Shown here: positions 1 through 64,000 of the stretch, piece by piece | Numbering within the stretch: position 1 is the stretch's first letter | Layout of the letters: each line of letters opens with the position of its first letter | Assembly (NCBI GenBank): GCA_964588145.1 | Contig: CAZPNL010000001.1 | Location: 11,306 to 75,305, forward strand | Direction of reading: 5' to 3' | Source: an uncultured Gammaproteobacteria bacterium | GTDB lineage: Bacteria > Patescibacteriota > Microgenomatia > UBA10105 > UBA927 | DNA: 64,000 nt | Position numbers and translations under genes: made by a program | Notes under the pieces: generated by a model | Told to the model about the DNA's origin: nothing | Seen by the model: only the letters and a program-made list of their open reading frames with translations | Databases searched by the model: none

Positions 1-716
1 GGCACAGCTTTTGGAGTCGTGCCTGTTGGTTTCCACGCAAGAGTGTCAACCATTTTTGCAAAAACTGCGGGCTCTACTAAGGAACTAGCCATCCAGATGA
101 CAAGTTCTGGTCGCTTTGGGACTTCGAAAAAATAGATATCATATGGGGTTTTGCCTAAACCGTCTATATATTTAACTTTATATCCCTTCATCCCTGTGCT
201 GTTTGTAAATTCTTGGATGTCGTTTACCCCTTTCCAGGTGTACTGTTTCCACCAAACGAGTGCGTAATCTTTTTTGGGTTTATTTATATATTGTTTCATG
301 TCATTTATTGTTGAGAGGTCTTCAACGCGTAAAAATATATTTTCATTTGCGTTTGTGTCTTTGTAAAAAATTGTAATTGGATCAAACGGATCACCAGGAA
401 ATACTCCCAATGCAAGATTTGATGGATAGGAAAATGTGTAAGGAAAGACATTGCCTTTTTGCTCTTGCCACTTCGCGTTGTTGTCGACGGGGATAGTGCC
501 AACAGGAGGAGATGATTTTGTGGCTTGATAGGATGGAGTTGAGCTTGGGCCAAGATAGGTTACACCGCCAGGGAGCACAGTAGTGCTGGGGCGACCCTTG
601 GCTTGGTTGTAGGCAAACAGAGTGATAGCAGTTAAAAATATGAATGCACCTATGGTAACTGCTAAGACTTGTTTGGTGTCTGTGTCTTTGGGAAGAAGGT
701 TTTTGAGGGCAACCAT
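1..716 (-). CDS. hypothetical membrane-anchored extracytoplasmic protein, C-terminally truncated by window edge (N-terminal signal-anchor TM, S/T/P-rich stalk, globular domain)
   Basis: Hand translation of minus strand: ATG at 716 with an in-frame TGA just upstream (720-722). No TTA/CTA/TCA triplet occurs in this frame down to position 1, giving >=238 codons (MVALKNLLPKDTDTKQVLAVTIGAFIFLTAITLFAYNQAKGRPSTTVLPGGVTYLGPSSTPSYQ...). Absent from the supplied ORF track because it runs off the edge. The track ORFs 391..735(-) and 305..553(-) are other frames. Confidence 0.6.
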   Translation of the reverse strand, partial: MVALKNLLPKDTDTKQVLAVTIGAFIFLTAITLFAYNQAKGRPSTTVLPGGVTYLGPSSTPSYQATKSSPPVGTIPVDNNAKWQEQKGNVFPYTFSYPSNLALGVFPGDPFDPITIFYKDTNANENIFLRVEDLSTINDMKQYINKPKKDYALVWWKQYTWKGVNDIQEFTNSTGMKGYKVKYIDGLGKTPYDIYFFEVPKRPELVIWMASSLVEPAVFAKMVDTLAWKPTGTTPKAV

Positions 717-763
717 ATGTCATAGAGACTATCAAAAATTATTATGATTCGTCAATCCTATCA

Positions 764-2461
764 CTATCTATCAATCTGCAGCGTAAAGTTTGTAATTGAG
801 CTTGGAACAGTAAATCTATATATACCTGTTTCCCACCTTTTTGTAGTGCCATCTGGTATGGAGGTTCCTTCAAATGTGATGAATTGCCCTGGGGGAGTTG
901 TCCGTAGTTTGAAGGTCTCAGGAATTTTTATAGAGATCAGTTGTGCAGAGTTGGCCACAGTACGGGCATGGGCTGAAATTTGAGTACACGCACCATCTTG
1001 GCAATCAAATTTATACCCAAGAGACCAGATTTTTGGGTACCTACTGGGTTGATAATTGGTGTTGAGGTAATCTAGGTCTGGTTGGGTAGGGAGCCAAAAT
1101 GATTTGCCACTTCGGTCCATAATGATGAATTTGGTTTGGGATTTTATGAGGCTTTCTGCAAGTGTTGGGAGAGGAATAGCGAGTCTTGATGCAAAAGTAC
1201 TGTATACATTGCAACAGATGTAGTATCCATCAGGACGGTACACATATGAACCAACCATGTCGTATATAGGTTCATTTGCGCTACTTATTTTATTTATATC
1301 GTGTAAAACTTGAACTTGTTCGGTATCCAGGTTTCCTGGGTCTATCCGATCTTTGTATTGTGCAAAGTATGAGAAACAGAGAATGCAAAGTAGTGGTAAC
1401 AGTGCGATCCACGACTGCTTGATAGGGATAATTGTGAATATTTTTTGTATGAGATTTCCTGCAGAAATAGCGAGAATATATCCTATTGGGATAAAATATT
1501 GTAGATATGGAGTTGGAAACACATAGAGCATGACACCTGCGCTTGCTAAAAAGATGAGGGTAAATAAGCTAACGTTTGTATATTTTTTTAGAAATACGAG
1601 TGCTCCCAGGATGCCGAATATCCAGGTGGCAGTGCTGATATACCAAGGGAGTGATGGGCCTTCCGCAGTCACATACACGAGTGCTAAGGGGGCAAATGGC
1701 TTCCAGAGTGCAAATGCGCCTTCACCTTCTTTGAGAACATGAGATCCGTGGATGATGTTTTCGTAGGCAAGTGGCAGTGTGCCCTGGATGAGTTGTTGGA
1801 GTATAAATAAGAAGATAGGGGTGCTAAATCCTAATACAAGATGCGGAATATTTCGCTTCGTTATAATTTTTTTATTCCACCAAAGAAAGGCTAATGCAGG
1901 AAGTGCATAAACAATTTTTAACAAAATGAGTACACTAAGTCCTGTGAGTAGACCGATACAATATATATGAAATCGTTTTTGTAGGTTAGGAATATATGTA
2001 AGTGTCGCGTACACAGCCCAAAGGTACATAAGAGTCATAAACATATCTGGACGTACTTCGAGTGATTTATCGATGACCATAGGAAAAACTGCTGCTACTG
2101 CAACGGCGAGTTTGGAAGCAAGCTCAGGGAGGGAAAATTTATGAGAAATTTTATATGTAAGAAGTAGTGAAAGTATCCACAATATAATATGTATGATTCT
2201 GGCAGCATGTAGCGAGTTGGGGCCATCGGGTAAAAGAAATGCGGGGTGAAGGATCCAATAATATACTGGAGTAAAGTTGATAAAAAAATCTTGATAGGGA
2301 AAGTGTCCGTGCAGTATGAGCCAATTCCAATGGAGATGTGCAAACTCGTCTTGATCAAAGTATCTCGTAAGTGCAAGATGGAGTCGCATGGCAACGATGA
2401 GCGCCAGATAAAGTGAAAATACAATATTGAGCGGCGTGATGAGATTCTTGATTTTTTGCAT
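764..2461 (-). CDS. polytopic membrane protein, GT-C-fold glycosyltransferase-like (ArnT/PMT-like first-loop D-Q-D-E motif) with C-terminal soluble domain
   Basis: 565-aa ORF with >=10 predicted TM helices. The first extracytoplasmic loop reads RYFDQDEFAHLHW. A ~190-aa hydrophilic C-terminal domain follows. Confidence 0.5.
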   Translation of the reverse strand: MQKIKNLITPLNIVFSLYLALIVAMRLHLALTRYFDQDEFAHLHWNWLILHGHFPYQDFFINFTPVYYWILHPAFLLPDGPNSLHAARIIHIILWILSLLLTYKISHKFSLPELASKLAVAVAAVFPMVIDKSLEVRPDMFMTLMYLWAVYATLTYIPNLQKRFHIYCIGLLTGLSVLILLKIVYALPALAFLWWNKKIITKRNIPHLVLGFSTPIFLFILQQLIQGTLPLAYENIIHGSHVLKEGEGAFALWKPFAPLALVYVTAEGPSLPWYISTATWIFGILGALVFLKKYTNVSLFTLIFLASAGVMLYVFPTPYLQYFIPIGYILAISAGNLIQKIFTIIPIKQSWIALLPLLCILCFSYFAQYKDRIDPGNLDTEQVQVLHDINKISSANEPIYDMVGSYVYRPDGYYICCNVYSTFASRLAIPLPTLAESLIKSQTKFIIMDRSGKSFWLPTQPDLDYLNTNYQPSRYPKIWSLGYKFDCQDGACTQISAHARTVANSAQLISIKIPETFKLRTTPPGQFITFEGTSIPDGTTKRWETGIYRFTVPSSITNFTLQIDR

Positions 2462-2506
2462 GTTAGGACAAATATACGGAGTAAAGTTCTCCGTGATTCT
2501 TATATC

Positions 2507-4102
2507 ATGAATAGCTATACTAGTGCCATGCTTCGAAAGTATGAAACTTTACTGGCTTTGCTAGTCTGTGTCGTAGTAGTTTTTGCGTCATTATTTCAGA
2601 CGTATGCGTTTGAAGGAGCAAAGCCTGCGGGATATATATCACCGCTTGTGCATGGTTATCAGCCAGACTATTATTATTATCTTTCGCTCATGCAGCAGGG
2701 GGCTGAAGGGAAAATATTAGTAACATCTCGGTATACATCAGAATATTTTGCACCACAGTTTGTCAATACGTTTTTTGTCCTTGCTGGTTTTTTGGGAAGT
2801 GGAGTATTAAGACTATGGATGCCACATGTTTACCTGTTACTTCGAGTGACATTTGGCATATTGGTTTTGTGGGGTGGTTACCGATTGGCAGGACAGCTTT
2901 TTTCTTCGGTATATGTGCGCCTTGGGGCATTTGCACTCATGATAGTAGGCGCTCCGTTTTGGGCAAAACAGGGGGCAATTTTTGTGACATCTGGATCATT
3001 TTGGGCTGAATTTGATCCTGTTGTGCGATTTGTATATTTGCCTCATCATATGGCGGCGATTGTACTCCTCATGTGGGCATTTTATTTGATTCAGACAGCC
3101 AAAACATTTCGAAATTATGTGCTTTCTGGAGTGCTTGGAGCATTGGGAGCATGGTGTAATCCTGCGGTTTTGTTTTTTTATGTTGGAGGGATAGGTATAT
3201 ATGGAGCAGCAAGCATTATTCAGCGCATGCAGCTGAAGATGATTATGCAAACGTTTTTTGTTTTGCTTTTTCCAAGCCTTGTAGTGATAGTCGCCTTTCA
3301 ATTGCTGCAAAATAGTGTATTTCCATGGACAGCGTTTCGAGATTGGGAAGCAGGGATGAGATATGAGCTGAATGGAGTAGGTTTTTTGAATGTTTTGGGC
3401 GTCGTGGGGTATATTGCTCTTCTTGGAATTGTGTTTTGTCTCGGTCAAAAGAATTCGCTTTGGTATTTAGTGATAGGATGGTTTGTCGTACCAATTGTAG
3501 TTTTGACTGTTCCATCCAACCTTTTGCCGCTTAGTAATGCCCGTTTTTTTCAAGGGTTTAGTCATATCCCAGCGGCGCTTTTAGCTGCTGTTGCGATTTC
3601 GAGAATAGTTCGAATTCTTTGGAAGGTGGGGGTGTCTGTGAATGTTTCCCTCATTATTTTTGGCAGTATTTTATCCATAAATGCAATTCCATCGTATATT
3701 GCAAGTTACCAACAGCAAATGGCAAGTGTTGAGCAAGATAGATGGAATATCGTTCAGTATATGTCGCCTGAGGTGTTTGCAACAATGGAAGCATTAACTC
3801 ATCTAGGAAATCATGATGATGTTGTTGTGGCGCCGGGGTGGTTATCTACAATGATTCCTGGAATTACTGACAAGCGAACGATTACAGGACATCCAACGTT
3901 TACTTATGATGGCAATACGAAGGGTGCACATTTGGCTGCCATTGAGCATCCTACGGATATTAGTATTGTTAATGATGTTGCCACAATAGAGCATGTGCGC
4001 TTTATATGGTGGGAAAAATTACAAAATGGTGAACCACTTTATGCCTCAATAGCACAAAAAGTTTATGAAAATGAGAGGTATGCGCTGTATCAATTGTATT
4101 GA
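2507..4102 (+). CDS. polytopic membrane protein, uncharacterised GT-C-like paralog family (member 1 of 5)
   Basis: The track ORF 2456..4102 would overlap the divergent upstream gene, so the in-frame ATG at 2507 is preferred. First-loop motif GYQPDYYYYLSLMQQGAEGKILVTSRYTSE is shared with 4109, 11572, 51988(-) and 53673(-). Many TM helices plus a conserved C-terminal periplasmic domain. Confidence 0.55.
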   Translation: MNSYTSAMLRKYETLLALLVCVVVVFASLFQTYAFEGAKPAGYISPLVHGYQPDYYYYLSLMQQGAEGKILVTSRYTSEYFAPQFVNTFFVLAGFLGSGVLRLWMPHVYLLLRVTFGILVLWGGYRLAGQLFSSVYVRLGAFALMIVGAPFWAKQGAIFVTSGSFWAEFDPVVRFVYLPHHMAAIVLLMWAFYLIQTAKTFRNYVLSGVLGALGAWCNPAVLFFYVGGIGIYGAASIIQRMQLKMIMQTFFVLLFPSLVVIVAFQLLQNSVFPWTAFRDWEAGMRYELNGVGFLNVLGVVGYIALLGIVFCLGQKNSLWYLVIGWFVVPIVVLTVPSNLLPLSNARFFQGFSHIPAALLAAVAISRIVRILWKVGVSVNVSLIIFGSILSINAIPSYIASYQQQMASVEQDRWNIVQYMSPEVFATMEALTHLGNHDDVVVAPGWLSTMIPGITDKRTITGHPTFTYDGNTKGAHLAAIEHPTDISIVNDVATIEHVRFIWWEKLQNGEPLYASIAQKVYENERYALYQLY

Positions 4103-4108
4103 TGGGTT

Positions 4109-5962
4109 TTGATCTACTTTCACATTCTGCAAATATTTCTTACAATGATCTTCATGGCGTCACGATGGCTTTGGATATTATTGTGCTTATTTTTTCTCCA
4201 GTTTTCTCTCTGGCCGATGATGTATGAGATTAATCAGCAAAGCACGCTCCGACCTGAGAGATATTTTGAGCTTGTACATAATTTTCCAACGGATTTTAAT
4301 TTTTATCTGTCGAGAATTCGTGAGGGGATTGAGGGGTCACCTACTGTTGTCGAAAAGTATACTTCTGAGCCGCACAATGGTTCTTATATACATATATTAT
4401 ATTTAGCATTAGGTTGGATAGGAGGATTTGTTCGTGTGCCGTGGCACCTATCCTCAGATGTGTATCATGTGGCACGCACTATATTTGGGTTTACACTTCT
4501 TGTGATGTTTGCAAAGTTTGCAAAACAATCTTTTGCGACGATACGATGGCAGGTATTTGCATTTTTGGTAGCAGTTACTGCTAGTTCGTGGCCAAAATTT
4601 CAGTGGATGGAGGACGGATCTCCCAGGCTAGGTGGCTATATGCCGTGGTGGAGCGTCATGGATAGTTTGCAACGTATTACCTTCATACCACATCTTGTGC
4701 TAGGTCAGGCCTTGATGATATTTTTAGTCCTCGGGTTTTGTAACGATACAGTTCGGACGAAATGGGGGAATTGGATATTTTTGGGTGTGATGGGGTTTGT
4801 TTTGGGAGTGTTTTTTCCTCCGGGGATCATTGTGGTGTGGTGCGTATACGGATTTTATGCGCTTATATCGGCGATATTCCAGCGACAGGGTAAACGGATA
4901 AATATTTTTTCGAAGTTTATAGAATTTGTAGTACCAATGGGTGTTAATGTCATGCTTTCTGTGCCTTCCCTAGTGTATCTAAGTCTCATGACGGGTTTTT
5001 ATCCATGGAAACGACTTGCTGAGTTAGATATTATTAAGCCTTTACCATTTCAATATCAGGAGTATTTTACAGCAGTAGGGCCAGTATTGCCTTTGGGTAT
5101 ATTAGGGCTTTTGTTGGTTATTTGGAAAAGAGAGACGCGACTGTATGTGGCAGTCGCTTGGGTGATGGCATGGGCGTTTTTGCTTGGTATATTTAATTTT
5201 ATCCCGCAGCAAAGCCCTTTGAGGTTTTCGGAAATGATCCCACATTTGCCTTTGGGATTATTGTCTGTTTATGTGATTTATACAGTATATGCATATCTCG
5301 TGCACGTGTTGCGTGTGCAAGGAGTCAGCGGAGTCGGTGTGTCTCGGGCGCACGCGCGGAAGATTACAAACTTTCTTTCTGCTCTTCCTATGACTCTCTT
5401 CGTGCCAATGAAAGAAGTTTCTACAAATGTGCGTCCGGTATTTCTCGCACTTTGGGCATTGTCAATATTATGCGTGATTTATATTGCGCTCTTTTTATTT
5501 TATATGTATTCGTCATATATGTGGCAACATGACTTTGTTGATCATAAGATACGTGCGACATATCCATTGGTTCCACAGGGGAGCTATGTGATGTATCCGT
5601 TGAAAGACTTTGTAAACGCTATTCGATTTATCCAAGACACCACAAAGCGTGAAGAAGTGGTTTTATCTGAGGTAAATACAGGAAATTATATCCCTGTCTA
5701 CAGCGGTAATACTGTATACATAGGACATGACAACACGGTGAAGCTTGAAGAAAAAAAGATGTTTACGAGAGCCTTTTATGCTGGGACCATGAAGCCAGCC
5801 GAAGCACAAGAATTTTTGCAAACAGAACGAATTAGTCGAATATTTTATGGCCCTCTCGAAAAAGAAGATGGGGGACATGCTGATATGTCCAAAGTATATC
5901 CATTTTTGGAAAAAGTGTATGAAAATAGTTATATCATGATTTATAAGCCAAAATTTAATTGA
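4109..5962 (+). CDS. polytopic membrane protein, uncharacterised GT-C-like paralog family (member 2 of 5)
   Basis: 617-aa ORF starting at TTG 4109, with an alternative ATG at 4145. First-loop motif PTDFNFYLSRIREGIEGSPTVVEKYTSEP. The C-terminus ...VYENSYIMIYKPKF aligns with ...VYENERYALYQLY of the upstream paralog. Confidence 0.55.
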   Translation: MIYFHILQIFLTMIFMASRWLWILLCLFFLQFSLWPMMYEINQQSTLRPERYFELVHNFPTDFNFYLSRIREGIEGSPTVVEKYTSEPHNGSYIHILYLALGWIGGFVRVPWHLSSDVYHVARTIFGFTLLVMFAKFAKQSFATIRWQVFAFLVAVTASSWPKFQWMEDGSPRLGGYMPWWSVMDSLQRITFIPHLVLGQALMIFLVLGFCNDTVRTKWGNWIFLGVMGFVLGVFFPPGIIVVWCVYGFYALISAIFQRQGKRINIFSKFIEFVVPMGVNVMLSVPSLVYLSLMTGFYPWKRLAELDIIKPLPFQYQEYFTAVGPVLPLGILGLLLVIWKRETRLYVAVAWVMAWAFLLGIFNFIPQQSPLRFSEMIPHLPLGLLSVYVIYTVYAYLVHVLRVQGVSGVGVSRAHARKITNFLSALPMTLFVPMKEVSTNVRPVFLALWALSILCVIYIALFLFYMYSSYMWQHDFVDHKIRATYPLVPQGSYVMYPLKDFVNAIRFIQDTTKREEVVLSEVNTGNYIPVYSGNTVYIGHDNTVKLEEKKMFTRAFYAGTMKPAEAQEFLQTERISRIFYGPLEKEDGGHADMSKVYPFLEKVYENSYIMIYKPKFN

Positions 5963-5994
5963 TAAATTCGTTGCTTCGTATATCCACTGTCTAA

Positions 5995-7269
5995 ATGTGT
6001 ATGAGAAAAAAACAGGCTATTGCCGAAATTTCTTTTGTGCTTTTTTGTTTTTTAGTAGGGATATGGTTTCGTCTCTGGCTTATTCATGGTAATCCTCAGC
6101 CGGTTTTGTATGACCAGGTGGAGTATGAGAACTATGCGAAACGGATGATTGAGGCACCGTTTATGCTTGCTCCTCATAGTTATCGAACGTATCCGTATCC
6201 GCTTTTTATTGTTCTTGTCTATTTGCAAGCAGGAATAGGAAATATTGATGCTGTTTATAATGCGCAAGCTGTTCTGGATAGTTTAAGTGGCGTATTAGTA
6301 TATGTGTTGGTGCGATACGGGTTTGGGCGTACAAAAGAATCACTTCTCTCGCTTGTACTGTACACGTTTAATCCCATAACATCTGGATATGTGGGTGTGT
6401 TACTTTCTGAAGTACTCTCTACTTTTTCGATCATTGCGACACTTGTCGTTGGGCTGTGGTTTTTGAAAAAACCTAATATATGGAGTGGGATTCTCTTTGG
6501 TCTTGTGGCTGGAATTGCAGCTGAGACGCGAAATGCAGCATTTATATGGGCAGGAATACCTATAGCTCTTACGTATTTTTGGATTCGAAAGTCTTTGCAA
6601 TGGATGGCTTATGGGGGCATTTTGCTAGGACTTGCAGCATCAGTGCTGTATCCACTTATCACAAATTATCAAAAATATAGAGAAATCAATATTACGACTG
6701 TTGATAGTTTTTATGCGAAGGAGTTTTATAACGGTGTTATGCTCCGTCAACTCGATCCTTTTACCACTGTGTATCCCCCTGAGACTGCAACAATGTTTTA
6801 TGAATATTATACAGAGCAAAACCCTGAGCGGACGCCTGCCGGACGGAAAGAAATGGCGGATAAATATTTTAAACGCGCGTGGGACTTGATAGTTAAAGAC
6901 CCTTGGGATTATGCCAAGATGCGTGTATTTAAAATGTGGTATATGTGGCAGAAAGAAAATATATTTTTTTATTACGAACCAGAATTTGTATGGAGGAGAT
7001 CCTGGATATATCTGGGAAATTTGCTGCTTTTGGGCATGACTATCGTAGGGCTTGTGCAAACAGTTCGCAGAACAACACATCTTTCTCGATGGACATGGTG
7101 GTCTACTCTAGGGTCTTTAGTTTATGCCACATTTGTATTTAGTTTTAGTCATGCTGAATATCGAATCACAGTGCCGTTTTATCCACTTCTGTTTGCTTTA
7201 GCTGGCATTGGGGTGGGGGCATGTTGGAAAGCTAGTACATATTTGTTTCACAAGCGAGGTATGCAATGA
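5995..7269 (+). CDS. ArnT/PMT-like GT-C glycosyltransferase (GT39/GT83-like)
   Basis: 424-aa polytopic membrane protein. The first loop DQVEYENYAKRMIEAP matches the DExRYAEIAREM signature of ArnT-family lipid-linked sugar transferases. Confidence 0.55.
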   Translation: MCMRKKQAIAEISFVLFCFLVGIWFRLWLIHGNPQPVLYDQVEYENYAKRMIEAPFMLAPHSYRTYPYPLFIVLVYLQAGIGNIDAVYNAQAVLDSLSGVLVYVLVRYGFGRTKESLLSLVLYTFNPITSGYVGVLLSEVLSTFSIIATLVVGLWFLKKPNIWSGILFGLVAGIAAETRNAAFIWAGIPIALTYFWIRKSLQWMAYGGILLGLAASVLYPLITNYQKYREINITTVDSFYAKEFYNGVMLRQLDPFTTVYPPETATMFYEYYTEQNPERTPAGRKEMADKYFKRAWDLIVKDPWDYAKMRVFKMWYMWQKENIFFYYEPEFVWRRSWIYLGNLLLLGMTIVGLVQTVRRTTHLSRWTWWSTLGSLVYATFVFSFSHAEYRITVPFYPLLFALAGIGVGACWKASTYLFHKRGMQ

Positions 7270-9431
7270 ATGTTATTAAATTATTACAAAGATATTTGAG
7301 ATTGCCAAAATTTTTTGTAACAATGATTCCTTTTATGTTATTTATACTCGTGACTGGCTATGTGCTCTGGCCAGGACTTGTGCCACCCAAAGGAATGATG
7401 CTGTTTGGTGATGATATAGATCGATTATCGTATTTTTGGATATCATTTTTTAATCAAGAGATTGCTCAGGGACATTTGCCATTTTGGAATCCATTTCAAT
7501 TTAGTGGACTGCCCTATACGCAAGCATTTCACTCTGGTATATGGTACTTGCCACATTGGATATTAAGCTTTGTGTCGCTCCAATATGCATTTGCGTGGTA
7601 TTTTGCGTTTCATATGTTTTTGGCAATGTGCACAATGTATATGCTTGTGCGTACATGGACCACAAAAGTGCCAGCGATGGTTGCTGCAATTGCGTATAGC
7701 TTGTCTGGGCCATTTGCGGCTCAGATATGGGCGGGGCATTTTGACGCTCTGGCAGCATTTGCCATGATGCCTGTTGTATTTCGAGTCTTTTTTTGGGCGA
7801 TAGAAAAAGTTTCCGCCATTCGTACTGTCGCTTTTGCGTTTGCTATCGCCCTTATGTTTGTATCAGGTTATCCTGTTATCACTCTTTTTGCGTTGGAAAT
7901 GTTGGGAATGGGGACGCTTTATTATGCCTTGTTACAACGATCAGTAAAGCCTCTCATAACATCTGGTGTGGCTGTCGCTTTGGCATTTGGACTTATATCT
8001 GTTCAGTATTTTCCTAACAGTGAATATGTGGGTAGGACTGTCCGAAGTTTTGACATTTCCTATGCCTGGCTTGCTATAGGAGCGCTAGAGCCAACACATC
8101 TGGTCGAATATATCATGCCGTTTATATATGGAGATCAATATACATACTTTGGTCCATGGCAGTTCTATCATGAGCGGATTGGGTATATAGGGGTGTTGCC
8201 ACTAGTTTTAGGGATTGTCATGATTTTCATTTCGTTTCTGAAATTGAGGAAAAATACTCATGCTTGGATTTTTATAGGAACAGCTATATTTGGCTTATGG
8301 GTTTCGTTTGCATATAACGCTCCATTTGATCTCAATAGATTTCTGTATGAGCATGTGCCTTTGTATCAGTCAATTCGAATACCTACACGACATGTGATTC
8401 TGTTTGTATTTGGCATGAGTGCTTTATCAGGATTTGCGTTGACATATCTTAAAAATAAATGGATACAATTTGGAATCTTGCTGGTAGTGATTGTGGATAT
8501 GACGCAATTTACCAAACATTTTGTGGGTTTAAAGGAGTTGCCTACTGTCCGACATGAGCCATATGTATTAGAACAGCTGCAAAAAGATTTTGATTTGGTG
8601 CGGTATGTACCAAATTTTAATCAAGGAGCTGTACCACGGGATGTCTTGGATTTTGCGGCACCTAGTTATTACGGAGTGTATTCGGTAACCGGATATGATC
8701 CGTCTATGCTTCGAAATTACTTTGAATTTATATCTGCGATGAATGGCATGAGTGAACCTTCTATCAGAGACTATGATGTACAAGTACCATACCTGGATCT
8801 ATTATCCCCATATGTAAATTTTTTGAATATTAAATATGTACTTGTGCCTCCTTGGCAGGATCCAATTGGGAGGGCGTATTCAGATTGGTATACAATGCTG
8901 CGCGAAGATGGACAGCGAATGTATAGGTTGTATCAAAATAACCGAGTGCTCCCAAGATTTTTCTTTACACGAGATTTACTTCCATTGGCTGATAGACAGG
9001 CGATTTATCAGGCTATCGTTTCCCGACAAATAAAGAATATATCAAACACTGTGCTAGTGGATCGTCATTTTGTGCCTCTTGGTACACCACTTTCCTCGGA
9101 TTGTCCGTTAGGAGCGTATCCAAAACTATCTCTTGTGTTGTATGAGGCAAATAAGATACTGCTCTCGTCAGATGGTGCGTGTGGGGCAATTTTAGCTACA
9201 AGTGAAGTATATTATCCTGGGTGGCATGCATATTTGGATGACAAAGAAACGCCCATAATTGAGGGAAACCTGGCTTTTCGTACGCTTTTTGTACCAAAAG
9301 GCGTAAAAAAAATAGAATTTGCTTATGTGCCAACGAGCATGTATCAAGGGGCAATAGTTTCCATTCTTAGTACAGCTTGTGCAATCGTTTGGGTAGTTCT
9401 GGAAAAATTATGGTCAAAAAAGCATTCTTAA
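7266..9431 (+). CDS. YfhO-family membrane glycosyltransferase-like protein
   Basis: 721 aa with many TM helices. C-terminal signature EVYYPGWHAYLDDKETPIIEGNLAFRTLFVPKGVKKIEFAYVP is typical of YfhO (Y-PGW-A-VDG ... F-Y-P). 4-bp ATGA overlap with the upstream gene. Confidence 0.65.
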   Translation: MNVIKLLQRYLRLPKFFVTMIPFMLFILVTGYVLWPGLVPPKGMMLFGDDIDRLSYFWISFFNQEIAQGHLPFWNPFQFSGLPYTQAFHSGIWYLPHWILSFVSLQYAFAWYFAFHMFLAMCTMYMLVRTWTTKVPAMVAAIAYSLSGPFAAQIWAGHFDALAAFAMMPVVFRVFFWAIEKVSAIRTVAFAFAIALMFVSGYPVITLFALEMLGMGTLYYALLQRSVKPLITSGVAVALAFGLISVQYFPNSEYVGRTVRSFDISYAWLAIGALEPTHLVEYIMPFIYGDQYTYFGPWQFYHERIGYIGVLPLVLGIVMIFISFLKLRKNTHAWIFIGTAIFGLWVSFAYNAPFDLNRFLYEHVPLYQSIRIPTRHVILFVFGMSALSGFALTYLKNKWIQFGILLVVIVDMTQFTKHFVGLKELPTVRHEPYVLEQLQKDFDLVRYVPNFNQGAVPRDVLDFAAPSYYGVYSVTGYDPSMLRNYFEFISAMNGMSEPSIRDYDVQVPYLDLLSPYVNFLNIKYVLVPPWQDPIGRAYSDWYTMLREDGQRMYRLYQNNRVLPRFFFTRDLLPLADRQAIYQAIVSRQIKNISNTVLVDRHFVPLGTPLSSDCPLGAYPKLSLVLYEANKILLSSDGACGAILATSEVYYPGWHAYLDDKETPIIEGNLAFRTLFVPKGVKKIEFAYVPTSMYQGAIVSILSTACAIVWVVLEKLWSKKHS

Positions 9432-11575
9432 TATTAATTCCTGTGATTTTGTACTCTGCGATACTGTTTGTCGTACTATTTTCCGTATTATTTTTGGATT
9501 CTCAACATCTATTATTTGGTGATGATATCCATAGGAATTATTATTTTTATCGAACATTTGTCAATCAAAGTCTGTCCGAAGGTAGGCTGCCTCTTTGGAA
9601 TCCTTATATATTTTCTGGTGTGCCCTTTATTGGGAATGCGATTGTAAATTTTTGGTATCCTCTCACGTGGTTGTATGTATTCTTGCCGTTACGTTTGGCT
9701 TTTTCGTGGCATGTGTATGCACACATCCTTTGGGCTATGTGTGGCATGTATGTGTTATTGCGTTCTAAGATGGCTTCCGTGCCTGCATTTATAGGTGGAA
9801 TTTTTTTTGGATTGTCTGGGTTTTTTATGTCTAGAATATGGGCGGGACATATGGATGTGATAGCAGCAGCATCGTATATCCCTTGGAGTTTTACTGCATT
9901 TGATGCTCTTATGCGTGCTGATCGGAAGCATGTACGATCATCGCTTGTGATAGCGAGCGTAGCATTTGCAGCTCAATTGTTTGCTGGGTATCAAACGATG
10001 GCATTTTTTACAGTAGAAGCACTCGGTATCTATATAGTTTGTACAAGTATTTCTTTGAAAAGCCTGCGCCCCTTCCTGCTTTGTGGCATGGCAGGGTTAC
10101 TGGCAATGGGGGCATCCAGTATACAAACTTATCCTGTGCAGGAATTTTTTCGTCAGGGTATACGAACATTTCAGTTTCCTTATGAGTGGATAACGTATGG
10201 ATCGATGACGCTTGAAAGTTTGTGGCAATTGTATGATCCGTTTCATTTTGGAGATCAACATACTTATGCAGGTCCACCACCAAATTATCATGAGCATGCG
10301 GCGTATTTTGGTAAAGTAGGTTTATTTTTCTTTTGCATGAGTCTTTTATGGTTAGTTGTGCAAACGGTTAGACGAAATTTAGGAATCAAAGATCATGTAA
10401 ATCATCGTGAAAAAGGAAATGTAGTATTTTTTGGGTCGATGGTTGCAGTTGCTTTTTTTACCATTTGGATCTCTCTAGGGTCAAATGCAATTGTTGATTT
10501 ACAAAAAATACTATGGCAAATCGTGCCTATGTATCATTATCTTCGATTTCCTCCGAGACATATGGTGCTTTTTGTTTTTTCCGGATCCGTACTGGCAGCA
10601 TATGGTGTATCTTTGCTTAAATATTTCAAAATACAGCTTGTAGTGTTGGTATTAATATTATATGAGTTAATCCCTTATGGGAGACATTTTATCGCAAGTC
10701 AGCTAGTGCCTGAAGATAGACATGATCCATATTTGGTGTCTCAGTTACAGCCCAAAAATGATGAACTCTTTCGTTACTTACCAAATTTTGGTGTATGGCT
10801 TGAGCCGCGCAATAGCATGGATCCTGATGCTGCTATGATGTATGGGCATTTTGATAGTACGGGGTATGATCCATCTATACTAAAATCGTATTACCAATTC
10901 GTTGATGCATCACTGGGGAATGCTACACCGAGCATACTTCAGCATGATGTACAGGTTCCATATATGAATTTAGGTAGCAGCTCTGTGGATTTTCTCAATA
11001 TTAAATACGTTTTATTGCCTACGTTTGCAGATACACTGCATGGTGTCGTATCAAAATATCGGCTTGTGAAAGAGGATTTGGAACGACAATATAGATTGTA
11101 TGAAAATACTCAGGTGCTCCCACGGTTTTATTTTGTTGATCAGGCACGTTACTTTTCTACGTCAGAAGCAGTGTATGCTGAAATCGCCTCAGGATTTTCC
11201 AAATATGCCCACGAAGTCCTCATTGAAGGAGCAGTTGAGCTTGTTAAGCCGTGCACAACTATCAGTCCGGGAAGCGTATCTATCATTTCGTATACAAATA
11301 ATGAGATTGTTCTTCAAACATCGAGAGAATGTCCTGGTTACTTAGTATCCAGTGAAGTATATTATCCTGGTTGGTCTGCTCGTATAGATGGAGTTCCAAC
11401 GAATATATACAAAAGTAATTTGTCGTTTCGAAGCGTATTGTTGCCACAAGGTACTCATAGAGTAGTCTTTTCCTATCAGCCAATCAGTGTATGGATTGGA
11501 GCTGCGGTCACAGGGATTACGATATTACTCCTATACTATCTGTGGAAACATCCAGAAAACACAGGATTACTATGA
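9410..11575 (+). CDS. YfhO-family membrane glycosyltransferase-like protein (tandem paralog)
   Basis: Start moved to ATG 9410 (MVKKAFLILIP...). Its N-terminus LLFGDDIHRNYYFYRTFVNQ aligns with the upstream paralog's MLFGDDIDRLSYFWISFFNQ. The C-terminus SEVYYPGWSARIDGVPTNIYKSNLSFRSVLLPQGTHRVVFSYQP carries the YfhO signature. Confidence 0.65.
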   Translation: MVKKAFLILIPVILYSAILFVVLFSVLFLDSQHLLFGDDIHRNYYFYRTFVNQSLSEGRLPLWNPYIFSGVPFIGNAIVNFWYPLTWLYVFLPLRLAFSWHVYAHILWAMCGMYVLLRSKMASVPAFIGGIFFGLSGFFMSRIWAGHMDVIAAASYIPWSFTAFDALMRADRKHVRSSLVIASVAFAAQLFAGYQTMAFFTVEALGIYIVCTSISLKSLRPFLLCGMAGLLAMGASSIQTYPVQEFFRQGIRTFQFPYEWITYGSMTLESLWQLYDPFHFGDQHTYAGPPPNYHEHAAYFGKVGLFFFCMSLLWLVVQTVRRNLGIKDHVNHREKGNVVFFGSMVAVAFFTIWISLGSNAIVDLQKILWQIVPMYHYLRFPPRHMVLFVFSGSVLAAYGVSLLKYFKIQLVVLVLILYELIPYGRHFIASQLVPEDRHDPYLVSQLQPKNDELFRYLPNFGVWLEPRNSMDPDAAMMYGHFDSTGYDPSILKSYYQFVDASLGNATPSILQHDVQVPYMNLGSSSVDFLNIKYVLLPTFADTLHGVVSKYRLVKEDLERQYRLYENTQVLPRFYFVDQARYFSTSEAVYAEIASGFSKYAHEVLIEGAVELVKPCTTISPGSVSIISYTNNEIVLQTSRECPGYLVSSEVYYPGWSARIDGVPTNIYKSNLSFRSVLLPQGTHRVVFSYQPISVWIGAAVTGITILLLYYLWKHPENTGLL

Positions 11576-13203
11576 ATCTTAGATTGCGACATATAGGAAG
11601 AAACATATTGGCAACACCTCGTAGTCTTTGGCTATTTACTTTTGTTGTCGTTGTTTTGGGGATGACGGGGACACTCGTGGAATGGTTTATGACTCCAGCT
11701 ACTCGAGTATACGGAGGATATCATGGATTTTCCCCTGATTATATAGGGTATGTATCTTATATTAAGCAGGGAAGCGTTGGGGGATGGTATATGACTTTTC
11801 GGTCTTACCCTCTGGATCAACCATTTACTTTTATCCATATTTTTTATACGTTCATGGGAAAAATTGGCGGTGTATTTACATTTTCTGCTCCACTAATCTA
11901 TCATTTGAGTAGAGCCATACTTGGAGTTGTGTTAATTTTTGTGACATACAGGTTTTATAAGATATTTTTGTCACACACAAATGCCATGATTGGTTTAGTA
12001 GGTGCATATGTGTTGACTCCCATAGGGTGGCTTGCTTCACAAAATGGTGTTTGGAATGTGCAACGACTAGCTGTTTTTCCTTTTGCTCAAAATTGGGTGG
12101 AGAGGATTACCACCAGGCCTCATTATATTGCTGGATCCATAGTGTTTATATTAATTTTTGAAGTAGTTCTTCGTATGCCATATAAATCGGGGCTATATAA
12201 AATAGGTGCTGTATTGGCACTTTTAGGAGCAAGCTTAAGTATAATCCACCCATCGTTTGGTATCTTGTGTGCAGTCGTACTTGTTGCGATCCTTAGTTTC
12301 AATACTTTGAGATTGAAAATAAAGCCTATTGTGCAGATGCATATCCTTTTTGGGCTTATTGGTGTGATAGTAGGTTTAGGACTCATATATTGGTCAATAC
12401 TGAGACAACAAGCCTACGGCATAAAGTGGCTTGATGCATATGTGTATACGGATATGTTCAATTTTGAAAGTATTAAAACAACTATATTGGCTATCGGACC
12501 GCTGCTATGGTTTGGATTTATAGGATTGATGTGGTCGATCAGGAAAAAAGATAGTAACTACGTGCATGTATGGCTTTGGATTGTCTTGCAGCTTGTGTTA
12601 TTTGTGTATGGATATAAATTTATCAACTCTGATAGAGTACGTTTTTTACAGGGGTTATATTTTGTTCCACTCGGTTTAGGATTTGCACTTTTTATTGAAA
12701 AGATTCGTCAAATTTTTCATCATCACGTGGCAGCTTTAGCCCTAGCTATTTGCATATTGTTGTCAGTGCCTTGCATTGTAGATGATTTAAAGCGAGGGAT
12801 AGGGGAGTATACGGATTTTGCTGACTTTAGTATTGCGACATTCCCTTCAAGATTTATGTATGACGCATACAAATATCTTAATGATCACTCACCTGTTGAA
12901 AGTGTGGTCATAGCTCGGTGGGAGGCAAGTAGTAATCTCATGCTTTTTAGTCACAATAGAGTGCTAGGAAATACGATCGCGTGGCCTGAAGAAGCAGGAA
13001 AAATTATGGATCACCAAAAAGATATTTTTTTTACAGCAACACTTTCTGAAGAAGATGCGCTAAAATATTTAGATTCTTATAATGTGCAATATATATATTA
13101 TGGATATCAAGAAAAATCATTAGGTGATATATCTCGGTATTCGTTTGTCCATCCAATATTTGAAAATCAAGATGCGACGATTTTTGAGGTAAAACGAAGC
13201 TGA
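11572..13203 (+). CDS. polytopic membrane protein, uncharacterised GT-C-like paralog family (member 3 of 5)
   Basis: Start at ATG 11572 overlaps the upstream stop (ATGA). First loop GFSPDYIGYVSYIKQGSVGGWYMTFRSYP. Conserved C-terminal domain. Confidence 0.55.
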   Translation: MNLRLRHIGRNILATPRSLWLFTFVVVVLGMTGTLVEWFMTPATRVYGGYHGFSPDYIGYVSYIKQGSVGGWYMTFRSYPLDQPFTFIHIFYTFMGKIGGVFTFSAPLIYHLSRAILGVVLIFVTYRFYKIFLSHTNAMIGLVGAYVLTPIGWLASQNGVWNVQRLAVFPFAQNWVERITTRPHYIAGSIVFILIFEVVLRMPYKSGLYKIGAVLALLGASLSIIHPSFGILCAVVLVAILSFNTLRLKIKPIVQMHILFGLIGVIVGLGLIYWSILRQQAYGIKWLDAYVYTDMFNFESIKTTILAIGPLLWFGFIGLMWSIRKKDSNYVHVWLWIVLQLVLFVYGYKFINSDRVRFLQGLYFVPLGLGFALFIEKIRQIFHHHVAALALAICILLSVPCIVDDLKRGIGEYTDFADFSIATFPSRFMYDAYKYLNDHSPVESVVIARWEASSNLMLFSHNRVLGNTIAWPEEAGKIMDHQKDIFFTATLSEEDALKYLDSYNVQYIYYGYQEKSLGDISRYSFVHPIFENQDATIFEVKRS

Positions 13204-13241
13204 TTTCTATGATATACTGATGCTCTTGGAGGAATTATTTT

Positions 13242-14231
13242 ATGAAATCTATCGTAACAGGAGGGTTAGGATTTATAGGCGGTCATTTGGTGGAACAGTT
13301 GGCGGCTCTGGGACATATGGTAGTCGCACTAGATTATATTCCTGCTGGTACAAAGAGAAAGATAGACAAGGTAAAACATAAAAATGTTTCCTATCATGAT
13401 GTTGATATTACTAAAGCAGAGCTTATAGATAATCCGATATTTAAAGATGTAGATTGGGTGTTTCATTTGGCTGGGAGAAGCGATATTGTTCCATCTATTA
13501 CTAATCCAGTTGCATATCACGCAGTAAATGTTACGGGTACAGTGCATGTGCTTGAAGCAGCTAGGAAAAATTGCGTCAAGCGTTTTGTCTATGCAGCATC
13601 TTCTTCTTGTTACGGATTTCCGGATGTGTTTCCAACTTCTGAGACAGCGCAAGTAAAGCCAGAGTACCCATATGCGTTGACCAAGTGGATGGGTGAACAG
13701 TATGTGCTCCATTGGGCACGTGTATATAAGCTTCCAACAATCAGTTTACGTTTTTTTAATGTATTTGGTCCCCGCTCACGTGTGTCAGATGATTATGGAC
13801 CAGTGTTTAGTACATTTATCCCACAATTATTAGCTAGCGCTCCATTTACCGTGGTGGGGGATGGGAGTCAGTCGCGTGACTTTACTTTTGTTACAGATGT
13901 TGCAGATGCATGTATTTCGGCTGCATCATCTGATGTGGTAGGTGAGGTGTTTAACGTAGGTAGCGGTGGAACTTATACTATCAATCATCTCGTCAAGTTG
14001 CTGGGTGGTGGGAATGTTGTCAATATGCCTAAGCGGCCTGGTGAACCTGACAAGACGCATGCAGATATAACAAAAATCAAGAAGATGTTGGGTTGGAAGC
14101 CAAAAATAAGTTTTGAAGAAGGTGTCAAAATAGTATTGTCTCAAAAGGAATATTGGAAAAATGCTCCTGTTTGGTCTGCTATCGATATACAAAAAGCAAC
14201 CAAAGATTGGTTCACATATCTTTCTAAATAA
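13242..14231 (+). CDS. NAD-dependent epimerase/dehydratase (extended SDR, GalE/UXS-like)
   Basis: N-terminal Rossmann motif TGGLGFIGGHL. Catalytic YALTK (YxxxK) and ASSSCYG motifs. GGAGG Shine-Dalgarno 9 nt upstream. Confidence 0.75.
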   Translation: MKSIVTGGLGFIGGHLVEQLAALGHMVVALDYIPAGTKRKIDKVKHKNVSYHDVDITKAELIDNPIFKDVDWVFHLAGRSDIVPSITNPVAYHAVNVTGTVHVLEAARKNCVKRFVYAASSSCYGFPDVFPTSETAQVKPEYPYALTKWMGEQYVLHWARVYKLPTISLRFFNVFGPRSRVSDDYGPVFSTFIPQLLASAPFTVVGDGSQSRDFTFVTDVADACISAASSDVVGEVFNVGSGGTYTINHLVKLLGGGNVVNMPKRPGEPDKTHADITKIKKMLGWKPKISFEEGVKIVLSQKEYWKNAPVWSAIDIQKATKDWFTYLSK

Positions 14232-14308
14232 GAATTTAGACATTTAGTTTTGTCTTCAAGTATGAAGTGTGTGTGTTGCTGTTGATTATTGGGAGAAATA
14301 GAATTTAT

Positions 14309-15052
14309 ATGAAATTATACGAACAAACACGTGAGGTCATTTATGATACACAAAATAAAGATCCATTTTTTTGGTATCTGACGCGTAAACTTTTTAGTTC
14401 TGTAGATGTACAGCGCGGCGGCGTTGTGTTAGATCTTGGATGTGGATCCGGAAGGAATACGTTTTATGCAGCTCAATTAGGGCTTACTGCTATAGGTGTG
14501 GATTATATGCAAAAGGCTGTTGAAAATGGTAATGCACATGCAAAGAGCGAGGGTGTTTCAAAACGAGTCAAGTTTGTACGGGCAGATTTAACAAAGCTTC
14601 GACCAAAACAATTTGGACTCGTAGATTATGTGATCCTCAATGAAGTAATTGAGCACATAGAGAATTATCAAAAAATTGTTGATTTTGCCTATGAGAGCTT
14701 AAGACCTGGTGGTAAATTATTGCTCACGACACCAAATGATCCTATATTTTGGACAATTTTAGATGATTATGCGCAGCATGTACGTCGATTTCGTATTTCT
14801 GAAATAGCGAGTGCGTTTCGTCAATTCTCATATGTAGAAATATCGACCGTGGGATTTCCGCTTCATAAACTTGTTATATATTTATATGACAAGTTCTCTG
14901 TGAAAAAGAGAGTGGGGCACAATCCGAAGACATTTCGAAGTAGTTCTATTGTTTCCAAAATGTATTATTTTATCGGTACTATCGTTATGAGTATCGACAA
15001 TTTGTTTCATACTCAAAAAGGTACCACTATTGTAGCGATTGGTACTAAATAG
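14309..15052 (+). CDS. class I SAM-dependent methyltransferase
   Basis: VLDLGCGSGRNTFYAA SAM-binding motif I. Motif-post-I region LLLTTPN. ATG 14309 preferred over the track start 14267 because of the GGGAG SD at 14291. Confidence 0.65.
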   Translation: MKLYEQTREVIYDTQNKDPFFWYLTRKLFSSVDVQRGGVVLDLGCGSGRNTFYAAQLGLTAIGVDYMQKAVENGNAHAKSEGVSKRVKFVRADLTKLRPKQFGLVDYVILNEVIEHIENYQKIVDFAYESLRPGGKLLLTTPNDPIFWTILDDYAQHVRRFRISEIASAFRQFSYVEISTVGFPLHKLVIYLYDKFSVKKRVGHNPKTFRSSSIVSKMYYFIGTIVMSIDNLFHTQKGTTIVAIGTK

Positions 15053-15199
15053 AGAGTATAGATGTTGCTTTTGCATTATTTATATTATCGTATTCAAGTA
15101 TAAATTCATAAAATTTATATGTTCGCAAAAACTTGTAAATCATGTATAGTATTCATAAATCACCTGCCTAAGTTGTCTATACTCGAGTTAAAATATTGG

Positions 15200-15208
15200 T
15201 GATATTAT
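15200..15208 (+). promoter_or_regulatory. extended -10-like element TGaTATTAT 8 nt upstream of ATG (possible leaderless transcript)
   Basis: tgatattat is followed by agattttATG at 15216. No SD is present. Located in a 163-bp AT-rich gap. Confidence 0.2.
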
Positions 15209-15215
15209 AGATTTT

Positions 15216-16754
15216 ATGGGCAGAATGAGTGATACAAAAATTTCAAAAATTAGTGTCCTTGCAAAAACGATTCGCAGGATTAAAAAGGAACACAAGAAGA
15301 TTGTCCTCTGTCATGGAGTTTTTGATCTCATACACCCAGGCCACATACGACATCTACAATCAGCTAAAGAATTTGGTGATATCCTTGTTGTCACAATAAT
15401 CGCAGATAAACATGTAAACAAAGGACCGGGGAGACCAATATTTCATGAAGATTTACGAGCAGAAGTGATTGCATCGCTAGAATTTGTTGATTATGTGGCC
15501 ATTGTTAATAGTGAAACAGCCAAACATGCAATTAATTTGCTTATCCCAGATGTGTATGTAAAAGGTGCGGAACATAAAAATCGGCGGACAAACCCACTTT
15601 CACAACAACAAGAGCTAGATGAAGAAAAAGCTATAAAGGCAGTTGATGGATTAGTTCAATATACAGATGATATTGTATACAGTTCTTCCCATTTAATTAA
15701 TCAATATTTGGCAGTATATCCTACACGGACAAAACAATTTTTAACTCAGTTTCGGAAAAAGTATTCAGATGCATTTGTCATAGAAAAGTTAGCAGCACTT
15801 CGTAAATTATCGGTGCTGGTTATAGGTGATGCGATTATAGATCAATATTATTATTCAAAACCAATGGGCAAGTCGACGAAAGAGCCGATTGCTGTGCACA
15901 AATATTTGTCAGAGGAGTCATTTGCGGGGGGTGCGCTTGCAGCTGCAAACCATGTAAGTGCACTATCTGAAAATGTAACACTTTTGACGCTTTTGGGAAA
16001 GAAAAAATCATTTGAAGGGTTTATACGTAAACATTTGCGTTCAGAAGTATCACCAAAGTTCTTTTATAAAAATAATAGCGGAACCATTATTAAACGTCGT
16101 TTTATAGATGAGCTTACGAAGCAAAAATTATTTCAAATCAGCTATATCAAAGATGAAGATGTGGATGAGAAGTTGGAATCGTCTGTAATAGATTGGTTAA
16201 AAGGCGAACTGCCTAAATATGATGTTGTAATTGTCAACGACTTTGGGCATGGATTTGTGACGAAAAGAATGATTAAGACTATTACAGCACTCGCGAAATT
16301 TTTGGCTGTCAATGTGCAGGCAAATAGTGCAAACTTTGGTTTTAATGTCGTGACCAAATATCCTCGGGCTGATTTTGTCTGTATTGATGATACCGAATTA
16401 CGGTTAGCTATGCACGACAGGTATGGAAATCTAAATTCGCTTGTGAAGCGGATTGGATCTAAATTGAAGTGTAAAGAAATACTCGTTACAAAAGGTCAAC
16501 ATGGATCAGTTGCATATTCAAAAAAGGATGGATATTTGGAAACGCCATCCTTGACTGACAAAGTAGTTGACAGAGTAGGAGCGGGAGATGCATTATTTGC
16601 TATATCATCGCCACTTGTGGCTATGGGGTTTGAGAGAGAGCTCGTAGGATTTGTGGGAAATGTAGCAGGAGCACTTCATGTGCAGACCGTTGGAAACAAG
16701 CGGACTATGCAGTTTGATGAAATGGCCAAATTTATCACGCGATTATTAAAGTGA
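15216..16754 (+). CDS. bifunctional sugar-phosphate nucleotidyltransferase / pfkB-family sugar kinase (HldE/RfaE-like with reversed domain order)
   Basis: The N-terminal 140 aa (CHGVFDLIHPGHIRHLQSAKEFGDILVV...RPIFHEDLRAEVIASLEFVDYV) match the cytidylyltransferase-like RfaE domain II with its HxGH motif. The C-terminal 330 aa (VLVIGDAIIDQYYYSKP ... DRVGAGDALFA) match RfaE domain I heptose-7-P kinase / pfkB kinases. Confidence 0.6.
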   Translation: MGRMSDTKISKISVLAKTIRRIKKEHKKIVLCHGVFDLIHPGHIRHLQSAKEFGDILVVTIIADKHVNKGPGRPIFHEDLRAEVIASLEFVDYVAIVNSETAKHAINLLIPDVYVKGAEHKNRRTNPLSQQQELDEEKAIKAVDGLVQYTDDIVYSSSHLINQYLAVYPTRTKQFLTQFRKKYSDAFVIEKLAALRKLSVLVIGDAIIDQYYYSKPMGKSTKEPIAVHKYLSEESFAGGALAAANHVSALSENVTLLTLLGKKKSFEGFIRKHLRSEVSPKFFYKNNSGTIIKRRFIDELTKQKLFQISYIKDEDVDEKLESSVIDWLKGELPKYDVVIVNDFGHGFVTKRMIKTITALAKFLAVNVQANSANFGFNVVTKYPRADFVCIDDTELRLAMHDRYGNLNSLVKRIGSKLKCKEILVTKGQHGSVAYSKKDGYLETPSLTDKVVDRVGAGDALFAISSPLVAMGFERELVGFVGNVAGALHVQTVGNKRTMQFDEMAKFITRLLK

Positions 16755-16776
16755 TTTAATGAGGAAAGGATATGCT

Positions 16777-17808
16777 ATGAAAAAAACTTCTAAGCAAGGA
16801 GATAAACAAATTCGTCATGTGCTTGTAACAGGTGGTGCAGGATATGTGGGTTCTTCATTAATTCCAAAACTTTTGGATAAGGGCTATGAAGTGACAGTAT
16901 ATGATTTGTATTTGTACGGAAAAGGAGAAGTGGTATTTCCTGCACATGTATCACATAAAAAATTACATCAAGTTCAAGGAGATTTGCGAAACCGAGCACT
17001 ATTGAAACAATCACTTACTGGTGTTGATGCAGTGATCCATTTGGCATGTATATCAAATGATCCAAGTTTTGAGTTGGATCCTGGTTTAGGAAAATCTATC
17101 AATTACGACGCGACTATAGCTCTTATTGATGATGCAAAAGAAGTGGGCGTGCAACGATTTATTTATGCTAGTAGCTCAAGTGTATATGGAGTCAAAGAAG
17201 AAAAGGAAGTGACTGAAGAGCTATCACTTGAGCCACTTACTGATTATTCAAAATTTAAAGCTCTTTGTGAGCCGTATCTTGTAGAAAAAGGTGATGATAT
17301 ATTTACTCCATTGGTACTACGACCAGCAACAGTCTGTGGATATGCACCAAGATTACGGCTTGATTTGACTGTGAATATTTTGACACTGAGTGCATTAGTC
17401 AAACATAAGATAACTGTTCATGGAGGGCAGCAGGAGAGGCCAAATATTCATATAGAGGATATGACAGATGCGTATCTATTTATGCTTGAGCAACCGAAGG
17501 AGAAAATTTTTGGCAAAATCTATAATGTCGGTTTTGACAATATGAAACTCATTGATATAGCAAAAATGGTCAAAAAAGTTATCGGGGACGATAGTATTGA
17601 AATTGAGATCACTCCTACAAATGATTTGCGTTCTTATAGAGTGTCATCCAATAAAGTGGCAAAAGAATTAGGGTTTGTTCCTAATCGTACAGTCGAGGAT
17701 GCTATTTCTGATCTCGTGAAGGCATATAGGGCAGGAAAAATTACTGATGCTTTTCATGATAATAGGTTTTTTAATATAAAAACCATGCAGCAAAAACAGT
17801 TGAAATAA
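16777..17808 (+). CDS. NAD-dependent epimerase/dehydratase (extended SDR)
   Basis: VLVTGGAGYVGSSL motif, YASSSSVYG and YSKFK (YxxxK). ATG 16777 is preferred because the SD GAGGAAAGG sits 7 nt upstream. The track start is 16759. Confidence 0.7.
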   Translation: MKKTSKQGDKQIRHVLVTGGAGYVGSSLIPKLLDKGYEVTVYDLYLYGKGEVVFPAHVSHKKLHQVQGDLRNRALLKQSLTGVDAVIHLACISNDPSFELDPGLGKSINYDATIALIDDAKEVGVQRFIYASSSSVYGVKEEKEVTEELSLEPLTDYSKFKALCEPYLVEKGDDIFTPLVLRPATVCGYAPRLRLDLTVNILTLSALVKHKITVHGGQQERPNIHIEDMTDAYLFMLEQPKEKIFGKIYNVGFDNMKLIDIAKMVKKVIGDDSIEIEITPTNDLRSYRVSSNKVAKELGFVPNRTVEDAISDLVKAYRAGKITDAFHDNRFFNIKTMQQKQLK

Positions 17809-17824
17809 ATTGGCTTAGGTATAC

Positions 17825-18793
17825 ATGACAAATAAAAAATTACGAGATTTATATACAAAACTCCTGTATATACGCAGGGTTGAAGAGCGTATATCGCACG
17901 AATATCAATTTCATGAGATTCGTTGTCCGACACATTTGGCAGTAGGACAAGAAGCGATTGCTGTCGGGATCTGTGACTATCTAAAAACTGAAGATATAGT
18001 TTTTTCTACACACAGGTCACATGCGCACTACTTGGCAAAAGGTGGCGACTTACCAGCGTTTATCGCAGAGCTCTATGGTAAGGCGACAGGATGTGCAAAG
18101 GGATTTGGTGGTTCACAGCATCTCCTTGACCAAAAAGTGAATTTTTGGGGATCCACTCCAATTGTTGCGAGTACTATTCCTGTGGCAGTGGGTGCAGCTT
18201 ATGGCGTTTTTCGGAAAAAAGAAAAGAAAGTAGTTGTGGTGTTTTTTGGTGATGCGGCTACTGAGGAAGGGGTATTTGCGGAAAGTGTGAATTTTGCAGC
18301 ACTCCATGCTCTTCCTGTCATATTTGTCTGTGAAAACAATAGATATTCAACTAACACTCCCATACGGGAAAGACAAATTGATCGGTTCATATTTCCTGTT
18401 GCGCAGGCGCTTGGTGCCAAGGCATTTCACTCTGATGGAAATGATATTGCAAAAGTACGTACCATAGCGAAAAAAGTAGTCAGTAATGCTCGAAGTGGCA
18501 AGGGGCCGCAATTTGTAGAGTTTGAAACATATCGTACCTTGCAACACTGCGGACCCAAGGAAGACCCTCCGGGTTACCGGTCAGAAGGTGAGAAAGAGCA
18601 GTGGAAAAGGAGAGATCCTCTTCTCTTGGCGCAAAAAATGATGAAACAGCAGGGGATGAAGGTTACTGATGAGATTTCAACTATTGAAAAAGACGTACAA
18701 CAATTAGTAGATGCTGCATTTATATTTGCCAAAGAAAGTGCATTGTCTCGTGTTGAGTTAACTGAAGAGTTAATGTATGCAAGTAGGCAATAG
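17825..18793 (+). CDS. thiamine-diphosphate-dependent dehydrogenase E1 component alpha subunit (PDH/acetoin-DH E1-alpha-like)
   Basis: HLAVGQEAIAVG and the ThDP motif FFGDAATEEGVFAESVNFAALHALPVIFVCENNRYS. Confidence 0.75.
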   Translation: MTNKKLRDLYTKLLYIRRVEERISHEYQFHEIRCPTHLAVGQEAIAVGICDYLKTEDIVFSTHRSHAHYLAKGGDLPAFIAELYGKATGCAKGFGGSQHLLDQKVNFWGSTPIVASTIPVAVGAAYGVFRKKEKKVVVVFFGDAATEEGVFAESVNFAALHALPVIFVCENNRYSTNTPIRERQIDRFIFPVAQALGAKAFHSDGNDIAKVRTIAKKVVSNARSGKGPQFVEFETYRTLQHCGPKEDPPGYRSEGEKEQWKRRDPLLLAQKMMKQQGMKVTDEISTIEKDVQQLVDAAFIFAKESALSRVELTEELMYASRQ

Positions 18794-18796
18794 GCT

Positions 18797-19897
18797 ATGA
18801 AAAATACCACACAAAAATTTGATGGAAAAACATGTGAAATGACATACGCAGATGCTATACGTGATGCACTTGATATAGCGCTTGCTCGGGATCCTCTTAC
18901 GTTTGCTATAGGTGAGGGAATTCCTGACCCTAAAGGAGCTTTTGGTACGACTACGGGACTGGCTGCTAAGCATGGTCCTTATCGCATCATGGATATGCCA
19001 GTAAGTGAAAATGGACTTACTGGAGTTGCTATAGGAGCCGCACTTGCGGGTATGCGGCCGATACTCACACACATGCGGATAGATTTTGCATTGCTATCAC
19101 TTGATCAAATTATTAATAATGCTGCCAAATGGTATTACATGTATGGGGGTCAAGTATCAGTGCCAATAGTCATACGGATGATTATTGGTCGCGGATGGGG
19201 TCAAGGGCCACAGCATTCACAGAGTTTGCAGGTGTTATTTGCTCACATTCCTGGTCTAAAGGTCGTGATGCCCGCAACTGCATCTGACGCAAAGGGATTG
19301 TTACTTTCAGCTATAGCCGATCCCAATCCTGTGATTTATATAGAGCACCGGTGGCTTCATAAAGTAACTGGACCTGTGCTCTCTGGATATGTTGAAACAC
19401 CTATTGGATCTGCACGAGTTATAGAAAAAGGCACTGATGTAACTATTGTGTCATCATCATACATGACAGTGGAGTGCTTGAAGGCGCATGGAATTCTCAA
19501 AAAGGCTGGAATACGTGCGGAAGTTGTAGATTTGCGATCGATCAAGCCAATTGACTGGACTACCCTAGAGGCGTCAGTGGGGAAAACGAAGCGACTACTT
19601 GTTGCTGATACGGGACACACGTCGTTTGGTGTATCTGCTGAAATACTCGCACATGTGGCAGAAAAAGGGATATCACTATTGGCTCCACCTGTACGTGTAG
19701 CATCACCAGATTTACCCGTGCCTACTGCTAAACAACTGGCTGAGGCATATTATCCAACTGCAAAAACAATAGTACTTAAAACGCTCCAATTGATGGGCTT
19801 GAGAAAAGAGCAGATAGATGGCATCATATGTGATATAAAAGATACGCCCAATGTGAGCTCAGATCAGCCTGACCCTACATTTACCGGGCCATTTTAA
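18797..19897 (+). CDS. thiamine-diphosphate-dependent dehydrogenase E1 component beta subunit
   Basis: MTYADAIRDALDIALARDPLTFAIGEGIP...RIMDMPVSENGLTGVAIGAALAGMRPI is a transketolase-like pyrimidine-binding domain with a C-terminal domain. No E2/E3 partner lies nearby. Confidence 0.75.
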   Translation: MKNTTQKFDGKTCEMTYADAIRDALDIALARDPLTFAIGEGIPDPKGAFGTTTGLAAKHGPYRIMDMPVSENGLTGVAIGAALAGMRPILTHMRIDFALLSLDQIINNAAKWYYMYGGQVSVPIVIRMIIGRGWGQGPQHSQSLQVLFAHIPGLKVVMPATASDAKGLLLSAIADPNPVIYIEHRWLHKVTGPVLSGYVETPIGSARVIEKGTDVTIVSSSYMTVECLKAHGILKKAGIRAEVVDLRSIKPIDWTTLEASVGKTKRLLVADTGHTSFGVSAEILAHVAEKGISLLAPPVRVASPDLPVPTAKQLAEAYYPTAKTIVLKTLQLMGLRKEQIDGIICDIKDTPNVSSDQPDPTFTGPF

Positions 19898-19903
19898 AAA
19901 TAT

Positions 19904-21109
19904 ATGGATTACAGTGTCATACCGTTTTCACAAAAAAGCACATGTTCTGTGTGTGGTGCCAAGCTTGGACGTACACTTATTGATTTACCACGACTTCCAC
20001 TGACTGAAATATTTGTCAAAAAAAAGCAGCCAAAGGGGATGGGGTTTGTAGATCAGCAGTTTTATGTTTGCGATACGTGTCATCATGGACAATTAGGCAC
20101 CATCGTCGATCCAAAATTTTTATACAATTCTGATGCCTATTTTTTCCGCACCGGAGAGAGTAAGACTGCTCCTGCCGCCAATGATTTTTTCCTCAATTTC
20201 ATCATGTCTCATGTACGCAGTGGCAGAATTGGCACCATCATTGATGTTGGATGTAGTGATCTGTATTTACTCAATGCTCTCCGTGGAAAAGCCAAGCGGT
20301 TAGTAGGAATTGATCCAGTGCTTAAAGGGCGAGAGGAAGAGCTGTCTGATGATCAGATGACGGTCATTGGTGATTTTCTCGAAAATATAGATATGACCAA
20401 GTACATGGGTGATGATACGCTTGTCATCAGTAGTCATACGATGGAGCATATAAAGGATCCGTCTAGTGTCATATCGCAGCTATTTGATGTAGCGACTGAT
20501 AAAACACAATTTATGTTTCAGTTTCCCAGTCTTGAACCGGTCCTGACAGACCGACGATTTGATCAGATTTTTCATCAGCATCTGCAGCTCTATTCTAAAG
20601 ATTCGTTTACGTATTTAGTTGAAAATCATGGAGGAGAGGTGGTAGATACAACTGTAAATTATTTTCATTGGGGCGCACTCCTCGTATCATTTCGTAAAAG
20701 TGCAAAGAAGTCTAAGCCTATAAAGATTTCTACTAACTCGCTCTTTGATCGTAGTAATATATTGGAAAGTTATGGTGATTATAAAGCTCGCATGTCTGTG
20801 GCAAATAGATATATTCAGTCTCTTTCGAATGAAAAAGTGTATGGATTTGGAGCAACACTCATGCTTCCTATATTGGCCTATCACTTAGGTAATGATTTGT
20901 CATCGTTTGAATCAATACTGGACGATGACCAGAGTAAGCATGGACATTTTTATCTTAATCTCCCAGTGGCGATAGCAAGTCCCGAGAGTGTTCGGGCTAT
21001 GGATGAGGCTACGGTGGTTGTGACTGCATACAATACTGCGAGATCTGTGATGCCGCGCGTCTTGCATCTGCGCCCCAAACGAATCGTTCTGCCTATGCAG
21101 ATGATGTAA
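19904..21109 (+). CDS. NDP-sugar C-methyltransferase-like (TylC3/NovU-like: Zn-ribbon + SAM MTase + C-terminal C-methyltransferase domain)
   Basis: N-terminal Cys4 zinc ribbon (CSVCGAKLG ... CDTCHHGQ), then a SAM fold (IIDVGCSDLYL), then a ~150-aa C-terminal domain. This architecture is typical of sugar C-3/C-5 methyltransferases. Confidence 0.6.
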   Translation: MDYSVIPFSQKSTCSVCGAKLGRTLIDLPRLPLTEIFVKKKQPKGMGFVDQQFYVCDTCHHGQLGTIVDPKFLYNSDAYFFRTGESKTAPAANDFFLNFIMSHVRSGRIGTIIDVGCSDLYLLNALRGKAKRLVGIDPVLKGREEELSDDQMTVIGDFLENIDMTKYMGDDTLVISSHTMEHIKDPSSVISQLFDVATDKTQFMFQFPSLEPVLTDRRFDQIFHQHLQLYSKDSFTYLVENHGGEVVDTTVNYFHWGALLVSFRKSAKKSKPIKISTNSLFDRSNILESYGDYKARMSVANRYIQSLSNEKVYGFGATLMLPILAYHLGNDLSSFESILDDDQSKHGHFYLNLPVAIASPESVRAMDEATVVVTAYNTARSVMPRVLHLRPKRIVLPMQMM

Positions 21110-21261
21110 GGCAATGGTAAATGGTAAAGGGAAAAAGGGAAATTTTTTACATAGTATTCCAGAAGTAGAGTTGGTTATATTATGTTATTGCGTGGCCTAG
21201 CTGTAGTGGAGCGAGTAGGTAATCTAAAAAAGCCATTTTATTGTTTGTAATAATGATTATT

Positions 21262-21294
21262 ATATTGTGAATTTGATATAGGATATTGTGAATT
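21262..21294. promoter_or_regulatory. 12-bp direct repeat atattgtgaatt x2, spaced 21 bp (two helical turns), immediately upstream of SDR gene start
   Basis: atattgtgaatt at 21262-21273 and at 21283-21294. The ATG is at 21306. Inside a 196-bp intergenic gap within an otherwise compact same-strand gene array. Confidence 0.35.
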
Positions 21295-21305
21295 GAACTT
21301 ACTGT

Positions 21306-22088
21306 ATGGACTTTAAGATACAAGGGAAAAAAGCACTTATTACTGGAGCAGGGCGGGGGCTGGGTGCATCCATCGTAGAGCATTTAGTGGCCGAAGGGGT
21401 ACATGTGGCAATTGTGTCTAGAGGTAAAGCTGCTCTTAAGGAATTGTTTGCATCTATAGGAGGAGCAAAAGCAGGGCATATCATGATGGCAGAGGACATG
21501 ACTGCCGAGGGTGTGCCTGTGAAAGTGTGTAAAGAGATTCAAAAAAAGTTTGGGTCTCCTGACATCATTGTAAATAATTTAGGAGATACGCTAGATATCA
21601 GAGATCCATATTGCACGATAGATGATTGGCGTAGGGTATTTCGTATCAATTTAGAAGTAGGGATTGAAATAAACAATTTTTTCATACCTGCCATGCAAAA
21701 AAACCAGTGGGGGAGGATTGTGCACATTACCTCTATTGCAGCTCTTGAAAATCAAGGCCCCGTGCCGTACTGTGCCGTAAAAGCAGCTGTGACAAGTTAT
21801 GTACGCAGTATGGGTCGGATACTTTCACCTGACAACATCATCATGACATCGGTACTTCCTGGAGCTGTGATGACAAAGGGTGGATATTGGGATATAGCCA
21901 GTGTTACTAAAAAAGATCATGTAAAGAAATATCTGGATGAGCGAATGGCTATTAAGCGCTTTGGGTCACCTGAAGAGATAGGATCTGTCGTCGCATTTTT
22001 GTGCTCCGAACATAGTTCATTTATGGTAGGATCGATGGTGCCTGTAGATGGTGGGCAGGGGAGAGTATTTTTTCGTCAAGATGTGTAA
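21306..22088 (+). CDS. short-chain dehydrogenase/reductase (classical SDR)
   Basis: KKALITGAGRGLGASI glycine-rich motif. YCAVKAA matches the YxxxK catalytic motif. Confidence 0.7.
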   Translation: MDFKIQGKKALITGAGRGLGASIVEHLVAEGVHVAIVSRGKAALKELFASIGGAKAGHIMMAEDMTAEGVPVKVCKEIQKKFGSPDIIVNNLGDTLDIRDPYCTIDDWRRVFRINLEVGIEINNFFIPAMQKNQWGRIVHITSIAALENQGPVPYCAVKAAVTSYVRSMGRILSPDNIIMTSVLPGAVMTKGGYWDIASVTKKDHVKKYLDERMAIKRFGSPEEIGSVVAFLCSEHSSFMVGSMVPVDGGQGRVFFRQDV

Positions 22089-22093
22089 TTTTT

Positions 22094-22903
22094 ATGAATA
22101 TTTCGAAATCAAGTTTTGATATAACCAAAAATAACCGTTTGCGCTATCAGATCGCTGAGATAGTCTATAACGCTCAAGATGGTCATATCCCAAGTGCTTA
22201 CTCCATCGTTGAAATACTTTCTGTACTTTTTGGATCGTTTCTTCGGTATGATGCCAATAATCCCAAATGGAATGAGCGTGATTTTTTTATCCTAAGTAAG
22301 GGTCACGGAAGTGTGGCTTTATATTTGATGCTTGAGAAATATGGATTTATTACAAAAAAAGACTTGGATAAAAAAGGTACGCTTCAGGGTATACTTGGTG
22401 GACATCCGGATAGAACTCGTATCCCTGGTATAGAGGCATCTACAGGGTCACTGGGGCATGGTTTTCCTATGAGTGTGGGGTTAGCATTAGGTCTCCGAAT
22501 ACAAAAACGAAATAATCGGGTTATCACAATTATAGGAGATGGAGAAAGTAATGAAGGAACCATATGGGAATCAGCTCTTTTGGCAGCACATCATATGCTT
22601 GGCAATTTGCTTGTGATTGTGGATAAAAATAAATCAACAGATGCACTGTTGTCCATCCCTGAAATGGCTAAAAAGTGGGATGCGTTTGGTTGGGAAGCAT
22701 ATGAGGTGGATGGGCATAACCAAGAAGAGTTTGCGCAGTTGCTTAATCAGTTGAAGTTTAACGATATGCGAAAACCGAAAGTAATAGTAGCACATACGAT
22801 TAAAGGAAAAGGTGTGTCATTTATTGAAAATGTAGGTTCTTGGCATTCGAAAGTCCCTAGCGCGGAAGAGTTAGATTTGATAAGGAAAGAGCTTAGAGTT
22901 TAG
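22094..22903 (+). CDS. transketolase, N-terminal (ThDP-binding) subunit
   Basis: HIPSAYSIVEIL...ILSKGHGSVALY...GSLGHGFPMSVGLALG...IGDGESNEGTIWE matches split-transketolase N-terminal sections. Confidence 0.75.
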   Translation: MNISKSSFDITKNNRLRYQIAEIVYNAQDGHIPSAYSIVEILSVLFGSFLRYDANNPKWNERDFFILSKGHGSVALYLMLEKYGFITKKDLDKKGTLQGILGGHPDRTRIPGIEASTGSLGHGFPMSVGLALGLRIQKRNNRVITIIGDGESNEGTIWESALLAAHHMLGNLLVIVDKNKSTDALLSIPEMAKKWDAFGWEAYEVDGHNQEEFAQLLNQLKFNDMRKPKVIVAHTIKGKGVSFIENVGSWHSKVPSAEELDLIRKELRV

Positions 22904-23107
22904 ATTGCGTCAGACATCACGCGTTAGGCGTCACACCAACTGAAGTATGATTTTGTCATTGCGAGGAATTGCATAGTTTTTAGCGAAGATGACGTGGCAA
23001 TCTTTTCAGGTTTCGAGTTTTGGAAGTTGAAAGTAACAATTGAACAATATAATAATTTAGCAATTTAGCTCAATTTCGACAAGGTTAATGGGGCAAGCAA
23101 TTTATTT

Positions 23108-24040
23108 ATGAGTGCATACGGAAATATACGACAAGCTTTTGCAGATACTGTATTGGAAGTTGGGAAAATTGACCCAAAACTTGTGGTGCTTGTCAGTGAT
23201 ATCACGCATTTTAAGCTTCAACCATTTGCACGGGCATGTCCAGGTAGATATTACAATTTGGGTGTTTGTGAGCAATCCATTCTATCAATGTCAGCTGGTA
23301 TGGCTATGCTTGGGTTGTATCCGGTGGTGCATACCATTACCCCGTTTCTCATTGAGCGTGGATATGAGCAAATTAAAGACGATTTTGGATATCAAAAGTT
23401 ACCTGTAAATATAATTACCGTCGGATCTTCTTTTGATTATGCACAGCTTGGTACGACACATCACTCATACGGTGATTTTGCACTGATGAAGACGATTGAA
23501 AATATGCAAATACTGTATCCTTCTACAACTCTTGAATTTAATGAACTGTTTAAGCAGTCATATAGCAATAAGATGCCAACTTATACGCGTATTCCTGGGG
23601 CTGAGCATGCAGAAATATTTCCAAAATCAAAAATAAAGTTAGGCAAGGGAATTCTTGTACGGCCAGGGAAAAAGGTAACCATTGTTGCTGTAGGAGTGCA
23701 GCTGAAGACTGTCATGGACGCCTTGAATTCGCTTTTACGGTTAAAAATAAATCCTGAGATTATTTATATACATACAGTACGACCACTGGATAGTCACATG
23801 ATCATAGAGAGCGTGAAGCGGACAAAACACTGCTTAGTTATTGAGGAACATTCTGCATATGGGGGCGTATCTGACGATGTCCTTAGAATAACGCGAAATA
23901 TGGGAAATATTCGCCATGCAAGTATCAATATTGGAGACAAATTTATTCATCATTATGGTACGTATGAGCAGATCTGTGAGCTACTTGGATTTACTCTAAA
24001 AAATGTGGTTGATACTGTCAAAAAACTTATTGAATTCTAA
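23108..24040 (+). CDS. transketolase, C-terminal (pyrimidine-binding + C-terminal domain) subunit
   Basis: Transketolase C-section architecture. Separated from the N-subunit gene by an atypical 204-bp spacer. Confidence 0.7.
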   Translation: MSAYGNIRQAFADTVLEVGKIDPKLVVLVSDITHFKLQPFARACPGRYYNLGVCEQSILSMSAGMAMLGLYPVVHTITPFLIERGYEQIKDDFGYQKLPVNIITVGSSFDYAQLGTTHHSYGDFALMKTIENMQILYPSTTLEFNELFKQSYSNKMPTYTRIPGAEHAEIFPKSKIKLGKGILVRPGKKVTIVAVGVQLKTVMDALNSLLRLKINPEIIYIHTVRPLDSHMIIESVKRTKHCLVIEEHSAYGGVSDDVLRITRNMGNIRHASINIGDKFIHHYGTYEQICELLGFTLKNVVDTVKKLIEF

Positions 24041-24043
24041 TGA

Positions 24044-26710
24044 TTATTCTTCGTGGACTCCCGCGTAAAATGCTCCTATTGGAATGAGTACTGCAGCTAT
24101 CATGGCTACAAACAACCCGAAACGTAATAGAGGATTTGGCCAGTATTCCAATGTTATGTGATGATTTCCTTTACCTATTGGGATACCCATAAATGCCTGA
24201 TTGACCTGATATATTAGTTGGTTATTTCCATCAAGAGTTAGTTTCCATTTTGTGTCGTAGGGATAATGAAAAACCAGCCAGCCACTGTTTGGTGCAGTAA
24301 ATGTAAAGGCAAATGTATCTGAGTTGTACTTTTGTATAGACTCGATATATGTCATGAAATTTTTTCTATAAGAAAATTTTAAGGTAGTGGGGAGTTGAGT
24401 ATCTGCGGGGAGCGCTATGGTAAGAGTTTGGGTTTGAATATTTCCTACGTCAAATGTTTGCGGAATAGAGAGGTTTCCTTGTGCTGGGGAATATTTTGTA
24501 TCTGTTGAAACGAGCGTAATTATATCTCGATCTCCTTCTATGAGGCTACTTGCTAGATAGTTGGGAAATGTATCCGGTAGGAGAATACTGCAAAGAATGA
24601 ATTCAGATTGAATTTTTGAATTTTCAGTATTGCAAATAACTGAAGAGGTATCAAAGGAGTCGACAATATTTTCTTTTGGTAACAAATTATTTATAGATTG
24701 GATGGAAGAAAAATAATTTGGGGCGGTTGATGGTATTTGTCCATCTACTGTGATTATCGAACGGTTTTGCTTGGTGGTGTTAATTGTATCGAATGCTTCA
24801 GGAGTGTAGGGAACTGCTGCTTGTGCAAAATATACGAGTCGATTGTCGTTTTGATTGAGATATGTTTGAAGTGAGGGATTTGAGAGTGCTTTATATGTAA
24901 TATGTTTTGTATAGTAGGGGTTGCCAGGAATTTCTAGTTGATCAAAATCTACGTAATGATAGTAGAACGTTTGTCCTTTTCTAGAATTATTTGTTGCTCC
25001 ATATGTGGGAATAAGTGTAATTTTTTGGGTGTTGTAATATTGCCGAAATGGGATGATTCCAGGGTTTTGAAAATCAACGATTGCTGGAGAAGTGTTTGGT
25101 GAAAAGATAAAGGGTTGCACTTGAAGATTTGTCATATCCACGTTCATAAATCGTTGTGCCCCAGCAAAGTCAATTGTATACATGAGGCATAGTATGGCAA
25201 CATATATTTTCTTTTTTGTTACGTAAGTGGGTATAGAGATATTTTTTATTATGAAAACCATGCTTATTAAAGTGATTTGAATCAATACGTACTTTTGTAC
25301 AAGCACATTCACATTAAGATAAGAATAGATTGAGTAAAAGCCAATAGTTAGTGTTATCAATATGTATTTAATAAGATATATTTTTGTTTTTTCTTGGTGT
25401 TGAAATATAGCTTTAATACCCAAAGAGATTGGAACCACTATTAAAAATGGGAGCATATGAGCAGCTCCTTTCATATCACGAACGATCAGATTGAAGGGAT
25501 TTGTGATTGCGTTTATCCAGTGGGGAATAGCTGTGAGTCCAAATGCTTCCCTTGGGCTATTGAGAAGCCATACAAATACAAGTGTGCCGATGATAATATA
25601 TCTTTTTGATCCTTTGCTCAAAATGGCGCCAATGCCAGCTAACAATATGCTAGTAAATCCGATGTAATGCCATGTGATGGTATTCCACCATTTTTGGCTA
25701 GGTCCATTGTCAAAATCTATGAGTCCAAATGATGTATCTGGTTTGAAATAGTCACCCACGCCGACACGGAAAAAATATGCATATGGATTAATGATACTTT
25801 GGAGATTTGAAAATCTGTTGGGTTCATCGCCAAAGTCGTAGTCTTTGTAAGAAGTAAGCAAATACATAAGGGGAGCAAGCATAAGTAGACAGAGGATCAA
25901 TGTGAGAAGTATTTTTGGAGTTATGTTTCGTATATAAAGTTTGAGATATTGTCGTTTAAAAATTTTTATTTCTTTGTAGTTTTTTATGATAAACCACACC
26001 AGCGTACAAAGTATAAAAATATGGATGCTTTGGTAGAAATATCCTAACGCAATAATCGGATATCCAATGATAGCGGCAGTCATGAGAAAGATAAAGATAT
26101 TAAGATATTTTATATTTTTGGTTTCAGCAAATTTGAGTATAAAGTGGACAACCATGGGATACATGCTGTACACAAACGCTGGTTCTGTGCCGTAGGCGAT
26201 ATAAAACGTTGGTATGAGGATAGTATTTCCTAACACCATCATCAGGAGTGTAATAAGAGTATTTTTTGTCCATCGCCCAATATGCAAATAAATGCCTGCA
26301 GAGCGCATAAACATTGAAGGTATGTGGTAGCAAATAGAGTAGATAATATACCAACCGCGAGCTTGATCAGACAATAGATGATGGAAGAACATATAGATAA
26401 AAGCTGTGAGTGTGTGATTGGGTTGAAAGTATCCTGCCCCGAGCACAAAGTACGTGTTAGGCATCTGTGCGTATGGATCCCAAAGTGCTATACCAGCCTG
26501 GAGGAGGTTTGAGAGGAGGTTAAACACTTGAAAAAATACAAATTCCTCATCTCCACTTTTTGAAAAACTGAAGGTAAAAAATAGAAACCTATCTGGCATG
26601 ATAAAACACATAAGAGTGTATGTGATGAGTACTGATATGAAGACAAGGAATGTCGCATTCAGGTATTTTTTGTAGTGAAATAAATGAATATATGTGTTTA
26701 TACTGTGCAT
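24044..26710 (-). CDS. YfhO-family-like large membrane glycosyltransferase (880-aa subtype)
   Basis: 888 aa and polytopic. C-terminal WLVFHYPYDTKWKLTLDGNNQLIYQVNQAFMGIPIGKGNHHITLEYWP is a YfhO-type signature. Paralog of 31864..34503. Confidence 0.55.
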   Translation of the reverse strand: MHSINTYIHLFHYKKYLNATFLVFISVLITYTLMCFIMPDRFLFFTFSFSKSGDEEFVFFQVFNLLSNLLQAGIALWDPYAQMPNTYFVLGAGYFQPNHTLTAFIYMFFHHLLSDQARGWYIIYSICYHIPSMFMRSAGIYLHIGRWTKNTLITLLMMVLGNTILIPTFYIAYGTEPAFVYSMYPMVVHFILKFAETKNIKYLNIFIFLMTAAIIGYPIIALGYFYQSIHIFILCTLVWFIIKNYKEIKIFKRQYLKLYIRNITPKILLTLILCLLMLAPLMYLLTSYKDYDFGDEPNRFSNLQSIINPYAYFFRVGVGDYFKPDTSFGLIDFDNGPSQKWWNTITWHYIGFTSILLAGIGAILSKGSKRYIIIGTLVFVWLLNSPREAFGLTAIPHWINAITNPFNLIVRDMKGAAHMLPFLIVVPISLGIKAIFQHQEKTKIYLIKYILITLTIGFYSIYSYLNVNVLVQKYVLIQITLISMVFIIKNISIPTYVTKKKIYVAILCLMYTIDFAGAQRFMNVDMTNLQVQPFIFSPNTSPAIVDFQNPGIIPFRQYYNTQKITLIPTYGATNNSRKGQTFYYHYVDFDQLEIPGNPYYTKHITYKALSNPSLQTYLNQNDNRLVYFAQAAVPYTPEAFDTINTTKQNRSIITVDGQIPSTAPNYFSSIQSINNLLPKENIVDSFDTSSVICNTENSKIQSEFILCSILLPDTFPNYLASSLIEGDRDIITLVSTDTKYSPAQGNLSIPQTFDVGNIQTQTLTIALPADTQLPTTLKFSYRKNFMTYIESIQKYNSDTFAFTFTAPNSGWLVFHYPYDTKWKLTLDGNNQLIYQVNQAFMGIPIGKGNHHITLEYWPNPLLRFGLFVAMIAAVLIPIGAFYAGVHEE

Positions 26711-26799
26711 TTGAGTTAGTAAATCGTTATTTATTAAGTATAGGGAATAAATTTATCTCGTCAACAAATACATAATTGAGGCTATAGTTTTGCTATGGT

Positions 26800-27780
26800 A
26801 TGATGCCTAGGTTGCCTATATATCGGCTTATGTCACTTGGTAATCATTCATCACTATTTTTAATTTGGGATACAAGTGTTCAGTCTATTTTTATAGGTGG
26901 GGTTCTTACCCTAATTCAAGAGGTGTCATTGCTACAAAAAGAATATGGGTATAGGCAGATTTCACTTTGTATTGTGGGTGATAACGCGGTATGTTCAGAG
27001 CATTTGACAGCTCAGGAAATTTTCAAGGCGTATCCATTTCTTCGACTACTATCCATGTATGATGTTTCGTTATCGTATATGTCTTTGGGTACATATAGGG
27101 AAGCCAGCAGTTGGGCCAAGCAGCATGATTATGAAGTGTGGCCAAAACAATCGCATATAGCCTATGAAATGTATGGAAACACCTTGTATATACAATCATA
27201 TTTTAAAAAACATCATAAAATTACCTGGGCTAGCATATCAAAGAAATATAAAGAGAAGGCGATGCGGTACTTTAGACAAAATTGTCAAGGTAAATATCCT
27301 ATTACGCTTCATATTAAAAATACTATTGGAGGGCGCCACTGTAGCAACGCCGATCAGGCAGTATGGTATAGTTTTCTCAAAATGTGTGAAGAGAAGTATT
27401 TAGATTGTGTATTTGTGCTAGTGAGTGAGGATCATGTTGATCAAAATATTGTTCGTCTCTCGAATGTACTACGTGTGCCAGACTATCCTGATAAATTAAT
27501 ACAGGATTTGGCTCTTGTACATCAATCAGCAGCCTTTATGGGTATGGCGTCGGGCCCTGCAAATATGGCAATTTTTAGTGATATTCCGTATTGTGTATTT
27601 AAGGATAAGGGGCAACATGTGCATGAAATGAAGCGTGAATTAGGTGAAAATGACAAGTATATTTTTGGTTATGAATATCAAAATATATATAGAGTTGATC
27701 ATGAGTTGCACAATCTTATTGATGCTTTTGTGCATATGTATCCTCAGATACAAAAAAATATGCATTATTTAGATTTGTGA
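26800..27780 (+). CDS. GT-B glycosyltransferase-like, GT9 (heptosyltransferase)-like C-terminal motif
   Basis: The C-terminal DKLIQDLALVHQSAAFMGMASGPANMAIFSDIPYCVF resembles the GT9 motif L-EL-ALI-A-L-IG-DSGP-HLAAA-G-P-V-LFG. The assignment is weak. Confidence 0.4.
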   Translation: MMPRLPIYRLMSLGNHSSLFLIWDTSVQSIFIGGVLTLIQEVSLLQKEYGYRQISLCIVGDNAVCSEHLTAQEIFKAYPFLRLLSMYDVSLSYMSLGTYREASSWAKQHDYEVWPKQSHIAYEMYGNTLYIQSYFKKHHKITWASISKKYKEKAMRYFRQNCQGKYPITLHIKNTIGGRHCSNADQAVWYSFLKMCEEKYLDCVFVLVSEDHVDQNIVRLSNVLRVPDYPDKLIQDLALVHQSAAFMGMASGPANMAIFSDIPYCVFKDKGQHVHEMKRELGENDKYIFGYEYQNIYRVDHELHNLIDAFVHMYPQIQKNMHYLDL

Positions 27781-27793
27781 TTATTTCAATTTC

Positions 27794-27833
27794 CGAATTA
27801 TAAAATTCGCTTCTTGTGGACTGCCTCATGAGG
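27794..27833 (+). terminator. two palindromes (cgaatt-ataa-aattcg; cctcatgagg) followed by T-rich tract downstream of GT9-like gene
   Basis: 6-bp stem and 4-nt loop at 27794-27809. A 10-bp perfect palindrome at 27824-27833, then ggtattttatcg. Confidence 0.25.
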
Positions 27834-27900
27834 TGGTATTTTATCGTATGATATATAAGTTAACTATTAATTTCATTATCGTAAAAATGAAAGGGGCTAT

Positions 27901-28587
27901 ATGAAAAATGTACAAAGTCTCGCAAAAGAGACACAGAACCAAAGAATTTTTGATTTGTATAAGTCTGACCCAATTACATTGGGACCATATTCTTCTTATA
28001 TGTGGAGACAAGATCCTCGTCATTTGGGATTTTTATTTGCACGGTATAAATTCGTTGCAAAGATGTTGCGTGGTCAAAAAACTGTATTAGAGGTAGGGTG
28101 TGGAGATGCTGTTGGTACACCGATTGTTGCTAAAGAGGTAGGAAGTGTGCATTGTCTTGATTTTGAACCATTATTGTTGGAGGATAATCGTGAAAGAATT
28201 TCCAAAAGATATCCAAATATTACTTTTGGTGTACACGATTTTACTGAAAAACCAGCAACACCTAAGAGCGATGCAGTATTTAGTTTGGATGTTATTGAAC
28301 ATATTAAACCAAATGAAGAATCAAAATTTATGGATAACATATCTGGATCATTGGGGTCGCATGGAATGTGTATTATAGGGACACCTAATATTACTGCTCA
28401 TGCGTACGCATCTTCAGTTAGTCAGCAAGGTCATATAAATCTCAAAGATTATGCATCACTTGAGCAACTCATGCGAAAATATTTTAATCAAGTTTTATTA
28501 TTTTCTATGAACGATGAAGTGGTTCATACTGGATTTTATCCTCTGGCGCATTATTTGATCGCAATAGGTATCAATCAATTAAAGTGA
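27901..28587 (+). CDS. class I SAM-dependent methyltransferase (paralog of 44603..45277)
   Basis: VLEVGCGDAVGTPIVAKE motif I. The C-terminus FSMNDEVVHTGFYPLAHYLIAIG is shared with the 44603 paralog. Confidence 0.65.
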   Translation: MKNVQSLAKETQNQRIFDLYKSDPITLGPYSSYMWRQDPRHLGFLFARYKFVAKMLRGQKTVLEVGCGDAVGTPIVAKEVGSVHCLDFEPLLLEDNRERISKRYPNITFGVHDFTEKPATPKSDAVFSLDVIEHIKPNEESKFMDNISGSLGSHGMCIIGTPNITAHAYASSVSQQGHINLKDYASLEQLMRKYFNQVLLFSMNDEVVHTGFYPLAHYLIAIGINQLK

Positions 28588-28589
28588 AT

Positions 28590-29387
28590 ATGAAAAGTCG
28601 AAATAAAAAAGTAGTTATTGTTACGGGTGGGGCTTCTGGAATAGGTAAAAATATTGCACGAGCTTTTTGTCGAGAAGATTCGTTGGTAGTAATTTGTGAT
28701 AGAGATAAAAAATTAGCACAATTAGCTGTGGAAGAACTTCAATCTATTTCACCTGATGTGACTAAGGTTATCGTAGATTTATCGGTAAAAAAAGGTTGTG
28801 ATGTACTTATAGATACTGTATATAAAAATTTTGGAGCTATTGATGTTGTGGTAAATAATGCTCGATCTGGGAAACGAGTGGGTTATTTAAATGAGACTGA
28901 ATCAACGTGGCAGGAAACCATGTCTGTGACTCTTAATGCTCCTTTTTTTATAACACAGGCTGCCATACGAGTCATGGGTGATCGTGGGGGAGTCATTATC
29001 AACGTTAGTTCAGTTGCTGCTCATGTAGTAGGGCATGATTCTCCGTCATATCATATTGCAAAAGCTGGTATAGAACAGATGACTAAATATTTTGCGGTGT
29101 ATGCGGGTGCGAAGCATATTCGCATTAATTGTGTCGCGCCTGGATTTATCATAAAAGATGAGCATATGTTCCGATTTAATCAAAAAGATAATTTTCAATA
29201 TAAGGAGATTGCAAATTTTTCTCAACCACTTGCACGCATAGGGACATCTGATGAAATAGCAAACGTGGTGACATTTTTAGCATCTTCAAAGGCATCATTT
29301 ATAACAGGGCAATGTATTGTTGTTGACGGTGGATTAACTATTCAGGACCAAAGTGGATTATTGTATAGATTTACTACAAAAGTATAA
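28590..29387 (+). CDS. short-chain dehydrogenase/reductase (classical SDR)
   Basis: KVVIVTGGASGIGKNIA and YHIAKAG (YxxxK). ATG 28590 is preferred over the GTG 28584 track start. Confidence 0.7.
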   Translation: MKSRNKKVVIVTGGASGIGKNIARAFCREDSLVVICDRDKKLAQLAVEELQSISPDVTKVIVDLSVKKGCDVLIDTVYKNFGAIDVVVNNARSGKRVGYLNETESTWQETMSVTLNAPFFITQAAIRVMGDRGGVIINVSSVAAHVVGHDSPSYHIAKAGIEQMTKYFAVYAGAKHIRINCVAPGFIIKDEHMFRFNQKDNFQYKEIANFSQPLARIGTSDEIANVVTFLASSKASFITGQCIVVDGGLTIQDQSGLLYRFTTKV

Positions 29388-29408
29388 AGTAATACTTAAA
29401 TTTTATTA

Positions 29409-30212
29409 ATGGAATTAGATTTTCGAAATACTGTCACACTTGTAACAGGGGCTGGTAGTGGCATTGGAAAAGCTATTAGTATAGAGTTGGCACATAAAAA
29501 GGGGACAGTAATACTTTGTGGAAGGACATTGGACAAATTAATGCATGTGCAGACTGAGCTAAAACATCAGGGGATAGTAGTTCAAATACATCAATGTGAT
29601 GTATCAAGTCAAATTGAAGTCAAGCAAATGGTATCACATATTGGAGCTCAATTTGGCAGAATAGACAATGTCGTTCACAGTGCGGGGGGTATAAATACTT
29701 TTGCAGATTTTGAACAATTGTCTCCACGTGATTGGGTAGATTCTTATGAAAATAATTTTCTTGGAGTTGTTTTTGTTATACAAGAGGCACTATCCTTGCT
29801 TCGTAAAAGTGCATATCCTTCGATAGTTATTATTGGATCAACCTCTGCATCTGAGCCTGGAAGTTATAATCCTCACTATACTACTGCGAAAGCAGCAGTA
29901 TTGAATTTGGCAAAATATTTAGCAAATCGGTATGCTAAAGAACATATTCGTGTTAATTCTATATGTGCAGGTCCAGTTCATTCAAATTTGTGGGATAATA
30001 ATGTTCAATTTGTAGCAACAAAATTTAACGTATCGCTTGATGAAACGAGGTCAAACTTTGAACATCAGGAGACGGTCAAGGTGCCATTGGGTAGGATTGG
30101 AGAGCCAGCCGATATTTCAGGAATAGTACTATTTTTATTATCAAAACAAGCAAGTTGGATAAGTGGTACAACTATTAAAGTTGATGGAAATAAGCATAGA
30201 AGTATGGATTGA
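29409..30212 (+). CDS. short-chain dehydrogenase/reductase (classical SDR)
   Basis: TVTLVTGAGSGIGKAIS and YTTAKAA (YxxxK). Confidence 0.7.
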   Translation: MELDFRNTVTLVTGAGSGIGKAISIELAHKKGTVILCGRTLDKLMHVQTELKHQGIVVQIHQCDVSSQIEVKQMVSHIGAQFGRIDNVVHSAGGINTFADFEQLSPRDWVDSYENNFLGVVFVIQEALSLLRKSAYPSIVIIGSTSASEPGSYNPHYTTAKAAVLNLAKYLANRYAKEHIRVNSICAGPVHSNLWDNNVQFVATKFNVSLDETRSNFEHQETVKVPLGRIGEPADISGIVLFLLSKQASWISGTTIKVDGNKHRSMD

Positions 30213-30253
30213 GTATAGACAATACTGCTTAAATTTGCATATAGTACAAAGCT

Positions 30254-30982
30254 ATGATTACTGTGATGATACCTGCATACAATGAGGAGAAGCGACTTGC
30301 TGGTACAATAGAAAATCTTATAGTTGCATCTAAGCGTTCAGGACGAGCAAAATTAGATATTATCATTGTGAATGATGCTAGTTGTGATAATACGCAGAAT
30401 GTCATAGATCAACTTGAAAAGAAATATTCATTTGTACGTCACATTCAACACGCGAGGAATGCTGGAGTGGGTAAGGGTATCAAAGAAGCAATTGCTATAG
30501 CAAAATATGAGAAATTTATCGTGATTCCTGGAGATAATGTTGTAGCACAGGATTTGATCACGCTCCTATTTCAAAATAGAAATAAAGCTGATGTGGTTGT
30601 GAGTTATTTTCTCAACAAAGAAATACGGAGTGTGAAGCGAAATTTTATATCAGGTCTCTATACGCTCATATATGACTGTACTTTTGGCGTATATGTACAG
30701 TATCTCAACGGTGTCACGATATACCAAACTGATTTTTTAAAGAAATTATACATTCGTTCAAATCGGTTTAGTGTCATTGCAGAACTTACGATCAAATCAA
30801 TTCTTAAGGGTGCGTCGTTTCATGAAGTTTCTGGAGTCTATGTAAAAGAGGGAATGGTGGATAGTACATCATTTTCCTTAAAAAGTTTACTTGAAGTGAT
30901 TTCTATGTACATATTGATGTTGTATGAAATTAAATTTAAGCGTAAGAGGGAGTATGCAGCTGTGCCGTTTCGAATACCATAG
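30254..30982 (+). CDS. GT2 glycosyltransferase, polyprenol-phosphate-sugar synthase-like (GtrB/DPM1/CsbB-like)
   Basis: 242 aa. IPAYNEEKRL ... DIIIVNDASCDNT is a GT-A DxD-type N-terminus. Size and architecture match lipid-phosphate sugar synthases. Confidence 0.65.
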   Translation: MITVMIPAYNEEKRLAGTIENLIVASKRSGRAKLDIIIVNDASCDNTQNVIDQLEKKYSFVRHIQHARNAGVGKGIKEAIAIAKYEKFIVIPGDNVVAQDLITLLFQNRNKADVVVSYFLNKEIRSVKRNFISGLYTLIYDCTFGVYVQYLNGVTIYQTDFLKKLYIRSNRFSVIAELTIKSILKGASFHEVSGVYVKEGMVDSTSFSLKSLLEVISMYILMLYEIKFKRKREYAAVPFRIP

Positions 30983-30992
30983 ATATTTATAA

Positions 30993-31745
30993 TTATATTT
31001 TTATAATTTTGAAACACATGCCATGCCAACAATAGTGAAAGAGAGGTTCTGTTTTGATATTGTGGTGTGAAGCGAGAAATTCTTTCCAAGCTTTTTTCTC
31101 TCCAAGGTTTTCATTATTGTTAAATGCATTCCAGTCGTCAAACATGATGATGCTATTTTTTTGTAATAGGGGATATATAAAATTTAGCACCGTTTTTGCT
31201 GATTCATATAAATCGCAATCGATATTTACAATGGCAATCTTAGGAAATTTTTGTTTTTTGTGTAAAGCGGGGGTGAGAATTTTGTCATAGAAGCCTTTAA
31301 TTAAATGAATATATTTCAAATTTCCTCCGTGTTTTTTGATACTGTCACTGACAGATTCAAGCGAGCAGGCATATTGACCTTGAAAAAATTCCCCAGTGTC
31401 ATCAACATGTTTTGGTTCGGGTAGACCGCTAAATGAGTCGAATCCGAAGAGTGTCGGTTTCTGAACATATTTTTTCATGCATTCTGCTGCGTACCAAAGC
31501 GAATAGCCTTTGTAGACACCAAATTCATAGTAGGCGCCTGTTCGTAGCGTATTTAGCTTGTGTGCTGTTACAAATATTTTTTTGAGCGTAACTGGGGTAC
31601 AGGGGGTGGCTGGGCTAAATGACCCTGAAATTATATCTCTCAAAGCATCGATATGTTTAACGATGTCTATTCGTAGAGATTTTGTCACAAATGTTTTGAT
31701 TTTTCCTGCAATGTGAAGTGACGTGCAAAATATATACTTATCCAT
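30993..31745 (-). CDS. TylF/MycF-family SAM-dependent O-methyltransferase-like
   Basis: YYEFGVYKGYSLWYAAE ... IAIVNIDCDLYESAKTVLNFIYPLLQKNSIIMFDDW are TylF-family motifs. Paralog of 36195..36956. Confidence 0.6.
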   Translation of the reverse strand: MDKYIFCTSLHIAGKIKTFVTKSLRIDIVKHIDALRDIISGSFSPATPCTPVTLKKIFVTAHKLNTLRTGAYYEFGVYKGYSLWYAAECMKKYVQKPTLFGFDSFSGLPEPKHVDDTGEFFQGQYACSLESVSDSIKKHGGNLKYIHLIKGFYDKILTPALHKKQKFPKIAIVNIDCDLYESAKTVLNFIYPLLQKNSIIMFDDWNAFNNNENLGEKKAWKEFLASHHNIKTEPLFHYCWHGMCFKIIKI

Positions 31746-31757
31746 ATTGCTTCCTAG

Positions 31758-31778
31758 TTGAAATGAGCTTCATTTGAA
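31758..31778. promoter_or_regulatory. imperfect palindrome TTGAAATGA-gct-TCATTTGAA in divergent promoter region (candidate operator)
   Basis: Lies between the minus-strand methyltransferase start (31745) and the plus-strand YfhO-like start (31864). A TATACT -10-like hexamer sits at 31781-31786. Confidence 0.25.
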
Positions 31779-31863
31779 CCTATACTGAGTATTATAATTT
31801 TTTGGTAGTGCTATTGCTTCTGCCGACGTACTCAATATTTATTTTTATTTGTAACTTTTCCTC

Positions 31864-34503
31864 ATGAATCATACCATGCGAAATGTGCAAAGAATATTAT
31901 CAAATTGTTGCTTTATAGTTATTTGTTCAATTGCTTCCTATATTGTCATGTGTTTTATTATGCCAGATCTCTTTGTCTGGCATACTGTTAGTTTTATGCG
32001 ATTAGGGGATGCTGCACACAACTATCTTTCAACTTTTATGCTTGTGCAAAATGCGTTTCGGGGGGGCGTTGGACTGTGGGATTACTTTGATCAGATGCCA
32101 TTTGCATATACGTATGTGGCAGGAGGAATACAATTTGCAAATATAGTAACTGCGATATCTTATATCTTACTTTCTCGTTTTTTCTTTACGCAGTCTCATG
32201 CGTATCACACATTGTATTCTAGTCTCTATTACCTACCTTCTATTTGTGTAAATACTGCAGGTATGTATCTATTACTTCATAGATTTGTGCGTGATCGTTT
32301 GGTGATGTTTATTTCGTTAGTAGTTTCGAGTTCTCTTTATATGCCGCAAATTTTTTTGGGCCTTAGTAGTGGAAGTTTATATGTTTTTTTTCCGCTTGTA
32401 ATGCATTTTTTCTTATCACTACTGGAATCAGGTTCGATGTATTATTTTCTATTATTTGTTGTTGCTTTGGCCTTGGGGTTTGGGATGAATTTTGAAGTAG
32501 CATCGGGATATTGGTACGGAGGGATACATTATTTTTTAACTTCTGCACTGGTTTGGTATGTTGTTACGAGACGACTTAAAATACTGCATCGTTTTGGTCG
32601 AATACGATTCGCATTACGTCGTAGGCAATTGATTTTTGTAGGTGCTGCGTTTATTTGTTGTTTTTTTCTCCTGTTGCCGCTTTTGGGGTGGGGGATAGTG
32701 CTAAAGAATGATTTTAATATTTCTGATACTACGGGTAGATTTGCAAATTCTATATTTTTAAATTTCGCAGGATATTTTAATCGTGTAGGGCAGAGCTTTG
32801 CACCACCTGGTGAATTTTTAATGCGTCTCGTCAATTTTTCAGATAATCATTGGGAGTCTTCGTATATGTATATCGGATTTACTGCGGTGTTTCTTAGTAT
32901 TTGTGCACTTGTGTTTTCGAAAGATTCAAAACGATGGATATTTGCTGCAACATTATTTTGTATTTGGTGGGTGAATAGTCCTCGAGAAATGACCGGATGG
33001 CAGGCTCCAATACATTGGTTTACTGCTGTAACAAATCCTCTCAACTTTATCATACGCTCTTTTCATATGATAGGTGCTTTTATGACACCATTTTTATTTG
33101 CGACAATTGTGGGCGTCGGACTACAGTCATTAAATGATTTCAATGCAGAAGGCATGAAGAAGATGTCTATACTTAAGCTGTCTTTAGCGATGGCTTTATT
33201 ACTCGCATTTTATAGTTATGTATCAGGGCAGGTGTCTTCTGAGGTTGTTATATATCTATATCTTGGTATTGGTGCTTCTTTGATATTATTAGTTCTTAGA
33301 CTAGTGCCACTCCCACATCATGTAAAAAAAATTGTACTTTTGGTGGGCATAATAGGTTTATTTGTACGAGATGGATATTATCAGGTGGGATACCTCAGGA
33401 TCTGGACTGATCGAATGCAGGTCATAACGCATCCAATTTCTACCTCAGAAAAGGAGATAGTACTTGATTATCAAAATCCATATATATTGCCGTTGCGAAC
33501 ATATACTGACCCGGTAAATTATTTCTTGATATCAGGTCCACTTAATGTGGATGCGGTCAATAATGATGGATTTTTTTATCGCTATGCAAATATGGCGAAG
33601 TTTTATGACATACCAGATGTATATAAACCGCGACATAAATCATATACAGAGCTATACACAGATTCAAACGTTCGTAAGTATTTGCAGGCGAATCCATATC
33701 TTATATCTGTTGCAGATTATGCGTATGTTGGGCCTAGACAAGCCTTAAGTGATATTGTACAAGGCAATTCAAGTAGGAGCGTGGTGTTGCTTGATGAGGC
33801 CTCAGATGCAAAATTTCTGACGCAAACTCTTCCTGCACAGGCTTCTTTGCAGGATCAAAGCATTGAGTATAATATATATGATTTTTCATTATCGGGCGCA
33901 GCCAAATCCGCTGAGAATGATATGGATTTGTACTTTATAAAACTTCCAAATGACTTTCCTGCATATCTAGCAACTGGTGTATTTACGAAGGATATTGGAC
34001 TTATAAGTGCAAAAGTTGGCGATAAAAGCTTACATCCTCTTCAAGGTGATCTACAAATTCCATATGCTTTTGATGTACAAAATATTAAAACTGGATATGT
34101 GACGATAAGCATGCCTAAGGGAAGTGTAGTAGAACATCAAGATTTAATTCTTCGAATTCCTAAACAGTACGCTCCAAATATTCAAAAAATAGTATCAAAC
34201 ACATCTGATACTTTTACGATTGAATATGTTTCTCAAAAACCGCAGTGGCTTGTATATCATTTTCCATATGATACAAAATGGCAAGCTATTGTGGATGGGA
34301 AAGTAGAGAAATTTTATAGAGTAAATGCCAGTTTCATAGGTTTACCTCTTGATGGGGGTACACATGTAGTATCATTGCAGTACTGGCCAGACAGCTGGAT
34401 GCGACCTGCGATATTTGTACAATTTGTCTTTATCATAATGACCCCTTTTGGTTTAATAGTTTTAGGTTTGTACTTGGGAGATAAAAAAGATACAAGTATA
34501 TGA
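31864..34503 (+). CDS. YfhO-family-like large membrane glycosyltransferase (880-aa subtype)
   Basis: 879 aa. The N-terminus aligns with the 24044(-) paralog. C-terminal QWLVYHFPYDTKWQAIVDGKVEKFYRVNASFIGLPLDGGTHVVSLQYWP. Followed by a GT2 gene with an ATGA overlap. Confidence 0.55.
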   Translation: MNHTMRNVQRILSNCCFIVICSIASYIVMCFIMPDLFVWHTVSFMRLGDAAHNYLSTFMLVQNAFRGGVGLWDYFDQMPFAYTYVAGGIQFANIVTAISYILLSRFFFTQSHAYHTLYSSLYYLPSICVNTAGMYLLLHRFVRDRLVMFISLVVSSSLYMPQIFLGLSSGSLYVFFPLVMHFFLSLLESGSMYYFLLFVVALALGFGMNFEVASGYWYGGIHYFLTSALVWYVVTRRLKILHRFGRIRFALRRRQLIFVGAAFICCFFLLLPLLGWGIVLKNDFNISDTTGRFANSIFLNFAGYFNRVGQSFAPPGEFLMRLVNFSDNHWESSYMYIGFTAVFLSICALVFSKDSKRWIFAATLFCIWWVNSPREMTGWQAPIHWFTAVTNPLNFIIRSFHMIGAFMTPFLFATIVGVGLQSLNDFNAEGMKKMSILKLSLAMALLLAFYSYVSGQVSSEVVIYLYLGIGASLILLVLRLVPLPHHVKKIVLLVGIIGLFVRDGYYQVGYLRIWTDRMQVITHPISTSEKEIVLDYQNPYILPLRTYTDPVNYFLISGPLNVDAVNNDGFFYRYANMAKFYDIPDVYKPRHKSYTELYTDSNVRKYLQANPYLISVADYAYVGPRQALSDIVQGNSSRSVVLLDEASDAKFLTQTLPAQASLQDQSIEYNIYDFSLSGAAKSAENDMDLYFIKLPNDFPAYLATGVFTKDIGLISAKVGDKSLHPLQGDLQIPYAFDVQNIKTGYVTISMPKGSVVEHQDLILRIPKQYAPNIQKIVSNTSDTFTIEYVSQKPQWLVYHFPYDTKWQAIVDGKVEKFYRVNASFIGLPLDGGTHVVSLQYWPDSWMRPAIFVQFVFIIMTPFGLIVLGLYLGDKKDTSI

Positions 34504-35219
34504 GTACCATCGGTAAAAAGAAAACAAAATCTTTGTCAGTGAGCATATTTGTTCCTGCATACAATGAGCAGGGCAATATCACAGAAGCATTACATACGAT
34601 AGAAAAGTATTCTCAAAGTCTAAAGGAATATGAAATTATCGTTATCGATGATGGGAGTACTGACAATACTTCACTGGAGCTTGCTAAGTATGCCAAAGGT
34701 AATAGGCGTATACGTATCATACGAAATACTACTAATTTAGGGATTGGCGCGGGACTGCGACTCGCATTATCTAAGGCTTGTTATGAATATTTTTCGGTAT
34801 TTCCTGGTGATAATGATATGGCAGGATGGTCACTTGAAGATCTTTTTGTAGGATATGGGAAAACTGATCTCATAGTTGCTTATCCTCGGGATGTATCGGT
34901 GCGAGGACTTGGACGGATGATCCTTTCTTCATTTTTTGTTTTACTAATGAATGTTTGCTCAGGAGTTACGTTGAAATATTATAATGGCCCTTTTGTTTGT
35001 AAAACTGGCGATCTATCACGCATTCGACTTGTGGCAAATGGATATCTGATATATGCAGAGCTAAAAGTTAAACTTATCCTACAGGGTGCAACTGTTACTG
35101 AAATACCATTTGATCACGTAGGAAGAAAATATGGAGTTTCAAAGGCAATAACATCTAAAACCGTATTGGAAACGTTGTCAGTATTTTTTCATTTGCTTCG
35201 TTATAGACTATGGAATTAG
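34500..35219 (+). CDS. GT2 glycosyltransferase, polyprenol-phosphate-sugar synthase-like
   Basis: SIFVPAYNEQGNI ... IIVIDDGSTDNT. 239 aa. Confidence 0.65.
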   Translation: MSTIGKKKTKSLSVSIFVPAYNEQGNITEALHTIEKYSQSLKEYEIIVIDDGSTDNTSLELAKYAKGNRRIRIIRNTTNLGIGAGLRLALSKACYEYFSVFPGDNDMAGWSLEDLFVGYGKTDLIVAYPRDVSVRGLGRMILSSFFVLLMNVCSGVTLKYYNGPFVCKTGDLSRIRLVANGYLIYAELKVKLILQGATVTEIPFDHVGRKYGVSKAITSKTVLETLSVFFHLLRYRLWN

Positions 35220-35689
35220 TACTCGTAGTGTTAATTTGGATTTGTACCGCTTTGCTTCATGTGCTGATTCATAAATGTATAAAGTCTTATTTTGGCACAA
35301 TACGTTTTGCTTCTATGGGAGTATATGTATTTGGCCTGGTGCTACTTTTTTTATTGCTAGATTTTTCTCAAATTAGATATTCATTGTCAGCTTTTTATAT
35401 ATTATTGACTATTATTTATGGCTTGTACTATACGGTGAGTATTAAAGATTATGGGAGCCCGACATCAAAAATAATGATGCTTCTACGATCACAACCTATG
35501 ACGTATGCAGAAATCAAGAAGCATTTTTCAGTCAAGGAGCTTCTTTTGGGAAGATTTGACGACTTATGCACCTCCCAACTTGTGTCTGTAAATAATGGAA
35601 AAGTGTATGTAAGCAATAGGGGACGATATGTAGTTTGGCTGATACGTATACACAGGAAAATAATGGGGATTACGGGGTATGGATCTTAA
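35210..35689 (+). CDS. small membrane protein: 3 TM helices + C-terminal winged-helix-like domain (paralog family, member 1 of 4)
   Basis: Three hydrophobic helices (residues ~3-21, 33-50, 59-76). These are followed by SKIMMLLRSQPMTYAEIKKHFSVKELLLGRFDDLCTSQLVSVNNGKVYVSNRG, a wHTH-like pattern. Confidence 0.55.
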   Translation: MELVLVVLIWICTALLHVLIHKCIKSYFGTIRFASMGVYVFGLVLLFLLLDFSQIRYSLSAFYILLTIIYGLYYTVSIKDYGSPTSKIMMLLRSQPMTYAEIKKHFSVKELLLGRFDDLCTSQLVSVNNGKVYVSNRGRYVVWLIRIHRKIMGITGYGS

Positions 35690-36179
35690 TATATTCCTTA
35701 GTTCATTTGTAGGTGTGATTATATTTTATGTATTTTTAATCGTGTTTATGCGTAACAGAGTTCCTATGTTACGCGCACTTATATTTTCAACGGTGATAAG
35801 TGAGATAGTGGGAGTATTTAGTTTGTATTTACTTTTATTTCAGATGTCATTGGTGCTTCAGAATATGATCGTTGCGTATATACTCGTATTTATGGTAATA
35901 GGTATGGGTGTTTTTGTATATGTTGTAGGGTTTTTTGGTATTATGACAACCTCTATACGATTAGAGTTGTTGATGCGATTATATGGGAAAGGCAGTTTAA
36001 ACTGTACTCAACGCGCCATAGAATCCATTTGTTCAGTAGATTGGCTTTTGCACTCCAGATTAAACACGCTTGTACAGTCAGGTGATATCAGTTTAGACAA
36101 TGGTACTTATAGAAATAATATAAAAGTAAATTTTTTTGTGATCAATGACATCCTTATACGTTTTTTTCGAACATTGTAG
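35679..36179 (+). CDS. small membrane protein: 3 TM helices + C-terminal winged-helix-like domain (member 2 of 4)
   Basis: Same architecture. The C-terminal part is TSIRLELLMRLYGKGSLNCTQRAIESICSVDWLLHSRLNTLVQSGDISLDNGTY. Overlaps the upstream paralog by 11 bp. Confidence 0.55.
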   Translation: MDLNIFLSSFVGVIIFYVFLIVFMRNRVPMLRALIFSTVISEIVGVFSLYLLLFQMSLVLQNMIVAYILVFMVIGMGVFVYVVGFFGIMTTSIRLELLMRLYGKGSLNCTQRAIESICSVDWLLHSRLNTLVQSGDISLDNGTYRNNIKVNFFVINDILIRFFRTL

Positions 36180-36194
36180 TGCTAGGGTATATTC

Positions 36195-36956
36195 TTAAAT
36201 CGTAAGCACTCTCATGGCTTGACCATGCCAGCAATATGTAAAGGCTATTTCATAGGTAAATGATTTATGCTTTTGTATAAATTCGTTGAAAGCACGTTTT
36301 TCGCCTCTGTTGTGGTCATTGCCAAATGAATTCCAGTCATCAAACAAGAGGAGCGTATTTTTTTTCAAAAGAGGTTTGATAAAATCTAGAACGAGGCTTG
36401 TTGACGTATATAAATCGCAATCAATATTTATGATTGCAGCTGGAGGGAGATGTAATGATTTATATAAAGTTTTAGTTAGAGTTGTATCATAATACCCTTC
36501 GATAAGATGAATATTTGATAAATTTCCTCCCTTTGAGAGAATATTTTCCCTTGTGGATTGTAACGATTGAGAAAATTGGCCTTCGTAAAATTCTCCATTG
36601 TCATCTGCTTTCGGTATTTTTGGTAGACCTTTAAAAGAGTCAAACCCGTAGAGTTGTGGATTTTTGTATCCTGACTTAAGTAATTGTTTATACATTTTCC
36701 AGATTGTATAGCCTTTATAAACTCCAAATTCATAATATGCGGCATTGTCCAGTGTTTGGTACTTGTTTGCATATGAAATGCTTTGGTTCACAATTGCTGG
36801 AGCACAAGGATTTGCTGGGCTAAATTTTGAAGATATTTTTTCTCTAACACTATCAAATATACGAATGCGTTGATCGTGAGGAAAAATACCAGTTTTTGAA
36901 ATAATTTTTGTTACTATTCCTAAATAATGGAGAACTGTGCAAAAAAAGTAATTCAT
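36195..36956 (-). CDS. TylF/MycF-family SAM-dependent O-methyltransferase-like
   Basis: YYEFGVYKGYTIWKMY ... AIINIDCDLYTSTSLVLDFIKPLLKKNTLLLFDDW. About 50% identical to 30993..31745(-). Confidence 0.6.
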   Translation of the reverse strand: MNYFFCTVLHYLGIVTKIISKTGIFPHDQRIRIFDSVREKISSKFSPANPCAPAIVNQSISYANKYQTLDNAAYYEFGVYKGYTIWKMYKQLLKSGYKNPQLYGFDSFKGLPKIPKADDNGEFYEGQFSQSLQSTRENILSKGGNLSNIHLIEGYYDTTLTKTLYKSLHLPPAAIINIDCDLYTSTSLVLDFIKPLLKKNTLLLFDDWNSFGNDHNRGEKRAFNEFIQKHKSFTYEIAFTYCWHGQAMRVLTI

Positions 36957-37198
36957 GAAAAGATGAGATGATAGAGAAGTTGTGATTGTCTAAATAAAGT
37001 TAAAAAGTATAATATTAATCAATTTTAAAATAATATCATATATTTAAATCTTTGGACTATGGAGAAAAAATATATCATCTGTAGTATAAATTATTGCCTA
37101 TTCATAAGATTTTACCTTGCTGGTTATATACCTAAATAGCATAATTTGATAGTATTAACTGATATTATTTTTGAATTTTAAAGAGTATCAACGATTAT

Positions 37199-37912
37199 AT
37201 GAAATCAGGTGGAATCAGTATTATTGTGCCAGCTTATAATGAGGAGCATAATATAGGGCATGCTCTAGAGCAGGTTTTGAAGACTGTCAAGTCGGTTAAA
37301 AGTGAAATAATTGTAGTTGACGATGGCAGTATAGATGGTACGGCAAAAGTAGCAAAAGAATATCAGAAAAAATATTCTCAGATAAAATATCTCAGAAATG
37401 ATACAAATCAAGGATTTGGTAAAACGTTTAAACATGGACTGACTGAAGCTAAAATGGAATATGTGACAGGATATCCAGCAGATGCAGATACAGATATTCA
37501 CCTGCTTGAGCAACTTATAGATTTGCGAAAAAAGGCCGATCTGGTAATAGGCGTGATGGATAGGAGAAAAAATCGCACTTTGGCGCGTGGATTATTATCA
37601 GGTTTATATATTGGTATCATGAATACTCTTTTTGGCATCCATTTATCCTATTACAACGGGTATTTTATTTGTAAAACAAAATTGTTACAAAGCACTCGAT
37701 TGGCAAGCGAGGGATTTACAATTTTTGCGGAGGCAAAAGTGCGACTCCTCCGTATGGGGAAAAGTTATATAGAAATTCCGTGTATTCATGTGGGTCGTGC
37801 ACATGGGAGCTCAAAGGCGCTCTCTCCAAAAAGTCTTGTGCAGGCTGTCAAAAATTTATTTGTTCTTATCTACGAGGTGCGCATACTGCCCCTGCTTGCT
37901 CCGAGGGTATGA
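37199..37912 (+). CDS. GT2 glycosyltransferase, polyprenol-phosphate-sugar synthase-like
   Basis: SIIVPAYNEEHNIGHAL ... IIVVDDGSIDGTAKVA. 237 aa. Confidence 0.65.
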   Translation: MKSGGISIIVPAYNEEHNIGHALEQVLKTVKSVKSEIIVVDDGSIDGTAKVAKEYQKKYSQIKYLRNDTNQGFGKTFKHGLTEAKMEYVTGYPADADTDIHLLEQLIDLRKKADLVIGVMDRRKNRTLARGLLSGLYIGIMNTLFGIHLSYYNGYFICKTKLLQSTRLASEGFTIFAEAKVRLLRMGKSYIEIPCIHVGRAHGSSKALSPKSLVQAVKNLFVLIYEVRILPLLAPRV

Positions 37913-38424
37913 GTATGTTTTATTGGTATGGTATAACGTCGCTATGGTGTGCATTGACGTTTATTTGTCATATATTTCTCTATCGTTATTTTTTGCATCA
38001 TAAGATTTCTGTCAGTTATTCCTATTTAATACTAGTAGGATGTTTTGTCGGATTTGGTGGTGTTTTGTGGTTGCTGTATATATTTTCCTTACCTCATGAA
38101 GATGTATATCCGCTTAGTTCAATATTGTTTTACATAGGCATTATTGCTTTTTATTTTATATATCTTCAGAGTGCACTTTTGGGAGAGGAGAGTCCGTCTG
38201 GGAAAATTATGGATTTTATATCGACTCATCCGAACACAACAAAAGAAAAAATTACCAGAATTTTTGAAGGGAGCACACTTACTGAATCTCGTTTGGAGCA
38301 ATTGCTCGATGGTGGATTTATACGAAATCAGAAAGCTCGATATATTATTACTTATAAAGGTGCCAAAATAGTATGGTTTTTTGAAGTATTTAAAAAAATA
38401 TTTGGGCTTACTGATGGTGGGTAA
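37909..38424 (+). CDS. small membrane protein: 3 TM helices + C-terminal winged-helix-like domain (member 3 of 4)
   Basis: ATG 37909 overlaps the GT2 stop (ATGA) and is in frame with the track ORF 37780..38424. The C-terminal part is GKIMDFISTHPNTTKEKITRIFEGSTLTESRLEQLLDGGFIRNQKARYIITYKG. Confidence 0.55.
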   Translation: MSMFYWYGITSLWCALTFICHIFLYRYFLHHKISVSYSYLILVGCFVGFGGVLWLLYIFSLPHEDVYPLSSILFYIGIIAFYFIYLQSALLGEESPSGKIMDFISTHPNTTKEKITRIFEGSTLTESRLEQLLDGGFIRNQKARYIITYKGAKIVWFFEVFKKIFGLTDGG

Positions 38425-38425
38425 T

Positions 38426-38947
38426 ATGGATGTATTTATTACTATTTTGACAATTAGTATCGTTATACTATTTTTATTGGTACAGCTGGTGGTGCACAGG
38501 GTATTTTCGCAGAAAAATGTCATTCGGCTGATACTAGTGTCATACTGCATAACTTTATTGGTTAGCATTTTCGTATGCGTTGGGTATATTTTGATGCGTT
38601 TTATTGAAATACAGAGTTTTAGCGTGTGGATGGCGATTGGAGTTTCATTCTTTTTGGGTTCACTTTGGATTCTTGACTATATTACCGGTTTTTTTGGATT
38701 ACCAATTTCTTCTCTTCGTATCAAATTACTGAGCGATATTGCCCGTGCCGGAGACAGAGGAATCTCTGATAAAAAGCTACTGTCAGGGTATAACAAAAAA
38801 GAAATTATTGCGGTACGGCTAGACAGGCTTGTGCGGGCGGGGGAGCTTGTGGAAAATAAGGGTTCGTATGTGTTAACACGTGGATATTCATATTTGCGTT
38901 TGCATGCATTCATGCACCGTGTACTTCGACGTGTATATAATGGGTAA
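38426..38947 (+). CDS. small membrane protein: 3 TM helices + C-terminal winged-helix-like domain (member 4 of 4)
   Basis: ATG 38426 lies 1 nt after the upstream stop. MDVFITILTISIVILFLL... The C-terminal part is LRIKLLSDIARAGDRGISDKKLLSGYNKKEIIAVRLDRLVRAGELVENKGSYVLTRG. Confidence 0.55.
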   Translation: MDVFITILTISIVILFLLVQLVVHRVFSQKNVIRLILVSYCITLLVSIFVCVGYILMRFIEIQSFSVWMAIGVSFFLGSLWILDYITGFFGLPISSLRIKLLSDIARAGDRGISDKKLLSGYNKKEIIAVRLDRLVRAGELVENKGSYVLTRGYSYLRLHAFMHRVLRRVYNG

Positions 38948-40583
38948 CACTGCCATGAGGCAATCACAAAATTCTATCCGTCATATAGGAATAGATCTGG
39001 ACAATACGATCATTTTTTATGACGCTGCATTTTGGCGCTATGGGAGGCTACTTTATGACATGCCTAAGGATGTGCCAGTTCAAAAATTAGCTATTCGTAC
39101 TTGGTTTCGTTCTCAGCCACAAGGTGAGGCAAAATGGACTGCCCTACAGGGGTATGTCTATACACAGGGTATATCAGCTGCAAACATAGCCCCTGGCGTC
39201 ATAGAATTTATAAAAGAGGCTCAAAAAAGAAACATACCTGTTTCTATCGTTAGTCATAAGACCATGTATCCTGCTGTTGGGTCACGGATAGATATGCGAC
39301 AGAAAGCAGTTGATTTTTTAGAAACCCAAGGCGTTTTGGAGGTGTTAGGTTCAGTAAGTGCTATATATTTTGCTGATAGTCGGACACAAAAAATTACAAC
39401 GATTAGAGATATTGGGTGTGATGTATTTATAGATGATTTGCCAGAAGTTTATAGCGAAAAGATTTTTCCAGTTTATATAAAAAAAATCCTGTTGTCAGGT
39501 CAGAAGATTTCGCAGGAAGGTGTCTCTGTTTGTGCAGATTGGCAAGAAGTGTATTCTGTAGTGTTTGGTAGCGAGCAAGATATGGCGCACGTTTCTCATA
39601 TATGTGTGCGTCAGTTGTCAGGTTTTTTGTATGCGAGGCCACTTACTCCAAGTTTAAATTGTCGGGTGTATGAAGCTATATGCGAATCTGGATCATATCT
39701 TGTAAAAAGGTATAACACCTATGAGGGTGACAAAAGAAATAGATTACATACTGAATACCAGGCATTAACGTTTTTGAAAAAGTGTGGTGAGCGTTGGGTG
39801 CCGGCTCCAGTAGCGCTTGATGCAGCTAATAATATAGGGATATATGAGTTTTTACATGGGGAAAATTTACGGGAAAAATCTGTAACAAATAAACAAGTTG
39901 ATTTGCTTTTGTCCTTTGTCACGCGACTTCGAGATTATTCAAAAGTTCCTGAGGCAAAAGATTTATCAAGTGCATCTGAAGCAAGTTTCTCCATAAAACA
40001 ATATATAAAGCAGGTGGAGAGGCGAATGAAAATCTTTAAAAACGTGCAAGCTGCTTCTACCTTAGAGGGCGAATTTATTCAGTTTGTTCAGCAAAAGTTG
40101 CAACCGTTGTGGTCTGAAATATTGGTATATGTATATGAAAAATGCAAAGAGCGTCATATTGTGATAGACGCGCAGTTTTCAAAAGAAGATTTATTATTAT
40201 CACCTTCGGATTTTGGGTTTCATAACTGTTTACAGACTAGCGATGGATTGTATTTTATTGATTATGAATATTTTGGTTGGGATGATTCTGTTAAGCTCAT
40301 TGCAGATCTACTTCTTCATCCTGCTATGAAGCTCACAAAGACTCAGAAAAAATTTATTCGATCGACGCTTCTGGCGAAATTTACTACAACAGAGGTGGAA
40401 CAGCGTTTTGACATGGTGTATCTGATGTTGTCGATCAAATGGATTTGTATTATGTTGAATTGTTTTACAAGGATGCATGTTGGTCAAGAGTCAGAAAATA
40501 TGTGTTCGCGTCAACTCAGGCTTGCTCAGTTGCATCTTGCCCGTACAGTGGTAGAATTTCAGAAGCTAGTTCAGGGTGCTTAA
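38940..40583 (+). CDS. HAD-superfamily hydrolase domain fused to APH/choline-kinase-like phosphotransferase domain
   Basis: N-terminal IGIDLDNTIIFYD is a HAD motif I (DxDxT). C-terminal SDFGFHNCL and IDYEYFGWDD match the HxDxxxxN and D-x-E catalytic and Mg-binding motifs of the aminoglycoside/choline kinase family. The start is ambiguous between ATG 38940 and 38955. Confidence 0.5.
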   Translation: MGNTAMRQSQNSIRHIGIDLDNTIIFYDAAFWRYGRLLYDMPKDVPVQKLAIRTWFRSQPQGEAKWTALQGYVYTQGISAANIAPGVIEFIKEAQKRNIPVSIVSHKTMYPAVGSRIDMRQKAVDFLETQGVLEVLGSVSAIYFADSRTQKITTIRDIGCDVFIDDLPEVYSEKIFPVYIKKILLSGQKISQEGVSVCADWQEVYSVVFGSEQDMAHVSHICVRQLSGFLYARPLTPSLNCRVYEAICESGSYLVKRYNTYEGDKRNRLHTEYQALTFLKKCGERWVPAPVALDAANNIGIYEFLHGENLREKSVTNKQVDLLLSFVTRLRDYSKVPEAKDLSSASEASFSIKQYIKQVERRMKIFKNVQAASTLEGEFIQFVQQKLQPLWSEILVYVYEKCKERHIVIDAQFSKEDLLLSPSDFGFHNCLQTSDGLYFIDYEYFGWDDSVKLIADLLLHPAMKLTKTQKKFIRSTLLAKFTTTEVEQRFDMVYLMLSIKWICIMLNCFTRMHVGQESENMCSRQLRLAQLHLARTVVEFQKLVQGA

Positions 40584-40589
40584 AATACA

Positions 40590-41432
40590 ATGAAATATCA
40601 AATAGGTGATGAACATCGGCAGGTATTAGATTCCGTTTCTTTGCAACTGCGTCAGGAAATTTTGCATGTAGTTGATAAATCTCGTCGTGGACACATTGCA
40701 TCTGCTTTTTCGCTCGTTGAGATTATGCGGGTATTGTATACAACAATACTTAATGTAGATCCCAAGAATTCTAAGTGGTCAGCACGTGATAGATTCATTC
40801 TCAGCAAAGGACATGGCTGTTTAGCCCAATATATCATGCTTGCAGAGCGTGGATTTATAACTCGCGAGCAACTCTATAATTTTTGTATGTTTGATTCAAT
40901 TTTGGGAGGGCATCCGGATGCTCGTAAAATTCCAGGTGTTGAGGCCAGTACGGGGGCTTTGGCACACGGTTTATCTATAGGTATGGGGTATGCTCTGTCT
41001 GCACGCATGGATGAGCGTGCATTTCGCACTTTTGTCATCATAAGTGATGGCGAATGCCACGAGGGTTCCACTTGGGAGGCTGCTTTATCGATCGCTAAAT
41101 ATAATCTAACAAATATTATTACGATCATGGACTACAATAAAATGCATAGTTATGGACAGGGGAGTCAAATTCTCAATATCGAGCCGCTTACAGATAAATG
41201 GAATAGTTTTGGTTTTGGCGTTACAGAAGTCAATGGTCATAGTGTAAAAGATTTAGAGAAGGCGTTTCGAAAAGCATTGGTTCGAAGAGATAAGCCGCAA
41301 ATTATTATTGCGCATACTGTAAAAGGGAAGGGTGTACACGGGGTAGAGGATAATCCAAAATGGCATCATAAAGCGAAAATTAGTGATGAAGAGATGAAGT
41401 TATTGGTTGAAGGCTTGGAGATTAGGTTATAG
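40590..41432 (+). CDS. transketolase, N-terminal (ThDP-binding) subunit (second copy)
   Basis: HIASAFSLVEIM ... ILSKGHGCLAQY ... GALAHGLSIGMGYAL ... ISDGECHEGSTWE. Confidence 0.75.
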   Translation: MKYQIGDEHRQVLDSVSLQLRQEILHVVDKSRRGHIASAFSLVEIMRVLYTTILNVDPKNSKWSARDRFILSKGHGCLAQYIMLAERGFITREQLYNFCMFDSILGGHPDARKIPGVEASTGALAHGLSIGMGYALSARMDERAFRTFVIISDGECHEGSTWEAALSIAKYNLTNIITIMDYNKMHSYGQGSQILNIEPLTDKWNSFGFGVTEVNGHSVKDLEKAFRKALVRRDKPQIIIAHTVKGKGVHGVEDNPKWHHKAKISDEEMKLLVEGLEIRL

Positions 41433-41532
41433 CCTGGTGGGCTGTAGCTCGTAGCCTGTAGGAAGATAGCCAGTAGCCAGTAAGAAAGTAGCCATTAGGA
41501 AGGTAGCTGGTTAGCATGTAGCGGGTAGCTGG
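41430..41532. repeat. degenerate 7-8-bp tandem repeat (TAGCNNG / TARGAAGN units, ~13 units, ~22-bp higher-order period) in the spacer between transketolase N and C subunit genes
   Basis: Read directly: tagcctgg tgggctg tagctcg tagcctg taggaaga tagccag tagccag taagaaag tagccat taggaagg tagctggt tagcatg tagcggg tagctgg. It begins at the TK-N stop codon. TAG recurs in all three plus-strand frames. Confidence 0.6.
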
Positions 41533-41664
41533 TGAAGGGCGAAGCGGAAGTAAACATTACTATATTTGAATGAGGCAGTAGGATTCTACTTATAAAGTGA
41601 TTTTACATATTTAAAGTTGGATTGAAAGTTTGCATTTTAATAGTTGCATGTTGCATTTCTAATT

Positions 41665-42642
41665 ATGCGTAAAACAGTACTGACTGAAACTTATAAATTA
41701 GCAAAAAAAGATAAACGTGTGGTGTTTGTTGGCTCAGACTTGGGAGCAGGGACACTTGACGAGTTTAAAAAAGAAATGCCTGAGCGGTTTTTTATGGAAG
41801 GCGTGTCCGAACAACACATCATTGGACAAATGGCTGGTATGGCTACCAATGGAAAAATTCCATTCTTTAATACCATCGCTGTTTTTTTGACACGTCGATG
41901 TCTCGAGCAAATTATTATTGATGTGGCTTTGCCAAATTTGCCTGTGCGACTTCTGGGAAGTGGTGGAGGACTTGTCTATGCACCGCTTGGGCCTACACAT
42001 CTAGCTATCGATGATATTTCCATAATGCGAGGGATACCAAATATGACCATACTGGTGCCTGCTGATGCTACGGAGATGGAACGGCTAATGCCACAAACAC
42101 TTGAGCATCGTGGACCAATTTATATTCGTATAGCTAAAGGGGGAGACCCAGTGGTAACCCCACCTGATATGCCTTGTATTATCGGGAGAGGAATGCCTAT
42201 GAAAAAAGGCGAAGATGTATTACTCATTAGTACAGGGACTACATTACAATTGGCGATTGAGGCAGCCTCAATATTAAAACTAGATAGTATCGATGCGGCA
42301 GTGCTCCATATGCCAACTATAAAACCTTTTGATCGAGAGCTTGTGGTAGATATGGCTGCCAAGGTGCGAGGGATTGTTACAATTGAAGAGGCATTTGTCC
42401 ATGGAGGATTAGGTTCTGTCGTAAGTGAAGTTGTGGCTGATGCGCGGTATAGTAAGCCAAAGCCAATACTGCGGATAGGGATTCCTGATGTATTCCCTGA
42501 TAAATATGGTTCGCAATCTCAACTTTTGGCATACTACGGCATAACGACAGAGAGAGTTGTTGATGCAGCCAAGAGACTTATAGGTAATGAAACGACTATG
42601 ATTGCGCGATCAAACGTAAGAAAAAAACCCATAAAGCGTTAA
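41665..42642 (+). CDS. transketolase, C-terminal subunit (second copy)
   Basis: MRKTVLTETYKLAKKDKRVVFVGSDLG aligns with the N-terminus of 23108..24040. ATG 41665 is preferred over the TTG 41644 track start. Confidence 0.7.
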   Translation: MRKTVLTETYKLAKKDKRVVFVGSDLGAGTLDEFKKEMPERFFMEGVSEQHIIGQMAGMATNGKIPFFNTIAVFLTRRCLEQIIIDVALPNLPVRLLGSGGGLVYAPLGPTHLAIDDISIMRGIPNMTILVPADATEMERLMPQTLEHRGPIYIRIAKGGDPVVTPPDMPCIIGRGMPMKKGEDVLLISTGTTLQLAIEAASILKLDSIDAAVLHMPTIKPFDRELVVDMAAKVRGIVTIEEAFVHGGLGSVVSEVVADARYSKPKPILRIGIPDVFPDKYGSQSQLLAYYGITTERVVDAAKRLIGNETTMIARSNVRKKPIKR

Positions 42643-42661
42643 TTTTTAAAGGAGGAACCAG

Positions 42662-43324
42662 ATGAATCAATTGCTCAATATTATTACGCCGCTTCACAAA
42701 AAGACCAAGCGTGACTACGTAGGTCGGATGATGAATGAAAAAGTTGCGTGTATGGAGAAAGCGCTTGAGTTTGAATTTGACTATTGGGATGGAGATCGTA
42801 AATACGGATTTGGGGGATACAAATATGATGGTCGGTGGAAGACGGTTGCCGAACAACTCATCGAGCTGTATAAGTTGCCAAAAAATGCCAAAATACTTGA
42901 TGTAGGCTGTGGGAAGGCGCATTTGATGTACGAGTTTAATAAATTGCTTCCAAAAGCTGAGCTCGTCGGATTTGATCCGTCTAAACATGCTTTGAAAACA
43001 GCACCTGAGGAGGTTAAGCCGTATATATTTGAGTATAAAGCGCAAGATCAATATCCATGGGGAGATCATTATTTTGATTTAGTAGTATCTCTTAACTCTC
43101 TCCATAATCTGCGAATTCATGAATTGGCAAGCGCACTAGGGGAAATTGAGCGGGTTGGAAAGAATAAGTATATTGTAGTTGAAGGCTATAGAAATTCTGA
43201 GGAGCTATTTAATCTGGAGTGTTGGGCACTAACTGCCAAAGCATTTTTTGATCCAGCTCAGTGGATCTGGATCTATAGACACTTTGGGTATACTGGGGAT
43301 TATGAGTTTATTTATTTTGAGTAA
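42662..43324 (+). CDS. class I SAM-dependent methyltransferase
   Basis: ILDVGCGKAHLMYEF motif I. DLVVSLNSLHNL. Confidence 0.6.
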   Translation: MNQLLNIITPLHKKTKRDYVGRMMNEKVACMEKALEFEFDYWDGDRKYGFGGYKYDGRWKTVAEQLIELYKLPKNAKILDVGCGKAHLMYEFNKLLPKAELVGFDPSKHALKTAPEEVKPYIFEYKAQDQYPWGDHYFDLVVSLNSLHNLRIHELASALGEIERVGKNKYIVVEGYRNSEELFNLECWALTAKAFFDPAQWIWIYRHFGYTGDYEFIYFE

Positions 43325-43332
43325 GAGATATT

Positions 43333-43363
43333 GTTCTTTCTTTGGTCACTCAAAAGAAAGAAC
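43333..43363. promoter_or_regulatory. perfect 11-bp inverted repeat (gttctttcttt / aaagaaagaac) with 9-nt loop
   Basis: gttctttctttGGTCACTCAaaagaaagaac sits 9 nt after the methyltransferase stop. No flanking U-tract on either strand. Confidence 0.4.
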
Positions 43364-43426
43364 CAAAGAAAAAGTGCCCGTGAAAGATTTTTGGATTTTC
43401 TAACTTCGGGTAATCGGGTGGACCCT

Positions 43427-43448
43427 CCCCGATACAATCGGGGTTTCC
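43427..43448 (+). terminator. GC-rich hairpin (ccccgat-aca-atcgggg) followed by TTTCC; candidate intrinsic terminator or structured RNA element
   Basis: 7-bp stem and 3-nt loop, then tttcc. Lies within a locally GC-rich 193-bp intergenic region upstream of the ADH gene. Confidence 0.35.
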
Positions 43449-43517
43449 ACACCTTTACCGCTCAGTAAGAAAATCTACAAAAAATCTTTCAAAGGGAAAG
43501 AGAAACGGAGTTTATGT

Positions 43518-44564
43518 ATGAAATTACCTATTAAAACAAAAGCAGCAATATTAGTCGAAAATCATGCACCGTTAGTCGTGGATGCTATTGAGCTTCCTAA
43601 GGAGCTACATTTTGGGCAAGTGATGGTACAAATTGCGTACAGTGGTATATGCGGAGCGCAGATAAATGAGATTGAAGCAGCAAAAGGGGCTGATAAGTAT
43701 TTGCCACATCTGTTGGGTCATGAAGCAAGTGGAGAAGTGCTGGCTATTGGTGAAGGAGTGACGAGTGTACAGCCTGGAAATAGTGTCGTACTGCACTGGC
43801 GACCAGGCAAAGGATATCAAGTGCCACCTGCAAAGTATGTGTGGGGTAAGCAAATTGTAAATGCGGGATGGGTAACGACGTTTCAACAATATACAGTAGT
43901 CAGTGAAAATCGGGTTACTCCAGTTCCTGCAAGTTTTGACAAAAAAATTGCACCTCTATTTGGGTGTGCGGTCACAACTGCGATGGGAGTTATCAATAAT
44001 GACGCGCAGGTCAAGATTGGGCAGTCAGTAGTAGTGATTGGTACTGGAGGAGTGGGGTTAAATATTGTACAGGCTGCACATTTAGTTTCTGCGTACCCTA
44101 TCATTGCAGTAGATATTGTGGACTGGAAACTAGAAGCTGGTAAAAAATTTGGAGCTTCACATGTAGTTAATTCTAAAAAGGATTCGTGGGTAGGGGATAT
44201 TAAAGAAATAGTAGGCAAAAGTGGGGCTGATGTGGTTATTGATACCACTGGAAATGGACGTATCATTGAAAAAGCATATGAGCTTACCCATGCAGATGGT
44301 AGAACGATATTGGTTGGTGTTCCCCGTAAGGGTGACAATGTGAGTATATATACGTTGCCTTTACACTTTAAAAAGGTTCTCAAAGGCTCACACGGGGGTT
44401 CTAGTGATCCTGCAGTAGAAATACCACGGTATATAAAACTTATTGAATCACACAGGCTTTCTCTTGACGGATTGATAACACACGAATTTCCATTGGAAAA
44501 AATAAATGATGCTATAGTTGCGCTTAAAGGTGGACAAACAGGAAGAATAGTATTGAAGATGTAG
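43518..44564 (+). CDS. zinc-dependent medium-chain alcohol/polyol dehydrogenase (MDR family)
   Basis: GICGAQINEIEAAKG and GHEASGEV (GHE zinc-ligand motif). A Rossmann motif VVIGTGGVGL mid-protein. GGAG SD 7 nt upstream. Confidence 0.7.
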   Translation: MKLPIKTKAAILVENHAPLVVDAIELPKELHFGQVMVQIAYSGICGAQINEIEAAKGADKYLPHLLGHEASGEVLAIGEGVTSVQPGNSVVLHWRPGKGYQVPPAKYVWGKQIVNAGWVTTFQQYTVVSENRVTPVPASFDKKIAPLFGCAVTTAMGVINNDAQVKIGQSVVVIGTGGVGLNIVQAAHLVSAYPIIAVDIVDWKLEAGKKFGASHVVNSKKDSWVGDIKEIVGKSGADVVIDTTGNGRIIEKAYELTHADGRTILVGVPRKGDNVSIYTLPLHFKKVLKGSHGGSSDPAVEIPRYIKLIESHRLSLDGLITHEFPLEKINDAIVALKGGQTGRIVLKM

Positions 44565-44602
44565 GGAAAGAATTTAATTATTTATTTTTAAGAAAGGTAT
44601 AT

Positions 44603-45277
44603 ATGAAAAAAAAACTTGTACAGCATGCGGTGTATGAAGAAGGAATTGAATACCAATTTGTGGAGCCTGTAAAGCTTGGTCCAATTATTTCGTACGGGTT
44701 ACAGCATGATCCTATTCATATGTCCTTTGTGCTCTCTCGGTATAAGTTTGTGGCACGAATGCTTGCTGGTAAAAAAAGAGCGCTTGAGATAGGATGTGCG
44801 GATGGATTTGGTACTCCAATTGTTGCTCAACATGTTGATGCACTAGTAGCAATAGATATCGATGATAGGCTTATACAGTCAGACCACGAACGCTTGACGT
44901 TTCTCAAAAATGTGACGTTTCAAACGATGGAATTTGGTAAAGAGTTGCCAAGGGGAAAGTTTGATGCAGCTTATTGTGTCGATGTATTCGAGCATTTAGA
45001 TCCTCCTATCGTCAAAGGATTTTTGGATGGTGTGGCAAAAGTACTTAGTCCTCAGGGAATATTTTTATTGGGAACGCCAAATGTTACTTCTGCTCCGTAT
45101 GCAAGCCCACAGAGCGCTGTGCAACATATAAACTTGCAAAGTCATAAAACACTTCGTGAGAATTTAGAAAAATATTTTCATAATGTTTTTATATTTTCTA
45201 TGAATGATGAAGTGGTTCATACTGGGTATTTTCCGATGGCACATTATCTATGGGGAATGGGAGTAGGGGTGAGATAG
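44603..45277 (+). CDS. class I SAM-dependent methyltransferase (paralog of 27901..28587)
   Basis: ALEIGCADGFGTPIVAQH. The C-terminus FSMNDEVVHTGYFPMAHYLWGMG. Confidence 0.65.
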   Translation: MKKKLVQHAVYEEGIEYQFVEPVKLGPIISYGLQHDPIHMSFVLSRYKFVARMLAGKKRALEIGCADGFGTPIVAQHVDALVAIDIDDRLIQSDHERLTFLKNVTFQTMEFGKELPRGKFDAAYCVDVFEHLDPPIVKGFLDGVAKVLSPQGIFLLGTPNVTSAPYASPQSAVQHINLQSHKTLRENLEKYFHNVFIFSMNDEVVHTGYFPMAHYLWGMGVGVR

Positions 45278-45395
45278 GTATTTCAGAGAATAGAGTATTT
45301 TGATTTGATTACCCACTTTTGAACCAATATATAGTTTTGTAATTTTTAGGATACTAGTATTAGAAATGTTGAGTTAATTTAGAGAAAGTAGACGC

Positions 45396-46304
45396 ATGAA
45401 AGTACTAATTACTGGAGGAGCAGGGTATATAGGGAGTTGGCTTGCTCATGAGTTGATAAAGCTGAGATATGACGTAGTCCTTATAGACAAATTTCATCGA
45501 GTGTCTCCGTCTCATCCTTGGTTGGTTAATAATCAGCGGTCAGTAACAGTCATACAGGCAGATCTACAAACATTGTCTGAAAATGATTTAGAGCATTTGC
45601 ACGGAGCCTCCTGGATATTTCATTGTGCTGGGCGAGGGAAGATTCCCCAGTCCTATGTTGATCCAGTGGGATATCATACTACCAATCTGACAGGAACTAT
45701 AGCAGCACTTGAGCTGGCAAGGATTTTGGGTATTCAGAGATTTATCTACCCTATGACAAGCGCTGGATTTTATACTCCTAAGAAAATTCCTATTGATGAA
45801 TCGGAGTCTATAGATTGTCCAGCGCCGTATACGCTTACAAAATATTTAGGCGAGCAGGCTGTGCTCCATTGGGCAAAAGTGTACGGTCTTGGGGGAGTTT
45901 CACTTCGACTTTTTCATGTGTATGGGCCGCCCTCGCCACTGGGTGTGGTTGCATATTCTCGGGTGTCTGCAGCATTACTGGCGAAAAAAAATAATACCCC
46001 GTTTGTGATTGACGGTGATGGTACATATACACAAGACCTTATTCATGTTCAAGACGTATGTCGAGCATTCATCAAAGCTGCGCAATCTACCGTGATTGGA
46101 GAAGTATTTCATATAGCAACGGGAGTGGAAACTAGTATTAATACTTTAGCGACATTGATAGGTGTTCAAACAGTTACAAATGGTGCTGTATATAAAAGTC
46201 CGTATCGGGGAGTTGCAAATATAAATAAAGCGAAAAAAGTATTAAAATGGAGACCGCTTATATCTTTGGCTTCTGGAATAAGTGAGCTGATGCAACTCAA
46301 TTGA
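45396..46304 (+). CDS. NAD-dependent epimerase/dehydratase (extended SDR)
   Basis: MKVLITGGAGYIGSWLAHEL and YTLTKYLGEQ (YxxxK). Confidence 0.7.
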   Translation: MKVLITGGAGYIGSWLAHELIKLRYDVVLIDKFHRVSPSHPWLVNNQRSVTVIQADLQTLSENDLEHLHGASWIFHCAGRGKIPQSYVDPVGYHTTNLTGTIAALELARILGIQRFIYPMTSAGFYTPKKIPIDESESIDCPAPYTLTKYLGEQAVLHWAKVYGLGGVSLRLFHVYGPPSPLGVVAYSRVSAALLAKKNNTPFVIDGDGTYTQDLIHVQDVCRAFIKAAQSTVIGEVFHIATGVETSINTLATLIGVQTVTNGAVYKSPYRGVANINKAKKVLKWRPLISLASGISELMQLN

Positions 46305-46707
46305 GATTGGGGATGACTTCCAGTGGTACGACATAATTTGAATTAATTCGAAGTTGTGTTTGTCCACTGTATCCGCTTGCCATACGTATGGTGTAGGCTC
46401 CTGTATTGACACGAAACTGAGCAGATCCTGAGCTATCGAGATATTGTCGTAGAAAAATTCTACTCCCATCTAAAACCACTTCTACGGAGCCTGATGTAAT
46501 GGGTTCTTGCGTTTTAATGTTTTTTACATTTACCGTGAGCGTATGTGGTGGCAATTGCAGCGAGCGACCGCGTGGCGAAGATACCAATAGTGCTGCGACA
46601 ACAAGGAGTGTTGTCGTTAGTACACTCAGTGTCATCACAACTGGTGTGCGATATTTTTGTATAAAATTATTTGAGGTATTGGGCAGGTTCATACCTATAC
46701 TTAGCAT
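46297..46707 (-). CDS. small signal-anchored/secreted protein with beta-sandwich-like domain
   Basis: 136 aa. An N-terminal hydrophobic segment VVMTLSVLTTTLLVVAALLVS, then alternating beta-strand-like sequence. Convergent with the epimerase, 8-bp overlap. Confidence 0.4.
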   Translation of the reverse strand: MLSIGMNLPNTSNNFIQKYRTPVVMTLSVLTTTLLVVAALLVSSPRGRSLQLPPHTLTVNVKNIKTQEPITSGSVEVVLDGSRIFLRQYLDSSGSAQFRVNTGAYTIRMASGYSGQTQLRINSNYVVPLEVIPNLN

Positions 46708-46765
46708 ATACTGCAGAGCGGTATTTAGGCAATGCAGTGAACAAAAATTGACTTAAGCTTTGATA

Positions 46766-48475
46766 TTAAAATTTCCAACTGCCTGTTCCTTTGGGGATAG
46801 GGCTATCCCAATACTTTCGTACGCATGTGCCTTCACCTGCCCACCATTCGTCTCTCCTGGGAAATGCACCTAGTGAGTTGTCAAAAACCCATGCCAATGG
46901 GACATCACCTACCTTTACTGTATATGCAGGTTTTCGTCTTAAAAAATACTCCCAAATAAATAGATATCTGTAGAAAAATGATTGTCTATTGAGTATTACT
47001 ACATAGTCAGAATTATCATAGCTAACGCTATTCATATTCTTTAGTAGGTCTGAGCGTAAGTATTTGCCTGCAGTATCTGGGGTCATGACAACATAGACGT
47101 GTGCATTTGGTTTTGCATGTTCATTGAGCCAATCCATAGCTTGTTTGTTTGATACCCCCCAGTAATCAAGATCAAATTTGCCCATGGCACCAGCTCGGCC
47201 ACCAGTAAGCTCATTAAAATAGGTTAATTGATATGGATGAGATGTTGCTATTTCAGCACTTAAATAAATACATATAATAAAACTTGTGAATAGTACAATG
47301 CGGTGTTTTAATTTTGTCGAAATTTTTGGAATTTTATACACTATTCTTACAAGTGCTCCAGCACCTATGCCTGCTATCGCCATGAGTGGAAATACTACTT
47401 CTTCAAAATGACGAATGCCATCGATAACGCCTATTTTGGGTGAAACATATTTGAGAAGCGGTATGAGAAACCAGAGAAAAAAAAGTGACATGACGGGAAC
47501 TTTACGTATGTTTCTTAATCCAACAAAGATGCCGATGATGACCGAAATAAGTACAGGTAGTGGTGTTACTATGGCAAGATATCCAAACGGATAGTGCCAC
47601 GGAGTATTTACAGCAGAGCAAAACCATTGACCAAAGTAGAGAACTTCAATGTTTTGTGTATTATCTTTAAAAAAATCTAATAAATAGGTAAATTCGCCTA
47701 TGGGATCAGACCAAAAAAAACTCCATATAGCAAAGGAAAAGCCTGCTGATAAGAGTGGGTAGAGGATGAAAAGCATAAAGTCTTTATGAGTGAATTTGTG
47801 TATGGGGTGTGCGAGTTTCTTGCGAAGCGAGGTAAGGAATGTAAAAGCAAGCCATATACCAGCTATGGGTGGAATAAGAAGAGCGTTTACTTTAAAGTTA
47901 AATGTAATAGCAAAAAATAATCCGGCAAGGAGTATATCGTTGAATTTTCGGTAGTTTGCGCCTCTCCAGAGCAACCATATAGCTATAGCGTACATGACTG
48001 CTGTGGGTATGTCCTTCACGTTGGTATGCATGTCGCCCCAATATCTGGGATAAAGTGCGAGAAAGGTGCTTCCCGCTACTGCTTCAGAAAAGCCTATGGC
48101 TTGCTTTAAAAAAAGAAATAATACGAGTACTCCAAATGACCCAATGATAACAGTAGGTAGACTAAATGCGGCATCAAAGGGTAATAGTTTTAGTAGTTCA
48201 TAAAAAAGTACATAAGATGCTGCTGGAAGCGTGGTTTGTAATGGGCCAAAGGGTGTATAGATCATGCGTCTTGGATCTGGCTCTATGAATTTGAGATCAT
48301 CAACCATATCATTGGTTACAGGGCGCCCAAGGTGATTGATTCCTGCAAAAAAGACATGGTGATAATCCCAATTGATGGTGTAATGGGTGAGAATACCCAT
48401 ATGAATACAGAAAAAAATAAGGAAGATGATGATGAGGGCGGGGTTTAGACTTTTGATACGTGGTAGGAATTTCAT
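46766..48475 (-). CDS. polytopic membrane GT-C-like protein with DYWG motif after last TM (possible STT3/PglB/AglB-like or PMT-like)
   Basis: 569 aa with many TM helices. First loop HYTINWDYHHVFFAGINH. FDLDYWGVSNKQAMDWL sits immediately after the last TM, the position of the WWDYG motif in oligosaccharyltransferases. The assignment is weak. Confidence 0.4.
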   Translation of the reverse strand: MKFLPRIKSLNPALIIIFLIFFCIHMGILTHYTINWDYHHVFFAGINHLGRPVTNDMVDDLKFIEPDPRRMIYTPFGPLQTTLPAASYVLFYELLKLLPFDAAFSLPTVIIGSFGVLVLFLFLKQAIGFSEAVAGSTFLALYPRYWGDMHTNVKDIPTAVMYAIAIWLLWRGANYRKFNDILLAGLFFAITFNFKVNALLIPPIAGIWLAFTFLTSLRKKLAHPIHKFTHKDFMLFILYPLLSAGFSFAIWSFFWSDPIGEFTYLLDFFKDNTQNIEVLYFGQWFCSAVNTPWHYPFGYLAIVTPLPVLISVIIGIFVGLRNIRKVPVMSLFFLWFLIPLLKYVSPKIGVIDGIRHFEEVVFPLMAIAGIGAGALVRIVYKIPKISTKLKHRIVLFTSFIICIYLSAEIATSHPYQLTYFNELTGGRAGAMGKFDLDYWGVSNKQAMDWLNEHAKPNAHVYVVMTPDTAGKYLRSDLLKNMNSVSYDNSDYVVILNRQSFFYRYLFIWEYFLRRKPAYTVKVGDVPLAWVFDNSLGAFPRRDEWWAGEGTCVRKYWDSPIPKGTGSWKF

Positions 48476-48495
48476 GAATGAGTATAATATAGCAT

Positions 48496-49293
48496 ATGAT
48501 TTGGATTATTTTGCCTGTGTATAATGAGGAAAAAAATTTGGTTGGGGTCCTTGACGCCATAGGAGTAACTCTCAAAGACGAGTCTCATCGTGTTGTTGTA
48601 GTCAACGACGGAAGCACTGACAGGACTGCATCGATATTGGCAAATATAAAGGATCGCAGAATATCTACCATAAGCTATCCATTAAATGGAAATATTGGTA
48701 CGGCTTTTTCTAACGGCATAGAATTTGTTCTGGCTCATGGTAAAAAAACAGATGTTGTTGTAATTATGGAATCAGACGGAACCAGTGATGTGTCGCTGTT
48801 ACGACAGTTTGTGACTACGCTACACACTACAAATGCAGATGTTTGTATCGCGTCGCGCTACCAGAAGGGCGGAAGATATGTCCATTTTCCATTTGGCCGC
48901 ATGCTTACCAGTGCTTTGGCAAATTATAGTTTGCGTACTCTTTTCCCTATAGCGGGTGTCAAAGACTATACGATTTTTTACCGTGCGTATAGAGTGGGTA
49001 TGTTGCACTATGCAACGACTGTTTTTAGTTCATATGGATTGATACGGGGTACGGGATTTGTGGCAAATGCGGAGCTGCTTGTAAAATTAGCATTTTTGGG
49101 GGCACATGTCTGCGAAATACCACTTGTATATGATTATGGAAACAAAAAAAGTAGAAGCAAGATGGGGGTAGTAAAAACAATCTTTGAATATTTATTTATC
49201 ATTATACATTTTTATGCTATACAAGAAGCTCTCGTCATAAGAAGTGTCGGCAATCAACTTCCTAAATATTTTGCCAAAAAAGTAGTAGAGTAG
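48496..49293 (+). CDS. GT2 glycosyltransferase, DPM1/polyprenol-phosphate-sugar synthase-like
   Basis: MIWIILPVYNEEKNLVGVLD ... VVVVNDGSTDRTASIL. 265 aa. Confidence 0.65.
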   Translation: MIWIILPVYNEEKNLVGVLDAIGVTLKDESHRVVVVNDGSTDRTASILANIKDRRISTISYPLNGNIGTAFSNGIEFVLAHGKKTDVVVIMESDGTSDVSLLRQFVTTLHTTNADVCIASRYQKGGRYVHFPFGRMLTSALANYSLRTLFPIAGVKDYTIFYRAYRVGMLHYATTVFSSYGLIRGTGFVANAELLVKLAFLGAHVCEIPLVYDYGNKKSRSKMGVVKTIFEYLFIIIHFYAIQEALVIRSVGNQLPKYFAKKVVE

Positions 49294-49300
49294 TGTAAGT

Positions 49301-50593
49301 ATGAGGGTACAAAGGTATATAAATTTTTCATCAAAATTTATACTTCTTTTATTGTTTTTTTTGGTCGTGGGAATTGCGCTCAGGCTGTTTATGCTTTTGT
49401 ATGCCACTACGGCACTCATGTGGGACAGTTGGATTAATAGTGATTATGCGGTGCAGCTGATGACTGGGCATGTAATCGCTGACCCACGCGATCGTAATTT
49501 GGGATATTCTGCTTTTTTAATGATCGTCTATGCATTTTTTGGTTATGAAAATATATACGCAGTACAGATCGTGCAGGTATTGCTCGACGTATATATTGGA
49601 ATTATTATTTTTACTACCACAGCTGGGATGTTTTCAAAAAAAATTGCGAGTTACTCATTTGCCTTGTACATGATCAATCCATACACAGCATCTTACACTG
49701 GGATGATATTTTCTGAGATTTTTACTATATTTTTATTTTGCTCTACTGCGTATGTCATTAGTCTTGAACAGTTTCGGTATCAAGTTCGCTTGTGGATACT
49801 ATACGGTTTTTTGTTGGGCTGGATAATATTTGTGCGACAGCAGTTTGTGTTTTTTTCTTTTTTTATATCATTTGTGATAGGTATTTTGGTAATACCCAAA
49901 AAGAAAATTATATTATTTCTTTTGTCAACCTATATTTCTCTTCTTGTGGCAAACAGCTATACGCTCTACTCGTATTGGTACAACTATAAACAGATTTCAT
50001 TATCGCCTCCGTATAATGTAAAAAATGCTGCACTGTATCTGATGTTTGAGATGTCTCGTCAAACGCCATCTCTGATAGACGATAAAAGTGGAACAGGTTA
50101 TTTTTCTCGTATGGACGATGCATATGTGCATATTGTAAATGAGTATTATGCTACTCCTCTTGAGCAGATGAGTGCATTTCAAGATAAATATACTACGTTA
50201 TTTATAGAAAGATTGCGTTTGGACTGGCAAGTATTTGTCACAAGGATTATTCGAAATGTGTTTTTGATTTGGGATAAATATTATCTGTGGTATTACGTTG
50301 ACGAGTGGTATCCGATAGACAAAATTCCTGTGCGATTGGGTAATATTGTGTATGTAGGAATTAGTTTTTTGGGACTTTTACGTATTTGGCTTTTTAATGT
50401 GAGATTGCGTCGTCATCCAGTCACGGTTTTTAGTTTAGGTATGGTGCTATATATGACGATTGTGTTTAGTCTCGTGTCATCGGAGCCTAGGCATACGCTC
50501 GCATATTATGGTATATGCGCAATTTGGCTTGGGTATCAGGTGCGCGAATTTGTGCAGCATTTGCCTCAGTGGGGGTTCAGGTCGAATGTGTAG
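49301..50593 (+). CDS. polytopic membrane GT-C-like protein (ArnT/PMT-like first loop)
   Basis: 430 aa with ~11 TM helices. First loop MWDSWINSDYAVQLMTGH resembles the DE-x-RYA-x-I-A-x-x-M pattern. Confidence 0.45.
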   Translation: MRVQRYINFSSKFILLLLFFLVVGIALRLFMLLYATTALMWDSWINSDYAVQLMTGHVIADPRDRNLGYSAFLMIVYAFFGYENIYAVQIVQVLLDVYIGIIIFTTTAGMFSKKIASYSFALYMINPYTASYTGMIFSEIFTIFLFCSTAYVISLEQFRYQVRLWILYGFLLGWIIFVRQQFVFFSFFISFVIGILVIPKKKIILFLLSTYISLLVANSYTLYSYWYNYKQISLSPPYNVKNAALYLMFEMSRQTPSLIDDKSGTGYFSRMDDAYVHIVNEYYATPLEQMSAFQDKYTTLFIERLRLDWQVFVTRIIRNVFLIWDKYYLWYYVDEWYPIDKIPVRLGNIVYVGISFLGLLRIWLFNVRLRRHPVTVFSLGMVLYMTIVFSLVSSEPRHTLAYYGICAIWLGYQVREFVQHLPQWGFRSNV

Positions 50594-51986
50594 CGTTTTG
50601 TGTTTTCTTTGTTGTAACGCGCCTAACTGTTCGTATCATAAACAATATTCCATTGACTGAAAGTAACACCATGATTGGATAAAATGGCATGATATATCGG
50701 GCATCAGGATAGGCAAACATCGCAATTGGGATTTTACCCAGTATGATAATGCCGCTTAGTAATCTCATATATACATTTCCAAAAACTATCCCTATCAAAA
50801 GGGACGGAAAAAAAATCCATACAGACCATATGGGAAAAATGTGTAAATTTATCCAATCGCTCAGTTGTAAATATGACTTCCATGTCGTATATGTGTGTGC
50901 AGTTTGAATCATGGGTGTGCACATGGTAAATTTTCCCAGTGGATCACAGTTAACTGGATATATATTGGATGGAGGATTTGCATCTTGAGTATACTGCAAA
51001 TTAGGCCACCAGGGACTGCCAGAGCGGTGTGATTGAAAAAAATTATATACTGTGAGCCGTGCGAAATCTATAGGGTATGTTTTGATAGCGGCAAGTCCCA
51101 CATTTCCTAATACTCTATCGATCGTATGCCAATCAAATCCAATTTTTTTAAAGAAATATGGCTCCATTTCCCAATATGGTTGATAGAGATCAACGCCAAT
51201 TGGTACGTATTTGCGAAGTTCGATCATAGAAGGATCAGTTTCGGGAGGAAGTCTTTTTGCAACCGAAACCATCTGTATATGATAGCGAACAGACTGTGTA
51301 CTGCTTAAGCCAAAAATCCCGGTAATATGGGTTTGAATTATGATCCATGCTCCTATGCTGGCTAGCCCTATGATAGGTAGTGCATATGATTTTGGGTGGA
51401 TTTTTGGTTTGTGCCAGAGAAACAGGGCAAGTGCTACTATGCCATATACGAGAAATGCATATTTCCACAAGCTACTTAGAAATCCAAACCATGTCAGGAG
51501 TGATAGATAATGTATTTTTTTGGTAACTGTCCAGAGATATAAAATAAAAATATAGACCGTGAGTACTAATTGAGCTGTAATGTCAGTCATCAGATATGAG
51601 ATGAATACCAGATTAGCCGGTAAGAGCGCATGTATGCAGCTTACGATAACTGCATACTCGTAGCCGATCATAGGTTTTAGTATTTTATATAAAAGTAACG
51701 TTGTTAGCCCTAGTGTGACTATTTGGATGAAGTGAAGTGAAATATCGGCGCGTGGGACATACTGTAGTAGCGCCAGAAGTACACTGTATAGCGGGGGTTC
51801 GCCTGTGGGTACAAAGCTGTAGGGATGTGCGCCATAATTTGGCACAAATTCTCCAGTCTTGAAATACCATGACAATACCCACGAGAACCAGCTATCAACA
51901 TTGCTATTTATCCACGCAAAAAAGAAATGAAAAAAACCTATAGCAATCGTGAAAATTATAGTAGTATGCGCAATATTTTTGAGCAT
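50577..51986 (-). CDS. polytopic membrane GT-C-like protein
   Basis: 469 aa with many TM helices. First loop NVDSWFSWVLSWYFKTGEFVPNYGAHPYSF. Confidence 0.45.
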   Translation of the reverse strand: MLKNIAHTTIIFTIAIGFFHFFFAWINSNVDSWFSWVLSWYFKTGEFVPNYGAHPYSFVPTGEPPLYSVLLALLQYVPRADISLHFIQIVTLGLTTLLLYKILKPMIGYEYAVIVSCIHALLPANLVFISYLMTDITAQLVLTVYIFILYLWTVTKKIHYLSLLTWFGFLSSLWKYAFLVYGIVALALFLWHKPKIHPKSYALPIIGLASIGAWIIIQTHITGIFGLSSTQSVRYHIQMVSVAKRLPPETDPSMIELRKYVPIGVDLYQPYWEMEPYFFKKIGFDWHTIDRVLGNVGLAAIKTYPIDFARLTVYNFFQSHRSGSPWWPNLQYTQDANPPSNIYPVNCDPLGKFTMCTPMIQTAHTYTTWKSYLQLSDWINLHIFPIWSVWIFFPSLLIGIVFGNVYMRLLSGIIILGKIPIAMFAYPDARYIMPFYPIMVLLSVNGILFMIRTVRRVTTKKTQNATHST

Positions 51987-51987
51987 A

Positions 51988-53676
51988 TTAATCCATCAAT
52001 TTATATATTCGGATTTTTTCGTTTTCATAGCCAATTGTCACATATTTCATTGCTGTAGTGGGAACGCGACTATTGGTTGGACTTGTGATAATATAGCCGA
52101 TTCTATGATTTGGAAAAAAAGACTGAATTTCGTCTTCGCTCATTGCATTAGTAAAAAATCTGTTTCGTAGACTCTCTTTTACATCTGGGTAAAGCGTGTG
52201 CAGTGGGTGTCCAAGGAAGGATATTTTTTCTGTAAATACTGGGATAAGAATTTCTACTCGCAACACATCGTCAGAGAGAACAACCTTTTTGTTTTCTGGC
52301 TCATTTTGATTTTTAAGCCAGGCAAATGCATCGATAAAATCATTTGGAACATGATTGTATTGGGTGTCCATCAACAACCAGTAATTCTCAAAAGGTGTTA
52401 TACGATTTGATATTTGTTTGTAATTGGCGGGTATTGTGTGCAAGAGATATATGCTAAATGCACTTAATAACGCTAATGTTTTTAGAAATCGCAATGTATG
52501 TAAAAATGGGATATTCAGTACAAGCTGGGGAATTTCAATAATACCAATTGCTGCTACAACTGAGAGAAATCCGTGGGAGATAGGGTGAAAAAATCGTATC
52601 GGAGACGCACCTATAAGGCTTGGTAGGGGAGAATAGTAGAGGCCAATAGCTGAAAGTGCATAGAGTGCAAAGGTTTTTGCAGTCGTATTTGCTTTATAAA
52701 AATATCGATATAAGCCAAATGGTATAAAGAGCATAATGGGGCCATGAGACTGAAAAAAGTGTGAAAATTCTCTGGGGACTTGCTGGTAAAGTTCCCATGT
52801 TTTTGCTGCAGCAAAAGGTGCTAGAGATAGCTCCACAGAAGTTATGTAAGCGACGGGGAGAGATATGATACCGGTGATTGTGATGGGAATAAGAAGTCGA
52901 AGATTATTATGACGAAGAGTTTGCCACAGTGATAGTATGCCTGCCCCTATCAAGAGCGCCATAGCTTGCATGGGGTAGGCTGACGTAATGATGATTGTTA
53001 ACAATATTTGTGTACTGTAGGTGCGCACATTTTGTTTTTCTAAAAGTTTGGCAAAAGAGATAATAAATAAAATGATAATTATAGATTGGAAAACTTGATG
53101 GGGTACACCTCCTAACCTCCAAAATGATGGTGTGGGGGAAAACCATAATTTATCAGGAAATCGTATGACCCCGTGATAAAAGAGGTTTTCTAGAGATATA
53201 AAAGGTGATGCAGTGAGAATAATAAAAAGACTAAGCAATCGCTTCGTTTTGGAAAGAGGAAAAATTTTTGTAAGGAGTATATGCCACATGGTAATGAGCG
53301 TTACAACAAGAAGCATGAGAGAGATGTTGTAGGAACCAAATGGATCTAGCCCTACCAGATGACCTAAAAATCCAATTGTGGCGTTTTGCCAATATAGCCA
53401 AGTAGTTCTTTGCGGTTCATTGGTAAATAAAAAATTTGTTAGTATTTTTCCTTCTGCGCCCTCCGCCATTTGATAGGTATAGAGAAAATAGTCAGCAAAA
53501 TAGTGGGTTATGGCAGTAAAATAGTAACCGGGTGGATTTGATACCCATTGGATAATAACTTGGAGTGAATTTAAGAATGTAAAAATAAGAGTTAGCGCAG
53601 TGACTATAAGTCGTTCATCATGTTTTTTGATACATGTCTTAATGCTCTGTAGATGCAATGGGTCAAACTGTTTCAT
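51988..53676 (-). CDS. polytopic membrane protein, uncharacterised GT-C-like paralog family (member 4 of 5)
   Basis: First loop YFADYFLYTYQMAEGAEGKILTNFLFTNEPQ. A C-terminal periplasmic domain is shared with the family. Confidence 0.55.
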   Translation of the reverse strand: MKQFDPLHLQSIKTCIKKHDERLIVTALTLIFTFLNSLQVIIQWVSNPPGYYFTAITHYFADYFLYTYQMAEGAEGKILTNFLFTNEPQRTTWLYWQNATIGFLGHLVGLDPFGSYNISLMLLVVTLITMWHILLTKIFPLSKTKRLLSLFIILTASPFISLENLFYHGVIRFPDKLWFSPTPSFWRLGGVPHQVFQSIIIILFIISFAKLLEKQNVRTYSTQILLTIIITSAYPMQAMALLIGAGILSLWQTLRHNNLRLLIPITITGIISLPVAYITSVELSLAPFAAAKTWELYQQVPREFSHFFQSHGPIMLFIPFGLYRYFYKANTTAKTFALYALSAIGLYYSPLPSLIGASPIRFFHPISHGFLSVVAAIGIIEIPQLVLNIPFLHTLRFLKTLALLSAFSIYLLHTIPANYKQISNRITPFENYWLLMDTQYNHVPNDFIDAFAWLKNQNEPENKKVVLSDDVLRVEILIPVFTEKISFLGHPLHTLYPDVKESLRNRFFTNAMSEDEIQSFFPNHRIGYIITSPTNSRVPTTAMKYVTIGYENEKIRIYKLMD

Positions 53677-55301
53677 AGTTTTACCTGATATAGAATAGCA
53701 GAAGGATTTTGATAATACACTTTGAGAAATGGATAGATACGCGTTAAATCAATTTGAGACTCATATTTTGTTTGCAAAATATACCTAATATGTTGGCTTT
53801 GTAAAAGTTCCAAGGTACTAGTAGGGTCTTTAGATCCTGCTAATATTTGTTCAGCGATAGGATTTTTTTGATACAGATCTGTTGTGGCGAGAAAATGACC
53901 TGTAAAGCTTGTGTGTCCACTGAGGGCGGGACCCAGTAGATCCATATGTGATGTGGGGGATGCAATGAATGCATTATTGTAATTGGTGTCTTTGGAAAGT
54001 TCGAGGAACGCGTTGTAAATATTTGAGTCTACATACATCAAGGGTTGTGCGTAGTTAGTTGTTTGTATTTTTTGTTGAACTTCCCAGATTAGTGTAGGTG
54101 CACTAAATATAATAAAAATAGCTGCAAATGTTGGATAAATCCACGCATGCCAACTGGGAAATCTATTGATAATAAATTGTTTTATCCATATATATGATTG
54201 TATGGAAAAATACCCTAAAAATATACTTGTTGCGGGGAATAGAAGTCGGAGATTTGAGAAGCCTAATGTTTTGGGTATTGGAGAGAGAAATGCTCCATAT
54301 GTGCATACAATAAGAACCATGCCAAATGTTTCAAACCACGTTTGTCCTTTTTTAAGAGTAAATACAAATGCAATGAGCGTGAGGTAGCTTGCAGGACCTA
54401 TGGAGAGTAGGAGGAAAGGCAGATCAGTATAGCCCTGTTGTGATGCTTCCCAAATTTTTGATTGGATATGTGGTTGTTGGCTCAGAAAATAAGAAGTGAG
54501 CGCAAAAGCAAATATACATCCGATTGTACTTCCGATCATGAGAGTATGCGAGAGGAATGACGGCCTACGCTTTAGTATTACAATTTGGATGATACCTGTT
54601 ACCCACATCGCGCCCATGTATACGCCTGCCTGTATTGGGTTTAAAGTTGTTAATAGTGCTAATGCAATGATGGCTAGGAGCCAATAGGATTTGTGTTGAT
54701 TTGATTTTATGAGACTTAATAAAAATATATGTGCAAATATGGTTTGTGTAAGTTGATGGGGGGCGCCACCGAGTCGGTCAAATGCAAAATGCGGCGTTCG
54801 CCATATTTGAAATGGCCAATAAACTATGCCTTTATCTGGAGTATGAATTCTGTTCATGATGGATGTTGAGCATGTGCTTATGATGAAAGCTAGGAGTATA
54901 AGTTTGGAATTGTGGGGAAGGAGTATGTGTAATACTTTTGCAGATAATAAGAGCATGATCCAGGCTAGGATAATAAGTGAGAGGTTGTATGATGCGAACT
55001 GATCTAGTCCCAATACGCCTCCAGTTTTGCCAAGGAGGACATTTGACCAATAGATAAAACTAGGAAGTGTTGGCTCTGTCGTATATTTATTGTGTGTGAG
55101 CCATCCTCCGTGTGCGCCTTGAAAAAAATGATTGAGGTAGAAAAAATAATCTTCATAATAATGTGTTGTTGCAAGAAACACTGTCTGTGGGGGCTGTTTT
55201 GAGATTGCTGTAAAAAAATGTGACACATTTAGAAGTGATACAACCGTACTCATGAGAATGATACTCATCCATATTTTTTTCATACGCATATGAGAGGCCA
55301 T
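53673..55301 (-). CDS. polytopic membrane protein, uncharacterised GT-C-like paralog family (member 5 of 5)
   Basis: First loop HYYEDYFFYLNHFFQGAHGGWLTHNKYTTEP. 4-bp overlap with the downstream paralog. Confidence 0.55.
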   Translation of the reverse strand: MASHMRMKKIWMSIILMSTVVSLLNVSHFFTAISKQPPQTVFLATTHYYEDYFFYLNHFFQGAHGGWLTHNKYTTEPTLPSFIYWSNVLLGKTGGVLGLDQFASYNLSLIILAWIMLLLSAKVLHILLPHNSKLILLAFIISTCSTSIMNRIHTPDKGIVYWPFQIWRTPHFAFDRLGGAPHQLTQTIFAHIFLLSLIKSNQHKSYWLLAIIALALLTTLNPIQAGVYMGAMWVTGIIQIVILKRRPSFLSHTLMIGSTIGCIFAFALTSYFLSQQPHIQSKIWEASQQGYTDLPFLLLSIGPASYLTLIAFVFTLKKGQTWFETFGMVLIVCTYGAFLSPIPKTLGFSNLRLLFPATSIFLGYFSIQSYIWIKQFIINRFPSWHAWIYPTFAAIFIIFSAPTLIWEVQQKIQTTNYAQPLMYVDSNIYNAFLELSKDTNYNNAFIASPTSHMDLLGPALSGHTSFTGHFLATTDLYQKNPIAEQILAGSKDPTSTLELLQSQHIRYILQTKYESQIDLTRIYPFLKVYYQNPSAILYQVKL

Positions 55302-55375
55302 GGTATTGTAGCCAATTGGTTTTGCTCTTGGGCGGGCATGTGTTGAGCTTGGAATTTATAGTACAATATGGCAAC

Positions 55376-56365
55376 ATGATACCAAGTTTTCAAAAGAAAA
55401 ACATACTGATCACTGGAGGATTGGGATTTATCGGAAGTAATTTGGCGATTGCTCTCACAAGACAGGGAGCAAGTGTTACAATTCTGGACAATCTTTGGCC
55501 AGGACTTGGTGGCAATAAAGCAAATATCTCCGAAATAAGCGATAGGGTAATTATAAATTATGGAGATGTCAGAGATCCGCTTGTCGTAGCACAGCTTGTA
55601 AAAGGACAAGAATATATTTTCCATCTCGCACGTCAGACTGATCACATAATCAGTCAAACAGATCCGTATCCGGATATAGATATAAACATTCGTGGCACTG
55701 CAGTACTGTTGGAAGCAATTAAAAAACACAATCCAACTGTGCGATTTATATATACAGGAACTCGTGGACAATATGGAAAAGCAGTAACGTTACCAGTAGC
55801 TGAGACAGCACCTACAAATCCACGTGGTGTTTATGAGTTAACGAATTTAGCTGCTGAAAAACTTGTGCAAATATATCATGATGTCCATCATATTTCATCT
55901 ATCATGCTTCGATTAACAAATATATATGGCCCTCGCGGTCAGATGCATCATAATCGCTACGGAATTGTCAATTGGTTTATACGGCAAGCTATGGATGGGG
56001 AACAAATTTCAGTGTTTGGTGATGGAATGTTGAAGCGTGACTTTATCTATATTGATGATGCAATCGATGCGATACTTAGATGTACGTTAACAGATGGTGC
56101 ATACGGTGAAATTATTAACATTGGAAGTCCACAAGCTGAAACATTTGTTGAGCTTGTGACTGCAATAGTTAAAGCTGCGGGATCTGGTGGGTATACGTTT
56201 ACACCTTTTAGTCCAGAGCGGGCTGCGCAAGAACCAGGAGATTTTACAAGTGATATAACAAAATTGACACAATTGACAGGTTGGAAACCTACCACATCTT
56301 TGAAAAAGGGTATTCAAAAAACTATTGCTTATTACAAGAATAATAAGCATGCTTATTGGTCATAA
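55376..56365 (+). CDS. NAD-dependent epimerase/dehydratase (extended SDR)
   Basis: MIPSFQKKNILITGGLGFIGSNL from the in-frame ATG 55376. The track used TTG 55316. YELTNLAAEK is the YxxxK motif. Confidence 0.7.
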   Translation: MIPSFQKKNILITGGLGFIGSNLAIALTRQGASVTILDNLWPGLGGNKANISEISDRVIINYGDVRDPLVVAQLVKGQEYIFHLARQTDHIISQTDPYPDIDINIRGTAVLLEAIKKHNPTVRFIYTGTRGQYGKAVTLPVAETAPTNPRGVYELTNLAAEKLVQIYHDVHHISSIMLRLTNIYGPRGQMHHNRYGIVNWFIRQAMDGEQISVFGDGMLKRDFIYIDDAIDAILRCTLTDGAYGEIINIGSPQAETFVELVTAIVKAAGSGGYTFTPFSPERAAQEPGDFTSDITKLTQLTGWKPTTSLKKGIQKTIAYYKNNKHAYWS

Positions 56366-56366
56366 T

Positions 56367-57770
56367 ATGACGTATTTAGTGACGCATTTTTTGCGTTTAT
56401 TTTGTAGATTTATATGGCTATATAAATGGGTGTTGATCGCATTCGGCCTATCAATACTTGCACGTATAGCATTTTATTTCATCTATCCGTATTACATTCC
56501 TACCGCAGATAGTGAAAGTTATTATATTCATGCGATGGTATCGACGCGTTTCCCTCTACATATTGAAAATTTTGTCAGCGTTTTTCGTACACCTGTATAT
56601 CCATTTTTTTTGGGACTGATATTGAGAGGTGCAGGAGTAGTGGATGAAAATTTTGTTTCCTCATCTACATTTTTGGGGGCTGTCCAGTGGATGATATTAT
56701 TACAATCATTATTAGGTGTTTTGAGCCTATTGGTTATCTATAAAACATCACGCCTCATGCATCTATCTCGATTTACTTCAAGTCTATTAGTACTGCTTAT
56801 TGGGTTAAATTCTAGTTTAATACTATGGGAGCATGCCATGATGAGTGAGGCGCTAGCGATATTTTGGATTTGTGTCATGGGGTATTTGTGTATTCGATAT
56901 GTAGCGTATTTTTATATGCGTGATTTGGTACTTCTTGGGTTGTGGTTTTCGGTGGGATATTTATTGCGACCTGCATTTTTGTTTTTGCCATTTGTTATGT
57001 TGTCCAGTTTGCTTTTTGTGCAGAGGAAATTTAAGTATATGATTGTAACTTTATTTATGCTTGTTTATTGTGGTTTAGTGCCGTATGGATATGCACAATT
57101 AAATAATCATTACAAGCATTTTGAAGGATTTAGCTGGACTACAGGGATAGGGATGCTTGCAAAAGTATTACAATACAAACTACCAACTGATGCAGGAAAA
57201 AAATATACATATATTTATGATTCTGTGGAATATTTTAAAACGCAATCTACATCTGTAGAGCCATTTCGATATTTAGAATTTTTTGGATACATGGATGCGC
57301 CTCGCTGGAAAGAGCTGGAGGAGTATGGTATAGCAATATTGCTTGCAAATTTACCAGCATATATATATTACAGCTTGCTAGATATCCCAAAAATATTTTT
57401 GGAACACCCAAATCTCTTACATGATACCGTTTATGGAAATGGCATACTCTATGAATTGTTTTATACAAATTACACTTTTTATTCTGGTATAAAAGCTATG
57501 CTTATCGGCATGATGCCAATATTTATTTTGCAGACCATACGATGGATGTTTAAAAAAAGTAGTGAAGATACAAAGATATTAATTTTTGGATTAAGCGGTA
57601 TGGTGCAAGTTCTCACTGTCGTTTTTTATAGCGCAAGCTATGATTATGGCATGTTAGAGAGATTTTCGCATATCATACAAATTCATATGACTCTGTATAT
57701 GTATTTTGTCTGTTACAAAATGATAAAGTATCTCAAACATAAAATTATCCATTTTCATTCTGTTGTATGA
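56367..57770 (+). CDS. polytopic membrane GT-C-like protein (tandem paralog A)
   Basis: ATG 56367 lies 1 nt after the upstream stop; an alternative ATG is at 56349. First loop ADSESYYIHAMVSTRFPLHIENFVSVFRTPVYP. The C-terminus is FYSASYDYGMLERFSHIIQIH. Confidence 0.5.
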   Translation: MTYLVTHFLRLFCRFIWLYKWVLIAFGLSILARIAFYFIYPYYIPTADSESYYIHAMVSTRFPLHIENFVSVFRTPVYPFFLGLILRGAGVVDENFVSSSTFLGAVQWMILLQSLLGVLSLLVIYKTSRLMHLSRFTSSLLVLLIGLNSSLILWEHAMMSEALAIFWICVMGYLCIRYVAYFYMRDLVLLGLWFSVGYLLRPAFLFLPFVMLSSLLFVQRKFKYMIVTLFMLVYCGLVPYGYAQLNNHYKHFEGFSWTTGIGMLAKVLQYKLPTDAGKKYTYIYDSVEYFKTQSTSVEPFRYLEFFGYMDAPRWKELEEYGIAILLANLPAYIYYSLLDIPKIFLEHPNLLHDTVYGNGILYELFYTNYTFYSGIKAMLIGMMPIFILQTIRWMFKKSSEDTKILIFGLSGMVQVLTVVFYSASYDYGMLERFSHIIQIHMTLYMYFVCYKMIKYLKHKIIHFHSVV

Positions 57771-59155
57771 GGCGGTTTTATACATTTTTTGTACATCTAT
57801 TGCAATTAATATTTAAGCATAAAGTTTTTGTGTTTAGTATGTTTTTTTCACTACTTTGTCGACTTTTATATTTTGCCATTTATCCGTATTATGTCGTTTT
57901 TGAAGATAGTGAAGGGTATTACACTTTTGCAATGACCGTCACTCGGTTTCCGCTTGCTATAGAAAATTTTGTGAGTGTTTTTCGCACCCCTGTATATCCA
58001 TTATTTTTAGGTATCATTTTGCGGTCTGCTGGGGTGACTAATCCAAACTTCGAAACATCTACAGTATTTGTAGATGGTGTTTGGCGCATGATGCTCGTGC
58101 AGACATTCATAGGGCTTGTTTCACTTTTTGTCTTGTATGTAACCCTTAGAAAGCTCTCCATATTACAAGGCGTAGCAGGATATATTGTATTTTTGTTGGG
58201 TATCAACCCCTCAATTTTTTTGTGGGAAAAGGCAATGATGACAGAATCACTGGCTACTTTTTGGTTGGCACTCCTTGGGTATGGATTTGTGTCATTTGCA
58301 CTTTTTGGAAAATTAAGACATGCGTTGATGTTAGGATTATTATTGTCGATTGGTTACTTGTTGCGACCAGCGTTTATGCTTATGCCGTACGGGATACTTG
58401 TGTTTCTTTTCTTTCTGCAGCGCAAAAAATTTATACGGTTTATTTTGATAAGTTTAGTTGTGTATTGTGTGATAGTTCCCATGGTGTATGCCTACTTGAA
58501 TGCACAATATAAAAAATTTGATGGTTTCGGGTGGGGTACTGGGATAGGGATGATAGCAAAGATTTTGCAATATAACCTTGATACCTCAGCGGGTAAAAAA
58601 TATACACGTATTTATCCTCTTTTAGAAAATTGGAAGCTGCAGACTACTTCGGCTAATACTTATAAATTTTTAGAAGCATATGACTATATGGATGCTGCAG
58701 CCTGGAAAGAGATGGAAGATTATGGAAAAACAGTGATACTAGCAAATATCCCACAGTTTATTTTGTATAGCATTATGGATATTCCTAAAGTATTTTTTGA
58801 GCACAAAAATTTTATTGAACGATTTTCTGTGGGTATGGGTCCTATGCATGTGTTTTTATATCGCCTTTATGATGTTTTTGCCTATATGAGAATGCTTCTT
58901 ATTTTTACAATTCCTTTGTCTATTGTGCATTTTGTGTCTTGGATACGAAAGAGATCTCACACAGATGGGGCAATACTGCTTTTTGCAATTAGTGGTTTGA
59001 CGCAGGTTTTTATGGTGTCTTTTTATAGTGCAAGTTATGATTATGGCATGCTTGAGCGTTTTGCACATTTAGCGCAAATTCATTTGTATATCTATTTGTG
59101 CATTATGATATATAAAACGTATGCATATTTGCGTATTGGTAGGTTTCAGCACTAG
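57767..59155 (+). CDS. polytopic membrane GT-C-like protein (tandem paralog B)
   Basis: EDSEGYYTFAMTVTRFPLAIENFVSVFRTPVYP and C-terminal FYSASYDYGMLERFAHLAQIH. ATGA overlap with paralog A. Confidence 0.5.
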   Translation: MRRFYTFFVHLLQLIFKHKVFVFSMFFSLLCRLLYFAIYPYYVVFEDSEGYYTFAMTVTRFPLAIENFVSVFRTPVYPLFLGIILRSAGVTNPNFETSTVFVDGVWRMMLVQTFIGLVSLFVLYVTLRKLSILQGVAGYIVFLLGINPSIFLWEKAMMTESLATFWLALLGYGFVSFALFGKLRHALMLGLLLSIGYLLRPAFMLMPYGILVFLFFLQRKKFIRFILISLVVYCVIVPMVYAYLNAQYKKFDGFGWGTGIGMIAKILQYNLDTSAGKKYTRIYPLLENWKLQTTSANTYKFLEAYDYMDAAAWKEMEDYGKTVILANIPQFILYSIMDIPKVFFEHKNFIERFSVGMGPMHVFLYRLYDVFAYMRMLLIFTIPLSIVHFVSWIRKRSHTDGAILLFAISGLTQVFMVSFYSASYDYGMLERFAHLAQIHLYIYLCIMIYKTYAYLRIGRFQH

Positions 59156-59188
59156 TGAGTAGGAAGGGGGACATGCTACTATATTTAT

Positions 59189-60784
59189 ATGTCTAACACT
59201 GCCACAAAAAAGTCTGCACAACAGTTGTCGGAGGTACAGCCTCAATTTGAACCAAAGGTGACATCTCTTGCATCTACACCTGTTGATGGTAGCGTTACTT
59301 CTAAAAAAGATGTGAGCACGCAATCGCCACCAACGAGCAATGAACAAGGTAAAAAAGATTCTACTCCTCATATAGACAAATTTCAGGAAATTGCAGCGTC
59401 TACTGCTCAAGTAGATCCACAGGCAGTAGCATCTGATACGGCTGAGCGTGCAAATATCACCAAATTGCCATTTTTTACAGCATTTATAGGGCTTGTGTTG
59501 GTTGTGAGTGCGGGAATTGGACTTTATTCGATGCGTGAAGAGATTGGTTTAAGTGCATTATTTGCCTCCAAACCAACGCCAACTCCAACATCGATACCTA
59601 GTGATCCTCAGGCAGATTGGAAAACGTATGCACTCAAGAGTGTGCCTTTTCGTTTTAAGCTTCCGCAGTCGGTAGAAGCAAGTGGATCTCAAATGGTTCG
59701 GAAATTAAAAACAGGAATTGAGGAGTGTTTTTTAGCAAAGTATACAGAGTCTCAAGCGTCAATTGATAGCGCAACAGAAAGTGCAAGCATGCGAGCGGAA
59801 AGAAATGAAATCTGCGGGCAGACGCAGGCTGACTTAGTCATTTCGATGCCTTCAGTTGATGTGCCTATGGCAAAAAAACCAACTTTTTTTGATATTCGTA
59901 GTTTTGAAGCAAGTGATGCTGCTGTTCGAGTAGTATACAAAGATGAGACTTCTGATACGGTACCTGCTGATAGGTATGAAATCGTAGCGAACAATACAAA
60001 AGTGAAAGCGCTTGTCCTGTATGGACCTGATGATACGCAAAATATAGATCAAAAAATAGAGGATCTCCCATCTTCTGTTGTGCCTATCAACTATATAGGA
60101 GCCGTAGTAGAAACACATATACCAGCATTTCCGGTAGTATATGTACTTTTAAAAGGTACTAAATCGAGTATGCGTACGACATTTGTTGATATTGTTTCAA
60201 CTTTTGAAATAGAACAACCAGAAGTGAAACGCAGTGGAAAACTTCTTGTTGATCCAAAAAGTGAGTTTGCATTTGGTAATCCGTATCCTTCCGAGATAAG
60301 TATGCTTAAAGATGAGGAGCTTGTGCAAATTTCCTGTTCGACTAAATATATGAAACAAATAGGTGGTATATATAGCGACTCGAGTGGTGAAGCTATAAGT
60401 AATGATACAGTAAATAATATATTTGAATCATATAACAAGGGAAAGACTGATGCTGATTGGATTGCAGCAGGATTTTTATGTACCTCGGAATCTACGACTG
60501 TTTTAGTGTATGAAATATGGAAAGGTGGAGGAGGACTTGAGAATGCTGCGTATGTTTCAAAAGTTGATGCGAAAGGAGTATTAACTTCTCCTATCAGGAT
60601 TGTGTCAAATGGCGCGCCATATTTTGGTTGCTCAGAGCCAATCGCTCTTACAAAAGATGATCAATTTTATCTCTCTTGTCTAGGCGGCGATGGTCAGTAT
60701 GGGAAGAAATCTTTGTATCAAGTTGACATGGGCGGTGCCAGTGTAAAAAAACTTATTGAGTACGAGAGTTCATCTTCACAGTAG
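59189..60784 (+). CDS. single-pass membrane-anchored surface protein with Pro/Thr-rich stalk and large extracytoplasmic domain
   Basis: S/T-rich low-complexity N-terminus. One TM helix (FFTAFIGLVLVVSAGIGLY). Then KPTPTPTSIPSDPQ and a ~380-aa C-terminal domain. Confidence 0.5.
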   Translation: MSNTATKKSAQQLSEVQPQFEPKVTSLASTPVDGSVTSKKDVSTQSPPTSNEQGKKDSTPHIDKFQEIAASTAQVDPQAVASDTAERANITKLPFFTAFIGLVLVVSAGIGLYSMREEIGLSALFASKPTPTPTSIPSDPQADWKTYALKSVPFRFKLPQSVEASGSQMVRKLKTGIEECFLAKYTESQASIDSATESASMRAERNEICGQTQADLVISMPSVDVPMAKKPTFFDIRSFEASDAAVRVVYKDETSDTVPADRYEIVANNTKVKALVLYGPDDTQNIDQKIEDLPSSVVPINYIGAVVETHIPAFPVVYVLLKGTKSSMRTTFVDIVSTFEIEQPEVKRSGKLLVDPKSEFAFGNPYPSEISMLKDEELVQISCSTKYMKQIGGIYSDSSGEAISNDTVNNIFESYNKGKTDADWIAAGFLCTSESTTVLVYEIWKGGGGLENAAYVSKVDAKGVLTSPIRIVSNGAPYFGCSEPIALTKDDQFYLSCLGGDGQYGKKSLYQVDMGGASVKKLIEYESSSSQ

Positions 60785-61606
60785 TCAAATTTTTGACTGA
60801 CAAGCTGATAATTTCCCTATTGCGCGGAGTACGAAAGATATAATTGGGTTTTTGAAATAATATTTATATGCCTGTCGGTATACGTCCATTTGCTTCATGC
60901 CAAATGTATATGCTTCAAAAGATTTTGCAATTTGTGCTTGCACTTGTGGGTGACTATGTATAGGTGACTGCATAGGCTGGATGATACAAAGTGACGAAGG
61001 CAACATGTAAGAAATGTATGGAATTTTTTGTTTTACTAATAATTGCGTACACGTATAGATACCCTCAAAAATCATATGTGCATCATGGAAGACAAATATA
61101 GAATTTGATTTTCTATGCTTTAGGCAAAAGGTAAAGTTTTGTATAACTGCAGTGTTTGTATGTTCCGCATCAATAAAAAATATGTCGGGTTTGTGCGTGA
61201 TACTTTTTGGATTTATGTCTTTTGTATCTGATTCTATAGTGGTTATTTTTGGGATGAGTGTGCCATAGTGTTTTATCAATGCATTTATCATCATGTGCGT
61301 AGAATTGGTTATGTAATAATTTGTTTCTCCTCGCTCATCGGGCTCTATGAGGACTCGTTTATCTATAGAGTATATATGCGTACAGCGAGGATCTTTAAGT
61401 GCAGGCTGGAGTGAGCCTCCTTTGTATGAGCCAATCTCTAGGTAAACATATTTTGTATGTTGTGTGCGCACAGCGGATAATAGAGCTAGGATTGAGCTCT
61501 GATCGCTTGGGGTGAGTATGGGTTTGATAGGACGAAAAAGGCTACGATCTCCCTGCGCAAATTGCTTGTCGATATCTGATAAATTTGGAGTTTTCCTGTA
61601 TTTCAT
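60785..61606 (-). CDS. class I SAM-dependent methyltransferase-like
   Basis: YLEIGSYKGGSL ... IFFIDAEHTNTAVIQNF ... IFVFHD is consistent with a TylF/WbbD-like MTase fold. Convergent with 59189..60784 with a zero-bp gap. Confidence 0.5.
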   Translation of the reverse strand: MKYRKTPNLSDIDKQFAQGDRSLFRPIKPILTPSDQSSILALLSAVRTQHTKYVYLEIGSYKGGSLQPALKDPRCTHIYSIDKRVLIEPDERGETNYYITNSTHMMINALIKHYGTLIPKITTIESDTKDINPKSITHKPDIFFIDAEHTNTAVIQNFTFCLKHRKSNSIFVFHDAHMIFEGIYTCTQLLVKQKIPYISYMLPSSLCIIQPMQSPIHSHPQVQAQIAKSFEAYTFGMKQMDVYRQAYKYYFKNPIISFVLRAIGKLSACQSKI

Positions 61607-61689
61607 GTGTGGCTCACATGCTACAGTATGATCATATTAAAGGTCAATATGAGCATATCTCCATAGTCTGTATATGAGGTAAGCAAGTT

Positions 61690-63240
61690 ATGCATAGATT
61701 GCGTAGCTTTAAACAATTACAATTAATGAATATTGATATGTTTACTCTAATGAACATTATTTGTTGTCGCCAAAAACATGTGAAATTGATAGGAACCGTA
61801 TGTACATTCGTTGTGTTTGGGGTACTGTTATATAGTGTTGTACTTTCGGGTATGCGCTATCAATATGATTATGATGAGTTGTCGCAGCTTCAGACTTTGT
61901 ATCTCATTTTTACTGGAAATATACCTTATAAAGATTTTTATTATATCTATGTGCCGTTTTTACACATCCTCGTGCTCCCTATATTTTATCTATGGGGAGC
62001 TAACTTTGAGACTGCATCGATATTAAGACTGATCATGATAGTGCTTTTCCTGACGAGAATTTTTATCGTTGGTCTAGCTATCAAGAAGATATTGAATTGG
62101 AAAATAGGCAGACTGTATGCATTTTTGAATCTATTTGATGCAATGACTATTTTTGCTGGGATGCAGATTCGTGTAGATAACCTCATGCTTTTTTTCTATA
62201 GTATTGCATTGTACTTTGCTGCCAGATGGGTGAATGAGCTTCGTTGTAAATGGTTGTATTGGGCTTCATTATTTTGGGGTCTATCAAGTCTTGCAAATAT
62301 AAAATTATTTCCTAGCTTTATCATAATTTATATAGCAATAGCTGTGTATTTGCTTATGCGTAAGTCATATAGAATATGGATTTTATCGCTTTTCATAAGC
62401 GCTCTGCCTTGGATTGTGTCGATGCTTATTATGGCTGCCTGCGGTGCGCTTCCAGATATGATTCAGCAGGTTTTTTTGGATCCGCAAAAATTTTTGTCTT
62501 CTGTGGATTATCCAACGCTCTACGGAGCTATGTATAGACCTGACAATGATTTGATGTGGGGCGCTTCAGGTGCGCCTATGTTGTGGCATTATACGCAATT
62601 TCTCCTTTGGGGTGGCATAGCCGGAGGAATGATAGTAATTATTGCTTTTGTTCGAAATACTATATTCACAAAATATCGTTGGCCGTTTCTTGTGTTAGCG
62701 CTCAGTGCTTTGGGTCAATGGTATGTGCTCACAACTATAAAGACAGCGTTTATACAGTATTATTTACCTCTTCACATATATGCAGCTTTGTTTAGTGCCT
62801 TGTTTTGCGGTTTTTTATTTTCATTACGCGTAAAAATTTTTCAAAGATTTTTTAGTGTGGGTATTGCGATTTTTGTTGTGTTTTTAACCTATGTGAGCTT
62901 TAACGCAAATGTCTATCGGTCATACGCGACATCAGATGAAATTTTCCGTAGAACTCAGCTCGTATGGGACGTAATCCCTGAAGGATCTAAAACGTTTCCA
63001 GATGTACTGTTTCGTCCAATAGCCTATCCTCTGACTGTTGGGTACTTTGTGGGTGTCCAAACGTCGGAATTACAATCTCGGTATCAGCCGATGGAATGGT
63101 ATTTAGAAAAATATCAGGTTCCCTATCTCGTACTGGATGAGTTTCGTATGGTATATTTGTCTCCACAGACAAAAGAATATATACAACGACACTATGCGTT
63201 GGTATCTGGAGAATTATGGATATATAAGCGAACTTTATGA
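61690..63240 (+). CDS. polytopic membrane GT-C-like protein
   Basis: 516 aa with many TM helices. First loop RYQYDYDELSQLQTLYLIFTGNIPYKDFYYIYVP. Followed by a GT2 gene with an ATGA overlap. Confidence 0.45.
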   Translation: MHRLRSFKQLQLMNIDMFTLMNIICCRQKHVKLIGTVCTFVVFGVLLYSVVLSGMRYQYDYDELSQLQTLYLIFTGNIPYKDFYYIYVPFLHILVLPIFYLWGANFETASILRLIMIVLFLTRIFIVGLAIKKILNWKIGRLYAFLNLFDAMTIFAGMQIRVDNLMLFFYSIALYFAARWVNELRCKWLYWASLFWGLSSLANIKLFPSFIIIYIAIAVYLLMRKSYRIWILSLFISALPWIVSMLIMAACGALPDMIQQVFLDPQKFLSSVDYPTLYGAMYRPDNDLMWGASGAPMLWHYTQFLLWGGIAGGMIVIIAFVRNTIFTKYRWPFLVLALSALGQWYVLTTIKTAFIQYYLPLHIYAALFSALFCGFLFSLRVKIFQRFFSVGIAIFVVFLTYVSFNANVYRSYATSDEIFRRTQLVWDVIPEGSKTFPDVLFRPIAYPLTVGYFVGVQTSELQSRYQPMEWYLEKYQVPYLVLDEFRMVYLSPQTKEYIQRHYALVSGELWIYKRTL

Positions 63241-63935
63241 AACTTTCGTCTTTATCAATTTTAATACCTTGTTTTAACGATGAGAAAACGATAGAGACTG
63301 CTGTAGATGAAGCTTTTGCGATAGGAAGACGTATCGTAAAAAAACATATCGAAGTCGTTGTTATAAATGATGGAAGTACCGATAGTTCTGGGCAAATTTT
63401 AGAGAAAATGTCCGAGAAATATGGACCGATGATGCGGTATATTTCGCATGCGCAAAATGTAGGGTATGGGGCGACAATACGTGAGCTTTATATGACGGGG
63501 CAGCATGACTGGCTGTATACATGTCCTGGAGACTATCAAGTGGGAGCCAGTGAAGTGGAAACGCTGCTTCCATATACAAGAGATTTTGATCTCGTTGTGG
63601 GATGGAGGAAACAGCGTCAGGATCCACCTAGACGAATAGTGCAATCTGCTTTTTATAATTATTTGACCAGGAAACTGTTGGGCATATCTGTGCATGATGT
63701 CAATTCTGTACGGCTTATGAAAAAGTCTATCTTGAAAAAAATAGAATTAAACTACATATCACCATTTGTAGATACTGAACTTTTAGTGAAGGCGACCAGA
63801 GCGGGATTTCGTGTAGGAGAGGCAGTTGTGCAGCATCGAGCTGATCCTGGTGTGGGTGGGGGAGGATCAATTTCCACAATTGTATCTACCTTCTCAGAAA
63901 TGATACGCTTTAAGAACCAGATTGATAAACTGTAA
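63237..63935 (+). CDS. GT2 glycosyltransferase, polyprenol-phosphate-sugar synthase-like
   Basis: LSILIPCFNDEKTIETAVDEA ... VVVINDGSTDSSGQILE. 232 aa. Confidence 0.65.
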   Translation: MKLSSLSILIPCFNDEKTIETAVDEAFAIGRRIVKKHIEVVVINDGSTDSSGQILEKMSEKYGPMMRYISHAQNVGYGATIRELYMTGQHDWLYTCPGDYQVGASEVETLLPYTRDFDLVVGWRKQRQDPPRRIVQSAFYNYLTRKLLGISVHDVNSVRLMKKSILKKIELNYISPFVDTELLVKATRAGFRVGEAVVQHRADPGVGGGGSISTIVSTFSEMIRFKNQIDKL

Positions 63936-64000
63936 GAGTATGCTTATAAACCGAATTCTGTCCCATGTTCGACTTGTGCATGTTCTGGTAGGTATAGCAA

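Follow-up and report, generated by a model that had tools for sequence, protein, structure and literature searches.

What a single stretch of DNA does with 17 genes for GT-C-fold membrane proteins is the question raised by the 64,000-nt sequence analyzed here (the window). These genes encode proteins of 424-888 aa with 6-13 hydrophobic segments, and their combined span is 29,976 of the 64,000 nt, nearly half. The window probably represents a cell-envelope glycan island, in which GT2 enzymes would load sugars and GT-C enzymes would then work in a fixed series of assembly or decoration steps. Features are listed in Table 1, and genes are designated by their first coordinate.

Table 1. Features of the window that bear on glycan synthesis, in order of position.
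Coordinates	Strand	Feature	Length (aa)	Evidence or remark
764..2461	-	GT-C, PMT_2 type	565	PF13231 40.4 bits; 203-aa soluble C-terminal tail; divergent first gene of conserved cassette
2456..4102	+	GT-C, group A	524	length from likely start at 2528
4109..5962	+	GT-C, group A paralog	617	BLAST to 2456: 2.7e-14
5995..7269	+	GT-C, compact group B	424	
7266..9431	+	GT-C, YfhO type	721	PF09586 29.9 bits, C-terminus only
9377..11575	+	GT-C, YfhO type	732	PF09586 31.4 bits
11491..13203	+	GT-C, group A paralog	570	BLAST to 2456: 3.8e-11
13242..24040	+	sugar-precursor block		SDR epimerases/dehydratases, HldE-like kinase/nucleotidyltransferase, E1 alpha/beta, C-methyltransferase, an SDR, split transketolase
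24044..26710	-	GT-C, long YfhO type	888	PF09586 54.1 bits
30254..30982	+	short GT2	242	PF00535; paralog of 37199 and 34500
31864..34503	+	GT-C, long YfhO type	879	PF09586 43.6 bits
34500..35219	+	short GT2, polyprenyl-phosphate-sugar synthase-like	239	PF00535
35210-35689	+	small membrane protein a		first pair
35679-36179	+	small membrane protein b		first pair
37199..37912	+	short GT2, polyprenyl-phosphate-sugar synthase-like	237	PF00535
37912-38424	+	small membrane protein, a/b		second pair
38426-38947	+	small membrane protein, a/b		second pair
46766..48475	-	GT-C, PMT_2 type	569	PF13231 37.4 bits
48496..49293	+	GT2, DPMS-like	265	PF00535
49301..50593	+	GT-C, compact group B	430	PMT_2 E 0.0019 (sub-cut-off); NF047440 1.6e-4
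50577..51986	-	GT-C-like, compact singleton	469	PMT_2 E 5.8e-4 (sub-cut-off)
51988..53676	-	GT-C, group A paralog	562	BLAST to 53673 2e-38, to 4109 5e-10
53673..55301	-	GT-C, group A paralog	542	BLAST, invariant residues, ortholog clade
56325..57770	+	GT-C-like, compact group E	481	PMT_2 E 0.0026; NF047440 2e-4
57767..59155	+	GT-C-like, compact group E	462	PMT_2 E 2.2e-4
61690..63240	+	GT-C-like, 764-related	516	PMT_2 E 0.0015
63237..63935	+	short GT2	232	PF00535 70.7 bits

All 17 genes listed in a first-pass annotation of this sequence were found where it had placed them. Their membrane cores have the GT-C arrangement with 7-13 TM helices, and each protein carries the acidic residue claimed for its first extracytoplasmic loop (Asp/Glu after TM1 in 17 of 17). 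In alignments, this position is an invariant Asp among the eight PMT_2-like proteins, is nearly invariant in the YfhO set (D50) and shows almost no variation, if any, across group A (D47). The large periplasmic C-terminal domain also claimed for the set holds for eight proteins, which have a soluble tail of 111-203 aa, but not for the four YfhO-type proteins, where a loop of 272-376 aa precedes the last TM instead, or for the five compact ones, which have neither. HMM classification returned GT-C families, with no transporter or permease assignment among the 17; nothing exceeded NCBIfam cut-offs for any of them, and Pfam gave no match for 2456, 4109, 5995, 11491, 51988 and 53673. By BLAST and hhalign, the proteins form at least six paralog groups (at least five had been proposed), with 20-48% identity between paralogs. 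Comparison of the group A profile with that of the PMT_2-like set was weak (58%), and local hhalign with thin alignments joined only B with E, 764 with 61690, and C with D, so the groups cannot be joined by sequence alone. Fold and homology point to 17 GT-C-type enzymes, and the first-pass reading as a whole is partly supported.

Pfam matches were read against gathering cut-offs of 26.1 bits for PMT_2 (PF13231) and 28.5 bits for YfhO (PF09586). The first was passed by 764 and 46766; the latter also has a sub-threshold match to TIGR03663 (Agl23) at 2.7e-6. Five proteins (49301, 50577, 56325, 57767 and 61690) scored below the PMT_2 cut-off at 18.4-21.9 bits (E 2e-4 to 3e-3), with matches at an equivalent N-terminal position in all five, that of 50577 spanning profile positions 2-156 of 160. 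Protein 61690 was aligned with the 764 group by hhalign at 95.7% over 406 columns. Proteins 56325 and 57767, 48% identical (BLAST 4e-147), are the product of the most recent duplication in the window. The likeness to the ArnT/PMT family (PF13231 PMT_2; GT83/GT39) lies in these matches and in the Asp of the first loop, which is kept throughout; unlike that family, no protein here attains any NCBIfam equivalog, and the compact forms of 430-480 aa lack the usual C-terminal periplasmic domain. The YfhO cut-off was passed by 7266, 9377, 24044 and 31864, in agreement with the C-terminal YfhO signatures first noted, and the Pfam model covers only their final 60-90 residues. Full-length homologs of this set carry PF09586, and the N-terminal Asp and a PLWNP motif are present (both in 7266); 9377 is a paralog of 7266 (36% identity, BLAST 4e-150). 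No meaningful match was obtained in a PDB sequence search with 764 or in PDB searches with 24044 and with PMT_2-like and YfhO-set profiles, and a metagenome scan with the 5995 alignment gave no matches.

The remaining five proteins, group A, are where the original assignment of all 17 to ArnT/PMT or YfhO types fails. Group A is closest to archaeal AglB/STT3, by fold and by C-terminal domain, and is neither ArnT/PMT-type nor YfhO-type. The domain following the last TM has the fold of the C-terminal core (CC) domain of STT3/AglB/PglB, and AftA and ALG12 were also among the best structural matches. No Pfam or NCBIfam model exists for the family, and there was no Pfam STT3 match; 51988 scores 460 bits against the family profile. 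The family is widespread, with ∼9,200 clusters at 50% identity in metagenomes. Residues R167, H173 and R339 are invariant, as D47 is, and are shared by 4109. In contrast to AglB/STT3/PglB (GT66), group A is much shorter (∼520-620 aa, ∼11 TM, a 120-aa domain), comprises five differentiated paralogs per genome and lacks the WWDYG motif, by which oligosaccharyltransferases bind the Ser/Thr of the sequon. When profiles were aligned to 3vu0, 3vgp and 2lgz, the residues at the motif positions proved not to be conserved (2456 has “APxxV”, the family consensus “setlg”).

These non-conserved residues bear on whether the island might glycosylate proteins, the targets being the S-layer, pili or secreted proteins that have linkers rich in Ser/Thr/Pro, with PMT_2-type proteins as O-glycosyltransferases and group A transferring oligosaccharyl or monosaccharyl units by way of a non-canonical acceptor site. 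The closeness of group A to AglB/STT3 in fold and C-terminal domain would fit, as would the inclusion of protein O-mannosyltransferases in the PMT_2 family and the presence in the island of two proteins, membrane-anchored or secreted, whose linkers are rich in S/T/P (59189-60784 and a partial minus-strand ORF at 1-740). We nevertheless regard this explanation as rather unlikely, given the residues at the WWDYG positions and a count of 17 enzymes that far exceeds any known protein glycosylation system.

Comparison with related loci was used to judge the age of the gene set. A cassette ordered 764-like (minus strand), 2456-like, 4109-like, 5995-like, YfhO, YfhO recurs in L002, L004-L007, L011 and L012 (Gottesmanbacteria), and parts of it occur in L001; the GC content of these loci is 44 to 52%. 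Orthologs of 764 occupy the equivalent position in L002, L004-L007, L011 and L012 at 34-41% identity, and those of 4109 are 47-51% identical in L002, L004, L011 and L012. A neighbor-joining tree placed the group A paralogs in cross-genome ortholog clades, 11491 having its own clade with L011 and L012. The set is old and conserved rather than a recent lineage-specific amplification: identity between its paralogs is 20-48%, and every subfamily of group A has same-order orthologs of its own elsewhere. The core reading of the first-pass annotation, surface glycosylation with lipid-linked monosaccharide donors, is supported by fold and homology, but its terms “expansion” and “heavily diversified”, insofar as they suggest such an amplification, are not borne out. 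The tandem arrays that it placed at 2507-13203 and 49301-59155 are indeed clusters, but they are mixed-family cassettes rather than runs of recent duplicates, and the first begins at 764, on the opposite strand. The DNA most likely comes from a CPR/Microgenomates bacterium related to Gottesmanbacteria and with cells that are probably ultra-small. A Gammaproteobacteria origin, to which the label of L001 would point, is unsupported; the gene-order relatives include a Gottesmanbacteria genome.

The same comparison limits a second explanation, that of a decoration locus which varies and is exchanged horizontally, as in the Gtr systems that convert serotypes, and in which many alternative GT-Cs add side-chain sugars and create antigen diversity against phages or hosts. 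GT2 and GT-C genes are paired in a modular fashion (48496/49301, 63237/61690 and 34500/31864), the 56325/57767 duplication is fairly recent, GC varies from 0.34 to 0.44 across the window, and few genes of the second half have orthologs in the related loci compared. However, the first cassette keeps its order and orthology across seven contigs at 30-50% identity, and the window is free of mobile-element genes, tRNAs and long repeats (nothing relevant emerged from Rfam, tRNA and repeat scans), so this explanation is unlikely.

Donor supply can be read from the neighboring genes. The five lipid-phosphate-sugar synthase-like GT2 genes first reported are present and are predicted polyprenyl-phosphate-sugar synthases: the whole catalytic domain aligns to P. 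furiosus DPMS, GtrB and ArnC, which it resembles. The best PDB match of 37199 was DPMS 5mlz (E 1.7e-12, residues 4-223), followed by GtrB 5ekp and ArnC; 48496 matched 5mlz at E 8e-13 (residues 3-237), and 34500 is 41% identical to its paralog 37199. From these five neighboring genes only, we infer that the GT-C enzymes use lipid-phosphate-linked donors and transfer sugars outside the membrane; GT-C-type enzymes beside such synthases would make a surface glycosylation system with lipid-linked monosaccharide donors. Gene 31864 opens a four-gene module with a GT2 and an a/b pair, its stop overlapping the start of 34500. An a/b pair after a GT2 is also conserved in L001, where an ortholog of 49301 stands after the GT2-a-b genes. 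Each a/b protein has ∼3 TM helices and a winged-helix-like soluble domain; all six of the six aligned are homologous, with a weak HTH_45 or HxlR-like signal and no match to a known family. An ArnE/F-like flippase identity was dropped on account of this architecture and the lack of a family match. Note that GtrA, Wzx, MATE and SMR flippase families were absent by Pfam from the 52 ORFs of the window, with intergenic gaps too small to hold them, which leaves the a/b proteins as the only flippase candidates in the window.

The missing flippase would be explained if some GT-C-fold proteins were not transferases but flippase partners for lipid-linked sugars or scaffolds, like Agl23 or the GPI-transamidase subunits. 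We consider this improbable, since all 17 retain the candidate catalytic Asp that follows TM1 and the invariant R167, H173 and R339 of group A are polar residues typical of active sites. Nothing was found in favor of an assembly artefact of collapsed or chimeric repeats, and it is excluded as the source of the gene density: DNA repeats reach at most 127 nt (71% identity), positions 46782-53840 are reproduced at 100% over 7,059 nt by a Logan assembly of run SRR16481182, and synteny is seen in six independent contigs from other organisms.

The pathway that we favor for the glycan island would have three steps. Several modified nucleotide sugars would be made by cytoplasmic enzymes, namely SDR epimerases/dehydratases, an HldE-like kinase/nucleotidyltransferase, thiamine-dependent two-carbon transferases, reductases and many methyltransferases (part of the precursor block, 15216-19897, is conserved in L001 at 52-61% identity). 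The five short GT2s would then load single sugars on polyprenyl phosphate at the inner membrane face. After flipping, the 17 GT-C enzymes of at least six sequence families would each take a sugar off its lipid carrier and pass it to an extracytoplasmic acceptor, for which protein, a teichoic-acid-like polymer or an S-layer glycan had been proposed in the first-pass annotation. Because each paralog has its own same-order ortholog in relatives, the GT-C enzymes most likely assemble or decorate a conserved surface polymer in a fixed series of steps. A scan of 52 window ORFs revealed no clear GT-B, priming phosphoglycosyltransferase, Wzx, Wzy or ABC exporter.

Analogues of such a line are mycobacterial arabinan assembly (AftA-D/EmbA-C, using decaprenyl-phosphate-arabinose) and the ER-lumenal steps of ALG3/9/12/6/8/10, where distinct GT-Cs act in series on one acceptor with polyprenyl-phosphate monosaccharide donors. 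Unlike these, the proteins here show no sequence-level family membership, their donors are apparently GT2-made rather than derived via the PRPP route, and their genes are far more densely clustered. In the three-component systems GtrB/GtrA/GtrC, CsbB/GtcA/YfhO and GacI/GacJ/GacL, a GT2 makes the polyprenyl-phosphate monosaccharide and a GT-C transfers it outside (PMC8035078). The island likewise combines GT2s with polytopic GT-Cs (PMT_2, YfhO or unclassified) in adjacent genes, and the pairing of a TM-less GT2 with a small membrane protein is reminiscent of GacI/GacJ. It differs in having 17 GT-Cs for five GT2s in one place, against 1-3 pairs per genome in known systems, in lacking a GtrA or Wzx flippase in the window, and in its partners, a conserved heterologous pair of 3-TM proteins with winged-helix-like domains.

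A joint reading is offered tentatively, as a possibility that we rate below even chances. Group A may be an unrecognised AglB/STT3-derived family that has lost WWDYG, acting with the PMT_2-like and YfhO enzymes, the TM-less DPMS-like synthases and the new 3-TM/winged-helix pair as anchor and/or flippase. Together they might use polyprenyl-phosphate monosaccharides to build a major CPR envelope glycopolymer wholly outside the membrane, bypassing the cytoplasmic GT-A/GT-B assembly that is usual. Literature searches found no paper about group A or about arrays of GT-C genes in CPR bacteria; a broader search for new GT-C families yielded the GT136 paper.

Almost nothing is known about the envelopes of CPR/Patescibacteria, although it is through them that these episymbionts attach to their hosts. 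Genomes of the lineage are very small (∼1 Mb). A conserved block of which nearly half codes for GT-C proteins would, in such a genome, amount to a large, obligatory investment in an extracytoplasmic glycan. The analysis puts at hand a concrete gene set for work on CPR envelope glycans, and it flags a large GT-C family that lacks annotation and is related to oligosaccharyltransferases, as well as a pair of proteins that may be new accessory partners of TM-less polyprenyl-phosphate-sugar synthases.

Coding sequence fills 95% of the window, which holds 52 ORFs of at least 150 aa (named here by their start coordinates). Seventeen polytopic membrane ORFs of 424-888 aa, with 6-13 hydrophobic segments each, account together for 46.8% of the window's length (29,976 nt), and five GT2 genes (30254, 34500, 37199, 48496 and 63237) encode proteins of 232-265 aa. 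ORF and Pfam scans confirmed the first-pass annotation in its count and coordinates of the membrane genes and in its five GT2 genes. Every 2-kb bin of 1-64000 shows a strong positive GC skew (0.10-0.25) whichever strand the genes lie on, so that cumulative skew climbs monotonically across the window; GC content is 0.34-0.44.

Features of the island, in window coordinates unless a contig is named
Feature	Position	Strand	Remark
Polytopic membrane ORF	764-2461	-
Polytopic membrane ORF	2456-4102
Polytopic membrane ORF	4109-5962
Polytopic membrane ORF	5995-7269
Polytopic membrane ORF	7266-9431
Polytopic membrane ORF	9377-11575
Polytopic membrane ORF	11491-13203
Polytopic membrane ORF	24044-26710	-
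Polytopic membrane ORF	31864-34503
Polytopic membrane ORF	46766-48475	-
Polytopic membrane ORF	49301-50593
Polytopic membrane ORF	50577-51986	-
Polytopic membrane ORF	51988-53676	-
Polytopic membrane ORF	53673-55301	-
Polytopic membrane ORF	56325-57770
Polytopic membrane ORF	57767-59155
Polytopic membrane ORF	61690-63240
a/b pairs	35210-36179, 37912-38947; L001 16314-17302		after TM-less DPMS-like GT2 genes
SDR epimerases/dehydratases			n=4
HldE-like protein	15216-16754		swapped domain order: nucleotidyltransferase N-terminal, PfkB kinase C-terminal
E1 alpha/beta	17825/18797		thiamine-dependent, two-subunit
Split transketolases	22094/23108, 40590/41644		thiamine-dependent, two-subunit
Sugar C-methyltransferase-like gene	19904
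TylF/Methyltransf_24-type methyltransferases			n=3
Class I methyltransferases and SDR reductases			several
Zn-dependent alcohol dehydrogenase
HAD-like and APH kinase fusion	38880-40583		DxDxT-type motif 'IDLDNT' in N-terminal part; APH/choline-kinase-like domain
Membrane-anchored or secreted protein	1-740	-	no family match
Membrane-anchored or secreted protein	59189-60784	+	no family match
Membrane-anchored or secreted protein	46297-46707	-	no family match

Only 6 of the 17 membrane proteins pass curated Pfam cut-offs: 764 and 46766 for PMT_2 (40.4 and 37.4 bits), and 7266, 9377, 24044 and 31864 for YfhO (29.9-54.1 bits). The YfhO alignments span just the C-terminal 60-90 residues; these proteins are nonetheless homologous over their full length to PF09586-bearing proteins, sharing an Asp in the N-terminal region as well as a PLWNP-like motif. 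Five others (49301, 50577, 56325, 57767 and 61690) match PMT_2 under the cut-off (E 2e-4 to 3e-3), at the same N-terminal position and over nearly the full profile. Using hhalign, 61690 is joined to 764 at 95.7% and the pair 56325/57767 to the compact GT-C group of 5995 and 49301 at 94.8%. For 5995 no family match was found, but it aligns end to end with 49301 (E 6e-15). The proposal that all 17 are of ArnT/PMT or YfhO type therefore stands for these six and in weaker form for the five, but not for 2456, 4109, 11491, 51988 and 53673 (group A), for which Pfam and NCBIfam scans gave zero matches.

Group A proteins are related to one another, with D47, Y51, R167, P172, H173 and R339 invariant in their alignment. 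Their C-terminal domain was found by sequence: a 51-sequence profile matches 3vu0 (E 3.3e-6) and 3vgp (1.3e-3), and yeast STT3 in the same register; such matches were weaker in another profile search. In profile alignments to AglB/STT3 structures, group A residues at the positions of the oligosaccharyltransferase WWDYG motif are not conserved. Group A thus resembles AglB/STT3 in architecture, yet fails a defining feature of those enzymes. An exhaustive profile search returned 9,211 cluster representatives (50% identity) at E<=1e-3, 3,375 of them at E<=1e-30. Of 51 diverse family members, 50 had no Pfam match; named members are few, the label being "hypothetical protein".

Mis-assembly or repeat collapse was not borne out, the longest repeat within the DNA being 127 nt at 71% identity and 46782-53840 being 100% identical to the Logan assembly of run SRR16481182. 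The series 764-like(-), 2456-like, 4109-like, 5995-like, YfhO, YfhO recurs in related contigs L002, L004-L007 (JGI metagenomes), L011 (GCA_041753515.1) and L012 (Candidatus Gottesmanbacteria RBG_16_52_11, with 8-9 such genes within 22 kb), and in part in L001, at 30-50% amino-acid identity and 44-52% GC. In a neighbor-joining tree of group A, every window paralog falls in a separate clade with orthologs of other genomes, so the duplications are older than the divergence of these organisms; the youngest duplicate pair, 56325/57767, is 48% identical. The "expansion" described earlier holds as to its 17 genes, but these clades and the syntenic cassette show that it is not recent. The nearest named relatives are Gottesmanbacteria (Patescibacteria/Microgenomates group), and the window itself probably stems from a CPR/Microgenomates organism. 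L001 (CAZUOM010000007.1) has the same kind of island in a MAG labeled "uncultured Gammaproteobacteria"; among the gene-order relatives is a Gottesmanbacteria (CPR) genome, and mis-binning or horizontal transfer could account for this mismatch. Two further genes adjoin the cassette at L002 1-4459, L011 584-4894 and L006 1749-6397: one encodes an NPCBM-domain protein, the other a large protein of 640-870 aa that is unannotated or YfhO-like. No such pair was seen in the window.

On the donor side, 37199 and 48496 match P. furiosus dolichol-phosphate-mannose synthase over its catalytic domain (E ~1e-12, residues 23-246 of 374), and 37199 also matches GtrB and ArnC; unlike all three, the window GT2s have no transmembrane domain. 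In two cases a GT2 gene runs, its stop codon overlapping the next start codon, into a pair of genes for small proteins (a/b; 35210/35679 and 37912/38426), which appear translationally coupled to it. All a/b proteins are mutually homologous, each with ~3 TM helices and a ~70-aa domain giving a weak winged-helix signal; no known family match was found. L001 has the same GT2-a-b trio, then a GT-C gene of the 5995/49301 group. One analogue for anchoring or activation of the GT2 is DPM1/DPM2/DPM3. The arrangement is likewise comparable to GacI/GacJ (PMC8035078), and by these analogies we propose for a/b a role in holding the GT2 at the membrane or activating it, and possibly in flipping its product. 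Such pairs may represent a new kind of anchor, activator or flippase that serves polyprenyl-phosphate-sugar synthases. No GtrA, Wzx, MATE or SMR flippase was found in the window, nor any clear GT-B enzyme, priming transferase, Wzy or ABC exporter. A 326-aa ORF without family match (26800-27780) aligns with the C-terminal Rossmann half of glycogen phosphorylase at chance level (E 0.56) and might encode a cryptic GT-B-like protein.

The remainder of the island encodes enzymes for making or modifying sugars. Three thiamine-dependent two-subunit sets lie in 15216-24040 and 40590-42642, adjoining SDRs and the C-methyltransferase-like gene, which suggests branched-chain or chain-extended sugar synthesis. 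Both domains of the HldE-like protein fall under NCBIfam equivalog cut-offs; the L001 counterpart of block 15216-19897 is 52-61% identical. The HAD-like/APH fusion could be a sugar or head-group kinase or phosphatase. The three anchored or secreted proteins may be acceptors of glycosylation or partners that bind acceptors; in two of them a Ser/Thr/Pro-rich linker lies just beyond the membrane anchor.

These genes probably specify a glycosylation line outside the cytoplasm, in which polyprenyl-phosphate-monosaccharides would feed 17 GT-C transferases. Because orthology and gene order are conserved, we favor a reading in which the enzymes act one after another on a single conserved polymer, as in mycobacterial arabinan assembly or the ALG pathway of the ER. 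Protein glycosylation is a credible alternative, given the AglB-like group A and the two linker-bearing anchored proteins inside the island. A variable, Gtr-like decoration locus would suit the island's second half more than its first. Some of the 17 could be non-catalytic partners, since 46766 matches Agl23 below threshold.

Systems of this type are already known, both multi-component transmembrane glycosylation (PMC8035078) and GT-C three-component systems (PMC11127046), and the founding of new GT-C families continues, GT136 being one example (PMC11127046). New here, and the subject of no paper on CPR bacteria in the literature searched, are the apparent lack, over 64 kb, of glycosyltransferases for cytoplasmic assembly, the a/b accessory pair, an AglB/STT3-like family without WWDYG that no database models, and the number and density of GT-C genes within a single conserved island.

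Follow-up and report, generated by a model that had tools for sequence, protein, structure and literature searches.

In the present study, we found that exactly five genes (A, B, C, D and E) of a 64-kb window, the whole stretch of DNA analysed, are full-length, co-linear paralogs, and that they most probably encode diverged members of an unnamed family of integral-membrane glycosyltransferases with the GT-C fold in Microgenomates-type CPR bacteria. The original prediction, made from the sequence, had proposed a five-member family of paralogous membrane proteins, and pairwise BLASTP confirmed it with similarity over the full length. The bit scores were 140 for D-E, 67 for A-B, 57 for both A-C and B-E, 55 for B-C, 53 for B-D, 47 for C-E, 40 for A-D and 39 for A-E, and nothing comparable was seen between the five and 11 other large membrane proteins of the window. 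In addition, a family HMM run against all window ORFs of 250 aa or more recovered precisely A-E. Paralog C is the most divergent of the five, and orthologs of paralog A have an identity of 37-43%.

The ORFs named in that prediction (2507, 4109, 11572, 51988(-) and 53673(-)) are all real, with the correction that positions 2507 and 11572 mark ATGs inside ORFs starting at 2456 and 11491 (Table 1). For paralog A, the likely start is the ATG at 2507 or 2528, the latter being that of the database call P0001 (524 aa). The database call for paralog B, P0245 (580 aa), places its start at 4220, so that TM1 would be lost; this paralog also carries an additional insertion of about 50 aa in the TM10/TM11 interval. 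The likely start of paralog C agrees with the database call P0081 (543 aa) and overlaps the stop of an upstream YfhO-type gene (ATGA). The start of paralog D and the stop of paralog E also overlap, by 4 nt (ATGA), and a PMT_2-like GT-C gene (50577-51986) lies 1 nt downstream of paralog D. Two tandem loci about 48 kb apart had been described; these are A-B and E-D, and paralog C is solitary. Paralog E is the first gene of a conserved E->D tandem pair, and of 13 distinct loci in other genomes, about 10 keep a tandem of this type. The five are ancient, separately conserved lineages and not recent duplicates; therefore, they probably transfer different sugars or work at different acceptor positions.

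Table 1. Positions of the paralogs, their conserved elements and the small GT2 genes in the window
Feature	Position	Strand	Remark
Paralog A	2456-4102	+	548-aa maximal ORF, TTG start; family HMM E=4e-129
Paralog B	4109-5962	+	617-aa maximal ORF; likely start ATG 4145 or 4154
Paralog C	11491-13203	+	570-aa maximal ORF; likely start 11572
Paralog D	51988-53676	-	562 aa; database call P0080
Paralog E	53673-55301	-	542 aa; database call P0008, 538 aa
Loop-1 motif A, DYYYYLSLMQQGAEG	2666-2710, aa 71-85	+	Proposed catalytic Asp D71
Loop-1 motif B, DFNFYLSRIREGIEG	4292-4336, aa 62-76	+	Asp D62
Loop-1 motif C, DYIGYVSYIKQGSVG	11737-11781, aa 83-97	+	Asp D83
Loop-1 motif D, DYFLYTYQMAEGAEG	53449-53493, aa 62-76	-	Asp D62
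Loop-1 motif E, DYFFYLNHFFQGAHG	55107-55151, aa 51-65	-	Asp D51
R-x4-P-H motif E (R176, P181, H182)	54756-54776	-	Second conserved outer-face motif, outer end of TM4
R-x4-P-H equivalent A	3026-3046		
R-x4-P-H equivalent B	4673-4693		
R-x4-P-H equivalent C	12103-12123		
R-x4-P-H equivalent D	53098-53118		
C-terminal extracytoplasmic alpha/beta domain E	53676-54062, aa 414-542	-	Homologous to OST C-terminal 'CC' unit; no WWDYG
C-terminal domain equivalent A	3725-4099		
C-terminal domain equivalent B	5534-5959		
C-terminal domain equivalent C	12805-13200		
C-terminal domain equivalent D	51991-52395		
Small GT2, putative partner	48496-49293	+	Best sub-threshold NCBIfam matches: PpgS, PgfS, dolichyl-P-hexose transferase (polyprenyl-phosphate sugar synthases)
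Other small GT2	30254-30982		
Other small GT2	34500-35219		
Other small GT2	37199-37912		
Other small GT2	63237-63935		

The description of the family as uncharacterised holds, because neither Pfam (PMT_2 and Dpy19 included) nor NCBIfam gave a match for A-E at E<=1. The family comprises about 5,260 clusters at 50% identity. The named members that we saw were all 'hypothetical' and all from Gottesmanbacteria/Microgenomates, and no functional name or paper was found for any of them. Among the relatives of A-E, the only recurring Pfam family was DUF6541 (PF20176), itself an uncharacterised membrane-protein family, which was matched weakly or locally by 3 of 163 full-length relatives (best E=1.7e-10) and by two of 40 C-terminal domains. 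The match of P0054, for example, spans positions 175-232 of the 646-position profile, and its score of 25.9 bits is under the gathering cut-off of 29. A-E themselves gave no DUF6541 match at E<=1, and no paper mentioning DUF6541 was found; it is probably a sister family. Kinship with YfhO was not detected, as hhalign of the family against the window's four YfhO-type proteins gave 4% probability and the Pfam YfhO model was blank for A-E. Thus, A-E very probably represent a family that is new within a superfamily that is known.

The shared first-loop motif that had been claimed is present, as all five quoted peptides lie in the listed ORFs, and it can be written as D-[YF]-x-x-[YF]-x5-6-G-x-x-G. 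The six reading frames contain 88 ORFs of 100 aa or more (25,685 residues); this pattern occurred in them five times, in A-E only, and shuffled A-E sequences showed the motif in 0.0115 proteins per set of five. Conservation was examined in 127 diverse relatives with 14-35% identity to paralog E, whose numbering is used here. The loop-1 Asp (D51) was identical in 127/127 relatives, so that a conserved acidic residue, which the prediction had asked for across the paralogs, does exist. The other invariant residue was G91, while Y55, G62, G65, Y105, R176, P181, H182, P222, G302, R352, P458 and G468 were conserved in at least 90%; position 76 was acidic in 89%, position 285 was acidic in 90% and K479 was basic in 94%. 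In the R-x4-P-H motif, R was conserved in 96%, P in 99% and H in 94% of the relatives, and R352 was identical in 96% and basic in 98%. Every conserved charged position, R352 among them, sits on the predicted outer face.

D51, R176, H182 and R352 are kept by all five lineages. This bears on the possibility that A-E are GT-C-derived proteins that do not catalyse, being acceptor-binding or scaffolding subunits of an active partner, comparable to the specialised subunits of some GT-C complexes, or proteins that handle lipid carriers. The tandem pairing of E-D and A-B across genomes could mean obligate heteromers, the C lineage has partly lost the conserved C-terminal-domain residues and E76, and a review has speculated that small GT-C enzymes may need acceptor-binding partner proteins (PMC8035078). 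However, retention of an invariant Asp together with outer-face Arg, His and Arg residues in every lineage is what is expected of active enzymes, and the putative catalytic set is lost in none of them; we therefore regard a non-catalytic role as very unlikely.

The fold was examined with AlphaFold2 models of paralog E (pLDDT 96.3, pTM 0.94) and paralog B (pLDDT 94.5, pTM 0.94). The predicted topology has 11 TM helices, with the N-terminus inside, the C-terminus outside and short basic cytoplasmic loops. In Foldseek searches against the PDB, all 21 matches of model E with E<0.01 were GT-C enzymes, led by AftA (8if8, 2e-7) and including STT3 (8agb/8pn9, TM 0.55), DPY19, AglB, PglB, AftD and ArnT. 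Likewise, all 28 matches of model B with E<0.03 were GT-C, with PglB (5ogl, 6e-9) and STT3 leading. The likeness is at the level of the fold only, with TM-scores of about 0.5 and identities of 9-15%, and the membrane domain gave no significant sequence match with any solved GT-C enzyme. Within the window, hhalign to the PMT_2-like GT-C proteins gave a remote similarity, with 85% probability across TM2-TM10. Among the structures that had been suggested for comparison, ArnT, AftD and PglB were significant matches, PMT and Emb were weak, and YfhO showed no relationship. No confident match to a non-glycosyltransferase family appeared.

In the model of paralog E, helices 49-63 and 85-96 lie within the long first outer loop (34-100), and D51 stands at the N-terminus of helix 49-63. 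This is where the AftA paper, which also gives the definition of the GT-C core, places the essential Asp of GT-C enzymes, in the first long outer loop (PMC10265970). Two features of the GT-C_A class were found, namely a matching multi-span membrane domain (7-13 TM) and a two-helix first loop with a conserved acidic residue. Together with the significant structural matches, which were all GT-C, the models and sequences thus support the original reading of loop 1 as a putative GT-C catalytic site. It is extremely unlikely that A-E are instead transporters or polysaccharide polymerases or ligases such as those of the Wzy, WaaL and SEDS types, with a superficial likeness to GT-C. They are indeed multi-pass membrane proteins within a glycan locus, and FtsW was among the non-significant Foldseek matches (E ~1), but transporters and SEDS proteins appeared only at E >0.05 with TM-scores of 0.1-0.2, and A-E show hallmarks of GT-C in the OST-type C-terminal domain and in the two-helix loop that bears the invariant Asp.

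The conserved C-terminal soluble domain that had been claimed is also real and alignable, including VYENERYALYQLY versus VYENSYIMIYKPKF. Three profiles, built separately, gave its homology to oligosaccharyltransferases (OSTs). Profile A2 matched 3vu0 with E=0.22; profile A8 matched 3vu0 (3.4e-5), 3vgp (4.5e-3) and STT3A (0.06); and profile A3 matched 3vu0 (5.6e-6), 3vgp (5.5e-4) and yeast STT3 (0.12), with homology across about 85 residues. 3VU0 and 3VGP are AfAglB-S2 and AfAglB-S1, respectively (PMC3703281). To judge from these profile matches, the domain is homologous to the C-terminal unit of OSTs, and through it the OSTs are the closest characterised relatives of the family.

The resemblance to STT3/AglB/PglB (CAZy GT66), and especially to the short A. 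fulgidus AglB-S1/S2, extends to the GT-C fold (TM about 0.5-0.55), to the overall size of the proteins, to the order of an N-terminal membrane domain and a C-terminal outer alpha/beta domain, and to the beginning of outer loop 1, where an acidic residue precedes aromatic ones. A-E could thus be genuine OSTs, which would transfer a glycan en bloc from polyprenyl-diphosphate to proteins such as S-layer proteins or pilins and would have a degenerate or alternative acceptor loop in place of WWDYG. In line with this, OST catalytic subunits are the best Foldseek matches of B and among the best of E, the C-terminal domain shows significant similarity with the C-terminal units of AglB-S1/S2 and STT3, and the family, at 520-620 aa, is near the shortest known OSTs of 591 and 593 aa (PMC3703281). 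R352 also stands opposite PglB R375 in a co-linear hhalign alignment that is non-significant (probability 0.9%). Nevertheless, WWD[YWFN]G was found in 0/213 family members, and in the profile alignments the OST 'SWWDYGNWI' falls opposite a family loop that is not conserved. Pfam STT3 gave no match for A-E (E<=1), for 163 other full-length relatives (E<=0.01) or for 40 isolated C-terminal domains (E<=1). Unlike OSTs, A-E have 11 TM helices in the model rather than 13, no detectable OST similarity in the membrane-domain sequence, and no DXD pair in loop 1, where Tyr or Phe comes after a single invariant Asp; R-x4-P-H rather than DXD is conserved at the outer end of TM4. No DK/MI motif was recognised in the family by sequence, in which variants of this motif are hard to spot without structures (PMC3703281). 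Furthermore, the scanned ORFs of the 64-kb locus gave neither an initiating phosphoglycosyl transferase nor a Wzx-type flippase, whereas small GT2 genes are abundant there, and the five-fold ancient paralogy fits stepwise sugar addition better than en-bloc transfer. Since WWDYG is absent in 213/213, we consider the family to be relatives of OSTs and not OSTs; the genuine-OST reading is improbable. As a variable loop replaces the WWDYG loop, the acceptor is probably not an N-X-S/T peptide.

Among other known enzymes, AftA, the mycobacterial priming arabinofuranosyltransferase (GT85), also has an 11-TM GT-C core, an essential Asp in a first long outer loop of two crossed helices, an Arg that binds phosphate and a C-terminal alpha/beta domain that covers the site (PMC10265970). 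It works in an extracytoplasmic assembly pathway of several GT-C enzymes, as the A-E locus would. However, AftA has two extra N-terminal helices and shares 11-12% identity and no sequence-level match with the family, and it uses decaprenyl-P-arabinofuranose as its donor, whereas the window showed no arabinose pathway. DPY19 (C-mannosyltransferase, GT98) and ArnT (lipid A aminoarabinose transferase, GT83), which were significant Foldseek matches of the family models, use monophosphate-linked single-sugar donors, and the C-terminal domain of one family member weakly matched Pfam Dpy19 (7.8e-5); unlike A-E, both have 13 TM helices and different motifs of their own.

The locus holds 17 GT-C-like genes (46.6% of the window), of which five are A-E and 12 are others; eight neighbouring genes match PMT_2 of Pfam, two above and six below the cut-off. 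Many sugar-nucleotide or sugar-modifying enzymes are also present. The NCBIfam matches of the five small GT2 genes to polyprenyl-P-sugar synthases lie far under the cut-offs, and non-lipid GT2 families are also among the matches; on co-location with A-E, the GT2 at 48496-49293 is a candidate for the enzyme that makes the lipid-linked donor. Small GT2 genes adjoin GT-C genes here as in CsbB/GtcA/YfhO and GacI/GacJ/GacK/GacL, where a GT2 C55-P-sugar synthase, a flippase and a GT-C act as a multi-component glycosylation system (PMC8035078). A duplicated module of a small GT2 and two small membrane proteins was also observed, and it resembles the GacI/GacJ arrangement (PMC8035078). The locus differs from such systems in being far larger and in that the window yielded no GtrA-type flippase and its scanned ORFs no Wzx family match; the A-E family is, moreover, unrelated to YfhO in sequence. 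No Wzy family match was seen among the scanned ORFs either.

On this basis, we propose that each of the A-E glycosyltransferases has a minimal 11-helix membrane core, a two-helix first outer loop and an outside alpha/beta C-terminal domain of about 125-140 aa. A polyprenyl-phosphate-linked sugar, for which the small GT2 enzymes of the locus are candidate synthases, would be made in the cytoplasm, flipped across the membrane and enter the active site laterally. The invariant loop-1 Asp, by itself or together with a metal, would activate the acceptor nucleophile, and R352, with R176/H182 at the outer end of TM4, would hold the lipid phosphate or metal. From their secondary-structure positions in the models, D51, H182, E285 and R352 may match catalytic residues of PglB, AglB or AftA, the residue-level support being the non-significant hhalign alignment. 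The C-terminal domain, which appears to share descent with the STT3/AglB/PglB unit, may cap the site and help to choose the acceptor, its sequon-reading WWDYG loop having presumably been exchanged for a variable one. A monophosphate-linked single-sugar donor is favoured by analogy, and a diphosphate-linked oligosaccharide donor is possible given the homology to OSTs. Together with the 12 other GT-C genes, A-E may build or decorate, on the outer side of the membrane, a complex surface glycan or glycoprotein.

A bolder reading, which we consider rather unlikely, is that the OST lineage gave rise to the family as a large offshoot spread across the CPR, with the WWDYG pocket swapped for another acceptor site, in which E-D and A-B form heteromers like Pmt1-Pmt2 or EmbA-EmbB and carry out an undescribed extracytoplasmic glycosylation of proteins or the cell wall. 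If true, the family would form the basis of a new CAZy GT family.

The glycosyltransferase reading favoured here already makes A-E a candidate new GT family, as with GT136, which was established in 2024 on the basis of a single characterised GT-C (PMC11127046). The GT-C assignment and the link to the OST lineage would give a usable annotation label to a family of about 5,260 clusters, and D51, R176, H182, E285 and R352 form a defined set of residues of putative functional importance. The locus, with 17 GT-C-like genes in 47% of 64 kb, would be a striking case of extracytoplasmic glycan assembly outside Actinobacteria. CPR bacteria (Patescibacteria) are ultra-small, mostly uncultured and attached to other cells, and their surface glycans are likely to be central to this attached lifestyle.

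In the present analysis, we followed five genes of the window, called here A to E, which encode one unnamed family of membrane proteins. The original prediction that they have a common first-loop motif was borne out. The loop-1 peptide lies shortly past the first hydrophobic helix in all five ORFs, and in the six-frame ORFs of 100 aa or longer the pattern D[YF]..[YF].{5,6}G..G is found five times, once in each of these genes and nowhere else, against 0.0115 motif-bearing proteins expected per set of five when the A to E proteins are shuffled. Pairwise BLASTP gave full-length co-linear alignments between them (39-140 bits) and nothing comparable with the window's other large membrane proteins. 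Among the window ORFs of at least 250 aa, the family HMM retrieves exactly A to E. The C-terminal soluble domain, which had also been expected to be conserved, could be aligned across all five. A resemblance due only to chance or to hydrophobic composition is excluded by the motif statistics, by these co-linear alignments and by the lineage-specific orthologs. The starts first proposed for A and C (2507 and 11572) are ATGs inside their maximal ORFs, the latter being the same as in the public gene call (P0081). For B, the public call (P0245, 580 aa, start 4220) would delete TM helix 1, which all other family members have, and translation more likely begins at an ATG further upstream, at 4145 or 4154. 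The stop of E overlaps the start of D (ATGA), and the YfhO-type gene upstream of C ends in the same kind of overlap with the probable C start (ATGA).

Positions in the window of the five paralogs and of other genes of the locus
Feature	Position	Strand	Remark
Paralog A	2456-4102	+	long ORF
Paralog B	4109-5962	+	long ORF
Paralog C	11491-13203	+	long ORF
Paralog D	51988-53676	-	long ORF
Paralog E	53673-55301	-	long ORF
YfhO-type genes	7266, 9377, 24044, 31864	24044 is -	
PMT_2-like genes	764, 5995, 46766, 49301, 50577, 56325, 57767, 61690	764, 46766 and 50577 are -	
HldE-like bifunctional enzyme	15216-16754	+	
Split thiamine-diphosphate enzyme pairs	17825-19897, 22094-24040, 40590-42642	+	E1 alpha/beta-like, transketolase N/C halves
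NDP-sugar C-methyltransferase-like gene	19904-21109		adjoins split thiamine-diphosphate pairs
TylF-type O-methyltransferases	30993-31745, 36195-36956	-	
Duplicated three-gene module	34500-36179, 37199-38947	+	small GT2, then two small membrane proteins
Gene among GT-C genes	59189-60784	+	531 aa

Pfam and NCBIfam scans of A to E matched no family at E<=1. An exhaustive HMMER search of 1.84 billion cluster representatives with a five-sequence profile recovered 5,261 proteins at E<=1e-3, 3,469 at E<=1e-10 and 1,153 at E<=1e-30. The relatives returned by word-indexed searches were all labelled 'hypothetical' and came from Candidatus Gottesmanbacteria, Woesebacteria, Microgenomates and the 'Patescibacteria group'. 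When 163 full-length relatives were scanned against Pfam, three weakly matched DUF6541 (best 1.7e-10), one matched Dpy19 and no other family recurred; literature searches on DUF6541/PF20176, on GT-C with Patescibacteria and on Gottesmanbacteria with glycosyltransferase returned nothing relevant. Recent duplication of the five genes is ruled out, since each protein is 35-49% identical to its own orthologs in other genomes and about 20-26% identical to its siblings in the window; by this measure, A to E are ancient lineages, each maintained separately. In other genomes, a second family member directly follows the E-type gene in about 10 of 13 distinct loci. Gottesmanbacteria RIFCSPLOWO2_01_FULL_43_11b holds three family members inside 5.6 kb (L016, 1939-7515) and another locus (L010) a pair in divergent orientation, so copy number and arrangement differ between genomes.

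The proposal that this is a family of GT-C membrane glycosyltransferases was supported by the structural comparisons. The AlphaFold2 models were of high quality for E (mean pLDDT 96.3, pTM 0.94, 80-sequence alignment) and B (pLDDT 94.5, pTM 0.94, 118-sequence alignment). In Foldseek searches of the PDB, all significant matches were GT-C enzymes: 21 of 21 with E<0.01 for E, including AftA, STT3 of yeast and human oligosaccharyltransferase (OST), DPY19, AglB, PglB, AftD and ArnT, and 28 of 28 with E<0.03 for B, led by PglB (6e-9) and STT3. The TM-scores of about 0.5 and identities of 9-15% therefore indicate likeness at the level of the fold, and transporters and SEDS proteins appeared at noise level only. 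From the helices and loop charges, 11 TM helices were predicted, with the N-terminus in, the C-terminus out and all cytoplasmic loops short and basic. In the model of E, the first outer loop (residues 34-100) forms two helices, the first of which is opened by D51. The report on AftA defines the GT-C core by its 11 core helices, a long first outer loop built from two crossed helices that carries an essential Asp, an Arg binding phosphate, and an alpha/beta C-terminal domain over the active site (PMC10265970); the topology, two-helix loop 1 and Asp of our family match this definition.

Conservation was examined in 127 representatives with 14-35% identity to E, whose numbering is used here. D51 and G91 are invariant, and Y55, G62, G65, Y105, R176, P181, H182, P222, G302, R352, P458 and G468 reach 90% conservation or more. 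An acidic residue occupies position 76 in 89% and position 285 in 90%, and 94% have a basic one at position 479; the conserved charged residues all fall on the outer face of the predicted topology. D51, R176, P181/H182, G302 and R352 are kept in each of the five lineages. The loss of E76, K479, G468/H469 and T473 in about half of the C-lineage members suggests that this lineage has an altered acceptor site.

The relation to OSTs (STT3/AglB/PglB) was brought out by profile searches of the PDB. A first 80-sequence profile placed A. fulgidus AglB-S2 (3VU0) at E=0.22, and the full-length 127-sequence profile reached 5.6e-6 for 3VU0, 5.5e-4 for AglB-S1 (3VGP) and 0.12 for yeast STT3 (2LGZ), with no match in the membrane domain among PDB sequences. 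A profile of the C-terminal domain only (40 sequences) gave E=3.4e-5 for 3VU0, 4.5e-3 for 3VGP, about 0.06 for mammalian STT3A and 1.7 for 2LGZ. The identity of these entries is confirmed by a study which describes in OSTs a common 'CC' unit carrying the WWDYG and DK/MI motifs (PMC3703281). In the profile alignments, a beta-strand 'VVL' of the family and the variable loop after it stand opposite the OST 'VLSWWDYGNWI'. By these matches, the C-terminal domain of the family is homologous to that of OSTs, and by the models the OST fold is shared. Filing the family as an OST was rejected, because the defining motif of OST acceptor recognition is missing (WWDxG in 0 of 213 members) and the Pfam STT3 model matched none of the family proteins scanned (A to E, the 163 full-length relatives and 40 C-terminal domains). 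An hhalign comparison with a single PglB sequence, checked against 3RCE, was not significant (probability 0.9%), and its co-linear alignment sets R352 opposite PglB R375, a possible counterpart that we treat as a lead only. Profile-profile comparison gave 85% probability with the PMT_2-like proteins of the window and showed no kinship with its YfhO-type proteins.

In essence, the window forms a single glycan factory. Its 17 GT-C-like genes (five of the family, four YfhO-type and eight PMT_2-like) occupy 29,801 nt, or 46.6%, and by GT-C enzyme number the locus resembles the mycobacterial extracytoplasmic assembly of arabinan and mannan. These genes lie within 764-63240, and their density in the window is exceptional for an organism with a genome of probably ~1 Mb. 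A pair of ~425-aa GT-C-like paralogs, 5995-7269 and 49301-50593 (both +; mutual BLASTP 2.8e-15), may form another poorly covered GT-C subfamily, the former with no Pfam match at all and the latter with a sub-threshold PMT_2 match only. Five small GT2 genes have sub-threshold NCBIfam matches that include polyprenyl-phosphate sugar synthases (PpgS, PgfS, ArnC, dolichyl-P-hexose transferase). The window also encodes NDP-sugar epimerases/dehydratases, SDRs, an HldE-like kinase/nucleotidyltransferase, a sugar C-methyltransferase, TylF-type O-methyltransferases and several split transketolase/E1-type enzymes; no initiating phosphoglycosyl transferase, Wzx or Wzy family was matched among the window ORFs scanned. 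In the model of multi-component transmembrane glycosylation, a GT2 enzyme, in some cases together with a small membrane protein as a separate partner, produces a C55-P-sugar; after this lipid-linked sugar has been flipped, its sugar is transferred on the outer side by a GT-C enzyme (PMC8035078). The gene content of the locus fits this model (PMC8035078).

The HldE-like enzyme has its domains in reversed order, with the nucleotidyltransferase (rfaE domain II, residues 19-123) before the sugar kinase (rfaE domain I, 193-506), and its presence suggests that the locus makes an activated sugar of the heptose type. The split thiamine-diphosphate pairs, the C-methyltransferase-like gene and the TylF-type enzymes hint at branched-chain and methylated sugars. 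The duplicated three-gene module has pair identities of 41% (GT2, 34500/37199), 30% (35210/37780) and 28% (35679/38381). Both of its small membrane proteins carry a C-terminal soluble (winged-helix-like) tail and match no Pfam family except for a weak HTH_45 match on 37780; since the window yielded no flippase of the GtrA family, these proteins could act in polyprenyl-P-sugar synthesis as GacJ-like partners or as flippases. The 531-aa protein encoded among the GT-C genes, with a Ser/Thr/Pro/Lys-rich N-terminal ~95 aa, one hydrophobic helix, a large C-terminal domain and no Pfam family, could be a glycosylation substrate or accessory protein.

We propose that cytoplasmic GT2 enzymes would load unusual sugars onto polyprenyl phosphate, and that the lipid-sugar, once flipped, would enter the groove of the 11-helix core. 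There, D51 may act as catalytic base or metal ligand, R352 and R176/H182 may bind phosphate or metal, and the C-terminal domain with its OST-unit homology would cap the site and help to pick the acceptor, perhaps a surface glycoprotein or wall polysaccharide. Five diverged lineages would imply five donor/acceptor specificities, and the conserved tandems may mean sequential steps or heteromers. Overall, this is a new and unnamed family of the well-known GT-C superfamily. Its apparent OST-type ancestry without WWDYG, together with a minimal 11-TM core, is the informative twist, useful to a specialist and of moderate rather than startling interest.

Follow-up and report, generated by a model that had tools for sequence, protein, structure and literature searches.

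The analysed stretch of DNA, 64 kb in length and referred to here as the window, carries ten co-directional ORFs on its + strand between positions 13242 and 24040 (Table 1). The initial annotation had described this ten-gene array and its domains, and both the ORF positions and Pfam confirm it, all ten products giving matches above the gathering cut-offs. The ORFs are spaced by 3–35 nt, with exceptions of 163, 196 and 204 nt. A scan for promoters and terminators gave no sites in excess of shuffled sequence, so an operon is suggested by spacing and co-orientation only. The same genes, with their order mostly kept, recur in dozens of contigs from unrelated genomes and metagenomes, and the arrangement is therefore not a chance one. 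The usual order in the window and most long loci is E1 alpha, E1 beta, C-methyltransferase, (methyltransferase), SDR and transketolase, all contiguous. Moreover, the gene set is common to many uncultured bacteria and its synteny with sugar-tailoring genes is kept across phyla.

Although the array is real as delimited, the pathway runs beyond 24040. The conserved set comprises about 17 genes and extends to 26800-31745 and 40590-44564. The gene at 26800, from a family with 548 representatives, has homologues 3' of the transketolase pair in many loci; its structure model is of low confidence, and fold-search matches are mostly GT-B proteins with low TM-scores. Orthologues of the methyltransferase at 27901 (51–64% identity) lie between the C-methyltransferase and the SDR, or 3' of the transketolase, in many loci, those of the SDR at 28584 (38–55%) come after the 26800-type gene in relatives, and homologues of the TylF-like enzyme (29–42%) are found among C-methyltransferase, SDR and transketolase genes in several loci. 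Further downstream, the methyltransferase at 42662 has a homologue directly 5' of E1 alpha in most related loci; homologues are present in 29/84 of the E1-anchored loci and in 25/31 of the long ones anchored on the C-methyltransferase. For the Zn-dependent alcohol dehydrogenase, the corresponding counts are 19/84 and 20/31.

Table 1. Genes of the array and of the conserved set in the window
Position	Strand	Assignment	Evidence
13242..14231	+	Extended SDR, GalE/WbpP-like nucleotide-sugar epimerase or oxidoreductase	Pfam Epimerase/GDP_Man_Dehyd
14267..15052	+	Class I SAM methyltransferase	Pfam
15216..16754	+	Cytidylyltransferase-like nucleotidyltransferase and PfkB kinase fusion	Pfam CTP_transf_like (residues 32-123), PfkB (199-493)
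16759..17808	+	Extended SDR, Cj1427-like	Pfam Epimerase; PDB 6vo6/6vo8
17825..18793	+	ThDP-dependent E1 alpha, E2-less sugar-cluster clade ('alpha-KADH2' type)	Pfam E1_dh, 216 bits
18797..19897	+	E1 beta (Pyr + TK-C domains)	Pfam Transket_pyr, Transketolase_C
19904..21109	+	Zn-ribbon SAM C-methyltransferase, distinct TylC3/TcaB9-related clade	Pfam PF08421, PF13489, PF08484
21306..22088	+	Classical SDR	Pfam adh_short
22094..22903	+	Split transketolase, N-terminal (PP-domain) subunit	Pfam Transketolase_N; PDB 6yak 215 bits
23108..24040	+	Split transketolase, C-terminal (Pyr + TK-C) subunit	Pfam Transket_pyr, Transketolase_C; PDB 6yaj 155 bits
26800..27780	+	Conserved protein, no Pfam family, tentatively GT-B fold	Recurrent gene set member
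27901..28587	+	Class I methyltransferase, conserved set	Pfam
28584..29387	+	Classical SDR, conserved set	Pfam
29409..30212	+	Classical SDR, conserved set	Pfam; co-occurs with 28584..29387-type SDR in related loci
30993..31745	-	TylF-like sugar O-methyltransferase, recurs in conserved set	Pfam
40590..42642 (40590-41432, 41644-42642)	+	Second split transketolase pair	Pfam
42662..43324	+	Class I methyltransferase	Pfam
43518..44564	+	Zn-dependent alcohol dehydrogenase, conserved set	Pfam

Putative sugar activation and oxidation genes

The GalE/WbpP-like SDR at the start of the array has an SSS...YxxxK motif and no dehydratase D/E pair. Its closest solved structures are UDP-glucose and UDP-GlcNAc 4-epimerases (168–144 bits), and its orthologues (50–59% identity) adjoin the nucleotidyltransferase-kinase gene in about 25 related loci. 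The methyltransferase that follows, with a homologue in just 1 of 80 metagenome loci, is specific to the window and stands outside the conserved set. The nucleotidyltransferase-kinase is HldE-like with the domain order reversed, the nucleotidyltransferase being N-terminal and PfkB C-terminal. Its NCBIfam scores (rfaE_dom_II 108 bits, rfaE_dom_I 132 bits) are both below the equivalog cut-offs, and the closest solved structure to the kinase part is the D-beta-D-heptose 7-phosphate kinase 4e84. Anomeric phosphorylation and nucleotide activation are proposed as its role.

The extended SDR that comes next had been called a second epimerase. It does match the Pfam Epimerase family, but it is closest to Cj1427, a nucleotide-heptose C4-dehydrogenase, with 160 bits for PDB 6vo6/6vo8 against 90 bits for the second-best match; the identity of 6vo6 as Cj1427 was checked via a primer sequence. 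Cj1427 is known as a GDP-heptose C4-dehydrogenase (GDP-D-glycero-D-manno-heptose) (PMC10680097). By homology, the window SDR is proposed to create the keto group of the pathway. Homologues with a median identity of 46% occur in 46 of the 84 E1-anchored loci, where this SDR is the commonest identified gene directly upstream of E1 alpha.

ThDP enzymes and the C-methyltransferase

E1 alpha retains the ThDP motif GDAATEEG...CENN and His241, carries the clade signature P35/Q42/E147, and scores below the PDH equivalog cut-offs of NCBIfam. E1 beta is extended at its C-terminus by about 40 aa and adjoins E1 alpha in 80/84 loci. The E1 alpha phylogeny (NJ, 85 sequences, 200 bootstraps) included just six references linked to an E2. 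All six fall outside a clade of the window protein with two Streptomyces E1 alphas in 195/200 bootstraps, and a strict split of all orphan from all E2-linked E1s appears in 114/200 only. Identity is 43–45% to the Streptomyces relatives versus 32–37% to E2-linked E1s. The neighbours of the two Streptomyces genes include NDP-hexose 2,3-dehydratase, 3,5-epimerase and EryCIII-type glycosyltransferases. Furthermore, E2 and E3 genes are absent from the 64 kb and from ±8 kb around the E1 pair in the 84 related loci, whereas E2 directly adjoins E1 in reference acetoin, PDH and BCKDH operons. Within this scope the E1 pair is an orphan one, as had been noted: it neither groups with true dehydrogenases nor has a cognate E2 nearby. 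Its placement beside a C-methyltransferase is borne out here, but the conserved partners are instead the Cj1427-like SDR and the HldE-like fusion (41/84), with a GmhA-like SIS protein in 33/84. The E1 family is spread across many non-actinomycete phyla. One relative (45% identity), on S. griseofuscus pSGRIFU1, adjoins a condensation-domain protein, an ACP and a PPTase, an NRPS/ACP context, and clade membership therefore leaves the acceptor unfixed.

The C-methyltransferase had been described as TylC3-like, and both characteristic domains are found, PF08421 at 43.7 bits (cut-off 31.3) and PF08484, as a partial match, at 25.4 bits (cut-off 23.5). Like TylC3, TcaB9 and the mycarose-type NDP-hexose 3-C-methyltransferases, it has a Cys4 zinc ribbon at the N-terminus and PF08484 at the C-terminus, together with a class I SAM domain. 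Among solved structures it comes closest to two sugar 3-C-methyltransferases, the mycarose enzyme and TcaB9 (PDB matches 4rv9 and TcaB9), but sequence similarity to these enzymes is low (70 bits). The clade motif is FD(Q/A)(V/I)FH(Q/E)H. Relative to TcaB9, His181 and His225 are conserved, whereas Tyr222 is Phe throughout the clade (Y222F) and Glu224 is often Gln (E224Q), so the chemistry may differ. The adjacent classical SDR invariably adjoins the downstream ThDP enzyme; its orthologues (45–61% identity) occur in 30/31 long C-methyltransferase-anchored loci, and a YerF-like role, as ketoreductase of the branch just added, is proposed for it.

The split transketolase is present with both its N and C subunits, as annotated, but it is not canonical. 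The N subunit keeps the cofactor and donor-site residues His26, His66, His100, the GDG motif and His261. The C subunit keeps E411, H473 and R358, but S385, H461, D469 and R520 are replaced, which leaves a remodelled acceptor site common to both transketolase pairs of the window and their orthologues. The second pair shares 43% and 30% identity with the first, and pairs of its type adjoin E1 alpha/beta in loci L017, L104 and L136. The C subunit scores nearly equally on the DXS and transketolase models of NCBIfam, and His100 is kept where DXS typically has Phe. Among 42 metagenome loci anchored on the C-methyltransferase, 36 have the SDR and a ThDP enzyme downstream (29 split transketolases, 7 YerE/ALS-like enzymes), and every one of the 31 loci with a length of 12 kb or more carries one or the other ThDP enzyme. 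Where a YerE-like enzyme replaces the split transketolase, it always stands beside the same SDR and C-methyltransferase.

A candidate pathway and its alternatives

The array is likely to encode the core of a nucleotide-sugar pathway for a carbon-branched, C-methylated sugar, probably heptose-derived, of a cell-surface glycan. An unusual branched or C-methylated nucleotide sugar had been suggested, and the E1 clade, the lack of E2/E3 and the C-methyltransferase domains support it. The steps are all deduced from homology and gene context, and an activated heptose, oxidised at C4, is the probable substrate, although homologues of GmhA and of the phosphatase GmhB are absent from the window. The reversed HldE-like fusion would phosphorylate a sugar phosphate at its anomeric position and add the nucleotide, with a GmhA-like isomerase presumably providing heptose 7-phosphate in many relatives. 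The Cj1427-like SDR would turn a ring hydroxyl, C4 by analogy, into a ketone without dehydration. The E1 pair, working with no E2, would then decarboxylate pyruvate on ThDP and join the C2 unit to this ketone, yielding a C-acetyl tertiary alcohol as for AviB1/B2, Plm8/9 and KbDH-alpha/beta. The C-methyltransferase, SDR and split transketolase form a separable module that would act before or after the E1 step. Here, the transketolase would move a hydroxyacetyl or similar C2 unit onto a second carbonyl, the SDR would reduce the new branch ketone following YerE/YerF logic, and the C-methyltransferase would methylate a carbon adjoining a keto group. The downstream methyltransferases, SDRs and Zn-dependent alcohol dehydrogenase may complete the sugar, and the island's numerous small GT2 and large GT-C-type membrane proteins would attach it.

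Such a separable module may also belong to another sugar altogether. The E1 module, with the nucleotidyltransferase-kinase and the Cj1427-like SDR, would make one branched heptose-type sugar and the other module would tailor a second, the two being neighbours only via a shared glycan. The modules are indeed separable, as 13 of 44 C-methyltransferase-anchored loci with enough upstream DNA lack E1 and the C-methyltransferase occurs in only about 10 of 84 E1-anchored loci; RfbF-like nucleotidyltransferases and 4,6-dehydratase-like SDRs, the latter absent from the window and present in most relatives, are also found in related loci. Two sugars are nonetheless rather unlikely, given the fixed contiguous order with no second activation enzyme between the modules and the presence of E1 in 24/31 long C-methyltransferase loci. 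Action of the ThDP enzymes on sugar phosphates, ahead of activation, is improbable. By this route, the split transketolase would give sedoheptulose-7-phosphate or another ketose phosphate and E1 a 1-deoxy-ketose phosphate from pyruvate in a DXS-like manner, the skeleton being afterwards reduced, phosphorylated and nucleotidylated. The transketolase has lost three of four phosphate-binding residues as well as D469, which argues against sugar-phosphate acceptors, and it has His100 rather than the DXS-typical Phe, even if its C subunit fits both models. The kinase, the nucleotidyltransferase and the frequent SIS isomerases of relatives agree with a pre-activation route; the exchange of the transketolase for a YerE-like enzyme, a type using CDP-keto sugars, does not, nor do the antibiotic deoxysugar E1s of the same clade, which use NDP-sugars, and the adjoining SDR, which resembles a nucleotide-sugar enzyme.

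Ordinary central metabolism inside a glycan island, that is, a pyruvate or acetoin dehydrogenase and the pentose-phosphate pathway with E2/E3 genes elsewhere in the genome, is very improbable. In NCBIfam and PDB, the top matches are to PDH E1 subunits and to a genuine split transketolase, but the scores fall short of the PDH equivalog cut-offs, all 84 homologous pairs lack the adjoining E2 of the reference operons, and no lipoyl, 2-oxoacid_dh or Pyr_redox protein is found among 53 large ORFs scanned in the window. Additionally, the clades lie apart in the tree, the transketolase acceptor site is rebuilt and the sugar-gene synteny spans phyla. The S. griseofuscus homologue brings to mind the E1-like enzymes of NRPS/PKS pathways, by which the pair would make a C2 acyl unit for a carrier protein or glycan O-acylation and form no C-C branch. 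This is extremely unlikely: a carrier protein, acyltransferase or E2-like gene is found neither in the window nor among recurrent neighbours, and the tightest neighbour of E1 is the keto-forming SDR.

Comparison with known sugar-branching systems

Branched-sugar ThDP chemistry is already known; what is new here is its probable occurrence in a glycan locus outside actinomycetes. Both kinds of ThDP C-C-bond enzyme have so far been described mainly from Streptomyces antibiotic pathways, and E1-type, YerE-type and split-transketolase branching of keto sugars has been reviewed (PMC12247030). Sugar-branching E1 pairs take a C2 unit from pyruvate and pass it to a keto sugar (PMC12247030, PMC4802897), with Plm8/Plm9 of paulomycin as a precedent for E1-type C2 branching (PMC4802897). 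By description, the window pair is like the alpha-KADH2 systems AviB1/AviB2 (avilamycin), Plm8/Plm9, AlmDI/DII (aldgamycin) and KbDH-alpha/beta (kibdelomycin) in being a two-subunit E1 without E2/E3 among nucleotide-sugar genes, and its E1 alpha is 43% identical to Streptomyces deoxysugar-cluster E1 alphas of the same clade. However, its context is a cell-surface glycan island and not a secondary-metabolite cluster, and its partners are the HldE-like fusion and the Cj1427-like C4-dehydrogenase rather than the actinomycete deoxysugar set of dTDP-glucose 4,6-dehydratase and 2,3-dehydratase.

The split-gene transketolases of miharamycin and amipurimycin are proposed to hydroxyacetylate a keto sugar; the review counts 13 predicted ones, all from Streptomycetes and none characterised (PMC12247030). 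Similarly, the window N and C subunits adjoin sugar-tailoring genes, and the donor site has true-transketolase residues, in agreement with a glycolaldehyde-type unit as the group transferred. By description, the window clade differs in three ways: it is found in several phyla of environmental bacteria, S385, H461, D469 and R520 are missing from it, and a YerE-like enzyme can take its place. In yersiniose A biosynthesis, the ThDP flavoenzyme YerE branches CDP-3,6-dideoxy-4-keto-glucose and a branch ketoreductase, YerF, follows (PMC12247030). The same pairing, of a putative carboligase with a putative reductase in an O-antigen-type locus, is seen here, and the split-transketolase position beside the same SDR is taken by an ALS/YerE-like enzyme in 7/42 related loci; a YerE-type enzyme is absent from the window, whose ThDP enzymes belong to the E1 and transketolase superfamilies. 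For the oxidation step, the Campylobacter jejuni capsule pathway provides by a wide margin the best solved relative. Oxidation by Cj1427 takes place at C4 of a nucleotide-heptose, with no dehydration, and so gives a ketone of the kind that a carboligase needs. In C. jejuni, activation is by a GHMP kinase and an NTP_transferase (GDP-linked), whereas the window has the PfkB and cytidylyltransferase-like fusion, and the 4-keto heptose is there epimerised and re-reduced unbranched, whereas branching is proposed for the window.

The gene array and its glycan island

All ten ORFs of the co-directional array described in the initial annotation are present on the + strand (table below), with every named domain above its Pfam gathering score and with six of the nine intergenic gaps measuring 3–35 nt. 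The entire 64-kb window is a glycan island, in which a domain scan found at least ten large YfhO/PMT_2-type membrane proteins and five small GT2 enzymes, together with TylF-like and other methyltransferases, further SDRs, and a second split transketolase pair. An Rfam scan of the whole window gave 0 matches and hence no TPP riboswitch or other known RNA, a tRNA scan of the window found none, and a promoter and terminator scan returned the same site counts as shuffled sequence. A phosphonate pathway was considered and rejected, as the window holds neither a PEP mutase nor a PF02775/PF02776 decarboxylase.

Features of the window (coordinates in nt)
Feature	Coordinates	Strand	Basis
Extended SDR ("epimerase")	13242–14231	+	Pfam
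Class I methyltransferase	14267–15052	+	Pfam
Cytidylyltransferase-like + PfkB fusion	15216–16754	+	Pfam
Second extended SDR	16759–17808	+	Pfam
E1 alpha	17825–18793	+	Pfam
E1 beta	18797–19897	+	Pfam
C-methyltransferase (PF08421/PF13489/PF08484)	19904–21109	+	Pfam
Classical SDR	21306–22088	+	Pfam
Transketolase N subunit	22094–22903	+	Pfam
Transketolase C subunit	23108–24040	+	Pfam
Orthologues of the recurrent set past 24040	26800–27780, 27901–28587, 28584–29387, 29409–30212, 42662–43324, 43518–44564		
Orthologue of the recurrent set past 24040	30993–31745	−	
Second sugar-tailoring block	38880–46304		
Second split transketolase pair	40590–42642		
Large membrane proteins, small GT2 enzymes interspersed	764–13203, 24044–26710, 31864–34503, 46766–48475, 50577–55301, 56325–60784, 61690–63240		Weak YfhO/PMT_2
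Three overlapping large ORFs	7266–9431, 9377–11575, 11491–13203		

The large membrane proteins (460–890 aa) are unusually dense, match YfhO or PMT_2 (GT-C-like) weakly, and in several cases have no Pfam hit. Their pattern, together with the GT2 enzymes, is compatible with polyprenyl-phosphate-sugar-dependent glycosylation outside the membrane, and it resembles loci from candidate-phyla and DPANN MAGs such as the Woesearchaeota locus L006. The three consecutive ORFs at the end of the first cluster overlap by 55 and 85 nt, two of them with a TTG start, and their mechanically called starts probably lie too far upstream.

In related metagenome loci, the genes usually follow the order SIS, 4,6-dehydratase-like SDR, nucleotidyltransferase-kinase, Cj1427-like SDR, methyltransferase, E1 alpha, and E1 beta, and then C-methyltransferase, methyltransferase, SDR, transketolase N and C subunits (or a YerE-like enzyme), TylF-like methyltransferase, a family-less protein, two SDRs, and Zn-ADH. 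Orthologues of this set also lie downstream of 24040 in the window, so the pathway extends past the end assigned to it initially, interrupted by an opposite-strand YfhO-type gene (24044–26710) and other glycosyltransferase genes. The protein encoded at 26800–27780 has 326 aa, belongs to no Pfam family, is represented by 548 clusters in a 50%-identity library, and carries two nearly invariant motifs, 'VHLKN' and 'GMASGP'. A profile search against the PDB gave only an insignificant match to POFUT1 (E = 0.3). With its low-confidence AlphaFold model (pLDDT 62), the significant fold matches among solved structures (E ≤ 0.001) were UDP-GlcNAc 2-epimerases, and the weaker ones were mostly other GT-B folds, heptosyltransferase II, GT9, and TagF being named. 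This protein may be the dedicated transferase of the pathway and represent an undescribed glycosyltransferase family, for which the model suggests a tentative GT-B fold.

The E1 pair and the proposed activated sugar

The E1 pair is of the split heterotetramer type, with PF00676 in the alpha subunit (216 bits) and PF02779 and PF02780 in the beta subunit (108 and 102 bits). The ThDP motif of the alpha subunit (GDAATEEG...CENN) is intact and kept throughout the orphan clade, as is His241, which aligns with the catalytic-loop histidine of E2-linked E1s; P35, Q42, and E147 set the clade apart from those of the E2-linked references. Both subunits fall below the NCBIfam pyruvate dehydrogenase equivalog cut-offs (281 against 394 bits for TIGR03182, 301 against 321 bits for NF006667). 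As the initial annotation had stated, the pair stands without E2 or E3: neither was found in the 64-kb window, nor among the recurrent neighbours in 84 related loci. In six plasmid reference operons, by contrast, E2 lies directly downstream of E1 beta in every case. These comprise the acetoin dehydrogenases of Enterococcus and Paracoccus, pdhA of Burkholderia, the BCKDH of Rhizobium, and the E2-linked E1 operons of Staphylococcus epidermidis and Rhizobium sp. B21/90.

The suggestion that the pair stands apart from genuine dehydrogenases was also borne out. A neighbour-joining tree was built from 85 sequences, with six E2-linked E1s as references and neither AviB1 nor Plm8 represented by name. 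In 195 of 200 bootstraps, the smallest clade that contains the window E1 and two Streptomyces E1s excluded every E2-linked E1; the stricter split of all orphan from all E2-linked E1s was recovered in only 114 of 200. The window E1 alpha is 43% identical to the E1s of deoxysugar clusters and 32–37% identical to those of dehydrogenase complexes. Both Streptomyces homologues adjoin genes for NDP-hexose 2,3-dehydratase, 3,5-epimerase, and EryCIII-type glycosyltransferases, which is the gene setting of the antibiotic sugar-branching E1 pairs. By these features the pair is assigned to the E2-less, sugar-branching alpha-KADH2 type, and it is predicted to pass a C2 unit from pyruvate to a nucleotide-bound keto sugar. 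A genuine E1 of pyruvate, acetoin, or branched-chain 2-oxoacid dehydrogenase was rejected on the sub-cut-off scores and the lack of E2 in the window and around E1 in the 84 relatives.

The pair has thousands of homologues in protein searches, the best of which are 50–59% identical and come from uncultured organisms. A one-genome-per-species scan returned 80 loci (40–52% identity) from many phyla, with genome labels including Omnitrophota, Verrucomicrobia, Cyanobacteria, Chlamydiae, Planctomycetes, Proteobacteria, and candidate phyla, and the pair was embedded among sugar genes in all four contexts that were read directly. When all genes within ±8 kb of E1 were clustered across 84 loci, the recurrent neighbours were E1 beta, extended SDRs, the nucleotidyltransferase-kinase fusion (41/84), DegT aminotransferases, GmhA-like SIS isomerases (33/84), methyltransferases, RfbF-like nucleotidyltransferases, Zn-ADH, GT2, YerE/ALS-like enzymes, radical-SAM proteins, and the C-methyltransferase. 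The Cj1427-like SDR was present in 46 of the 84 and, of all genes identified, most often lay immediately before E1 alpha.

Residues 326–366 of the window E1 beta form a tail of about 40 residues past the Transketolase_C domain, the orphan-clade median length being 353 aa versus 324–346 aa in the E2-linked references. On the Streptomyces griseofuscus plasmid pSGRIFU1 (locus L088, 8998–11044), the neighbours of an E2-less E1 pair 45% identical to that of the window are not sugar genes but genes for a condensation-domain protein, an ACP, and a PPTase, so the clade also takes in enzymes whose role probably involves carrier proteins or polyketides. Genes for B12-binding and SPASM radical-SAM proteins lie beside the E1 pair in two related loci (L032, 12030–13520; L031, 5481–6587) and in about ten others, and may mean that this sugar undergoes other unusual carbon chemistry as well.

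The protein described initially as a second epimerase is an extended SDR whose closest solved relative is PDB 6vo6/6vo8 (160 bits versus 90 bits for the next hit), at a clear distance from epimerases and dehydratases. The 6vo6 chain was identified as Cj1427 from its C-terminus, ...LRAFKMMKVN, since the published primer Cj1427cF918, when reverse-complemented, encodes RAFKMMKV. Cj1427 is a nucleotide-heptose C4-dehydrogenase (PMC10680097), and the window SDR is predicted to oxidise C4 of a nucleotide-heptose with tightly bound NAD(H). The adjacent nucleotidyltransferase-kinase has the reverse domain order of HldE (nucleotidyltransferase at residues 32–123, PfkB at 199–493) and reaches 175 bits with NF008454, whose cut-off is 521; it is kin of both HldE halves and not an HldE equivalog. 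Together with the GmhA-like gene of the relatives, this fusion and the Cj1427-like SDR point to a nucleotide-activated heptose that would be oxidised to a ketone and branched by E1. A tblastn search of the window with the SIS and HAD proteins of the related locus L002 found no match to GmhA or GmhB, and the 4,6-dehydratase-like SDR common in relatives is absent, so the heptose is presumptive for the window locus. A literature search on heptose and E1 found no relevant paper.

The C-methyltransferase module and the split transketolases

The C-methyltransferase carries the two domains expected of it, PF08421 (43.7 bits) and PF08484 (25.4 bits, a partial match), along with a class I methyltransferase domain (46.9 bits), all above cut-off. 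The window protein has the four zinc-binding cysteines of the Cys4 ribbon (CSVC...CDTC), which are kept in seven of the eight orthologues compared, L030 lacking most of them. Among the residues that we take, from the mutational literature, to form the active site of TcaB9 (His181, Tyr222, Glu224, and His225), both histidines are kept, Tyr222 is replaced by Phe in the whole clade, and Glu224 is Gln in the window protein. The enzyme forms a distinct subfamily. A metagenome scan with its clade motif, [FY]D[QA][VI]FH[QE]H, returned 80 loci. Where at least 4 kb was available downstream of the C-methyltransferase, 36 of 42 loci had the orthologous SDR and a ThDP enzyme, the latter being a split transketolase in 29 and YerE/ALS-like in 7; in loci of at least 12 kb, one or the other was found in 31/31. 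The C-methyltransferase, SDR, and ThDP enzyme form a separable module. Whichever ThDP enzyme is present, the same SDR stands next to it. This exchange parallels the pairing of the YerE carboligase with the YerF reductase in yersiniose synthesis and speaks for C2 addition to a keto sugar by the transketolase. In a Woesearchaeota MAG (L006, 2761–5055), a single 764-aa protein joins a PF08421/PF08484 C-methyltransferase to an extended-SDR epimerase/dehydratase domain; its locus also encodes a second C-methyltransferase, along with an E1 pair, an SDR, and a YerE-like enzyme.

Both transketolase subunits annotated initially are present, but they do not make up a canonical transketolase. Among solved structures, both come closest to the split transketolase of Carboxydothermus hydrogenoformans, whose activity has been shown biochemically (215 and 155 bits); they were aligned with it and with E. 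coli TktA. The cofactor and donor residues (E. coli numbering: His26, His66, His100, GDG, His261, Glu411, and His473) are all kept in both window pairs, His100 being typical of transketolases and Phe in DXS. According to the structural literature on transketolases, Arg358, Ser385, His461, Asp469, and Arg520 bind the acceptor phosphate and hydroxyls in canonical enzymes. Arg358 alone is retained by the C subunits of the two window pairs and by four or five orthologues; the other four, present in TktA and the active C. hydrogenoformans enzyme, are replaced. On this alignment, the split transketolase is not a pentose-phosphate enzyme. The N and C genes of the first pair are separated by 204 non-coding nt (22903–23108), in which an ORF, a repeat, and an RNA family were sought and none was found; the orthologous genes in L019 and L032 overlap by 4 nt. 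The second pair shares the remodelled acceptor site at 43% and 30% identity to the first. It lies in a second sugar-tailoring block with an APH-like kinase (567 aa), two methyltransferases, a Zn-ADH, and an extended SDR, and in a Pelagibacter MAG (L017) the E1 pair, this transketolase type, an epimerase, and the APH gene are contiguous.

A possible pathway and its relation to known systems

The initial proposal of an unusual branched or C-methylated sugar is supported by the E1 clade, the gene context, and the C-methyltransferase domains. A possible, still somewhat doubtful, extension of it is a widespread pathway of about 17 genes that makes a doubly C-branched, C-methylated higher-carbon sugar for surface glycans in many uncultured phyla. 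In it, a nucleotide-activated heptose would undergo two ThDP carboligations in succession, one by the E2-less E1 and one by the acceptor-rebuilt split transketolase. In the mechanism proposed as most likely for the array, the fusion protein would activate the sugar, the Cj1427-like SDR would oxidise C4, and E1 would add a pyruvate-derived C2 branch. C-methylation and a second C2 transfer (hydroxyacetyl-type) by the remodelled transketolase, with the branch ketone reduced by the adjacent SDR, would come after or before the E1 step. Further O-methylation and reduction may follow, and the GT2 and GT-C enzymes of the island would transfer the sugar into a surface glycan.

The leading alternative is that the E1 module and the C-methyltransferase module each tailor a sugar of their own. 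The remaining alternatives are disfavoured. Ordinary central metabolism is opposed by the replaced acceptor site, the sub-cut-off E1 scores, and the lack of E2 and E3 in the window and around related E1 pairs. Carrier-protein acylation is opposed by the lack of a carrier-protein or acyltransferase gene in the window and among the recurrent neighbours, and pre-activation chemistry on sugar phosphates by the loss of acceptor phosphate-binding residues from the transketolase.

If branching of the activated sugar holds, such chemistry would be an ordinary part of cell-envelope glycan synthesis across many phyla, the product of the Cj1427-like C4-dehydrogenase would be a testable substrate, and the acceptor site would offer a sequence signature for non-canonical transketolases. 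It also points to sugars of undescribed structure on uncultured microbes, and it widens the set of ThDP carboligases forming tertiary alcohols, which are candidates for biocatalysis.

Several of the enzyme kinds are already known, namely E1-type branching (AviB1/B2, Plm8/9, KbDH), YerE-type branching, TylC3/TcaB9 C-methylation, and Cj1427 C4 oxidation, whereas split-transketolase branching has only been proposed. In a 2025 review (PMC12247030), sugar branching by E1-type enzymes and split transketolases is presented as a trait of secondary metabolism in actinomycetes, and YerE-type branching is recorded for LPS sugars. The review puts the number of clusters with E1-type enzymes at about 120, and the 13 split transketolases in its list all come from Streptomycetes, with no in vitro characterisation of any; for those of miharamycin and amipurimycin, C2 addition to a keto sugar was proposed and never shown. 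New here are the combination of all these enzymes in one conserved pathway, the apparently heptose-type substrate, the rebuilt transketolase acceptor site with its exchange for YerE-like enzymes, and the fact that the loci concerned serve cell-surface glycans and are spread over many phyla other than actinomycetes. Should the doubly branched heptose pathway prove real, it would give the first example outside Streptomyces of sugar branching by a transketolase-type system, and the first heptose branched by an E1-type enzyme.
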